A model generated the notes under the pieces. It saw only the letters and a list, made by a program, of their open reading frames with translations. It had not been told where the DNA came from and made no database searches. Shown here in pieces: positions 1 through 52,208 of a DNA stretch of 52,208 nucleotides. The stretch's first letter is position 1. The number at the start of each line of letters is the position of its first letter. Both the position numbers and the translations under genes were made by a program. This stretch comes from Piedraia hortae CBS 480.64. Taxonomy: Eukaryota. The DNA is taken from contig MU006032.1 in assembly GCA_010093745.1 (NCBI GenBank), positions 1 through 52,208 on the forward strand, given 5' to 3'.

Positions 1-81
1 CGCTCGGCTCTCGACTTCACGCGTCAACTAGTTTTCCGTAGAGATTTGTATGCAGGTACACATCTGCTCACAATTATAATA
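1..81 (+). mobile_element. 3' part of short (~120 bp) copia-type LTR, family E, cut by window edge
   Basis: cgctcggctctcgactt..acgcgtcaactagttttccg.agagatttgtatgcaggtacacatctgctcaca is near-identical to 51975-52045 and similar to 50847-50912. Confidence 0.75.
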
Positions 82-981
82 ATCCTACATCACCGAGACA
101 GTTGCTCTTTTGCTCTTCACGCGTTGTTCTAGTCTTTTAGGCAGTATAGCGTTGCGCACTCCGTATAGCTTTGTCCCTTGTGCCCTCCAGCCTCTCGGGT
201 CTGACGCCAGACTCTGAATGCTTCCTACTAAACTTACATGACGTCGTGCATCTTTTGGATCCCTGAAGCCGTACTAAACGAGGGGTATGAAGTTCTTCGC
301 TCGCTTATCGCTACCCTCAGATGCCCACGAGCGCTTAAGCAGAGCGCACGATTACATGCAGATTTAGGCGAAAGCAATCCTACTCGAGCGACTTTGACGC
401 GAACCAATCACTAAGCTATAGACTCAGGTCAAACATCAGATACTCGTGGCTAAAATGATCCACACGTACTCTACAGCAAGAGGAGCCGTGTATGGGAGTC
501 GGTATGCTTTGCAGAACGAAATGCTGGACAGTTACAACTTGCTAGCAAGATCCTATTGTGTTCATAGACTGCCCTGCACGTGTCAAAGTGCGGCACGGGC
601 CGCTCCGACGGGATGCCCCGCGGAAACACTATACAATGCCGTTCCAGAAACGACCCCACCTGTGCTAAATACTCAAGCAACTGGACACAAACCAATCAAG
701 ACACGCACATTGAATGTTCATACATTAGCTAGAATGGTTCGAATACGAGCTGTCGAATAAACCAGCACCTCGTATTCGGAAGCCTTTCTGTTGTAGCCAT
801 TCATAGTTTCAAATGGCCCTCTCGATTCCACCACTCGGATGAGAAACAGCACAAAGGATGACGAGGATTACCTTCAAGCCTATCATGTCATCCTCATTAG
901 CACCACGCTTAAACTCGGCAAGAGTCATCCGCTCAGCGATATAAACACCCTCAAAGATCTCATCCACCAAATCGCGCAACA

Positions 982-1458
982 ATGCACATCTCAGCTTTCC
1001 TTATTGCCCTCCCCCCCCTGGTTTCTGCGGTGGGGACCTTGCATCTCAGCGCCGTAAACCTCCATCTACACGACTACGCATACACACTAAACCTTACCAT
1101 AAGAAAGAATGACAACCCACCCGTCGACTGCAATTTGGTCTGGAATCTGCGCCACGGGCCCAGTACATGCTGGTACCAATGCGTTGGTAACAAGAACTAC
1201 TACGCCACAATCGCCGGTAAAGGATGGGATCCGGATAACTTTACGGTTGCGGTTTGGGATGATTATGCAAGTGATCAACACGATAACGGGACGGTGATGA
1301 TTATGAAGAATGATGAGTATGGTTGTGTGAATGGCGACTGTCAATTTTGCCTCAGTGATGTAACATGCTCGATTACGCCGGGTGGGAGAGGTTTTGGTGG
1401 GGAATATGAAAGCTTTAGTGGAAATATGGATCAGACCAGGACGTGTCAGGATGATTGA
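982..1458 (+). CDS. small secreted cysteine-rich protein (effector candidate)
   Basis: 158 aa, hydrophobic N-terminus MHISAFLIALPPLVSA, 8 Cys, TATA-like gatataaac about 50 bp upstream. Confidence 0.75.
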   Translation: MHISAFLIALPPLVSAVGTLHLSAVNLHLHDYAYTLNLTIRKNDNPPVDCNLVWNLRHGPSTCWYQCVGNKNYYATIAGKGWDPDNFTVAVWDDYASDQHDNGTVMIMKNDEYGCVNGDCQFCLSDVTCSITPGGRGFGGEYESFSGNMDQTRTCQDD

Positions 1459-2215
1459 GGGGATTGAGAGGGCATTACAAGGTGGCAGAATGTGGTGTCG
1501 GCTTCACCTCACACCGCACTTTGCTCCCTTCCGGAGAAGAGGGCATGTACATGTTGATGTTGAGGTAGATTACTGTCGCTTCAGATCTCTTTTTGAATTT
1601 TACGGTCTTTGTCCCGGTATAGATGCCGAGCATAGCCTCGAGCCGGTCACACTTGGAGGCCGCTGAGGGGTTCTTGGTAGGATTTCTCGCTTGCAACTGC
1701 CGCAGTGGCACGAAGGAAGAATTCACAGCGCGCGAAGCCGCTTCGTCATGGTTTGTTAAGTCGACAAGTGTTATTCAGCAGGAAGAGTCCGCGTTATTGC
1801 TGATGTTGCCCTGGGTTTGTGTTGGGCTTGCGGGCATACCAACGTTCTCGACCTCTCGGGAGAGCTGCTTCAATGGATGGTCTGACGGGATGTGAAAATT
1901 TGAAGGCTACATCATGGACCTAAAAGACCACCATACCGGCAGTTATGGTTGCTTGATGCCGCTGCTCTACTCGATTTGAAGGCGCCGGCACCTGACGTTG
2001 AGGGCTGACGTGGCTGACGTGGGGCAATACCGTTTCTAACGGTAAATAACGCGGGAACTTCTGCCAAGAAATAATTCGACCAGCGTGATCGGTCAATCTT
2101 CTTCTTGGGCGGGAAGAGGAAACGTAGCGATGATGGCTATGGATTAGTGTCACTCGACTGTTCTTGACCAGGCGCATATTCCTTTCGGGAAGCTCCCCAC
2201 CTTCCAACCAACGTC

Positions 2216-3625
2216 ATGGCACCAACAGAAAGCACAAGAGCGATGCTACGCAGGCTGCTTGTGCATCACCAGCTCAGTCTCAGTCTCAATCTGATGCTCG
2301 TAGGGACTTTGTTCTATGTGTTAATCCCATCGTTGCGGAGTTGGCTGCGCGCCTTTGCCCAGCTGAGCTACGCTGATGCAGTGGGGGGTTTCAGTCCAGG
2401 CCCGCGCGATTTGTATCTGGTGTGCAGCTTCATCGTTATCTTCACGGCTGTCCGGGCCTTTTGCCTCGATTATGTGCTGATTCCGCTTGCCGTACGCTGC
2501 TATGTGCGAACCCGCAAGGCCCGGTTACGATTCGCGGAGCAAGGATATATGATGGTCTACTATCTACTCTACTGGTCGTGGGGGCTTCATCTTTTCATCC
2601 AAAACACACCGCCAGAGGTGCATGACATCAACTCGCTGCTCATATCCATCTGGACCGGATATCCGCGCCTCTACATGTCACAGGGCGTGAAGCTTTATTA
2701 TCTCTCTCAATTCGCCTTTTGGATCCAACAGTTTGCCGTGCTGCACATAGAATCCCGACGGAAAGACCATATGCAGATGCTCTTGCATCATGTCATCACA
2801 GCCGCCCTTATCGCTGGCAGCCATTCATACCGCCAGTGGCGCGCTGGAAACGCAATTCTCGTTTGCATGGATATTGTCGACTTCATATTCCCCTTGGCGA
2901 AATGCCTCAAGTACATGGAGCTGCAGAACGCCTGTGATGTGGCATTTGGTTTCTTCGTCTTGGCCTGGGTCAGTTCCCGTCACATTGCCTACAATGCAAT
3001 CTGCTACTCTGTCTATTCCCAGGTCAGTAACGTCGTCATGCCTTACGGCACATATAGCACACGCACTGGGGCTCAACTGTCCACTGAAGGCGGTCACGAA
3101 ATCACCGCAAACCTCCTCCAACCATTTCTCTATCCGGAGTCGGAAACCGTGTCATTTAACGCCAGCATTAGATTCTTTTTCTTAGCCCTGCTTCTAGCTT
3201 TACAAGGCATCACGATTGCATGGTTCATCATGATCTGTCGCGTTGTTGTGCGGGTATTGCACGGCAAAGGTGCCGAAGAGCCGCGTTCTGATGGCGAGGA
3301 TGAAGAAGAAGAGTTGGAAATCGACGGAAAGGACGGCTCCGTGAACGTTGACAAAATTGAACGCGACGAAGTCGAAGCCGCACAACCTTTGGACCATGCC
3401 TTTGGCCCTGCCCTCTCTCGACAGGATAAGCGTCGCTTTATAGAGGTCGAGTCTTCTTCAGAAGAAATAGTCACATCAAGTAGCAGGATAAGTGGGACAA
3501 GGAAGAAACCTAAGGGAATCTCCTCGAGCCTGAATCTTGGAGAGCACAAGACCATCCTTAACAGGATCGGGTGCCTATCTGAAGAGCAGCTTGCGAGGGA
3601 AAGGGAAAAGAGAGAAGAGAAGTAA
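2216..3625 (+). CDS. ceramide synthase (TLC/Lag1 domain), BarA/Lac1-type; intronless
   Basis: Lag1p motif RKDHMQMLLHHVIT...MDIVD..AKCLKY, RFAEQ motif, multiple TM segments, acidic RSDGEDEEEE tail, C-terminal LNRIGC. Confidence 0.92.
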   Translation: MAPTESTRAMLRRLLVHHQLSLSLNLMLVGTLFYVLIPSLRSWLRAFAQLSYADAVGGFSPGPRDLYLVCSFIVIFTAVRAFCLDYVLIPLAVRCYVRTRKARLRFAEQGYMMVYYLLYWSWGLHLFIQNTPPEVHDINSLLISIWTGYPRLYMSQGVKLYYLSQFAFWIQQFAVLHIESRRKDHMQMLLHHVITAALIAGSHSYRQWRAGNAILVCMDIVDFIFPLAKCLKYMELQNACDVAFGFFVLAWVSSRHIAYNAICYSVYSQVSNVVMPYGTYSTRTGAQLSTEGGHEITANLLQPFLYPESETVSFNASIRFFFLALLLALQGITIAWFIMICRVVVRVLHGKGAEEPRSDGEDEEEELEIDGKDGSVNVDKIERDEVEAAQPLDHAFGPALSRQDKRRFIEVESSSEEIVTSSSRISGTRKKPKGISSSLNLGEHKTILNRIGCLSEEQLAREREKREEK

Positions 3626-4503
3626 CCTCTGGCCGACCAGATAGATGGATACACGGACTTTAGGGACAGAGTTACACTGGGTTGGCGTTCGATTATTTGT
3701 ACCTTGTATCTCGCAGGGAAGGGACGGGGAAAGGGTGCGGAAATGGTAGAACCTTAACGACTTGAACATGGCTGCTTCAATGTTTTTGATAGACTGTGCA
3801 ATGATTCAACAAATCGTGAAGTGGATCTTGAACAACTTTGGACATGGTGTGGAGTTGTGATGTGAAGACTGTTTAGCGTGTTCAGTCAGATGACGTCACG
3901 GCTAACTTCCGCCCCTGATCTCCACACCTCTAGTCCCGAAAACAATGGCCGCGAGGGCTTTAAGAGGCGCTGCCCGAGATAAATCAGGTACCAAACTACA
4001 TGTACCAGAACCTGATGGAGCATGCGACCTTTGGCACCGGGCCTAAGATTACTGTCACTTCGCCCAATGGATAACTAATATCTTACATCGGGGATGGTGC
4101 AGACGATCCTGTAATTTTTGAAGGAGCATGGGCGGGAAGTATTCCACAGAGTCATTCGAGTGCATGGGTACTGCAGTGAGCCCCATCCGAGAACGAGAAA
4201 ACGACATCACCCACACGGAATCGATTGATCGTTTGACAGTTGGCAAATGAGAGGTACTTCTTGAACTGGCGATGTAATATCTGACTCCATCTTCCTTTAA
4301 GGTACTTAATGATTCACGCCACACCAGCCATGATGTAACGTATAGTGTAAGGTTAATACCCCAACTTGACTAATTTCTGTTCACCAAAGTTTGTAGCATT
4401 CCCGCAAAATGGCCTCCGTTAGCTAGCCAGAGGAAGAACAGCATCGACGCTAGACTCACAGATTAGGAAGAATTTCAGTGGTCATGTCTCATTGAAGCAC
4501 CGT

Positions 4504-5454
4504 TCAACACGTCTCCTCTATCTGCTTCAACTCCTTGAATATTTGCTCCCACTCACTCCAATTTGAGTCTTCTAACCTCGCAACGGGCAACCTCTGAGTC
4601 TTTTGATCTCCCACACCCCAGACCCGTGACAAGGCTTCCTTGACGCCGACAACCGAGTACTTTGCAACCAACTTCTCCCCCCTACAGATATGGTATTGCA
4701 ACTCCCTCGTCTGCTTTGCATTTGCCCCCGTCTCCGCACTCAATTTAAACAATCTGATCAACAATTTTGGAAAAATATTGGCCAACGCATCAATCCCACC
4801 TGCGCCACCCACACTCATCACAGGCAGCAACATTTGTCCCAGACCTGTAAAAACCTTGAATTTCTCGTGGTCAATCCCCGGCGAAGCTGCGATTAGCGTT
4901 ACATCATCCATAATCCCATGCGAGAGCTTTGTGCCCACAATGTTCCGATGTTTCGCGAGCGCTTCAAACGTCTTTGGGTCAATGTATAAGTTATTCGTTA
5001 CGCCGGGAAAATGGTAAATCATAATAGCAATAGGCGAATTATCGGCCACATGTTCGAACCATTTCTGGATGCCCTGCTGGGTCGTGCTGCCCGCAAAGTA
5101 TCCAGGTGAGAGGACCAAGGCGTACTTTGCACCAGACTCGCTGCTCGCATGTAGAGCTTCGATGGTGTCCTCTGGGCTGTAAGCAGCCGTTCCAGCGATG
5201 ATGGGCACATCTGGAAATCTGGCCTTGTCAAGGGTATCTCGTTGGCTGGCTATCAGTTCGCGTCGCTCTGATAGGCTAACGGACACTGCCTCGCCAGTGC
5301 TTCCCAGAAGGAGGATACCAGATACCCCGGCATCGGCCAGTCGAAGGGTGTGCGCGCTTTGGGTTTTAGTATCGAGTGCTGTGGCACCGTTCGCCGTGCT
5401 TTTGAAAAAAGTGGGCACGGGAACGTAAATTCCGTCTTTAGGAGGAACCGTCAT
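4504..5454 (-). CDS. DHDPS/NAL-family class I aldolase
   Basis: GIYVPVPTFF, LLGSTGEA, IYHFPGV, HRNIVGTKLS (Schiff-base Lys), GGAGGIDALAN. Confidence 0.92.
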   Translation of the reverse strand: MTVPPKDGIYVPVPTFFKSTANGATALDTKTQSAHTLRLADAGVSGILLLGSTGEAVSVSLSERRELIASQRDTLDKARFPDVPIIAGTAAYSPEDTIEALHASSESGAKYALVLSPGYFAGSTTQQGIQKWFEHVADNSPIAIMIYHFPGVTNNLYIDPKTFEALAKHRNIVGTKLSHGIMDDVTLIAASPGIDHEKFKVFTGLGQMLLPVMSVGGAGGIDALANIFPKLLIRLFKLSAETGANAKQTRELQYHICRGEKLVAKYSVVGVKEALSRVWGVGDQKTQRLPVARLEDSNWSEWEQIFKELKQIEETC

Positions 5455-5779
5455 ATTGATAGGATATAGAGCTGTCGTCGAGTTGCGTTAGGTATGGATG
5501 CTGTAATAGCTACCCCGCTACCCCGCTTCCAGGATGATGTTGCTTCGGCATGCACACAAGCTTTCGTATGCTTTTGAGGCGCCTGCAGGCGCCATGCTGA
5601 TTCAGTGCTTCAAAGCTTTCTCGTAAAGTCCAAAAGCTTGACATCAGCAATCCGACACCACTGGAAGATCTCCGTTCAGAGGGTTAGAGCCGGCGTCTTA
5701 GCCGCAACGGCCCATGCCGCTGATACGTCTCGTTGGCGGGAAAAAGTTATCGTAGCTAGAAATTATCATGGAAAAATAT

Positions 5780-6139
5780 TGTAGGTATTTAGCTCTCGTG
5801 GGTGAGAGTGCACAGCGACCCGAAGAGGGCGGAGCGATAGACGGAAACAGGGACAGGAAAGATGTAGATGTGTGTAAGTCAAAATACCAGTTGCAGCATG
5901 GTAGTGTGAATGACTATTTTCAATAAGGGGACGTTCAGAATGAAAATTCTGTTCCGGTGGGCCGGTGACGTCACGTCGTACACTAGCGGGGCGTATTCAC
6001 CATGTCACATATGACATGACCCTGAGGGAAAACCTCTGTGAGGCAAAAACCTAGGGTGCAGCTGGTAGTGTAGGAGGTATCGCTGACTTGCTATGCAAGT
6101 GCCCTGCATACGCGCTAGCGGCGATGCTTGAATCCAACA
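5780..6139 (-). mobile_element. solo LTR family B (360 bp)
   Basis: TG...CA ends, flanks AATAT/AAGAT (4/5), highly similar to 43294-43654; strand inferred from the U-rich ENE-like motif. Confidence 0.88.
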
Positions 6140-6302
6140 AAGATCTCAGTCTCATTTCATTACTTCTCTTTACTATCTGATAGTGTAGTGTGGTGGAGAG
6201 GTGAACATACGTACCGAAACCCAACGCAAAGAACATGTATCCAAGCGCAGCCTTATCCCAGAAAACAGCCTCTACATGGAGTTCTACAAAGTCCTGAGAT
6301 TA

Positions 6303-6971
6303 TGTTGGAGGGCCCTAGATAGAGGTCAAGCATCCCAGGGTTTCTACCTCCTCACGAGGAAGTTTCCTCTTGGACAAGGCAAGGTCCCGTTTATGCTCTG
6401 TGCGTGCTCTGTAGCTGGTCTCGGTGGATGCGGCTAGGCCTGGGGTAGAGTATGGAGATGTTCCGCACCTCACCTCACCTGATAGGCACACGCATTGACA
6501 CCTACGTGCACCTTAGTCAGTGTCGAGTGACCTGACGCCTGTTGGCTGAAGCCTCGTTGCTATGAGCACGTCGCATGCACCGCAGGAGTTCTCTAGGTTT
6601 TCTCCCATGTTTCTCCCATGTGGAGTTTCCCCTATGAATCACGATCACACTTGTATTGTGACGAATGTGCTCCCAATGACATGTCATAAGCATTGTTGCG
6701 GTCCTGGTTCATTGGAGAGGAGAATTCCTGTCACTGCAGCGACGATCGTTCCGGTGAGATGCAGGATCCATCTCCAGTTGCCTTATGTATACTAGAGGCC
6801 CCCACATAACCAATCCACTGGGATTGGAACTGTATTCCACGCTGTTCTCACTCTCACTCTCTGGTTTCCATTTGTGCACATAACGCTACGCACCGAATAG
6901 CACACATATTCGTGTTCAACGCCCACGCATTAGTCTTTCCACTTTACCCACCGGAGGCCTAGCTTCTGCCA
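6303..6971 (+). mobile_element. solo LTR family C carrying a nested LTR
   Basis: Starts TGTTGG, ends CTGCCA, flanks GATTA/GATTG; 6315-6480 similar to 34650-34810 and 50625-50790. Confidence 0.7.
6540..6918 (+). mobile_element. solo LTR family D nested in family C LTR
   Basis: TGTTGG...TTCA, exact 5-bp TSD ACGCC (6535-6539 / 6919-6923); host LTR sequence resumes after it. Confidence 0.72.
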
Positions 6972-7115
6972 GATTGCCTCTGAGCTTTGGTTCATGTGGC
7001 ACAAAGAAGACAGTGGCCAGAAGAGACCTATGTCCGAACTGCACAGAGCACAACTTTTCTCATCGTTACGGCATCTGTTACACCTTTTTACCTACCCGTC
7101 CATTGCGCCCAGTGA

Positions 7116-7892
7116 TTAGAAGAATCTAACAGGATGACCACGCTCTTTAACCTCCTCCTCTGTCATATTCTTGATCATCGGGTCCGACAGAACATCGCTC
7201 GTCTGCAAGATTTCAGTAAATCCAGCAAAGGGCCTGCCCTCGCGATCGGCGATAATCATCGTCGTTTGGTCACTGTCTACTAGTTTCTGACCTCTGTAGA
7301 CGAGCGCAGCCAGATATGGCTGAACAATAGTAGCAATATTGCCGCGACGAGAGGAGCGAACCCAGAACATGTCATAGTTATCGCCAAAATTATACTTGCA
7401 TGATAGGTCCAGCTCCGCCAATGATATTATGCGAGAGATAATATCCCATCGTTGCATTTCATGCAGCGTGCCTTCATCATTAAATTCATCTCGGAAATCC
7501 CACACAAGCTTGACCTTATCCCACCAGTCTTGAGCAATCAGGATGGCGCTGTAAAGTCCAAAGGGATGGCCTTGGCTTTGAATCTTGAGCAGTGTCTCGC
7601 GAATTTCCGGGGTGATTTCAAACTCAGAGCTAGCATCGGAAGAGTCATCTTTGGACCTTGAAGGCGATACCGGCGTGGTATTCTCTGGTTCGGCTCCTAC
7701 AGAGGTGCTAGAGTTGGGAACATTTGTATCGGGGCCGCAGGAACTGGAGGAGCTCGAGGAGCTTGAGGCGCTGTCCTCTTCGATGTCGGGCTCCTCATCG
7801 CGTAGTAGGTTCACGAAGGAAGTATACCTATTATTGGCGCGCAGCTCAATCTGCCTCTGCGACCGGCGGGGAGCTTGCTTGTAGTCAGTCAT
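7116..7892 (-). CDS. hypothetical protein with Ser/acidic N-terminal region
   Basis: 258-aa uninterrupted ORF, protein-like composition, no recognised motif. Confidence 0.55.
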   Translation of the reverse strand: MTDYKQAPRRSQRQIELRANNRYTSFVNLLRDEEPDIEEDSASSSSSSSSSCGPDTNVPNSSTSVGAEPENTTPVSPSRSKDDSSDASSEFEITPEIRETLLKIQSQGHPFGLYSAILIAQDWWDKVKLVWDFRDEFNDEGTLHEMQRWDIISRIISLAELDLSCKYNFGDNYDMFWVRSSRRGNIATIVQPYLAALVYRGQKLVDSDQTTMIIADREGRPFAGFTEILQTSDVLSDPMIKNMTEEEVKERGHPVRFF

Positions 7893-8807
7893 GAAAGGTC
7901 TGCTGAACGATCGTGTTTAGCAATGGCAACGGAAGTGCAATAAGGAGAAGGGAGGTGGAGGGGTATGTAATCTGACGAAAGGGTTCTTTTTGTTACTATA
8001 TCTACAGAGACGTGTTGTTGTTGTTGTCAACAATGCCGCGATGTTTATCCATAGTGCGGAGATGTGGACAGTGTGAATGACCCAATGATTGCCATCGATG
8101 GCGATTAGATGTCCTGGTAATCCACTAGTCAATCACCACACGAATACGAGTGAGTCTTTTCGGGTTGGGGCGGCGGTACGTATACGACTTCATTCCCAAC
8201 ACGCGTGCGTGTTGGTTATATCACGATGTGCCAAGACGGAACGGGCCGCAACGCGCACATATATCTGATTGCAGATGATCCATGGAACGTATCGATCATA
8301 AGCGCAGTCAAAGGCAGCAACTCGTGACCCCACTGAGTTGAATTAGTGAGAAAGAATGAGAAAAAAACCATAACCCATAGTCTTTGGAAATAGCTACAGG
8401 TTTTTGCGCATGTTATCACTTTGTCTATGTCGTCCCGAGAAATGCATACGAGATCTAATCTGGAAGGCTCGATTTTCTTTCAACAGTATTCGTCACTACA
8501 GCGGGCGGGGTAATGGCTCGGAGATATCAACTTCGTTGTTTCTTACAGAGAGAACCTAACTACGCATTCATGTGCCGGGTCATGCAATTTTACTTCTATG
8601 GCCGTATTCTGCATTGGGCACAGTTGTGGCGCTTCGACATGCCAGCGCTGATTATTTTGGATTGGCACTTAAGCTACATGCTGTCCGGTATGGAGTTGAC
8701 TATCGCAGAATTCCTGTACCATCTCCTTTTCCGATAACTCCAGAACTCTTGCAAATAATTTGTATTGCTGACTCTCTCTCAGCATACAATACACAGCCAA
8801 TCTCGCA

Positions 8808-8933
8808 TCAGGCTGTCACCACGTGAAATCTGGAATCAGGGTACCACAGGGTTATGTTTTCAGGCTGTCACAGTCTGAATTCCAGGAGACCTGAGATCAG
8901 GATTCCACAAGGCGTTGTTTTTCAGGCTGTCAC
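8808..8933. repeat. three copies of TCAGGCTGTCAC within ~55-75 bp imperfect units
   Basis: tcaggctgtcac near 8808, 8860 and 8922; copies 2 and 3 are preceded by atcagg.t.ccaca.gg..tttt. Confidence 0.7.
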
Positions 8934-9049
8934 GACAACTACCTGACTCCGAAACTACATAATAAGGGACGTTTCATTAACATGTGCAGAATGAATTAAA
9001 ACTGTCAAAAGCCACGCGGTGGTGGAGAAACCCTGTCATGCTTGGCCTG

Positions 9050-12028
9050 CAAATCAACTATGCAGATTAAGCATATGGACATTGGCCATCCAGCGGCTAG
9101 ACGCGCTCTCTACCTCGTGCGGCCATATATCACCAGGGGCCATCTGCCTTTCGGTTCGATAAGCGATGAGATCCTGCTTTACGCCACACCACTCGCCACG
9201 CAAATGCATGACATTGAGAACGCGGGCCAGATTCTCTATCGGGACGATTTTGTAACCTCGTGTCTTGGCGAGCAAGGTGATCTTGACCGACGCACAAAGG
9301 CCTTCGTTGGCGTTCTGGGGAGCCACAGTCCGGAACTCCTTAACTAGGGCAATCGCCGTCTGTAGTGTCTAAACCTGTCGTAGGAGCGCGTTGACGCGAA
9401 ATGTCGTGCTCCTCTCCCAGCATTGCACGAAAGAATCCATTCAACATAACGTGGACCCCAGACATCTAGAGATTTGGCGGTATTCCGTCCGGCTCCAGCT
9501 CAAGACATACGTGCTGATCAGCCTGTTGTGTGCGGCTTGGGTCGTTGCAGGAAGCTGAGTGTGCAGGCGTTGGATCTTAGGGACATAAATCTCAGGATTT
9601 GGCAGGCCAATCATGGACCTCATCCACTTTTCTTGGCAAAGGTTGAGAAGCTCATCCCTTGCTCGCGTCATGTCTTCGTTGTCCACACACCGCCAGCCCT
9701 CAAGGGCGATGTGATGTTCCGAGAGAAAGACCGAAAACTTGTTCATGTAATCTAAACCAAGGGCGTGGCGGTTAGTCAGGTCTAGATTGCGTCGAGGTGG
9801 CTTGTTCAAACTCTCCAACCGCTCTGTCATTCCTCCCAGAATAGGCCCATGGCGCCAGATCCCTGCGGGTATATGGAACAAAAGGTGAATTTCAGTCTTC
9901 CTCTTGATGGCGTCAAGCCCCCGTATCTCTGGCCAGGTCTCTACCAGATCCTGACTCGCTTCTTCAACAGTATCGCACCATTCCTGCAGGTCGCTGATGC
10001 TGGTGGTGTAGAGCAGCGTGCTGAGCTTTCCCCCAAGGCACCACAAATGAATCAGGTAATCCATGTCCGCAAGCCCACCTTTGGCTGTTAAAAATGCAAT
10101 CAGGGTCAGCGGCCAGTTCTGGAGTAGGTTTCGAAAATCACCGCCTGTGAACGACTTGTTCCAATTGGCGATTTCTCGGATGAGGAGAATGTCGCAAAAC
10201 CGTCCTTTCCGGCTGAATGTGCACGAACTGCAAGCTGCCAAAGGTTTTCCTTGATTACGCGGATATTAAGCGTATCCAGCCACAGGTATATAATCACTCC
10301 CAGAAGGAGGGAATGGAGCATCTCGTAAATAAAATACTGGTGTGTATCGAACCCTTCGAGTCGGTAGAGCTCCGTGAGAGGGTGCTCCATTCCGACGAGG
10401 TCGGCTTCTTCCACCGAGAGTCCCTTGGTATGCCGTAGCAACCCCAGACTGGAAACATCGGTAATGTCTTTCCATTGATTGACTGCTGCCCAGCGCCAGT
10501 AGAAATCATGACAGGACTGTCCTCTTGTCCAACGGATCGAGCAATGCGCCGCCGCGGCAGGATTAACGGCCATGAACCGACAGGCGCATCTAGAGATGAG
10601 CACATGGCGGTCACTGCGCGAGTCGAAGGCCCGCACGCCGCGCTGGGGCCGAACCAGATCCGGCATCAGCCCAACGAGCATACTGGTGACCTTCATCTTG
10701 GCACCAACCGCAACATAGTAGTTGGCAGAGACGTGAAATTGTGCTAGACCAAATCGCACATTAGGTCCAGTTCTCACAATGATTTGTTTGCATTGATAGC
10801 CAAGACTCACCCTGCGTGAAAAGCCAGCCAAATTCATAGTCCACACTTCCAGGGGATTCCACCGTTTTCCTCGCGCCGCACTTACCCCATTCTGCCAGAA
10901 GTTGACATTGAGCTGCACAACACGAGCGTCAATGCTTCGTGTAGAACTTCTTTGCCGGATGTGGGGTCCGCAACAATGGACCAAAGTCCTCATGGAACGG
11001 CATGCCATCTTGCGGACCAAACTCAACATCTTCCTTAGCCCGGGTTTCTATAACTTTGGTCTCTTCGAGGAAAATCACGGTCGTCTCGCTCACCTCCAAC
11101 ATATCGTCCTTGGTAGGAATAGAGAACGTCAGCGTCCTTGGGTGTACCCGTTCACCGGCTCCAACAAGATCAGCGGAATCGCTCGAAGAAGTCATTTCTT
11201 GTTTTTCTATGTCTGCAGGCTAGAGCGGATCTTCAGGTCATAACACAAGGCGTATCTGGTCGAGCTGGGTGGATTCATCCGCAGGACGTCTCCAAGCCAG
11301 ATACTGACTGGCCTCCCTTGGATCCAGATAATCTCCATAGGTCGCTGCATACGTAGCTCCCAACGCCACTTGGTGCCGTGCCACATTTCGTAACAACTTT
11401 TCGAAGCAGGCCCATCAGGCGAGGTTGCCACTTGCTCTACCACATCGGGGTACTGGACGACTTCTGTGATGTTCCTATAGGTTTGCATGCGTACAATGTC
11501 AAGCACACTAATCTGATAAAATGGTGCCCCATCTCTGGTCTCGCGACGAATAACCTGAGGCTTGGGGATGATTTTACGATGCTTCTTCAGTCTTCCCAAT
11601 GAGGGTACTTTGAGTCTGGCTGGAGTCTTCGCAAGCTCCTTTACCAGTTTCAAAAAGGTTTTCACCAGAGTATCACTGATAGGATGACGATGAGAATGTT
11701 ATATTGCAAACAAAAGGGCATCTTGTTTGCAAGCAAAAGGGTTCCATGGGTTGTGAGGCAGTCTCATGTCGATGTTTTCTGGCGAAATAAAACAAGAAGA
11801 CTATGGCATATCTTGGTCGATCGGTACTGAAGTTTCGACGTCTAACATCTCTTTAACTGTCGGAAACTTGCCATCTTCGTCCTCATGAGCTGACTCGCTA
11901 ATATCGCTGGTATCGCGGATGATAGTGTCGTCATCTTCAGAATCCCAGTCACTCTCATCGTAACTGCAATTGTCTTCGTCTTCCGCCTCTTGATATTTCA
12001 TCTCGCCCGTCAGCTTGGTCGTCAACAC
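9050..12028 (-). pseudogene. decayed CACTA/CMC-like DNA transposase (large fungal family)
   Basis: Motif succession across frameshifted ORFs: PWNPF, KVPSL, EMWHGTKW..PM, FWQNGVSAARGKRWN (cf. W.DDVSGN.SK.WN), AVNP, FDTHQ..EMLHSLLLGVIIYLW, EIHLLFHIP..IWRHGP...TERLESLN. Confidence 0.75.
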
Positions 12029-12055
12029 CTATGCAAAACTCGAACAAATCATTGT

Positions 12056-12357
12056 TTTCAGAAGGATGTGGCACCTAACATGAACAGAACTGTACATAGA
12101 AGTCGAAACTCCTCAGGGTTCTTACCTCTACAGAGGAAGTTTTCCCTGAGGCGGGCCATTGTCTCGTTCATGCTTAAGGGCATGGTTTTCTGACGTTGTC
12201 CTGGCGAATGTGGCTAAACTGCGGTAGTGTGGAGAAGGTTTCGAACCTCACCTCAAGTAGGAATATTCTACGTACACCTTTTGGTCAGAGTTGAGTACAC
12301 ATATTTGTCCTTGATCTACGTTCTGCTTTAGTCCTCAGAGGCTCACCCCCTCCGACA
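12056..12357 (+). mobile_element. solo LTR family A (~300 bp), 5' TG eroded
   Basis: Colinear with 46483-46781 and the reverse complement of 28415-28721; ends CCTCCGACA; no clear TSD. Confidence 0.85.
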
Positions 12358-13205
12358 GAACCTTATTTTTGACTTTTACTTCCTCTCGGTTGATTATTTA
12401 CTACCCGATGCGGCAATTCCCCAAGTTCTGATATTGTCCACGATTGTATCTGCAACATTTCCCGGCAGAGTGGACGTCCGAACTTCCTCAGCAAGCTTGG
12501 TGACGCGCATCGCTTGGAGCATTAGGACGCCCCGCTCATCGCGTGCTCTTATACTACGGCCCACTCGCCAAGACCAGAACAATGTTCATAGCACTCCAAC
12601 TGTTAGGAGGCACTCAATCCCGATTATCGCCTTCAAAACATCGGCGCAGTGAGTCTGCAGACATATTAGCTGACTATCGAGTGCAATTTAGGGATATGAG
12701 CAACATCCCTTTGATATTGATGGCATAATCATCACCCAGTTAGCGTAACGAGGTTGTTGTGAATTCTTGGAGATGTGGTAAAGCTGTGATGAGGTTGTGA
12801 TGTGGAAGTGCGGTGGACAATACAAATTTGGTGGAGGTTAGTTTGATTTGACCAATCTCTTCGGAGTCCCGGCGGTTGGCTTTGGTGGGGCTAAGTGCTT
12901 ACTTCAACTCCATAGTCATGTCATTGTTTGAGATTCCTTTCCCCATCCTGAATCGACAATTGACACGACACTTGCATGTCGTCTGTTGGACCGAGCTCCA
13001 CACCGACTACACCCCATCGCGAACCACTTCCCGCGTTCATAACGTTGCGAGTATGATCATAACTCATAAAAGAACTTTTAAAGGGACATAGCCTGGAAAC
13101 TCCTGAGCATTGGCTACGTGCCCGTATCAACGAGGCTTATGCCAAAGCTATATCAGCCTTGACCCGACTCGGTATCACCGACAACGAGACGCTATTGTCC
13201 TTTCC

Positions 13206-13323
13206 AGTTAAAGCAGACGAACTGATAGTGTGAGTACACTAAGACATAAATAATTGCATGGTTATGTATCCTGCATACATGAAAGGAGTTGTTCATGGTC
13301 ATCACCAGACACATCCTTCAACT
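13206..13323. mobile_element. 118-bp element with AGTT...AACT termini (copy 1)
   Basis: Colinear with 44361-44480; imperfect terminal inverted repeat; TSD degraded. Confidence 0.75.
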
Positions 13324-14007
13324 TCTTCTCTGTCCCCGGACAGTTAATGGCTTAATGGTATTCAGGTTCTATCATCATCAATGAAAAGACTTGCGGCATC
13401 GCGTTGGCCAACCTCTTGGATCTTCGTCACCTCCGTAAACAATGACTGCAGATGGTCTTAGCACTTGCCGGCACTCAAGCCACATGCGACCATCCAAATA
13501 TGTCCACATCATCCCCGTGCCGGTCTTGTTTAACTTTGCCTTAGATGACGCTGCTCCGAAGCACGCTGCCCGTTTTGCCTTGACCTAAGCATAGAAACCG
13601 AGATCTTGCAGCCTACTAGGTCGATATCTTGCATGTTGCTCCGCGACGAGCTTTCATAAGGGCTTGAATCTCATTGCAAATACACGAGTTTTGCAGAGGC
13701 TATCCGGGTCTTTCAAAAAGATGTTTTATCTGCAGCTAGCTTGAGCACTTCGACGTCAGCGACAATCAACATCCCTGCCTCAAACACCTGATTCACAAAA
13801 GCACAGATCACGTGCAAAGTATCACCATCCCGAATGAATCTAGCGCCGGAACTCACGCAGTGACCACGTCTCCACCCCTTTAGTGCGATACAACGCCCTC
13901 GTTCCACAACAACGCGACACCACACCTTCCGAAAGCAGCTAGCGCTGTAATCGACGCAATGGCCAACTCGCCCCACCCAAACTCTCTCTCCCTCCCACAA
14001 CAAGAAA

Positions 14008-15141
14008 ATGCCACTGGACCGAAAGTCTTTATCAACAAGTCTCAAGAACAAATTCTCCAGGTTCATGAATTCAATCAAGCGAAAGGAGAAACAGCTGCGA
14101 AGCCCTCATGGGGTCCGTGACTGCTATATGACAAAACGGATGCTCCATCGGCAGCATTATAACTCTCTTGTGGAGCATCTGGCACCGCCGGCGCGTCCGC
14201 CGCGGCTTTCGTCAGTTTGGGGTGTTGAACAGTTGTCCACTCCGCAGAGGGGTGTTGTCAAGGAGTCAAGAGATCCTTTGGGGGTTCAGGAGGAGACAGC
14301 GGCTAGAAAGAGAAGTGAGGAGGGGAGTTTGGACGGCTTGCAGGCGGCATGGTCGGCCCGTCTTCCGCGACTCACGTCGCAGCTCGAGATTTATCAAGCG
14401 ATGACTTTGCGGAAAGGGACTGGAGATCAGGAATATGTGAGTGGTGTTGGTTGTGGAAAACAGAGTGCTTCGTTTGTGAGACAGACAACGTTGCGGACCC
14501 ATCCGCATAGGTGTCGGCTGTATACTTCGCGGACCTGGGAAGAATCGTTAGGCATCGGGGCCACGAGGGATCTCCCGACGGGTCAGCACATCACGAGTAT
14601 CGGTAGCGGGGTAACAGGGAGTTTGCATGGTCCACGAACAGAGATGAAGCCGTGCGACAGCTACATGACTGAGTGAATGCTGCTTTGCCAGCATCATAAT
14701 TCGGTGGTTGAGGAAGTAGTGACCGCTCCGCCGAGAGCGCCGAACCGTGTGGCGGTGCCAAGGGTCAGTCGAGTGTTTGCCTTGCACGACTTACTGGTAG
14801 AGGACACTGCACGGGCTTCGATAGGCTACATGAGTACTCAAAACGATATGACTGTTGATGGCGATGAAGAAGAAGAGAGAACGATGGATGGGCCAATGAT
14901 GAACACTGTAACGTCGCCACGAGCGTCTGTGGTGTCACTCTTCAGTCAAATTCGCAGTGTGTATATCGAGACTGCACAGCGTGTTGAGGTGACGAGAGTT
15001 GAGGCCAGGGTCGTGAAGGTAGGGAAGGAGAAAAGGCAGATGGGGAGAGCGCACGCAACGGTTGACAAATGTGGCGGTGAATGTTCTTCGCGTCTTTCCA
15101 ATGTGGCGAGTAGGAGACATCAGACTGAGCAGTTCCCGTAG
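14008..15141 (+). pseudogene. lineage-specific protein gene with one in-frame TGA (14674-14676); paralog of 28971-29489
   Basis: ORFs 14008-14676 and 14677-15141 share a frame; N-terminal MPL.RK..KRK and C-terminal VT.PRAS motifs are shared with the paralog. Confidence 0.6.
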
Positions 15142-16663
15142 ACCGCGCGCGGCTGTCTGTTTTGTTTTTCGTTGTATTACCTTGAGGTTTAACTCTTGAC
15201 GCTGAAGACTCTGTCAATAGTAGATGAAAAGCAGCATTGGTCCCGCGGGATCGCGCATTATCGCCGACGAGTGACAGACATTTATGCTTAACTGTAAGCT
15301 GATATTTCCCATTTTTCTTGGAGTAGCCCTTCCCCGAACCCTACGCTACTCAACTCATTCACCTGAGCCATCGTCGCAACCTTTCATCTAATCATTTTCT
15401 CCGATCACGATACCCTGAGCGCAAGCCATCCACTCATATACGCTAATCCTACCACAAAAAACTCCTCGTTTAGTATTCTATCCCCCCTCCATTCCGACCC
15501 CCATCCTCCGCTAATGCCTTACGTATATCTCTAATCCAGCCCTGGCAATCATCTACACCCCCCAGCATCTTCGCCGCAAGTGCCTTTCTCCCCTTCTCAA
15601 TCGTCAGCTTCTTTCTATACCACCCAGCAAACAACAGAAACACAACAATCATCACCATACAATGTCCCTGTGTCACTTGCTGAAATCCGTCGAAGGCCCC
15701 GTCATCATTGGCATAGCGACATACGGGGTCTGATCAATTGCTATGTGCCTTTAAACCGTGATCTAAGGACCGGTAACAGTCCTCACGACCAGAGAGGCTA
15801 TACGTGTCTTCGTCACCGTTGTCGTGGAAACGATGGAGCCGACGTGCGGCGGGGATCAAACATTATACTGTGCATGCCACTGACGAGTGTGCGCGGGCCG
15901 AGGAGAGTGCTGAGGATGAATGGCGAAGATGAGGGAGCTGCACATGACAACGGGGTTCTGTACAAATGCGAGAAGGGCGTCCATTGTGTTGTTATGGAAA
16001 TGGAGATGCGGAGAGAGGGGTTTAGAAGGAAATGGAAGAGGAAGAAAAGGAGGAGGGAAACATCAGGTTTATACGTGAGTAAATTGTAGTGACTTGGATG
16101 AGATTGAGGGACTTCTACTTAAGGGACAATGAGCGGTGAGATTTTTCACTCAGGCCAGCTTCCTTGCGCTTGTGGGCTGCGTTTGGAGGTGAAGCGTTTT
16201 GGGGAAGATAAGTGGCAGGACAAGAGTCATGAATTGTGATTTCGGCTGAGAATGGGGATTAAGCAGCCGCGGGTAGCCCTATGGGCACCGTCAAAGCGCT
16301 GTAAAGTGGAAGGTAACTCACAAATCCTGATTTCTCGCACATCCATGCTCTGGCCCCATATCACATGCTATGGCCTCGGCTTCGATTTCACAGCTTTTGC
16401 TATTATTGGGGGGTGTTCAGCCTTTCGTACTCTTGTTTGACATGGATATCAGTTGGAAATTTCGCCTCTTCTATATGACATACGATACCAATACATGATT
16501 GTGTCCCTGACTGACTAGCGGAAATTTTCAGATTTGCCCAAAAGTAACAGTCTTTGCAGTGTATTGAGTCATGCTAAGGCGTTTATATCATGGTTTGAAG
16601 AGTGATAGGGCATCGAGAGGTAGATTTCAAGCAAGAAACAGAACCAATTATTGCGTGACTATC

Positions 16664-18176
16664 CTAAAACTCAACCAAGAATGAAGGTTTTCCAAGTCCA
16701 TCCAAAGAGAGGCTGATCAAAGAAGCACACCACAACCGTCCTTCAAACCACCATGGAAAGACTCGTCCACTTCCCGAGTCACCCTTCTTATCTGTAGTTG
16801 GAATTGCCGCTCGCTCAGCTTCATTCATAACATCACAGCCAGAATTATCATTCACGCCAACCTTTTGACCACCCTTATAATGCTTTGTTCCGAAGTAGTA
16901 TGCTTTGTCATTCGCATACACATATTGGACCCGATACTTGCCTGCCTTGTCGCCGTTCTGAAAAAGTTCTCCTTCCGAGAATGATCGACATCTCCACAAT
17001 AGGGCGTGTCCACGATCAGTTGTCAGAGTTTCATTTGAATCTTTCCCCGCTGTAGAATGCCATGGGATAACTGTACGCTTCGTAGAATCGTTAGCCTGGA
17101 ATATCGAAGGGGTTGGGATATTCTTACCATTTTGACCATATGCAGTCACTCCCTCGCCGCCGGCGCGTGTCTGACTTGCATACCATTGCATGGTATGTTT
17201 GATTTTCCCAACATGGAGAGGCGTCTCCCCACAATAGACAATTCTGCTCGTGTCTACGATGGGAACTGGACAAAAGGTTGCCGGCGCTTGACTTGTGGTC
17301 GATGGGGTTGCAAACTTTGTCTTGATTCTGTGCTGGCTCGAGGTTTTGTGAGTTTGAGTAGATTTTAGGGTCCAGGCTTGTGCGTTCCTGTAGGCTTCGC
17401 CGGTTCATCGGTTTGATGTGGTGCGTTGGAGTTATGCGGCCCATGGGTTTGATGCGTGTTACGGCAAGGCTGTGTGTGCGCGGGACGACCCGCGCCGCCT
17501 AAGCGCACAGAGAATTTGATACACCAACGCGCCCTGCTAGTTATTCATAGCTACGCTGGCTACCACGCGTGTATGGACGGCGCTTCTGGATTGGTGTATA
17601 GTATCCTAGATTCCCAGTAGATAGCAGTTTGGATTGTCCTCGTTGTTAGGACTTATTGAACCTTTCCCTCTGAGCACCGTAACAATGCGGTTCAATGGGC
17701 GCATAATCTGTCTGGAGTGCGGGTGTTGCTTCTACGTGCGGGCCTATTGAGACATGTGGCCCTTAATGCTTTTGCGGGCCTGTAGGTTTGTGCGGCTTAT
17801 CAGTTTCATGTGGTGCAATGGATTCATGCGGCTCATCAGTCTTATGTGGTGCGTTGGAATTATGTGGTTCATGGGACTAATGCGGTTCTTTGGGAGTATG
17901 ATCGATTTGGGGGCCATGCTGTCCACCGGGTGCGAGTGTTGATTGTTCATGCGGGCCAGTTGGGACATGCAATGTGGTCACATGCGGAAGCTCAGAATGC
18001 GACGCTGTTGGGTGCGGCTTTGGGTGGAGCAAGTAGCCGCCCATCCGTTCATCTGGAGTCGGGTCCGGGTTCTCAGCAAGGTTGCGTGAGTCCAGCTCAT
18101 TTTTCGGTCCAGCCGGTGCGGCACTGCCGAAAAATATGAATAATATTAAAGGGATGAGTAACGTAGACGTGAGCAT
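16664..18176 (-). pseudogene. secreted His/Pro-repeat protein with C-terminal RNase T1/N1-like domain, inactivated
   Basis: Signal peptide MLTSTLLIPLILFIFFGSA; PH-rich repeats; CPVP..IVYCG and AGKYRVQY..AYYFGTKH..GC motifs; stops at 17877-17879 and 17763-17765, frameshift near 17365, LTR insertion. Confidence 0.65.
17457..17684. mobile_element. solo LTR (228 bp, gypsy-like ends)
   Basis: Perfect 8-bp terminal inverted repeat TGTTACGG/CCGTAACA and exact TSD ATGCG. Confidence 0.92.
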
Positions 18177-18989
18177 GGTGAACGAGTGCTTGAGGAGGTT
18201 GAGACCTTGGAGCTGATGAAGTTATGATGAATGAAAGTGAAGATGGCAGTCTTTCAGCTGGACATAAATCCATCATGAGAAACCCACGTCGAGGCAGCAG
18301 TTAGGGATCGAGAACATACCACTCATTCAAGTGAAACTCCGTGTTGGTCGAAGCTGTGTTGGCACTTCTTGATGCTATGGCACAACGATGGGCTGCCAAC
18401 TGTGGTATTATGTTCAGCCGATGTTGTCTTCGAGATATACAACAAACTCCACCAACAAGTGCACATGTCTCCAGATAGTCGTTGCCAAGGCTCAAGGTAA
18501 CGTTGCTTTTCCGGTACGTAGTTATTGTTGACCAGGGGTACTTGAAGTTGAGGTGGCTCAGTAAATACGTGGTCGAGCTTCGTGAGAGTCTCTGATACCT
18601 GCCCCGACGAGTGGGGATCACTATGATCAACTGTACGCACCCTGCGTAATTCCACCTAGGCTGTGGTTGGACCCTAATCCAGGTCAGCGAGCTGATTCAA
18701 TGATATATAGAGCTACTATTGCTAGACCAAGGACATCACAACCTCAAGCCCTTGCGTGACTAAGCCTCCCTAATCTCTGCGGTAGTAGCCAAACTCAGCC
18801 CTACTTCTGTGCTTTACGAACTCGTAAACAATGCCCTCGATAGCGAAATCATCTTATACCATCAAGCCAGCACTCTTAACAAATCGCACACACAAGCCCC
18901 CAAAGAAAAGATATCCATTAAACGCATTACATTTTCAATCCTACATCCCTCCAACTTACACCGCATCAACTCCCCCCTCACCCATGGAT

Positions 18990-21900
18990 CTACCTCAACG
19001 AAACCCCCGACTGATCCGTAAACATCCTCGTAGCAAGATTCATGGCTGCGAGCTCCTGAAACAATAACTTTGCCGCATACGGAATAATAACCTGCGCAAT
19101 TTTCGATCTGTTCTGACAAGATCTGCACTCAATATCCTTCTCCTCTAGCTTCGCAACCGGTGTCATAAGCCCACAAATTTCGCAGACATGGACACGGAAC
19201 GCGTCAGAGACGTCGAGGAGGCGTTCTTTGAGGAAAGCTGATGCGCCGTGGGAGATCATGCAGTCGCGTTCCATCTCTCCGAAACGGAGACCGCCGTCGC
19301 GGGCGCGGCCTTCGACGGGTTGGCGGGTCAGGATTTGTAGGGGACCGCGGGCGCGAGCGTGGATTTTGTCGTCGACCATGTGGCGGAGACGTTGGTAGTA
19401 GGTTGGTCCAAGGAAGATTTGGGCCTGGAGTTTGCGGCCCGTGTGGCCATTGTACATGATTTCTAAGCCACGCTTTTGGAAGCCAAAGGATTCGAGGAGC
19501 TCGGAGATGTTGGTGATTGTGACGTCGGTGAAGGGCGTTGCGTCGCCTTCTTGGCCGGTGAGGGCGGCGACTTTGGAGAGGAGGCACTCGATTAGATGGG
19601 CAATGGTCATACGGGAGGGGATGGCGTGTGGGTTGATGATGATGTCTGGTGTGAGACCGGACATGGTGAATGGCATGTCTTCTTGGCGGTAGGTAATGCC
19701 TATGGTTCCTTTTTGGCCGTGACGAGAGGCAAACTTGTCACCAATTTGGGGCACTTTGGTGGTGCGTGTGCGGACTTTGACGAAGCGGGCACCCTCGGTG
19801 GCAGCGGTAAGCAACACCTGGTCGACGATGCCGTGCTCGGTACTCTTTAGGGGTGTGGAAACGTCCCTCTGTGTCTGCATCTCCGTTCGCTGTCCGGCTT
19901 CCTTGGAGTCGGGCGCAAGGGGAGCCACCTTTCCGATGATGATGTCGTCTCCCGAGACACGCATTCCGGGACTGATGATGCCGTCGTCGTCGAGCTTGTC
20001 GTATGTACCCCTTTTCATCTTGGCCGTAGTTGCGCGCGTAGGTTTCTCAAACCTTTCAACCGTGCCCATGCCTATACGCTTCTCCACATCGAGATAGGAG
20101 CGGTAGTAGAGGGATCGGAAGAGGCCGCGGTCAATGGCAGACTGGTTCATGATGATTGAGTCTTCTTGGTTGTAGCCCGTGTAGCAGGCAATGGCCACGA
20201 TGGCGTTCTGGCCAGCCGGAAGCTCTCTGAACTTGAGGTACTCCATTGACCGCGTTGTTGCCAGCGGCTTCTGGGGGTAGTATAGCACATTGGCCATGGT
20301 GTCCATGCGGACGGGATAGTTGGTGAGGGTCACTCCCATGGCTTGTTTACCCATGGCAGATTGGTAGGTATTACGGGGTGACTGATTATGGTCAGGGAAG
20401 GGGATGATGGAAGCGCAGACACCAAGTATCATGGCAGGATGGATCTCGCAGTGTGTCCAGGTTCGCACGGTGGGATTAGGAGGAGCCTTGATACGACGAT
20501 GGGGATCGTCCTTGTTGGCCTCTTCAACGTACTGACCGGCGCGAGCATATCGCCATTCTTCCAGGTCGTCTGGAGTCATGATGATCATGGCAGACTCTTC
20601 TTCCTCGGCATCGAGGAACTCGACCACACCGGCCTCGACCAGACCCTGCCAGCCAAACGTGTTCTCCTGTTTCTGCTCTTCGCTGAGCCCCTGGCCTTCC
20701 ATTTGTGACATGATGGCCATGTCAGCGTGGAGGTTGTCAATGTGTTCTCGCTTAATGGCGAGGTATCCCTCTTTTTCTACAACAAACAGCGGACGACAGA
20801 TGCGTCCGGCATCGGTGAAGAGTTTGATCTCCCGAGCCCGGGGATCGCGAATGATGGTAACTTCGGCTCCAATCAAGTTTGACCGCCGCAGGTTCTTGAG
20901 AGTGTTGGCCAGCCGGCCTCCATCTGTGTGGACGCCAACCCAGGTGCCGTTGAGGAAGACCTTTGTGGCATCGGGGTTCAGAACGACATTGTATTCCTCG
21001 AGCAGCTCCATTCCGTCCTGCCGCATGAACTCAATCAGCGGCGTTCCGGGGGTTCCTACAGACACGAAACACATAAGAGCGAGGTTCTTGACAAGCCCAC
21101 AGGCTTGGCCTTCTGGGGTCTCTGCGGGACAGACAAGGCCCCAGTGTGTGTTGTGCAGCTGCCTGGGCTTGGCAATCTTGCCATCGCGTCCTATGGGAGT
21201 GTTTGTGCGCCGCAAATGGGACAGCGTGGAGGCATAAGTGTAGCGGTTCAGCACCTGGCTGACGCCGGCCTTTGCATTGGCCGCTTTCTTCTGGTCGCCC
21301 CAGTTGCCCGTGGCTAAACAGTAGCGGAGGCCATTGGAGATGATTTGGGACTTTACGCCCACTGCCACGTTGAACTCGCTGTCTTTATCCACAATCTTGT
21401 GCAGATGATTACGGATATCTTTGACCAGCTGGGCAAACTTCAGCCTGAACATCTGCGCCATCAGAGGCCCGGCGAGGTCCAGCCGCTTCTTGCCAAAATG
21501 GTCACGGTCGTCTTCATCGGCGCGGCCAAGCTGCACTTGCAAAAGTCTGTTGACCATGTAGCCAAGGAAGAAGGCCTTGCGCGTCTCCGAGCCCTCTTCC
21601 TGGGAAATGTGCGGTAGAAACTCCTTTTGAAGCACGGCTCTCGCGTGTTTGATGCGTTTGTCTGCGGAATTCGCTGCCTGGCTGCGACGACCAATGTAGT
21701 CCAGGGCCTGACTGCGCTCCTGGACCGCAAAGGCGTCTTCCAGACACGGCTTCAGCAGCTCCAGCATCTGCGTGTCGTCTTTCTTGCAGATGTGGTTCAG
21801 AATGTCCTCGTCCGACACGATTCCCAGCGCGCGGAAGACGACAATTACCGGCACGTCGGCCTTGATGCCCGGCAGCGTGACTTTGATCACGCGCCCAACG

Positions 21901-22748
21901 TTGCCGCCGGCGGAGCCCCGCTCAAACAGCTTCACCTGCGTTGTCGAGATTAGCCGGCTGCCCTTTTCGATGGCCGACCGGATCTCAGCCACGACGGGAG
22001 TCGGCGACTGTTTCTTGCGGAACACCTGCACAATGTTGGCCGCGCTCCTCTCTTGCGCAATCAGCACCTTCTCGGAGCCATTGATGATGAAATAGCCGCC
22101 CTGGTCGAACGGACACTCCTGAAAAGCGTGCAACTCTTGTTCAGATCGGTTCCTCAAGATACAGATCTTAGACTTTAGCATGATCGGCAGGCGTCCAATG
22201 AAGACGCCGGGCTCGACCCGGGGTTCGGCAAAATCCGGATCAACCTCCCACACAGTCTCTACTTCCTCGCCGTCCCAGTCTGGCGGCGGGTGCCAGAACC
22301 CCGACGAATCTTGCACCGCTCCGGCCGGCCGCTCCTTGGCCAGGTGGGACTGCGTCTTGAAATCCAGGTAGAGGGGCGCTGCGTAGGTCAAGTTCCGCAG
22401 GCGCGCCTCGTGTGGGTATAGCGGTCGTACCTGACCATCCGTCTCAACGATTGACGCCTGCGAGATCATTGGCTCGACCATCTCAACCTGCCACCGCCGC
22501 TTCACAATCTTCTGGCCATGGCCATCGTCCTCATTCCCGATGCGCTTGTCAAGTATAATCATATCATGCTCCTTGACAATTTGCTGCATGGTCACTCCCG
22601 CGAACTCGTCAAACGAGTCCAGCTGCTGCGACACAAGGCCCTTGTCGGCGAAGAAAGACGAAATCACCGTCCAGCAATCCTCTGACGTGATGGTCGGCGA
22701 CACCCCCTCCTCCTCTTCCATCATCATTTCGTCGTCTGTTTGCGACAT
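18990..22748 (-). CDS. RPB2: RNA polymerase II second-largest subunit; intronless
   Basis: [58 protein letters not shown]-terminal Zn ribbon; likely start MSQTDDEM at 22748. Confidence 0.99.
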
Positions 22749-23258
22749 TTTGCCAACCGTTGCCGTTGTGGGTTTTGCGCGTGGCGGTGTTGGCGTGTCG
22801 TTGGAAGCCCGACGTTGGAATGCGCCAAAAGGTTTGGCGCCGGGCCGGCCCGACCATCCCCGCGTCAGGGTCCCGAACGTCGCCCCACGTTTGAGAATCA
22901 CGCAACTTGTGATGTACGGTGACAGCGTTGCATCGCTTTGATAGAACCTGTCGTCTTTCCCTCGATAACGACGCAGAAGTAGTGACCGTCTCAGTCACGC
23001 CCACTGCGGGATCTTGAGACTCATCAGTCTCGACAGCTAGCCTACTTAGTACCCAATAATACAACGTTGACAGTCGGCAGCGACAGACCCAAAGATTTGC
23101 AGTCAAAGTTGACGATTACTTAAGAGTGACCAAACATTCATGACCATGTGCCCATCAACTTCCCTTAGTCTTGTGGAGTGTTTTGCCCTGGTGCGGCCGT
23201 TGACAGCCACCCCACTTGGCGCAACCGACCCATGACGTCGCTGGAGCACAACAGCACA

Positions 23259-25031
23259 ATGTCGGCGAACTCCACGGTACCAAATCGCGGACCGAGTGTT
23301 CTGGTAAGCTGGTCTGCGTTCTCATAAGATCCCAGGCTTACGGTGAAGGTCACGGATGCGCGCGAATCGTGGCAGAAGAAGGCAGCTGCTCCGAACCCGG
23401 CTAACACCTCGCGGCTCACGGTGGACAGCGTGCTGCAGTATGCCACCGACATACCCTCAGCACAGCGGCGGGGAGCCCCGACGATGCGGCCGCAGCTTCG
23501 GGCCCGACAACCGAGCGGTCCCGTGCGAGGACCAACAAGTCGACCAGCCAGTGGCCCGGCAGCCACCACGGGGGCGGCGAACCTGCCAGCGCGAACCAGC
23601 AAGACCAGCGAGAAGCTTGTACTGCTGCCGGAGACGGCCGAGGAGACCGAAAGCGATGGTGACGATTCCGACGCGGACGAGGAGCGCGGTCCGCCAACGG
23701 ACGAGACGTTGAATAGGAGACGGCAGGCATCAGCTAACCGCAGGGGGAAGAGCACGGCAGAGCGACTGCCCAAGAGCCTACGAATAGCGGACGCACATCT
23801 GGCGCGCGTCACGGCCTACTGCACATCGCAATCGCACTGGCTTGAGGCCACGGCGCGCTTCGTCAAGGAGCAGCACGGCGCGCGCACCAAGCTTTACGAC
23901 GACTGTCTCTACTGCGTCTACCAGCTGCCACTGCTGGGCGGCAATGATGGCTACCGCGTGCGCAGCAGTCCTGCCGTCCGCAGCGCCGGTGGCCGTAGCG
24001 TGCTGGACGAGCAGATTGAAGCCAACGAGCGGCGCGAGTACCGCGAGGGCTGGCATGAGGAGAGCGATGAATATTCTGTGCCAAACGAGTCCGGCGGGGA
24101 GAGCAAGGAAAGCGACACGCGCCGAGAAGACCTGGTCAGAGAGTGGAAAAGCAGACAAACGCACCAACCAGCAGCTAGAGACGGCAGGATGGTGGCCGAG
24201 ATGTTTGTGTTCAAATACGGCGTCGTTGTTCTTTGGCATTTTTCCCTCAACCAAGAGAAAGACATTCTCGCCGACCTGACCTTTTCAACCATAGCCCACG
24301 TCCAGCCCGGCGCACGCAGTCGTGCATTGGCTACCCAGCGCAGCCTTATGCGCCATCCGCTCGAAGAAGACGAGTTTGAAACGGAAGAGTTCCACTTCGA
24401 ATACGACGCCTCGTGCGAGAAGCCGCGCATCTTCAACGATATGATCACCCTCCGTACATCAGACCATATGATCAAGCTGGCCATGTCGCATGCCATTGCC
24501 CAGAGCACAAAGCTCAACTATTTCGAAGAGCGCATGCAGCGCACCATGGCCGAGGCGCAATGGGTCCCTAAACACCTAGCCCTGCAGGGCAAACTGGGCA
24601 TGTCCAGGAAGGAAGTCGTGGCGCTTGTAGGTCGATTGTTTGAAGGCAGAGTTGATGTCAATCTCTGTAAGTTTGCTAACAAAGTACTCACGGGAGCATG
24701 CTGACTTGAATGGCAAATAGCATCAAACATGCTTGACACACCGACATTTCTTTGGGACAGCGAGCCAATGCTTCATCCCCTCTACGCGGCGGTGAGGGAA
24801 TACCTTGAGATCAAACCCAGGATCCAGGTGCTCAACGAACGATGTCGTGTCTTCCTCGACCTCGCTGAGATGCTGTCGGATTCAATTGCCGACACCAAGA
24901 TGACCCGCATCACGTGGATTATCATATTCCTCATTGTTCTGTCTATTTTAGTTACTGTTGGGGAGAGCGTCCTCAGGTTTGGCATGTTGGCTTCTGGGAA
25001 GGCGGCAAATGGGAGTCGGGATCAGTTTTAG
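23259..25031 (+). CDS. DUF155 RMD1/RMD8 (Sad1-interacting factor) family protein; introns 23304-23348 and 24667-24720
   Basis: RVTAYCT, EMFVFKYGVVVLW, PRIFNDMITL, AMSHAIAQSTKL, YLEIKPRIQVLNERC, C-terminal TM; GT..AG introns restore the frame; in-frame ATG also at 23232. Confidence 0.9.
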
Positions 25032-25639
25032 CGATTGTACTGTACACATCAACTAGTCAGGCGTAGATGGATCGAGGAGCCATCCTCAAAGGCTGCTGGC
25101 CACATCAAAAACTGGAGGATTCCATACTATTCATGTGAATGTACATACACCCCCTATCATATTACGACCAAGACGTCCAGCCAAGGAGAAATTCCCAACA
25201 GCCATAAATCTTTGGCGTAACCAGGGCAAGAGATGCCGCCAAGGCCGATTGACAACCTTCCAACTTCCAATGCACCAAATTTCCAGAAGTTAAGGCTATA
25301 ATCACACATCTGACGGCGGCTGTCCGACGAGTCCATCCATTATGAGTCCTTTTCCCCGATGACAGCACTCACACATTTGATCAGAAGACCGGGATGTTGC
25401 TCTATCCATACATTTGCCACCAACGATTACCTCATATCCATCTGCATCTGTCCTGTCCCTGTTGTCAAATTCCGTCTATCGCTTCGTCCTCTTCGGGGTG
25501 CTGCGCACTCCCATCAACAAAAGCCTTATCGCTACTGAGGAGCCAGCTACCTAAGGCTGCTCTTCCAGCCACTGATATCTTATCATCAGGTCATGGCAGA
25601 CTCTCATTGATCTTCTGCAAAACAACGAGAGTTTGATAC

Positions 25640-27110
25640 TGTTATAACCAATACCCGGGAAGAGATACCCAATAATCCCGCAAATTCGGTTCACATCCTG
25701 CCCCTGACATGGGTCTACGTGGTGAATCACGATCCCGCCACAAAAGCACGCCTATGCATCCGTGGTGACCAACAAGAAGAGATATTATTACTCACATACG
25801 CCGCAGCCCTGCAAGCCAATGTGTTTCTACCCATGATCTCTGGTCTCTTAACAGTTATCATACGACGCAGTCTCCGCCTTCAACACGGCAAAACTGGACG
25901 AGACGGTGTATACTTGTAGGCCACCATGTCATGGAAACGTGGAGGAACCCAATATGGAGTTGCTTCTATGGGTGGATGTGGATGATCAAGGGATGGGGCC
26001 GCTGGGAGGCCACGCCGGAGCTTGCACGACGGTTGAGGCTGGACCTAAACTGGGGCCGGGCGGAGCCATCATGCGCAAGACCAAGCTGCACCATCCGGGA
26101 TATCTACCAACATGGGCGGATGCGTTTAGACCCACACTGGCTGCATCACGGTGTTCTGGCATGTTGGTGATGTGAATTTCATGTTTCATCCATCCGACAG
26201 GAATTTATGGCCAGCATCACCCGGTTGCGTACCAAGGAAGGAGGGGTGGACCTTCCTCTCCGGCCAAGACGGGGACTGCCTGCTATGGCTTGCGAATCAA
26301 GCAGGATACATTGGAGGAGCGATCAGCGATCCTAAGGGTTCATATGGTTCTGGACCTAGCAGGTCCAACTCGTGCGAGGGATATTGATCAAAAAAGACGC
26401 AGTACCTGCGGAAAATCGGACCGGCATTATACGCGGCATGCTTCACATGTCCAGACATCGCGTTTGCAGTTTCACACCTACCGTCGTGGGGGGGGGGGGC
26501 AAGGCGTACTCGGACGAAGCAAAGGAAGATATGCTGGGGTTTTGTATGGCCGTATATCGCTTCATCGATCGATGCCTTGCGATGGTCGGGTCATCTGATT
26601 CGCAAGTTCTGCAAACATGGCGCCAAAAGCCGTATAGGGACTTACAAACCCGTCGCTGAGCGGGACGTTGTTACCAGCTTCAAAAGAAACTCCCTCGACA
26701 GGAAAAGTCATTGGTAATACGTTCTGACGCTGTATAGCTCGCCCATGTCGGAAGCAAGGTACAGCCACTACGTCAAGCACGGAGGCAGGATTCCTTGCCA
26801 CCTCTGCCGGGGCTACGACGAGGTGATCCCAAAGCTTAATGAAGTTGCAAACTGCTCACCGACAACCTGATGACCAAGCATCTCTCACATTCAAAAGTAC
26901 GTGTTTCACAAGACCGAAGTTAAGTACTTGGGGGTGTACATTGGCACATCCGGGATCAGGATGGATTGCACTAAAGTTCTGGCAGTGGTTTCTTGGGAGC
27001 ATACCTGCTGTACCAAGTACATCCTCCGCCTTACCATCACAGTAAGCCAGCTTCATCTGCTCATCGCTTGTCAACCGCCAATGCCCGACGACATCCCTCT
27101 CGTCCACCGT
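25640..27110 (+). mobile_element. decayed Ty3/gypsy retrotransposon remnant (putative 5' LTR 25640-25853, gag/RT fragments)
   Basis: TGTTA...TAACA 214 bp; RT-like peptides AKEDMLGFCMAVYRF and FHKTEVKYLGVYIGTSGIRMD..KV.AV.SW. Confidence 0.65.
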
Positions 27111-27171
27111 TTAGAGGCTTCTCCCCATCGCCGTGCGCAGCCTCGCTCGGGCCACATCCATCTCTTAGAGA

Positions 27172-27305
27172 GCCTTAGAAGTCGAGGTTTCTCAGGGTTT
27201 TTACCTCTTTAGGAAGAAGTTTCGATGCACGGTCCCTTTTATGCTTTTTGCGTGCTCAATAGCTGGTCTCAGTGAATACGGCTAGGCCTGGGGTAGAGTG
27301 TGGAT
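27172..27305 (+). mobile_element. internal fragment of family C LTR
   Basis: agaagtcgaggtttctcagggtttttacctc...gctggtctc..ggctaggcctggggtagagt matches 6320-6455. Confidence 0.75.
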
Positions 27306-27544
27306 ATATATTCATTCCAAAAACAATGGAGTCGTTGCAAAACAACGGGACATGAAATCCAGCCTTGGCAAAAGCAGGTCAAAGAAGGACCAATGCATTC
27401 AAAAAAATTTACATTATATAGCTCAACTCCACACCCATTCCGTATCGCCGCCCAGCCAATCTCGCCGCCTGTGTCAATCAAAAAACGCCTCTCCTTGGAA
27501 GGCAGCTTAATAAAATCCAAATCAATCACCAGGAATTGTTATCT

Positions 27545-27661
27545 GGCAAGATGGCCGAGTGGTTATGGCGTGTGACTCAAGGAACCTCCTTACTCAGCAG
27601 CTCAAGCTGAGGAGCATTCTCATGGGCTTTGCCCGCGGGGGTTCGAATCCCCCTCTTGTCA
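27545..27661 (+). tRNA. tRNA-Leu(CAA) with ~35-nt intron
   Basis: Acceptor stem GGCAAGA/TCTTGTC, A-box TGGCCGAGTGG, anticodon loop CT-CAA-G, variable arm, B-box GGTTCGAATCC, T-run terminator at 27666. Confidence 0.92.
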
Positions 27662-28414
27662 TCCATTTTTTGTCCTTCTGTCGGGGTGTCAAAAATATGA
27701 TCACCAATCGAGACAAGATGAGACCGCCAAATCAGCCTGCGGGTATAAGATGGTGGACGACGAAGGTTTTGTGAAGGATTTTTACGGTTTGGGTACACGC
27801 CCTTGTTGTTTTAGCGTCGGAAAGTTCCGCCCCTACCTTTTTGCATTACCGCCTCTGACCCCCTCGTTTGGGTGAAATTCAGAGAAGGTGGATAGGGGGA
27901 GGATATCTATGACAATTTGCTGGATAGAGATGATATCTTGGTGATGAGATGGCTGTGGCTAGCGTGATGTGATTGAGGGTTCTCATTAGCCGATGGAGAT
28001 ACCATGTGAGGATGTTGTGAAGGCGACACGTGATTCGATTCCGATCTATCATCGAAGACATGGGTTTGGTGGATTAATGGCACATCGGTGGTGCAGTGCA
28101 AGTGACTTGGTCTTGTGAAGGAACTGAGGTAAATTTTTCTAGCAATGTGAAAGCCGATTATCTGGCGGTGGCAGTTGCGTTGGAGGACCTTATAATTGCA
28201 TATCATCAACGGTGTGGTTTAAGGTACGGAACCAACAGAAAGTGGTGCAAAGGAAAGGTGAAAGAAGAGGATCTATTACCGATCATGCTCGTGATATCTC
28301 TCAGTTTGGAGAATAATAACACCCATTGGTTTTGGGAAGCCTCCAATACATCTGGAGAGCAATCTATAGTTGCTTTTGCGATGAAGAGGGTCAATCTGCG
28401 TGATGTAAAGGAGG

Positions 28415-28721
28415 TGTCGGAGGGCTGAACCTCCGAGGACTAGAGCGGAGTGGATGTCAACGACTAAAGTTTTCACTCAACTTTTACTGAAAAAGGTGAA
28501 AAATGTAATTGTCTCTCTCTATGAGGTGAGGTTCGAAACTTCCCCCACACTACCTCAGTCTAACCGCATTTGCCAGGACAACGTCAGCGAACCATGCCCT
28601 TAAGCATGAACGAGACAATGGCCCGCCTCAGGGAAAACTTCCTCTGTAGAGGTAAAAACCCTGAGAAGTTTCGACTTCTATCTATGGTTCTAATCATGGT
28701 GGGTGCTACATCCTTTTGACA
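28415..28721 (-). mobile_element. solo LTR family A (307 bp)
   Basis: TGTC...GACA, exact TSD GGAGG; reverse complement of the 12056 and 46483 copies. Confidence 0.93.
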
Positions 28722-28970
28722 GGAGGAAGCAAATGTAGACAACGATGCTTAAACCCTGAGAGCCATGTTCGAGGCTTAGGAGATCGACGTTATATATCTC
28801 CGTGACACCATGGCAAAGGATATGGGCAAGATACCCTGCAATATGTCTCACATGTTGTCAGGGTTTGGCAAGAAAAATCGTAAAGCCAAGCTACCCCTGC
28901 CCCTTCTCACCAGCAGCCTTGTAAGAATCTGAAAACTCAATAGTCTTTTCATACGCGCCTTACATAACCC

Positions 28971-29489
28971 CTACCTCGCATTAACCACTGTCGGCCTCGC
29001 CTTGCAAATAGTAACACACTCCGCCGCCCTTATCTCCGCCGCAGCCAATCCCTCAAGCAACGGGATAATCGATGCCCGTGGCATCGTCACAGTTGACGAG
29101 CTTGTGAAACTCACACCCTCCACATCATTGCCATCTTTCGGCGGCGCCGCAGGCAAACACTCTTTCTTCTCCGCAACACCCGCTGAACCTAACCCCTTCT
29201 TCTTCCCAAACAAATCCTGCCCATGCACGTCCATCTCCCGTATCTGTGACGAGCCCTTCCCCTCCATCAAAAAACCCTGCCCCTGCTGCAGCTGACTGAA
29301 AACCCTCGTCGTCAAATGACGATCCTTCATCGACGGGTTCATCATAGGCGGAGCTTCCAAGTGCACAAAAGGCTCACTGATCTGAAGGCTGCGCGGCCGC
29401 TTGTCTTCCTTGCGTTTGACGATGTGGTTTTTGAAGTTGTTGAGTCGGTCTCGTAGGTTGGCGGTGGAGTGTTTATGCGTGAGTGGCAT
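28971..29489 (-). CDS. lineage-specific hypothetical protein (paralog of 14008-15141)
   Basis: Likely start MPLTHKHS; shared terminal motifs with the 14008 gene. Confidence 0.6.
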   Translation of the reverse strand: MPLTHKHSTANLRDRLNNFKNHIVKRKEDKRPRSLQISEPFVHLEAPPMMNPSMKDRHLTTRVFSQLQQGQGFLMEGKGSSQIREMDVHGQDLFGKKKGLGSAGVAEKKECLPAAPPKDGNDVEGVSFTSSSTVTMPRASIIPLLEGLAAAEIRAAECVTICKARPTVVNAR

Positions 29490-30226
29490 TGTTGGTGTAA
29501 ACTGTTTTGTAGAGCTGAGAGGATGGGTGATGGTGGAGACAATGGGGATGTTTTTCTGGTGGGGTGACGTCGTCGTTGGCGTTTGCATCGCTGGCGCTGA
29601 TGATCTGATTGGAAGGAGGGGCAAGCATGTGATTGATCGTGGGTCACGTGGGGCTTGGCGGTGTACACTGTCGCGTGGGGATGATGCGGCGCGGTGGTGA
29701 AGCTGCACCGGATGGGAAGAGAGCGAATGGAGCGGTGAATTAATGCGTTTGTAATGTTGAAGGGTATTGTTTGAATCATTGACGGTCTGTTGTGGCTCTT
29801 GGTGCGTTGCGACGAGATGTCCACATCTGACTCAATGTGTGATACGCCAGCTGCTAAGCCTTCCTACCGAATCACTTCACAATTTTTTGATGGAATTTTT
29901 ATGGGTATCCCTGATGGAATATCATCCAGCTCACATCAGGATATAATGAGAGAAAGCATACATTATCATCTTAACACAAGATGGTAATCACAAGCAGTCG
30001 TACTGAAACCTCCTAAGCCTCTACGTTCCATATTCTGCCATCATCATTCCTGCCCAGGGTTTCTGCATATATCGAACCCTGCTCCGAAACCCCCCCCCCC
30101 CCTTCCCTACTCATGGCCAGGCCTAAGCTATTGCACACCTAATCGCAAATGCGCTTTCAATCAATCAGCGCATCCAAAGCCGCTATGACATTTCTCCGGC
30201 TAGCGACGAGATGCTTGGCCATGTTG

Positions 30227-31540
30227 TTATGTATTTATTTTATCTTACGCCGCAGGAACTTTGAGCTCCGCCCCAAAGGGGCAGGCGGTCCATCTACCCG
30301 TCTATGAACTTCTGTTACCTGCTTCTGCGTTGCACAGTGTCCTACTACAAAATCATGAACCTGGATCTCTACTCACCCAGCCCGGTGACGGGGACGGAAT
30401 GGCAAAGCCATCCGTGTATGCAAGAGGAGACCTCACGCCGAACGCCAAAAGTGAGAAAAAAAGGGACGGCGAGATCCGGTTCCATCTCAGAGCGGTCGAC
30501 GATTGCGTGGCTGTCGAAATCTTTTCGAGTTCTCGCAGCCGTCATTGTGGTAGGTTCCCCGGCGTCCATCAATCGACCGCCAATCTGTACTCCTTCAGTT
30601 TGCTGAGTGACACCAGCCACCGGACAATTTTCGCAGCGGAATCTTTGTTAGTCAGGTCGATGCGCACCTCCCGCGTGTTGCGGTAACGATGAGGAAGGGG
30701 TGATCTGTCTGCAGTTATTCGTGGGCATCCGATCAAGAGTTACGCTACCGTTTCGCTGTGCTCCTCGCATGCGCAGAGAGGTGTTTCAACATCCGGAACC
30801 TGGCGCTGGAAAAGGAAGTGTCTCAGGCTTACGACTTCTCTGCGTGCTTGTATCAGAAGGGAGCTCAGTAGTTTGGGTAGCCCCCTGTGCAATTATACGG
30901 ACCATCCGTCTCTGCCACCCTCCACGTTAAGGTCCACGTCGCCGGCGGCTTCTCTATGGCGCCGGGGATTGCGCTGTTGTGCCGACCGGCCTAAACGTTC
31001 ACCTCTCGCTTGCCACTCGATGTATGGCGCTTTGGGCAGTTCCTCCTCTCCTCTCCCAAATTGCTGCAGTGCTTCGGTTTGCACGGTCTCCGACCTATCG
31101 AAGAACTTGCGCTGGGCCAACCTCCTGCCTCTTTGTCTCTGCTTTGCCTGGGCTGCGATCCTCGTCCATGTTTCGCGGACGCCTGCCCTGGCCTTGTCTC
31201 TTGAAGCTTACGGTTTAGTGGCTAACGCCTTGACATGCCCTCGAGGTGCACCTCCGGCTTTCATGGGAACGTGCCAGGTTGAAGCACCGTACTTGATTGC
31301 TGCGTATATTTGTCTCGCACACGCGAACGTCACTCCCCACGTCTTTGCTACCAGCTTTGTCAGGGCGTACGTTTGTCTTGAGCTTCTTTTTTACCGCGTC
31401 GAGGTGTGGGCAGAATTGCAATTTGCTGTCCAACTAGACCCCCAAGAAGTTGGCTGACTCGACACGGGTGATGACGTTGTCGTCGAACATGATTGTGTCT
31501 TTTCTAGGCGACGATTAGCCATGTTTTTCATCACGGACGT
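30227..31540 (-). mobile_element. 5'-truncated, decayed Tad1-like LINE (RT C-terminus, CCHC finger, A-rich tail)
   Basis: FLGV*LDSKLQF..H, IKYGASTW, SSLLIQAR..LRHFLFQRQVP..PLCACEEHSETVA*LLIGCP, W...L.EYRLA; TAAA-like tail at 30227-30245. Confidence 0.85.
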
Positions 31541-32999
31541 GCTCTGTGCCATATTGACGAGCGAGTATGAAGCCCCTATGCTGAGATCTAGACTCAACTC
31601 TAGGATTGAAGATGGCTGGTCTTGGTAGGCAAGTCCCACAAACCGAGGGGCGATATTTAGGATCCCTGGTAGGAGTGCAGAGCTACGCTGCTTCAGCCAG
31701 GTGGATGTGATTAGCGTAAAAATGCTTTGCACTTCGAAATGCAGGACAAGATAGGACCTCTGTTCCTGTCCCAAAAACAATTCTTCTTGCTGATACAAAA
31801 TTTTTGCGCATTTTCCAAAAGGAGGTCCATAAGACAGAAAATCAGCAGGTCACTGCTTATAAGGGACAAGAGACGCTCAGAGAAGAAGATGCTGCACATC
31901 TCGTCTCGACGAAACTTTAATGTGGCGCTGATTTTCTCTGTATCATATATACCGCTCGTGCTGTTGGGAAGGCGATGTGCAGTGGATTTATGTGGGCAAA
32001 AGACCCTAATGAAGGTAGGCTTGCAAACAGTCTGCTTGATGCTTGCGATCTTCGCTCTTCGGACGTGTTCGTTTCTGTTTGCATTCTAAAAACCCATTGA
32101 GCTTAACTAGCTCATAATTCTAAGCTCATAAAAAATCCCACATCTTTTCACTGTTCCTTGCAAACCCCTTAGCGTCTTGGCTCCAAGCTCGCCAGTGGCT
32201 GCTATGGCACCCAACCACCATTTACTCACCTTGTTTGAGATTACTGCTCTCGCTCAATTGCTAATTAACGAGGCATGGATTAGACAACTTTCAATGGCAG
32301 AATTGGCAACCGGAAGAAGGCAGGTAAGAAACTGATATGACGGCAGAGAGGCTCGATGGATGGCCTGCGCGGTTTCCTTCGTAGCCAGCTTTGCATCAGG
32401 TAAAGTAAAAGGAGGAGAGAGTCAGTGGGGCCATGAAATGTGATATGAGAACAATTGAAGAAGGTCATGAGTACGAAACAATGCATTGTTGCAGTTTAGC
32501 CAATCAGAACGACATGAACCATGAACAGTGTCCGGGGAGAGTAGATGAGGGAATATGCGACACATGAAGGTTACAATAGAATACGAGAGACGTTCAGAAA
32601 AAAAAGTGGCGTTGAAGTGCATCTATACTTGACCTAGGAGAGGTTTTCCGTAGCTTCAAAACCAAAATTATCCTCTTGCCCATCATCCTCGTACCCCTTA
32701 GTTACAAGACCTTTTGCCCAAAAACGTTTCGCTGCTCGATTCAAACACTTCAGAAGTTCCATTCGTGGATATCGCACACTGACGACGCAGTGTCACGCAC
32801 AGCGCATCAGCAACCATTTGTGCTGGCTCGCCAACGCCCGCAGATAACACGCTCAACATCTGACACCTCACGACCCTGAGCGGCACACCAAAAGATAATT
32901 CGCCATCCTCTTCCCATAGCGACACAGTTCGCCGGCCAACCAGCCCGCATCCGATCACATCAACATGATAGCACGACAACCTGCCGACATTCATCAAAC

Positions 33000-33644
33000 A
33001 TGGCACCACCTACCGTGTCAAAGCAAGCATACGACATACTCGCGGAAGAGGCTGAACACTGGTACGCCGAATGGGGCCACCTCCAAGAGAAAAGAACAGA
33101 CCTAGAAAATCAACTCCGCGAAGCGACAAAGTCCTCCAAGCGCGCAGACCTTCTCCAAGGCGAGCGGGACGATCTCCTCTTGGAGCTAGCTGCCAAAAAT
33201 GATGAACTCGTCCAGGAAAAAACCAGAGCGTTGCGTGCACAGGAGGCCCTGCGTGACGCGGAAAGGATGTATCGACAGCACTCACTGCGGGCTGATTATA
33301 ACGCTGAGGAAGCTGTTAGGCTGTTAAAGAAACTAGACTCCTTGGGGGAGTTGCTTCATGAAGGACACGAGGAGCGGGAGAAGATGCAAGAGGATCTGGA
33401 GGCCCTGAGGCGGAAGTTTGAAAGGGCTCGTGCGGAGAGGAATGAGGCGGTTGAGAGACTTAAGGTTGCTGTTCGGAGGGGTAGGGCTTTGAACGCTTCG
33501 CGGAATGAAAGGGCTGAACCTGAGGAGGCCCAAGGGAATTTTCAGACTACGTTTACGTGGGAGACCAGAGACGGTTTGAAGCTTCAAGATGGAGGGGACG
33601 TTGAGAGATTGTGCAGGCAGGTGATGAGGTTTATCTGGGGGTAG
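33000..33644 (+). CDS. hypothetical coiled-coil protein
   Basis: 214-aa ORF, E/L/R/K heptad-rich. Confidence 0.65.
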   Translation: MAPPTVSKQAYDILAEEAEHWYAEWGHLQEKRTDLENQLREATKSSKRADLLQGERDDLLLELAAKNDELVQEKTRALRAQEALRDAERMYRQHSLRADYNAEEAVRLLKKLDSLGELLHEGHEEREKMQEDLEALRRKFERARAERNEAVERLKVAVRRGRALNASRNERAEPEEAQGNFQTTFTWETRDGLKLQDGGDVERLCRQVMRFIWG

Positions 33645-34020
33645 GATCTGTTTCAGTAGGTCGTGGTCGAGTAATTGCGTCGGCAGAAGGTCAGTTCGCG
33701 GCGGACGATTATGGGTCTGAACCCCTGCATCTTGGGTTATCTTCCCAGATTCATTCTCCCGCATCAACGGAAAGTAACGCTTACTTTACGCTTGCTTTGA
33801 TGAAACACCCTGTAACGTGTAGCTCGTTAGCACAACCTTTTCAAGAACCATATCGGAATAACATTATGGTGTCTAGATATATTACCAAACCCACTTCAAA
33901 AACTACACGCCTAAAAGGAGCAAGAGTTGAACAAATCATCTGTGCGCCTTGATCAGATGCATCTGCAGGAATGTGACGTTCCAAAGTGCCTTATCCTTGA
34001 TTGGTGCAAACACTTCCCAA

Positions 34021-34097
34021 GAAGGCGGAATCACGGCCGCGAATCTTCTTGCACCTCGACTTATTGCAATTGATTTGCACACCCGCTAGCACCCGTA
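34021..34097. repeat. dispersed repeat, inverted copy at 44493-44570
   Basis: Shared ttcttgcacctcga...ttgcacacccg.tagcacccg. Confidence 0.6.
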
Positions 34098-34599
34098 CCG
34101 GACTAACCAATTATATTGCAACAGGTTTTGGTAGGGCGGTGCGGGGTAGTTTAAGTTTTAAAGTGGCGCTAAGTTAGGGTTTGGGTGGTGTTTTAGTTGC
34201 ACCTCATATAGGACTTAACCTGAACGATAATTGCCTGTATCTTTGCATCGTGATGATGGGAATGGTAGGCACATGTGTGGAATAGTCGGCTTCGGGCGCT
34301 GAGCTTCTCCAACTCAGAACCTGCCATAGAGTTGTGTCTGGCATAGATTCGTCCCCTATGTATGGTATGGTGCCTGGGCACGACCATTTTGCTATACATG
34401 ACCAAATTCTGCAGTTCCAGCAAGAATGAACACGACGTATTGCTAATCTGATAATCACTCCCTGGAGGAATTGGGAGGATCTTGTGACATGTGAAAGCAG
34501 CATGGCAGGTAGAATTCTGTGGAAGAGATGCTCGCATAAGGCGTCTCGGATGGGTATAGTACTCGCTGCCCATCAGCTAAAAGCTTATATTACACTTCT

Positions 34600-35221
34600 T
34601 GTTGGATGGTAAACCCTCTCATATAGTATACAGCCAGGTCGCATCTGCAAGCTTAGAAGTCTATGTTTCTCAGGATTTTTACCTCCATATGAGGAAGTTT
34701 TCCTGGGACGAGGCACGGTGCCGTTCATGCTCTGTGCGTGTTTGGTGGCGAGATCTCGATGAATGCGGCTAAACCTTGGTTAGCGTGAGGTGAAGTTTCC
34801 AACTTTACCTCTCCACATTACCACATCACCTCAACATAGCCACACATACATGTGCCTCACACACCATTGCATAACCCAAACAATCCGAGTCTTACACAGC
34901 AAGTCAGCTATAATCCCTACACTATCGGCTACACCCTAGGTTTTGCCGTCACGGTGTTTTTCCGTCAGGGTCATGTCATATGTGACATGACGAATGCGCC
35001 CTGCTAGTGTACGACGTGATGTCACCGGCCCACCGGTTCAGAATATCTATTCTGACGTCCCCTCGTAGACATATATAGTCATTCACACTGTCACATCGAC
35101 ACTGGTATTGACTCCTACCCATCTGCATCTTTCCTAACCTTGTCGTTGATCTCCGCTTATCACTACGTCCTCCTAGTTCGAGTCGCTGCGCACTCCCATT
35201 TACGAGAGTACTATCGCTACA
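34600..35221 (+). mobile_element. composite of family C LTR (34600-~34870) and family B LTR (~34890-35221)
   Basis: TGTTGGATGGTAAACCCTCTC start as at 50575; second part is the reverse complement of family B, ending CGCTACA. Confidence 0.8.
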
Positions 35222-35824
35222 CTACATCTCACTGCAACTTCTTGGATTGGTCAACAGACAAAGCACGAACAAGATTCTCAGCATTTGCATTTAATGAAGT
35301 TATAATCATGGCAGGAAACTGGATACCACATGAAGTTGACAGCCGTCGTTGGACTGACTAGGTTAGTCGCTGGGTACGCATACTGGGTTTTAGGGGGAAC
35401 AGACTCTACTAGCGTATCACACCACATTATGGCCTTGTCGAAAGCTAAGAGTAATTAGACTGCATGCTGTTGTCAAAGTGGAGTGAGTCCCTTCAATTTT
35501 GGCGTTGTCGAGTGGTGGTTGGGTGGCTTGCCAACCATCTCAGAGCAGATTGTACCTGGGACTCCGCAGAGGATGCGTGGTCACTTTTTCACAAACAGTA
35601 CACAGATATTCTGCTTCTTTCCTCTGTCGAATTTGCCAAGGTATGGTAGAGAAGACCATTCCAGCTCATTTTGTCATCGTTGTTGATGGTTTTTCAAGGC
35701 GTTCTTTATTCTAGACACAAAGCAGCCAGAGTAAGACGTTACCTGCACGCCTCTTCCGAAGTCTCAAGAGGGAAATGTGGTAGTCAGTCCCTTCAACCTC
35801 TAAATCATTAACCTTTCTGAAGGT

Positions 35825-36215
35825 TGACGAAGACAGATAGTATGTATGAGTGAGAACGATGGATGGAAAGTAGAGATGTGTTTTATGAGTGAATACAAGT
35901 ATATCTTCGAGGGAACATCAGAGAATATATTCTGGGCTGGAAGGNNNNNNNNNNNNNNNNNNNNNNNNNNNNNNNNNNNNNNNNNNNNNNNNNNNNNNNN
36001 NNNNNNNNNNNNNNCATACATGCAGTAAGACTGTCAGCATGCAGTCTTACTCCATGACTCACCTCATAACAGTAGCAGGGCGCATTCACCATGTCGCATG
36101 CGACATGACCCTGAGGGAAACCTCTGTGAGGACAAAACCTAGAAGGCAGCTGCTGGTGTAAGAGGTGTCGCGCAGTGGCATCGTACACTGATAGCAACGA
36201 GACTTCATGCCAACA
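35825..36215 (-). mobile_element. family B-related solo LTR spanning an assembly gap
   Basis: TG...CCAACA, exact TSD AAGGT (35820-35824 / 36216-36220); family B core at 36073-36165. Confidence 0.78.
35945..36013. other. assembly gap (N run)
   Basis: Run of n. Confidence 1.
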
Positions 36216-36418
36216 AAGGTGACGTGAGCGCAGTTTCACCACTTACTCAAAAGGGATGACAAAGCGGTCGCTGAGTCAGCAATGTAGTCCTTTCACACGG
36301 ATGTGACGCTGGTGTGTTCTGGATACAGCCTTTTCAAATGCTGCACCCTAGAGGGGTAAAACGTGATATAAAATCTGGGTATCAAACTCGTACAACTTCA
36401 AACAAGACATAAACAATC

Positions 36419-38407
36419 TCACCACGTCATTCTCTCAGCCACATGCTCTGGAGGCTCGCGCGTCGACGCCTCGTATATCTGAGTCTTCAACTTCTTCAGC
36501 CGCGTGTGCAGTTGAACCAGATCGGCCCGTTCTTCCCGCGAGATCGTCTCGCCCAGTTTTGCCCTTCTGACTTGATCGTCGTGAAGAGCCTCATAGCGTG
36601 GATAATCTTGTCGAAATTGCCTTGCAAGATCTACTCCTTTATTGAACGTGACCTCCGTCTCCGAGTTTGGTGAAGTATGTGCGGTACTCTGACCAGCTCC
36701 ACTTTCTGAACTCTGTGATGCATGAGGCGACGGTGAAGTAGAATCCGTTCTTTGACGTTTGCTGGGCGGGTCGACATCCTTTGCGACTTCAGCCTTGCGC
36801 TTGCTATTCGCAGGGCTTGTAGTGCTCGCCACCGTGTTTGAAGTGCTCGTTATGGTGAGATTCCGCGGCCTAATGCCCGACTGAGATGATTTGGTACAAT
36901 CAGAGGCTGTTCGAGGTCGAGCGGACGCCAGCGGTGAAGGCACAATTGGATGATGCGGGTTACCCGGACTGCATTGAGTGCGAGACTGCGGCCTTGGAGT
37001 CGCCGTAGCTGCGCGTGCTGAACCAGGTAGTACTTTGGCCTTCGCTGCCAATGACGCTATAGATTTGGCCGGATCAGGCCTGGCCTTGGACTTAGGAACC
37101 TCTCTGATTTCGCCCTCCTCGTCACTGCCTGCATTGCGTTGTGCATCCTTGCTAGTGGCCGATATGCCGTCCAAGATCTGCGTTGTTTTGGACTTTTCGA
37201 TGGCAGGAGACGGCTTACTGCTGTGGGTGGCTGGCGTCCTGGACTTCGCCGATTCGGCTTTGGGCTTGTTCATAACCGGTGTTTTGGGTCTATCCGCAGG
37301 CGAAGGCTTCCCTACCACCTTCTCTGCCGGCTTCTGCTGCTTTGGCTTCTCCGCAACTTTGCTCGGAGTTGATGCCTTTGGCTTTTCTGCTGCCTTTGGC
37401 TTTTCGGTCGCGGCTTTCGCTTTCGCTTTGGCCGGTGCCTTGGGCTTCGCCTCTGCTTTAGGTTTCACAACCGGCTTAGTCTTACTGGTAGAAGATGCTG
37501 GCCGCGGTGTGGATTTGCCATCTGCTTTAAGCCCTGTAGCGACTTTCGAAGCCAGTCTGGACAACACGATGCCCTTTCCTCGTTCTTCGGGCTTCAACAA
37601 GCGCTGCCAGATCGCATCATCCGGAGGAATCCTCTGGCGATCATATGCCCTAATGGCATTATCAATGGCCATTTGACGGTCGTCGGCTGAGCGATAGCCA
37701 AATTCCCACACGTCCAAGTCCCGGTAGTTTCGATCCGCAAGCTTCCATACAACGCCCTCCCGCTGCGACATCTTGGGCAGTACTTCCTCCAAATCAGGCT
37801 TGGGCACATGCGTAATGGAGTTAAGATCATCAGCAGAGGCTGGTCGTAAAGCCAGCAAATGGACGAGAACTTTGCGAAAGGCTCGCATCCTGACCTCTTT
37901 GTCCTTTGCCTCTGCGGCAGTACGAGGCGTTGGAGTGCTGGCTCTGCTGCTGGGCAACGGCTTCACGCCAAGAAGAACATTGGGTTGATTGGCCTGTTTC
38001 TCCTTGCGGATCGAATCGAGGCTCTGCTTCAGCTTGGCCAGAGCAGTGTCCGAGCCAGCCGTCGTGCCCATAGTATATGCGCGATGGCTCACCCGGGTTG
38101 CCCATTGGAACTCACTGAGCGATCCAGCGAGGGTGCTGGAGTACAGCTCATGGTGGAATATGGTGGGATTCACGTCTAGATTGATGACGCGGTCGCCAAT
38201 GTGGAGTTGCTGCGCGAGTCAGCGACATTACCAGCCAACAATGGACAATGTACGCACCGGAAGAGGGCCAGTGACCAAACGTGGTGCGGTGGCCACCCGC
38301 TTCAGGTCACCAACGAGCTCCGGTGTGAGGTTCAACACCATGGCCGAGGCCTCGCCGGGCCCAGGCTGGTTGTCTCTCCCCGCACCGTGCAGCGTAAACC
38401 GTGACAT
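36419..38407 (-). CDS. RNA polymerase II elongation factor ELL-like protein; intron 38210-38257
   Basis: LVHLLALRP...YRDLDVWEFGY..DRQMAIDNA core; C-terminal occludin/ELL-like LARQFRQDYPRYEALH..LHTRLKKLKTQI; GTGCGT..CTGAC..CAG intron in phase. Confidence 0.78.
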
Positions 38408-39153
38408 TGTACTGTTCACGTCTGGGTTAGCGGTTAAGGCCAATCACCGCCGAATGCCCACAGTCATGCGTAGTGTGAGAGATTGTATGGTGCGTGACCA
38501 GGTGTGACCGGGCGTGACCATGACGGGGCAAGGCTGGTGGGGTCGCGGAATGCCTGTCCCGCCCACGGTTAGCTGCAGCACGCGGGATTCAGTCAATCGG
38601 GTAAAGATGGGCTGGGCAGAAATGAGATCCAAAAGCCAGATGAAACAAAAAGAAACAAAGAACGTCTGTTCCTCCCTCTTGGTCTACGCCCCGATGCCAC
38701 CGTCTGGCTCGGTCCGGGCCGTGTCTTGTTCCTGTCATAATGCACGTGAGTTACAAATATAGCATCACGTGAGCGGTGAAAGACTCGACAATTGGCGCGC
38801 CCTTACGCAGCGTGGGCTCGTTTGCTCGGTTCCTGCCGAACTTATTTGCAGCTGGGATGGCCATACGAACGTCTGCACAGCTGCATGCACCGCCGCTGTG
38901 AACTGGCGTGCATCATCGATCTTAACACCGCGCCGGTGCCACGACTGTAGTGATCGTGTTGCTGTCACTGACTCGCGTAAATGTGACGACCGTCGACAGG
39001 TAATGACTCATAGCCTGTTCACAATGACTGGCACCACCACTTTAGTCCTCCAGCCCCGCACGGTCCCTGCGCCAGTCCCTGCAGCTGTCCATTTTGGGCA
39101 GCTACCTGCATCAACGATAAGTTAATGACAACAGGTTATGCTACTCTACAATT

Positions 39154-40648
39154 CTACGACATCATCCGCGACATATCAGCCCGGATACGGGAATAGTCAA
39201 ACAGCCCCTCAATGGGCCCGACGGCGCTGATGGCAATGTCCTTGTCCCACAACTTTTCCTGTGCAAATCGCTTCACATCTGCCGCCGTGACGCTGTCAAC
39301 GACGCGCTCAACTTCTTCCGGTGGCATTCGTCGGCCGGTGGTAATGATCTGTCGACCAATGTCCTCAGCTGTGGGTGTTGTGCCGTCCAGCGACAAGAGG
39401 ATGCTGGCTTTGAGCTGTGCCTTGGCCCGTTCAACTTCGGCGTCGCTGACGGAAAACGATAGGCGTGACCATTCTCGGAGGGCAAAGTGCGTGAGATCGT
39501 CCAGACGCGTGAGAGCATCCGACACAAGATAGATGCCCCAAAGTCCCGTATCCGAGTATGAGGTAGAGAACGACATGAAACTATTGGCCAATTTGTGCTC
39601 ATGCACAAAGCGGCTTAGCTTGGAGCCCAGGTATGGCGAGTTGCCCATGGCACGGTCCCAGTTACCAACGATTGCCTGTGTCACCAGCGCCGTCATGTAA
39701 TCATCGTCTTTCCAGCTGACACCCTCGACGGCAATGGCAATGTGCGCTGCTGGCATCGTGTCGTCACGCATGCGCACCTCAGACCCAACAAAGTCGGGTT
39801 TGCTGGACTGACCACGGTGAAACGACCCTGTCTGCGCGTCCGGGTTGGTCGCCGGCAGCTTGGAGAAGTATTTCTCGGCCAGCTCAACCAGCTGCGCGTG
39901 TGGAACGCCACCGGCTCCGACCAGTACCATGCGGTCAGCCGTGTAGTTGGTCTGAATGTACTGCACCAGGTCGTCACGGGATATGGACTTGATGTTCTCA
40001 CGCGGGCCGAGAATGGTGCGACCCAGCGGCTGGCCCTGGAACGCTGTAGCATGCAAATGGTCAAACACGACCTCCTCCGTTTGCTTGTCGACTTCGTCCT
40101 GCTCGCGCAAGATCACGCTGCGCTCCCGCTCGATTGCACCTTTGTCGAGCTTGCTATTCTGCAGAATGTCGGCCAACACATCAACCGTTGCCGGCACGTC
40201 ACTGTTGAACGCCTTGGCAAAGTAAACCGTGTTCTCCCTCGACGTGTAGGCATTCAGATGCGCGCCCATGTTCTCAATCTCAAGCTCTAGTTGCGACTGG
40301 CTGCGCTTCTGCGTGCCCTTGAATGCGAGATGCTCGAGGAAGTGAGCGGTGCCATTGGTGCGGTCGGTCTCCGCCCGCGACCCGGCGTCAATCCACACGC
40401 CGACCGTCGACGTTTGCGCATACGGCGAGTGGTCCGTCGCAATCTGTCCGTCAGAAAGTGTTATTTGAATGCTGCACAAAGCTTACTGTAAAGCCGTTGG
40501 CTAGTGTTGTGCTCTCCGTCGTCGTCGTATGTACGGGAGTCGCGAGTCCGCGCGTCAGTCCCAGCTTCGCATGGCTCCGGACTGAATTGAGAGCGCGCTG
40601 TGTGCGGGCGCTCTGTTGGAGGCCAAGGGCCAGCCTACGAGATGCCAT
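39154..40648 (-). CDS. MAS1: mitochondrial processing peptidase beta subunit; intron 40444-40486
   Basis: Presequence MASRRLAL; HFLEH inverted zinc motif, LNAYTSRE, M16 peptidase. Confidence 0.96.
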
Positions 40649-40782
40649 TGTTTAAGGTATGCGGCGATGATGGTCAAAGGGTGAAGTCGAACGCCAAGAT
40701 CAGGAAGACGGACCGGCCCGCCGGCCGAGGTCGTCCGCCCCTCCGTAACAATCGCCCTCCATGCGGAACCCGGTCACCAACA

Positions 40783-41415
40783 ATGGCATCAGTTTTCCGC
40801 TCTGCCCTGTTGCGCCAGACGGCCTCCCGCTCGGTCAGGTTTCCGCAGCCGGCGGCTACTCTCACGCCCCGAGTACGGGCGTTTGTCCCGCGGTCTGCCT
40901 TCCAAACCTCGGCCAATAAGCAGATCCTGCCTCCTCTGCCGCAGACCATTGCGGGAACAGTAAATGATGCTGTCAGAGTACCTGACCCGGAACCCATGCA
41001 TGGCGCCTATCATTGGACATTCGAGCGGTCAGTACTGCAGGGGAGGGCGGGGCTGTCAGAGCTGACGTCTACACAGCCTCCTGTCAGCGTCGCTGTTACC
41101 CATAACTATTGCTCCTTATGCTGCGGGCGTCTTTTCGCCCTTGATGGACGGAACATTTGTTGGCTTGTTGATCATTCACTCCTACATCGGTTTCCAGTGC
41201 GTTTGTCCTGAAAGTTGAAAGCCACGCTAATGAAATCTAGGAGCTGCATCACCGATTACTTTCCAAGCTACCGTGTTCCCATTTTTCGAAAGGTTTGTGA
41301 CTTTTTGAACTTTTTCTTGGCCCTCGTCGTTGGCTGGGGTTGGTACGAGTTCGAGACAAATGATGTTGGGTTGACCGGGGCCATTAGGCGCATTTGGAAG
41401 GCAGGCAGAGAATAA
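40783..41415 (+). CDS. SDH4: succinate dehydrogenase cytochrome b small subunit; introns 41028-41076 and 41197-41240
   Basis: ILPPLPQ.I.GTVND, HGAYHWTFER, HSYIGFQSCITDY, YEFETNDVGLT. Confidence 0.93.
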
Positions 41416-41696
41416 ACCAGTGTACGTTTGTCCATCTGATTTTCTTTTGTCTCTTGAAACATGCCAAACATTCCCCCAATGAAGGCTTTTTGTTCTACAA
41501 GGAACCTTTCATCTACAAGAACAAAGTCTCGCTGAAAGAGCCAATATAACCATAATGACATTATCTTCTCAAAGCGGCCATGTTTTCATTCTATTGCTGT
41601 TCTTTCAGACACGACGTTTTCCACATCTCGTTTTCGAGAAACGCACCATCAATTTCACAGCAGTGACCAGTTCAACGCAGGCCGTCGACTATCAAC

Positions 41697-42974
41697 ATGT
41701 TTTTCAGAGACAATCCCTCCAAAAGAAGCGCCGGACTCTCTCGATACAGCCTAAGTCTTTACTCCACAACCGCTGAGCAAGCCATCGACCGTCTCGGAAG
41801 CACACCCAAAGCTCGACGCTTACCCCAGAATCTTATCTCTCTACACGAAGAAGGCTTTATTAGAGATGAAGAAGACCTCCAAAACATTGACAAGGCCCTC
41901 GCAGCTCTTGAGGGGCGACCTGTCGAAGTAGAATATCGATCACCCCCAAGAAAGCAAAGTTTCAGCATCAAACCTCCTGTTCCCCTTCCGCAGATATTAG
42001 CTCCCCAAGAGTCGCCCCCAAAGCAGAAAAAATGCGGCATCCTCCGCTCCTTATCAACAAGAGCCTTTGGCCGCACTACCAAAAAGACCGCCCCAACACG
42101 CTCCAACTCCAATTCCACCCGTCCCAAAATCCGAATTGTTCCGGGAACATTCATCGACGGTGCCAACGATGAGCACACACGCACCTCACCCATGAACATC
42201 CGAACAATCTCCCTCGAGGAAGCTTGTCAGCGCCAAGTTGATGAGATCAATAAATATTACAACGTTCCATCCCCTGTTCCCTGGAAAGACGTGGGGCTTT
42301 ATGAGACCAAAAGCGGAGCTTCCTCACGATCCGTACTTAACCGGGAGACGAAGTGGGAAGATTTTATCAGTCCCCCCGCAGAAAGGGAGACGGGTATGCG
42401 CGTTTCATCCTATTCTTTCCTATCGACCACTTGGGACGAACGGGGGGGTGAATTCGCTGCGGGCGATGAGTCCCCTGCAAGAGAGGACATTGATGACGAG
42501 CAATACATCCCAGCTCTACAGCGTGTCTTGTCCTTCGACGAATTGAGCTTGAAGCCCGCTCCGCTTAACGTTGCCAAGGAAAATGATAAGCGGAGCCAGC
42601 CATCTGGATGCCGCGACCTCCTCAAGGATGTCGAGCGAAATCTACCTTTCTCACCCACATCCCCGGACTTGGACCAGAGTATCTCTTTTGATCTGTCAGA
42701 CATCAGCGCGATAGGCCTTCCGACGCCGAAAAAGGCTAAACTTCGCGCCGAGGGCGCGCGTCTACGCGAGCTGGTGAACTGGGGTAATGCCCACCCCTCA
42801 TCGCCTGTTGTAGATATGTTGGAGCACGATGGACATACCTCCTGGCGCGTGACGGAATGGAAGGGAATGGGTGTGGTTGAGTCGTATAGAGTCAAAGTTA
42901 AGAAGGATGAGTATGGACAAGAATATTGGAGGCAGGCGGTTGGCGTTTTGGGAGGGATGAGGGAAGGCAGTTGA
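41697..42974 (+). CDS. hypothetical low-complexity protein
   Basis: 425-aa uninterrupted ORF, S/P/R-rich, no recognised domain. Confidence 0.7.
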   Translation: MFFRDNPSKRSAGLSRYSLSLYSTTAEQAIDRLGSTPKARRLPQNLISLHEEGFIRDEEDLQNIDKALAALEGRPVEVEYRSPPRKQSFSIKPPVPLPQILAPQESPPKQKKCGILRSLSTRAFGRTTKKTAPTRSNSNSTRPKIRIVPGTFIDGANDEHTRTSPMNIRTISLEEACQRQVDEINKYYNVPSPVPWKDVGLYETKSGASSRSVLNRETKWEDFISPPAERETGMRVSSYSFLSTTWDERGGEFAAGDESPAREDIDDEQYIPALQRVLSFDELSLKPAPLNVAKENDKRSQPSGCRDLLKDVERNLPFSPTSPDLDQSISFDLSDISAIGLPTPKKAKLRAEGARLRELVNWGNAHPSSPVVDMLEHDGHTSWRVTEWKGMGVVESYRVKVKKDEYGQEYWRQAVGVLGGMREGS

Positions 42975-43293
42975 ATATAATCTTTTCACACAATCATCTT
43001 TGCGAAATTTTAGCGGTGCGGGGCGAGGATTGGATCCGTTTGTCACGCAAGTCTCATTTGTAGAATAACGATAGACTTTCAGAACTATTATAAGAGAATT
43101 ACACCACAGCGTACTGAGCTCGTTGTGTCTCCAGCCGATTTTGAGGGACAATGCACATTTCGAGGTTCAGTCCTAGGTTCCGCTGGAGCTATGTTCATTT
43201 ACGGGAAATGTTTTGGCAGTCTTCTCTATACTCAGACGTCGTAATGAAGAATGTGAATTATGTCACCCTCGCTTAGCGTAGATGAGTGAGACA

Positions 43294-43654
43294 TGTAGAG
43301 ATTTGGCTCTCGTGGGTGAGAGTGCGCAGCGACCCGAAAAGGACGGAGCGATAGACGGAACCAGGGACAGGACAGATGTAGATGTGTATGAGTTCATATT
43401 AGTGTCGATATGACAGTGTGAATGACCTGCTATGTCTATGAGGGGACGTTCAGAATGAAAATTCTGTACCGGTGGGCCGGTGACGTCACGTCGTACCCTA
43501 GCAGGGTGCATTCGCCATGTCACATATGACATGGCGCTGAGGGCAAACCTCTGTGAGGAAAAAACCTAGGGCGCAGCTGGTAGTGTAGGAGGTATCGCTG
43601 ACTTGCTATGCAAGTGCCCTGCATACGCGCTAGCGGCGATGCTTGAATCCAACA
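43294..43654 (-). mobile_element. solo LTR family B (361 bp)
   Basis: TGTAG...CCAACA, exact TSD AGACA. Confidence 0.93.
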
Positions 43655-44360
43655 AGACATAACCTCAGGCTGGGACCGATCGCTTGTACAGTGTGGAAAG
43701 TGTTACTCCAGGGAGCTCACTTCCAATTCACGTTAGTGTGCAGGATGACCAAAGTAGCGCTTTCTCTGAAAGATGAAAAGTTTCTCCAACAACTCTGCTA
43801 GCGGAGCCAACCACCGCACCTCGAGGCAATGAACACACAAATATCGCGCTGGTCGACGAGCAAACCGCACTCGAAACCGAAGAGGAATTAAAAGGAGAAG
43901 CGGCGAGAAGTCGAGTCACAGTCATCCAACATCCAAGCAGAAGACCAATCCGCAGCTTGCATTTTCACCAGAAGTTGGACTTGGCTTCTTTCATCCTGCT
44001 CGTCCCAAAATCCTTCCTAGAGTTCTTCGGTAATTCAATTATCATACCTGACCCTACGTCTCACCTCAGCTTTGACACAATGTATTCAAACCTTTCTAGC
44101 GTGTCTAATCCAATCAAATCTAGAAAACTCGTTGCGTCTCCTTCAGTAAGACCACTTCCAGCGACATTCTTGTGACCCTAAAACAAATGCTTCAACGTCC
44201 ACTTCAAGTTATCCCACGCCGTCCTTAATCAAGCTTCCGGACAAACTATATTTCAGACCACTTCCAATTATCCGGCCCGGCAAAGCCCTAACGGAACATC
44301 GATATGGATACATTCAAAACCCTAAACTGCTCCACCATCTTTCTGCAACACGATGGGTTG

Positions 44361-44480
44361 AGTTAAAGGGGACGAACTGATAGTGTGAGTACACTGAGAC
44401 GTAAACATATATTGTTTTTTAATATACTGCATACATGAGGGGACATTGTTCATGGTCATCACGTAACACATCCTTCAACT
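44361..44480. mobile_element. 120-bp element with AGTT...AACT termini (copy 2)
   Basis: AGTTAAAGGG...TCCTTCAACT, exact TSD GGTTG. Confidence 0.85.
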
Positions 44481-45005
44481 GGTTGTCATGCTGCGGGTGC
44501 TAACGGGTGTGCAAGTGCAGTATCCAAAATCGAGGTGCAAGAATTTTCGCCGAAGCAGTTCCGCTTTCCCTGGAGTGCGCTTGCTTGAGATCATTCCTTT
44601 AGTTTGGACACACTAGCAAACTTTAACCAAAGTCGTCTCGCCGAGTCCTGGGGAGATAATGTTGTGTGAGAGAGGATGATGCCTAGCTGGGTAATCGCAA
44701 CGAGGGCCGCGATGCCATTGGCGCAGGAATTCAGAATGTTTGCAGGTCAGCTTAACCATCGAGATTTGGGGAATAATTGTTTGATTTCTATGACGCAGTG
44801 AAACTGTTAGACCTAGACAGGAGGCTATCCTGGTTTGGATGTGGATTAGTGGGTTTGCCGTCGAGCTTATTAATGGAGCAAAAATTCAAGCTTAGGAGTA
44901 ATGAAATGGGGTTGCGAAAATCAGTTCAAGTTTTTCGAAAATTAAATGGTATATTCTACGTTTCTCTCATATAATCAGATGCAAGCATTTCTTTTCTTGC
45001 ACTCT

Positions 45006-45229
45006 TGTTACAGGCTAGCTTTTCCGGCTCATTGTTGTTCATTGTTGTTCCATGGTTGTGGTTCACAAGGCGCGCGCGTACCGCGTACGCGCGCGCTTTC
45101 TGCGTAGGAGCTCTTGAGTATATGGCAGGCCCTCTGGCCCTCTATAGCTTCCATGCGAGACAATATCTTGCTCGATCCTGGGTCCGCGCACACCCCCAGT
45201 GCTTCCCTTCACAACACCAGAACTAACGT
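45006..45229. mobile_element. possible degenerate solo LTR
   Basis: Starts TGTTAC, flanks ACTCT/ACTCG, GC hairpin gcgcgcgta-ccgcg-tacgcgcgc, size like the 17457 LTR; 3' CA missing. Confidence 0.3.
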
Positions 45230-46482
45230 ACTCGGAAGCTGAAGAGATTCTGACCACAGGAATCAGGTCATGGACAAAGTCTCTCGCAAAGACCATACCA
45301 ACAAGACATTTGCGGCTTTCTCTCCGAATAATGACATTGCGGACGTGTATATAAACGCAAACCAAATGCATGCAATTCCAATCATATGTCGTCCACTCAA
45401 TAGCTCTCTTCTGGTGCTCCCTTACCTCCTCCACTTTGGTGGCTGCCTTGCGCTTCACTCTTCGCTGCGCAATGAGTTTCGTGCCGGGTGTCGGTGCTAC
45501 ATTCGGCCTGGTTTGCGGAGGTGTTATTGGAGACACTGTTGGTCTCCACACCGTCGGCGGCTGTGCTGCTGCCCTTTGTGCTGCTATCCTCTGTCTTCCT
45601 AACGTTTTGTCCACCACTCTCCGTAGACCTCTTCTTGTGGTGAGACTTTCAGACATTGGACGTTGCCAAAAAAACTCGCTGAGATATTTCAGCCACTGTT
45701 CATCGCAGCTTCCACCGTACTCAAAGAAGTGAGTACCAACCTAAAACAGCAACTTAAAGACCGGGTCAATCAGCTCAATTTCACTGGTACGAAAGCGCTT
45801 ATGGTGATCTATTCGAACATTCTGCGCCAAGCCTTTGGCTTAAATGAAGAATGGCTCAAGTGTTTCAACCAAGTCATCAAACCAATCGCTCTCCTAAATA
45901 CCCCACTCGGCCCTTAAAGATCTCCTGGGAGAGGGAGACGGGATACTAGTGGCCAATGCCCTCAATCCTTTGAGCTCAGTCATCGAATTTCCCATCAGCG
46001 TGGAAATGAAATCGGGCACCCCGGCCACCGTCCAGATGTATCATGAGTCTTTCCGGGACTTCCTTCTAAACCCAACTCTCAAGAGTGAATCGCAGTTCTG
46101 AATTGACAAAACGAAGACACATGGCGTCCTCCTTGCCAGATTCTTGACCGATCACGGGGCAATACGTCTGTGGGACATTGAAAGCGGTTCCGAAGAAGAT
46201 CTCTTGGAGATGGAATCCCACGGTGCCGTTTGTTCAATCATTGAAGGGAGAGATCGTCCTGATCGCCAAATGGAATGGAAGCGTTGGAGGTGGAACGTAA
46301 GAAAGGATATCAGAGAGATTGAAACTAAGTTGCCCTGCTATGCAGAATGCGATTCAGATTCTCCAGATGGCCGATTTGCAGCTTGGGGCGTAGCCAAGGG
46401 AAAATTCTACCTTTGGGATGCTGAAAATGGCTCCGGAAGGCTGTTTGAGGGCCATAATCATCCTGTGAATTGCATTGTGTTC

Positions 46483-46781
46483 TGTTAGAAGGATGTGGTA
46501 CCTACCATGACCAGAACTGTAGGTAGAAGTCGAAACTTCTCAGGGTTTTTACCTCTATAGAGGAAGTTTTCCCTGAGTCGGGTTATTGTCTTGTTCATGC
46601 TTAAGGGCATGGTTCGCTAACGTTGTCCTGGCGAATGGGGTTAGACTGAGGTAGCGTAGGGAAGGTTTCGAACCTCGCCTCGCATAGATATAGACATTCA
46701 ATTTTTCAGTCAAAGTTGAGTGAAAACATTTGTCGTCGATATCCACTTCCCTTTAGTCCTCGGTGATTCACCCCTCCGACA
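46483..46781 (+). mobile_element. solo LTR family A (299 bp) inserted in a WD40 repeat
   Basis: TGTT...GACA, TSD TGTTC/CGTTC. Confidence 0.92.
46539..46577 (+). ncRNA. ENE-like U-rich internal-loop hairpin (clear example of 12 copies)
   Basis: CUCAGGG-UUUUU-A-CCUC-UAUA-GAGG-AAG-UUUU-CCCUGAG. Confidence 0.7.
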
Positions 46782-48497
46782 CGTTCTTATCAGATGGTGA
46801 GACCATTATATCTGGACCGAATGATGTTTGGATGTGGAGCGCGATAACCGGTCATAAAAGAACTTACCAAGCACGCGCAGACGTTTCGAGAATCACAATT
46901 TCACCAGACAGCAATTTCGTTGTCTTTCAGTCTAAAGGAACATATGATATGCCGCCATCGATATCGGTATTTCACTGCGATTTACACCACGTTGACCAAA
47001 TCTTGACAGGCCAACTGTGCAATCAGATTCTTATCACCCAAGACAGCCAGATTGTTTTAATTCCGATGCAATTTTAAAATCTTTACTTACGACATTCGAA
47101 CAAGGTCTAAACCGAGAAAGCAGTCTATAACCTTGCGTACCCTAATGGTGACCACGAGCTTCTCGCCCGACGTGAAGGCAATCTGGGTTGGACGTTTCGA
47201 CGGATTGGTAACACAGCTATACGCAGATATGGTATTCTACAATCAACAAGCTCACGTTGCTATTGCCGCAATGTCGACGGACGGCCAATCGACCGCTTCA
47301 TGGTCAGACGATGGCAAGCTATCTTTTTGGAACATTGAAAGACAGATTGCACACAATGGACGACAGAGATAAGGCTTGTCGTCAGAACATACACGAGGAA
47401 CGAGGAGGTCTTGACTTCACCAGACAGCCATTACGTGGTTGTTGCTGGGCTCTTCGCTGAGTCGGACTATGCGGCCCTCGTGTGGGGTCTTCAAACGAAC
47501 GAATTGATAGAGCTGAAGCATAATGCGGACTATCTTCCTGCTCTCGCCATTTCTCCAAATAGCAAAACCTTTCATTTCGGCTAAGAAAACGGCCAAATAT
47601 GGACCTTCGAATTGAAAAGGTAAATGGTTAAAGACAGTCATGGGGCATACAGCAAGTATCAATGATATTTCTCTCTTACCAAATACACAAGATTTTGCAT
47701 CGGTATCGTGTAATGAAACAATAATGGTTTGGAGCCCTCAAACGGCAAATCCATTGGTACTTATCAGCGTAGACTGGGTGACCGAGGCATGTTTCTCGGG
47801 AATCGGTCGGATGCTATACACATTGGATCTCATGGATGACATATCTGAATGGGATATTGAAAAAGCGTACCGGGTGCGGAAGATTTGCAACGCAAAGCTG
47901 GAAAACGGCGATCTCGGTTCGATATTTCTTGATGGCTACTTCGTGCAAGCATGCTTCCTGCCTATCCTGCCGATGTTGGGGACAGGGAAGTTGATCAGGC
48001 TCAGACACAGGTGGGTTCATCGGCTTCAACCACAGCTGTTTCCAAATTTAAGAATGCGAAATTTGGACTTTGGACTACCAGGGTTTCGGGGAAACGTGGA
48101 TCAGTATCCATAATCTGGAGATATTCAAGGTCCTTAAATTAATGTCCAAGCATGGTGACTTGCGCATGGTAGAACAATGGTGTTGTCTGAATTTGAGAAT
48201 GGTCCCATCGTATTGAAGTTCACTGAAAAAACCAGTTTTTAGTCGAATTTAAACTTGTTCTACTATTCACTTGATCGCGAATTGGGCGGTTCCGACCCAG
48301 AAATGGATAACCCGAGGGCATAATTGATGATCCTCGCGTCAATGCAGCTTGGACGTAATCGCGTGCACAAGAATCTGGGGCATCGCAGGACCCTCTTCCA
48401 GTGGTTAGTGGATGGCTAGTGAGATTTGGAAGATATGGGCGCGGCTATCGACCCCTAATGACGCTGGGAAACAGGTGCGAACTGCATTCAAAACTCA

Positions 48498-50204
48498 TCA
48501 ATCAATCTCAACCTCCAACTCCTCAGCGTATTCTAGAACCACCCACTGACAAAATTTCTCAAATTCACTCCGCCATTCGCTCATCCTCTGTGCCCTAACG
48601 CCTTTCCCGCGTACCCCGCTCGCGAGGTCTTCCTTCCACTCTGCAGGGCTACAGTCCTCATAGTTCGCCCACTTGACGCTATTTTCCGCTAGACTGGCAA
48701 GACCAGCGAGGCCCAGATTCTCCCAGCCTTGTAACGCCTGCCAGAAATCTGGCGATAGAACATCCCCACCTTGGCCCATGATCGCGGGGTCATCGCATGA
48801 TAAGCAGCAAGGCACACCGCGCGCAATCAGAGCGGGGAGGGGATGCTGCAGAATTGAACCTGTGAGACGAAGGACTTCATTTGAGATAGGGCATGATTCC
48901 ACCAGAATCTGCCTCTCTTTGACCATGTTGAGCAGCAGAGGATGCTTGTAGAGGCTAAAGCCGTGGCCAATGCGACGAGTGCCTAGAAGGATTGCGTCAA
49001 ACAGGTTTTCGTCAGTGGGGTCGCCATCTCCGAGGGTCTCGCCGGCGTGGAAGAAGAAGGGTAGATTGACGTCTTCTTCTAGACAGCGCTTCTTGAACCA
49101 GAAGAGTTCGGGGGTCAGTTCCGCCAGTGTACGGCCGGCGTCTTCGTGGCCAACGAAGTCGTAGCCCGATATTAGGTCTGGGAAGAGTTTTTTCATTTCA
49201 ATACATGCTTGCATGTCCGCTACGACAGTGCGTGTGTTGCCGGCGCGTAGAGTGGTCCAGATTAGACGAAGGCCCCAGAACTGTTTGCCTTTGGGGGAAG
49301 TTCTGAATGTATCGACTTCTTCCTGTAGGGCTGTCAACATGTACTCGTGCGTCTGATCTGGCGTGCTTGAGTTGGCCCGAGTAAACGATTGTATGAAAAC
49401 GGCTCGCACATCAGCCCAGCACACGCCATCGTCGACGAACTGCTCCATCATGCGTCTGATAAACTTGCGAAAGATGGGCTCATACATTTGAATGGGCCCA
49501 ACGACGGAGAAGCAGGAAGCAAACTTTTGCCATATTGCATTGGGCCCGGTATGAGACGAAAGACTGTCTTGTTGTGTTATTGAGGCGCGAGATACAAGCC
49601 ATTTGATGAAAGCTTCCTTTCCTCCCGGAAAAGATGCAGCTGCTTCGTGTATCAGCACAGGTGTTTGGGACTTATAATCCTCTATCCAGAGGCTGGTTGC
49701 GCTTTCAGTGGCAGACTTGTCGTGAACGATGCTAATACTAACACTTTGACGCTGTGCGTCTGTGACGAGCGGAGCATCGGATATGAGACAAATGCCCTCC
49801 GTATCGAAGCACTCGGCAATTAGCCACTCTATATCACCCATAGCACCAAGATGACAGTGCAACAAGGCGCCTTTGGGCATTTTCTTGATAATCTTCCACA
49901 GTTTGGATGACTTCATACGGTCTCTAGCGAGGCTGTACATCATGCCTGGATGGGCATCGAATTGCGCACAAACCTCGTCCTCATAAGCACCGCTCCACAG
50001 CGTTTGCTGCTCTTTGAAGCGAATCGCGGCAACAATGGCACAGGCTTCTCTGGCCATTGCAGAGAGACCGTTTCTGAAGCCATCATCGCTGCGTTGGCGC
50101 TTTTCCTGCTCAATGAGCGCATCTCTACCATCCAAATACTTTTGAATCAGGGGTTCTTCTACATTTGGGATCCCTAGTTCCTCTGCCCACTCACTGTCAG
50201 TCAT
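48498..50204 (-). CDS. adenosine deaminase, ADGF/CECR1 (ADA2-like) family; intronless
   Basis: MPKGALLHCH, GYDFVGHED, FFFHAGET, RRIGHG, ESCPISN, SCDDP; likely start MTDSEW. Confidence 0.93.
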   Translation of the reverse strand: MTDSEWAEELGIPNVEEPLIQKYLDGRDALIEQEKRQRSDDGFRNGLSAMAREACAIVAAIRFKEQQTLWSGAYEDEVCAQFDAHPGMMYSLARDRMKSSKLWKIIKKMPKGALLHCHLGAMGDIEWLIAECFDTEGICLISDAPLVTDAQRQSVSISIVHDKSATESATSLWIEDYKSQTPVLIHEAAASFPGGKEAFIKWLVSRASITQQDSLSSHTGPNAIWQKFASCFSVVGPIQMYEPIFRKFIRRMMEQFVDDGVCWADVRAVFIQSFTRANSSTPDQTHEYMLTALQEEVDTFRTSPKGKQFWGLRLIWTTLRAGNTRTVVADMQACIEMKKLFPDLISGYDFVGHEDAGRTLAELTPELFWFKKRCLEEDVNLPFFFHAGETLGDGDPTDENLFDAILLGTRRIGHGFSLYKHPLLLNMVKERQILVESCPISNEVLRLTGSILQHPLPALIARGVPCCLSCDDPAIMGQGGDVLSPDFWQALQGWENLGLAGLASLAENSVKWANYEDCSPAEWKEDLASGVRGKGVRAQRMSEWRSEFEKFCQWVVLEYAEELEVEID

Positions 50205-50574
50205 GACGTTGACAGACCCCTGCATCTGTCTTGGCACACAGCCGACAGACGTCAGTGACTCAGACGACCCCGCGCTAAGCCTAAAGCATTCAAGACCTAG
50301 CATCACCTGTTGCGCTCAAACCACATTGAGCTTGTGGAGGGCAAGCAATAGACGCAATGTCTCGCTCTCGCCGACTGTATAGTCTGGGTGATGCTTTGGC
50401 ATCTGGATGTTATCACTAGTGTGGACATAGGAAACAGCGATGAAAGCAAGACAACAGCACGACTGCCCGCCCGAGCCGACGGGCGGAACTATGTACGAAA
50501 AACAACTAACTTATCAGCGACATCAATGTCGATCATGCGATCGACATGCCTATGCACTGGCAAGGATCGACACT

Positions 50575-51027
50575 TGTGAGACGATAAACCCTCTCATATA
50601 GTACAGCCAGGTCGCATCTGCGAGCTTAGATAGAGGTCGATGCTTTTCAGGGTTTTTACCTCCATAGGAGGGAGTTTTCCCTGGGACGAGGCACGGTGTC
50701 GTTCATGCTCTGTGCGCGCTCAGTGACGTGATCTCGGTGAAAGCGGCTAGACCTGGGTTAGCGAGCGGTGAAGTTCCGCACTTCACCGCTCTACATCACC
50801 TCGTATAGCGAATTTGCGGTGTATTACGCGCATTATTAGTAATCGGCGCTCGGCTCTCGACTTGACGCGTCAACTAGTTTTCCGTAGAGACTTGTATGCA
50901 CACCTACTCACAATTATGAGGCCTCGAATCCTACATACATGCTCATAGTCACACCATATGTGTTTTACATACCATCGCCTGTCCTATCCTACGACAGTGA
51001 TGTGCTCTGAGGTTCACTTCTCCGACA
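50575..51027 (+). mobile_element. solo LTR family C with nested short LTR
   Basis: TGTG...CCGACA, flanks ACACT/ACCCT; matches the 34600 copy outside the insert. Confidence 0.85.
50804..50921 (+). mobile_element. family E short LTR nested in family C LTR
   Basis: Similar to 51931-52054; flanked by CCTCG/CCTCG; termini eroded. Confidence 0.7.
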
Positions 51028-51930
51028 ACCCTGGCCACCGCCTCGTAGGATGTCACCTCGGGCTCCAACTTGGGGCCTAAATCGACATTTAGATGGGTCC
51101 TAGACCTCGTGCTCCATCGTTGCATTCTCCACCTGCGACATTAATGCCATGCTCATCAGATCGCATGACGCAAAATCGTCTGGAAAAGGTCAACCGGCCA
51201 AACGAATAGGGTTTCTCGCGGGAGCAAAGGAAGGGGCTACCGACCCGAGGACGACCTTAGACCCCCAGATAAGTTGCATTAATCAGATAGCTAGCAGCAG
51301 ATACTGTATACAGCTAGATGCAGGGTCGATAGCTATCGTTACCATCTTCACAACGTCCATAACGGCCGACTGTGCTGCGCGCGACCTCCAGCGCAATACA
51401 CGCCTGCTCCGGGAAACGCCGCAGAGGATGAAGCTCCGAGCCTAAAATTGGCTGGCAAATACCAGCCAAAGCTAACAGCCAAAGCAGCGGCAGTTCATCG
51501 TACTGTGGCCTGCTACGTTCGCCACCTTATCCGTGAGAAGAAATCTCCAATCCTGCCTAGTTGGTAACATCAGCTTTTAAATTTTTGCAAGCGATACGAC
51601 TTCATCGATGGACAAATTATAGTGGACCCCAAACTTGTTCACTTTATGTAAGAGGAAGTCCTTGAATGCAAATTGAAGTACAAGACAAGCCTATATGGTC
51701 ATTCTGAGAGCGCCAGACTTGTCTACACCAGCATGGAGGCGTATGTTCTGCCGTAACATGTATTTAGCAAGACCAGAAGGCTCGTGATAACAACGATCAT
51801 GCGAATCCTCGTGGGAGCCTTGTTTCCAAGCTCATCGCTTCAGCGAGCTAAGCGCCAACGGGTACAGTATCAAGATCGTGATGTAAGCACGCTTGCGGAC
51901 AGATAGAATTTTGAGTCCTTCCGGAGAATA

Positions 51931-52208
51931 TGTTGTGAATATGCGGTATATTACGCGCATTATTAGTAACCGTCGCTCGGCTCTCGACTTAACGCGTCAA
52001 CTAGTTTTCCGCAGAGATTTGTATGCAGGTACACATCTGCTCACAAAGATAATAGGTTATGAGCCCGGGCTCTACCGCTAACAAGCGCTATTCAAATTGA
52101 GTCTCGAAGCGAAAGCGGAGCTTCCAGAGACCATGAGCTACGAAAGAAAAAGAGCTGTCATTCTCAAGGCTGGAACGCCATTCGAGGCATGGAACGCTGA
52201 CTTGCAGG
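51931..52208 (+). mobile_element. 5' end of Ty1/copia element: 124-bp LTR (51931-52054), PBS (52055-52066), putative gag start (52133)
   Basis: TGTT...AATA followed directly by GGTTATGAGCCC (internal tRNA-iMet-type PBS), then MSYERKRAVILKAGTPFEAWNADLQ. Confidence 0.8.

Follow-up and report, generated by a model that had tools for sequence, protein, structure and literature searches.

ENEs have already been reported in the LTRs of plant and fungal transposons (PMC13541005; PMC12501189), in agreement with a statement of the original prediction made for the DNA studied here, and transposable-element ENEs of plants and fungi are attributed to Tycowski, Shu and Steitz 2016 (as cited in PMC13541005, PMC7583470 and PMC12501189). 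The KSHV PAN ENE, in its crystal structure, is described as containing five U.A-U triples. Most plant transposon ENEs are described as double-domain elements, and in double ENEs the lower domain reportedly has a bulge of 3-4 nt and an A-minor stem that is interrupted. Among LTR retrotransposons, Arabidopsis Copia93/Evade carries an experimentally tested ENE, for which protection from deadenylation was the proposed role (PMC12501189); its G-C pairs directly beside the U-tracts, on both sides, are presented as essential (PMC12501189).

The window analysed here, the whole stretch of 52,208 nucleotides from Piedraia hortae CBS 480.64, possesses 12 sites with hairpins of this general appearance, and all of those listed in the original prediction are present, on the predicted strands and with coordinates within 1-4 nt. 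Family A contributes A1 (12111..12151, +), which reads CCUCAGGG-UUCUU-A-CCUC-UACA-GAGG-AAG-UUUU-CCCUGAGG with a C interrupting the 5' U-run, together with A2 (28626..28666, -) and A3 (46538..46578, +), both with U5/U4 intact. In family C, the hairpin of C4 (50645..50686, +) combines U5/U4 with an upper stem of CCUCC/GGAGG, that of C3 (34668..34708, +) has an A-U for a G-C loop-closing pair, with both sides changed, and that of C1 (6332..6375, +) is decayed, with UUUCU and UUUCC as its runs and G.U pairs in the lower stem. The fourth member, C2 (27190..27230, +), is a remnant in which one upper-stem pair is broken and the 3' lower stem deleted, so that it was rightly called degenerate at the outset. 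Family B comprises B1 (6019..6057, -), which reads ACCCUAGG-UUUUU-G-CCUC-ACA-GAGG-UUUU-CCCUCAGGGU with a bulge interrupting the lower stem, B2 (34933..34971, +; upper stem GCCG/CGGU, U4/U5), B3 (36108..36145, -; U4/U3), whose LTR is cut by an assembly gap at 35945-36014, and B4 (43534..43572, -; U6/U3+G, lower stem with one C.C mismatch). The hairpin-like region D1 (6590..6637, +) is the weakest case, with a 10-nt internal duplication and a lower stem of only about 4 pairs. Two opposed U-tracts on one strand are thus seen as U5/U4 in A2, A3, C4 and B1 and as U4/U5 in B2, and they are shorter or interrupted in A1, C1, C2, C3, B3, B4 and D1. The upper stem had been described as variable but always paired; CCUC/GAGG is in fact kept in 8 of the 12 copies, real differences are limited to C4 (one extra pair), B2 and D1 (CUCC/GGAG), and the pairing is broken in C2. 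A supposed further variant, CCUCU/AGAGG, would leave a 2-nt loop and was not retained.

The hairpins resemble KSHV PAN and its viral relatives in having a stem-loop with a U-rich internal loop, lower-stem G-C pairs beside that loop and a variable upper stem-loop. Of the 11 copies with a lower stem remaining, 10 have GG/CC or GGG/CCC beside the U-loop, and the other, C3, has A-U. No encoded A-tract was found within 400 nt downstream of 11 of the 12 copies (maximum 5-7 A per 10 nt), while the stretch with 8/10 A at +246 of C2 lies outside the LTR; therefore, a triplex would need the poly(A) tail, on which an element of this kind would be expected to act, as does the PAN ENE. Unlike PAN with its five triples, the best copies here, at U5/U4, could form at most four consecutive triples. 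They also differ from PAN in the A and AAG that separate the two U-runs from the upper stem in A and C, in the bulge-interrupted lower stem of B, and in a host that is an LTR retrotransposon instead of a viral lncRNA. The lower domain of the double ENEs is brought to mind by the AAG of A and C and by the bulge in the lower stem of B, yet the window hairpin has a single domain, unlike most plant transposon ENEs described so far. A double-domain ENE (dENE, TWIFB1 type) was rejected because each hairpin in A, B and C has one internal loop, and the extra U-run of D1 is a product of its 10-nt duplication. The blunt-ended triple helix of the MALAT1/MEN-beta type was rejected for want of an encoded downstream A-rich tract in 11 of 12 copies, the A-rich stretch of C2 being outside the LTR.

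Similar to Evade as it is described in PMC12501189, the element belongs to an LTR retrotransposon, would lie far upstream of the poly(A) site and has U-tracts flanked by G-C pairs; the Evade ENE is placed before the 3' LTR, so the distance to the poly(A) site is no objection here. By comparison with that account, the window hairpin differs in that its two U-tracts are inside the LTR and in that A and C have no G-C pairs directly beside the U-tracts on the upper side, where such pairs are separated by A and AAG; in B they are near-adjacent (G.U, then C-G). Rfam release 15 returned no ENE-type match for the whole window or for two 141-nt stretches, at the gathering threshold and at E up to 10, a null result of little weight because this release is not established to hold an ENE model. 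A type III hammerhead ribozyme, the type of plant retrozyme LTRs with CUGANGA and GAAA cores between three helices, was rejected, as the Rfam match at 46524-46541 (E=2.7, 13.3 bits against a gathering threshold of 48.5) lacks the 36-nt core.

A further comparison is offered by a metagenome Ty1/copia family, which accounts for 12 of 40 loci found with a generic pattern. In the only locus with informative ORFs, L021 (the other 11 being further loci of the family), the hairpin is on the coding strand inside a 598-nt Ty1/copia LTR, 445 nt into it (74%), and is kept in a diverged second LTR copy. It reads CGUGG-UUUUU-A-CCUC-UUU-GAGG-G-UUUU-CCACG, its parts arranged in the same order, its 5' U-run followed by an A and its 3' U-run preceded by a purine; this resemblance exists by construction, as the family was found by searching for the window's pattern. 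Unlike the LTRs of the window, the L021 element is an unrelated, AT-rich, plant-like copia whose hairpin, likewise only a candidate ENE, is not near the LTR 5' end.

All of the window copies are situated in repeats that are LTRs, as had been proposed, with TG..CA termini, target duplications and a fixed distance of the hairpin from the LTR end. The window is gene-dense and without retrotransposon ORFs; no RT, integrase or gag match was obtained among the 125 window ORFs scanned, 20 of them with a length of 150 aa or more and 105 drawn, outside identified genes, from the 201 with 80 aa or more. The repeats are short solo LTRs, dispersed and with no internal coding region attached. The A2 LTR (28415..28721, -) runs from TGTCAA to CCGACA between exact 5-bp target duplications (CCTCC/CCTCC), and the other A copies are found at about 12056-12357 (+) and 46483-46781 (+), the family termini being TGTCAG..CCGACA and the target duplication of A3 matching at 4/5 positions. 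Similarly, the B4 LTR (43294..43654, -) runs from TGTTGG to CTACA, the termini of family B, between exact duplications of TGTCT; B1 occupies 5780-6139 (-), B2 starts at 34891 (+), and a B fragment without the hairpin lies at 25431-25535. The termini of the C and D LTRs are defined only in part: C4 (50575..50800, +) begins with TGTGAG and has an uncertain 3' end, other C copies lie at 34600-~34822 (+) and ~6236-6539 (+) with a fragment at 27176-27307 (+), and the putative D LTR (6540..7012, +), a single copy with an uncertain 3' end, starts with TGTTGG directly after C1. In every family, the hairpin is always 50-96 nt from the same TGT-type LTR end, TGT(T/C)(G/A)G. The LTR families are transcribed, as at least 13-22 contigs of other copies in the spliced RNA run X1 cover the B4 hairpin, these contigs carrying neither strand nor end information.

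When 52-nt stretches are folded, 11 of the 12 copies, with C2 as the exception, have a predicted minimum-energy fold in which a U-rich internal loop separates a lower stem from an upper one; in core-only folds of the 11 copies without C2, B3 adopts another fold and B4 only a weak form. Internal-loop runs of at least 3 U stay mostly unpaired in the ensemble (mean P(unpaired) 0.65-1.00 across the 11 folded copies), with the minimum-energy fold pairing some 5' U with AAG (three in A1-A3, two in C1 and C3). The motif is not a chance occurrence. The exact pattern GGTTTTTNCCTC..GAGG..TTTTCC has 4 matches against 0.00 in 100 shuffles, and a structural descriptor has 3 matches against 0.10 per shuffled window in its strict form (maximum 1) and 6 against 0.14 in its relaxed form (maximum 2); all descriptor matches fall inside LTR copies and on the U-rich strand, with none elsewhere in the window. 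From the descriptor shuffles, the chance of the motif per 350-nt LTR is estimated at ~1e-3. The independent occurrences number about 2-3 (A/C, B and perhaps D), not 12, because the copies are related by descent.

The four families had been said to share the element, with A and C having further segments in common and B and D otherwise dissimilar. A and C are indeed related LTR families, and what they share is larger than supposed, a whole ~100-nt module and more; D is a singleton whose similarity to B is not significant, and between A/C and B no similarity was detectable besides the hairpin. A model built on A and C found C1 at E=4.6e-9 with C1 left out, and C2 at E=0.0024, but gave B1 no better than E=0.13 and B4 no better than E=4.3, while missing B2, B3 and D1, so that the link between A/C and B is one of resemblance and not of a significant model score.

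Within families, the hairpin is conserved above the LTR background. Of the 41 hairpin positions, no more than 2 distinguish A1 from A2, and likewise A3 from A2, against an overall identity of 81-84% among A copies (77-78% for B2 with B1 and B4). The apical loop is variable (UACA, UAUA, CAUAU, AUA, ACA, UCA), in contrast to the stems and U-runs, which are retained, and B2 keeps the hairpin despite its other stem and its swapped run lengths. Significant covariation, the lack of which the original prediction named as refuting it, was not seen in the window hairpins, with the score reached by 252 of 500 shuffles for A/C (n=6 sequences, underpowered, 7 of 11 pairs invariant) and by 68 of 500 for B (n=4, underpowered); single compensatory cases are pair 24-61 of C1, the closing pair of C3 and the upper stem of B2. 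What is conserved is largely the sequence itself, as it would also be in a protein-binding site or a DNA element. A second hairpin, HP2, lies directly 3' of the ENE-like one (46579..46618, +, in A3), and every aligned A and C copy has it, with compensatory changes and with three G.U pairs that never vary; its covariation score, 0.360 versus 0.223, was reached by 1 of 500 shuffles. B1 also has a second hairpin (5999..6018, -; CAUGUCA..UGACAUG), with an A-U to G-C change in B3.

The U-rich strand is most likely the sense strand, judging from the sequence. Departures from Watson-Crick pairing are mostly G.U on that strand, and the consensus of the A/C module folds at -26.2 in sense against -16.2 in antisense; the B consensus is slightly better in antisense (-26.2 vs -22.3), and in folds of single copies antisense is about as stable as sense. 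In B, TGACGTCA, at LTR position 168, and a TATA-like stretch at ~215-230 both lie downstream of the hairpin, which fits a placement of the hairpin in U3, in which case a solo LTR would transcribe it only by read-through from upstream.

On this basis, an ENE reading of the window hairpins is plausible. The architecture and LTR location called for by the original prediction hold, while covariation and the cross-family model score did not bear it out, and we give a probability of roughly 45% to the hairpin being a cis-acting RNA element of LTR retrotransposons that acts like a single-domain ENE, the window holding its fossils in solo LTRs. The hairpin would be located in U3, 50-96 nt from the LTR 5' end, on the sense U-rich strand. 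Of the two LTRs of a full-length element, only the 3' one would then give rise to a transcribed copy, situated in the 3' UTR at ~150-250 nt upstream of the poly(A) site. There the opposed U-runs (U5/U4) might hold part of the poly(A) tail in as many as four U.A-U triples, with the lower-stem G-C pairs taking A-minor contacts; deadenylation would be slowed and the level of retrotransposon RNA raised, and the second hairpin directly downstream might be part of the same conserved module. A3 is oriented like the WD40-matching ORFs on both its sides, and if it is intronic, an LTR whose sense poly(A) signal is active would be a mild surprise there, which would count against the ENE reading.

Several other explanations may be considered. 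The hairpin and HP2 could form a structured 3' UTR module with a role other than poly(A) binding: it might bind Gag or a host protein, act as a signal for export or 3'-end processing, or be a fold on which the U-rich loop is mere decoration. We regard this as unlikely, though worth serious weight: the conserved block of ~100 nt extends beyond the hairpin, the best covariation is in HP2 and not in the U-loop hairpin, CCUC/GAGG is kept more often than an ENE would need, and the U-runs are not only short but also set off by A/AAG in A/C. Nevertheless, opposed unpaired U-runs closed by G-C pairs are the exact ENE signature, the U-runs persist in B2 where the stem changes, and Rfam gave no other known element of such shape. 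To about the same low degree we would credit a DNA-level promoter element of the LTR, a U3 enhancer or transcription-factor site with incidental hairpin potential, which agrees with the hairpin lying upstream of TGACGTCA and the TATA-like stretch in B, with conservation mainly at the sequence level without significant covariation and with single-copy folds about equally stable on either strand. However, T-runs on one strand on both sides form a mirror and not a palindrome, which is not what a dimeric DNA-binding site would produce; departures of the G.U type point to one RNA strand, pairing survives two-sided changes in B2 and C3, and the apical loop varies freely while the stems are kept.

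Two readings appear more remote. The LTR orientation might be reversed, with an A-rich hairpin transcribed in R/U5 at ~70-85% of the LTR and active as part of the 5' leader, in packaging, dimerisation or the control of reverse transcription. The near-symmetric LTR ends (TGT..ACA) leave the orientation unfixed by sequence, the B module folds slightly better in antisense, and the U-rich hairpin of the metagenome copia LTR, at 74%, occupies the relative place of the A-rich form here; yet the strong preference of the A/C module for the U-rich strand (-26.2 vs -16.2), with its invariant G.U pairs, and the way in which TGACGTCA and the TATA-like stretch follow the hairpin in B make such a reversal improbable. 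Least likely of all, and very improbable, is a neutral passenger without function that was kept only through recent shared LTR ancestry. Few independent lineages are involved (A/C, B, D) and all window copies are decaying solo LTRs, but the rest of the LTR is much less well preserved than the hairpin, nothing else detectably similar links A/C with B, and the motif would arise in a given LTR by chance only at the ~1e-3 estimated above.

A more far-reaching form of the ENE reading was also considered, in which the hairpin and its G.U-rich neighbour would represent an undescribed compact single-domain ENE subclass, with four triples and a 1x3 purine mismatch (A/AAG) capping or pocketing the poly(A), kept in, or handed on among, three or more LTR lineages that cannot otherwise be aligned, and stabilising host transcripts that end in solo LTRs; we consider this quite unlikely. 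That LTR lineages keep or exchange an ENE module, and that solo LTRs scatter a stabilising module beside host genes, are speculations.

Because ENEs in plant and fungal LTR retrotransposons have already been published, the gain is incremental. If the hairpin is a working ENE, these fungal LTR families would join the mobile elements that protect their own RNA from deadenylation, and a very small natural variant (~40 nt, U5/U4, with a purine mismatch) would be at hand for the minimum requirements of poly(A) clamping. In that case, the hairpin would further serve as a convenient marker by which LTRs of this lineage could be located and their orientation read.

All 12 hairpins of the original prediction were confirmed at their positions, distributed over LTR families A (copies A1-A3), B (B1-B4) and C (C1-C4) and the singleton D (D1). 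In A2, A3 and C4, a lower stem of 7-8 bp closed by GGG/CCC is followed by U5, A and CCUC(C); a loop of 3-5 nt leads into (G)GAGG, then come three purines (GAG in C4, otherwise AAG), U4 and the other strand of the lower stem. The order in B1 is CCCUAGG, U5, G, CCUC, ACA, GAGG, U4 and CC(C)U(C)AGGG, and a bulge breaks the lower stem. Decay has affected the remaining copies to differing extents; for instance, C2 has lost the 3' lower stem, and D1 carries a 10-nt duplication and a lower stem of about four pairs. The exact hairpin pattern was matched four times in the window versus 0.00 in shuffles, while a structural descriptor gave three matches in its strict form (0.10 per shuffled window) and six in its relaxed form (0.14), every one inside an LTR and on the U-rich strand. 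Estimated from the descriptor shuffles, the chance of a hairpin-type motif is about 1e-3 per 350-nt LTR, so its occurrence in family B, separately from A/C, is not due to chance. The hairpin is thus real and non-random.

The short dispersed repeats carrying it are solo LTRs. According to self-comparison, family A (81-84% alike) lies at 12050-12357 (+), 28408-28722 (-) and 46473-46788 (+), family B at 5780-6140 (-), 34891-35221 (+), 36055-36171 (-; cut off by the N gap 35945-36014) and 43294-43655 (-), and family C at 6316-6479 (+), 27176-27307 (+), 34598-34822 (+) and 50573-50800 (+); a further family B fragment at 25431-25535 is without the hairpin part. Family A ends in TGTCAG..CCGACA, with an exact 5-bp target duplication (CCTCC) at A2 and one matching at four of five positions at A3, and family B in TGTTGG..CTACA, with an exact TGTCT duplication flanking B4. 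Family C starts with TGTTGG or TGTGAG, and D starts with TGTTGG at 6540, immediately 3' of C1. In every family, the hairpin begins 50-96 nt from the same TGT-type end. The kinship of A and C extends well past the hairpin, and blastn found no similarity between B and either of them; D was considered as a relative of B and dropped, the similarity not being significant.

The window is eukaryotic and densely packed with genes. Its housekeeping genes comprise RPB2, a TLC-domain protein, a DHDPS-family protein, an M16 peptidase, an adenosine/AMP deaminase and WD40-matching ORFs. Together with the very short introns described below, such content makes the genome look fungus-like. No reverse transcriptase, integrase or gag was matched among 125 ORFs scanned, namely 20 with 150 aa or more and, picked outside identified genes, 105 of the 201 with 80 aa or more. 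An intron-bearing tRNA gene at 27545-27661 (Rfam, 43.7 bits; 38-nt intron), not called by ARAGORN in bacterial mode, lies about 240 nt downstream of the C2 fragment (27176-27307). Solo LTRs are clustered at 5780-7012, where B1(-), C1(+) and D1(+) stand side by side, and at 34600-36171, with C3(+), B2(+), the assembly gap and B3(-). Moreover, RNA contigs from other loci join the 5' end of B head-to-head with the 5' end of A (43646 to 46483), which together with the clustering suggests nested or preferred insertion beside earlier LTRs. LTR A3 (46483-46781) lies between plus-strand ORFs 46102-46485 and 47061-47369 with weak WD40-type Pfam matches; oriented as they are, it may sit in an intron or split an exon. 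The nearby ORF 46757-47074 has no Pfam match. Another short repeat family, 92-95% alike, occurs at 1-81, 50810-50927 and 51937-52054, beside C4 and at both window ends, and the U-rich hairpin is absent from these three copies.

Consensus folding recovered the hairpin both in A/C (98.5% of cells paired) and in B (93.4%); pairs were counted within families, since the B stems fall out of register when all 12 hairpins are aligned with MAFFT. Covariation of the hairpin was not significant, the observed score being reached by 252 of 500 shuffles in A/C (six sequences) and 68 of 500 in B (four sequences), and 7 of 11 A/C pairs are invariant. The upper stem had been described as varying while staying paired, which applies to C4, B2 and D1 only, one copy each, with CCUC/GAGG kept in 8 of 12. 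Other observations favour a conserved structure. A1 and A3 each differ from A2 at only 2 of 41 hairpin positions, in LTRs that are 81-84% alike, and the apical loop is free to vary while the stems and U-runs persist. B2, which is 77-78% like B1 and B4, retains a hairpin whose stem differs and whose run lengths are swapped, and the loop-closing pair of C3 has changed from G-C to A-U. Directly 3' of the A/C hairpin, a second hairpin shows five pairs altered on both sides and three invariant G.U pairs; its covariation score (0.360 vs 0.223) was reached by 1 of 500 shuffles, for a structure predicted from the same alignment and a contrast of A with C that is essentially one split. Family B also has a second hairpin, CAUGUCA/UGACAUG, in which one A-U pair has become G-C. 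Conservation thus extends over a module of about 100 nt. At 5965-6075 (-) in family B, a longer-range pairing of UACACUA..CAGC with GCUAGUGUA, broken in B3, encloses both hairpins.

Sharing of the element by four families, as originally proposed, holds as a resemblance of architecture, with about 78% identity between A2 and B1 over 36 columns counted manually. The A/C covariance model recovered two held-out copies, C1 (E=4.6e-9) and C2 (E=0.0024), responded weakly to B1 (E=0.13) and B4 (E=4.3) and missed B2, B3 and D1; the sharing is therefore a resemblance and not a demonstrated homology.

In metagenome and viral contigs, the A/C-specific pattern had no match. A generic hairpin pattern matched 40 metagenome loci, none of them akin to the window LTRs; 12 belong to one AT-rich repeat family (L021, L001, L003, L011, L013, L014, L020, L026, L032, L034, L038 and L039), the remaining loci being tandem repeats or contigs that look bacterial. 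In the AT-rich family, the hairpin is followed by UUAAAAA, and one variant has a lower-stem G-C replaced by G.U. ORFs were examined in L021 and L013 and were informative in L021, where two Ty1/copia elements encoding gag, integrase and RVT_2 stand in tandem. On their coding strand, within a 598-nt LTR, is the L021 hairpin, CGUGG-U5-A-CCUC-UUU-GAGG-G-U4-CCACG, placed 445 nt from the LTR start with 127 nt left to the LTR end; a diverged second LTR copy retains it. The 598-nt LTR is bounded by a purine tract then TGTTAGG and, on the other side, by GAACA, two bases and TGGTATCAGAGCC, the last of which we take to be a copia-type primer-binding site. The likeness in sequence was built into the search pattern; by analogy, the sense-strand LTR position lends weak independent support to this hairpin type as a retrotransposon RNA element.

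The strand assignment is the weak point of the ENE reading. Most of the non-Watson-Crick cells are G.U when read on the U-rich strand, and the folding energies of the A/C module are -26.2 kcal/mol in sense and -16.2 in antisense. In the B LTR, the hairpin (83-122) is followed by TGACGTCA at 168 and a TATA-like stretch at about 215-230, the order that would be expected for U3, which favours the U-rich strand as sense. The B module folds slightly better in antisense (-26.2 vs -22.3), single copies are about as stable on one strand as on the other, and the LTR ends are nearly symmetric, all of which counts against this assignment. An opposite LTR orientation, with the hairpin in a leader function, appears improbable, and a DNA-level U3 element is considered unlikely. 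As for transcription, contigs of a single sequencing run skip short GT..AG or CT..AC introns (43-49 nt in the window) and therefore represent RNA. Among the matches listed (8 of 1265 pieces and 6 of 183 loose ends, from contigs carrying neither strand nor ends), 13-22 RNA contigs that stem from other copies span the B4 hairpin, so the LTR families are transcribed. A minus-strand deaminase RNA contig (48405-50631) enters the first ~57 nt of C4 (50575-50631) and ends 14 nt short of its hairpin; this stop probably reflects a contig broken at the repeat rather than a transcript end. A functionless hairpin, to which the decayed copies would be congenial, is judged very improbable.

According to the available parts of published accounts, an ENE consists of a stem-loop whose U-rich internal loop adjoins G-C pairs; the contacts of the PAN ENE with the poly(A) tail are five U.A-U and three A-minor triples. 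The window hairpin has this shape. No encoded A-tract was found for it, so it would act on the poly(A) tail. Compared with the known ENEs described there, its U-runs are short and allow at most four triples; it is a single domain, the A/C hairpins carry an A/AAG mismatch whose AAG partly pairs with the 5' U-run in the minimum-energy fold, and the B lower stem is bulged. With such departures, an RNA element of some other function has to be weighed, although the shared shape leaves us doubtful of it. Rfam, which may not include an ENE model, gave no ENE-type match for the window hairpins. Just upstream of the hairpin at 46524-46541, and also in A1 and A2, AGAAGUC-GAAACUUCU forms a small hairpin; a type III hammerhead/retrozyme match there (Rfam, E=2.7), aligning stem III, GUC and GAAAC with the whole core missing, was rejected as chance.

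We rank highest, at a probability of about 0.45, a U3/3'-UTR RNA module with putative single-domain ENE-like action. In the available parts of the literature, more than 200 ENEs are predicted, mostly in plant and fungal transposons (PMC12501189, PMC13541005), with a strong link to LTR retrotransposons and some embedded in LTRs (PMC13541005). The Evade ENE, upstream of the 3' LTR, is described as forming a triplex, guarding against CCR4a deadenylation and raising mobility (PMC12501189). These sources already describe ENEs in LTRs of fungi and plants, so the Piedraia hortae hairpin would add at most a further case.
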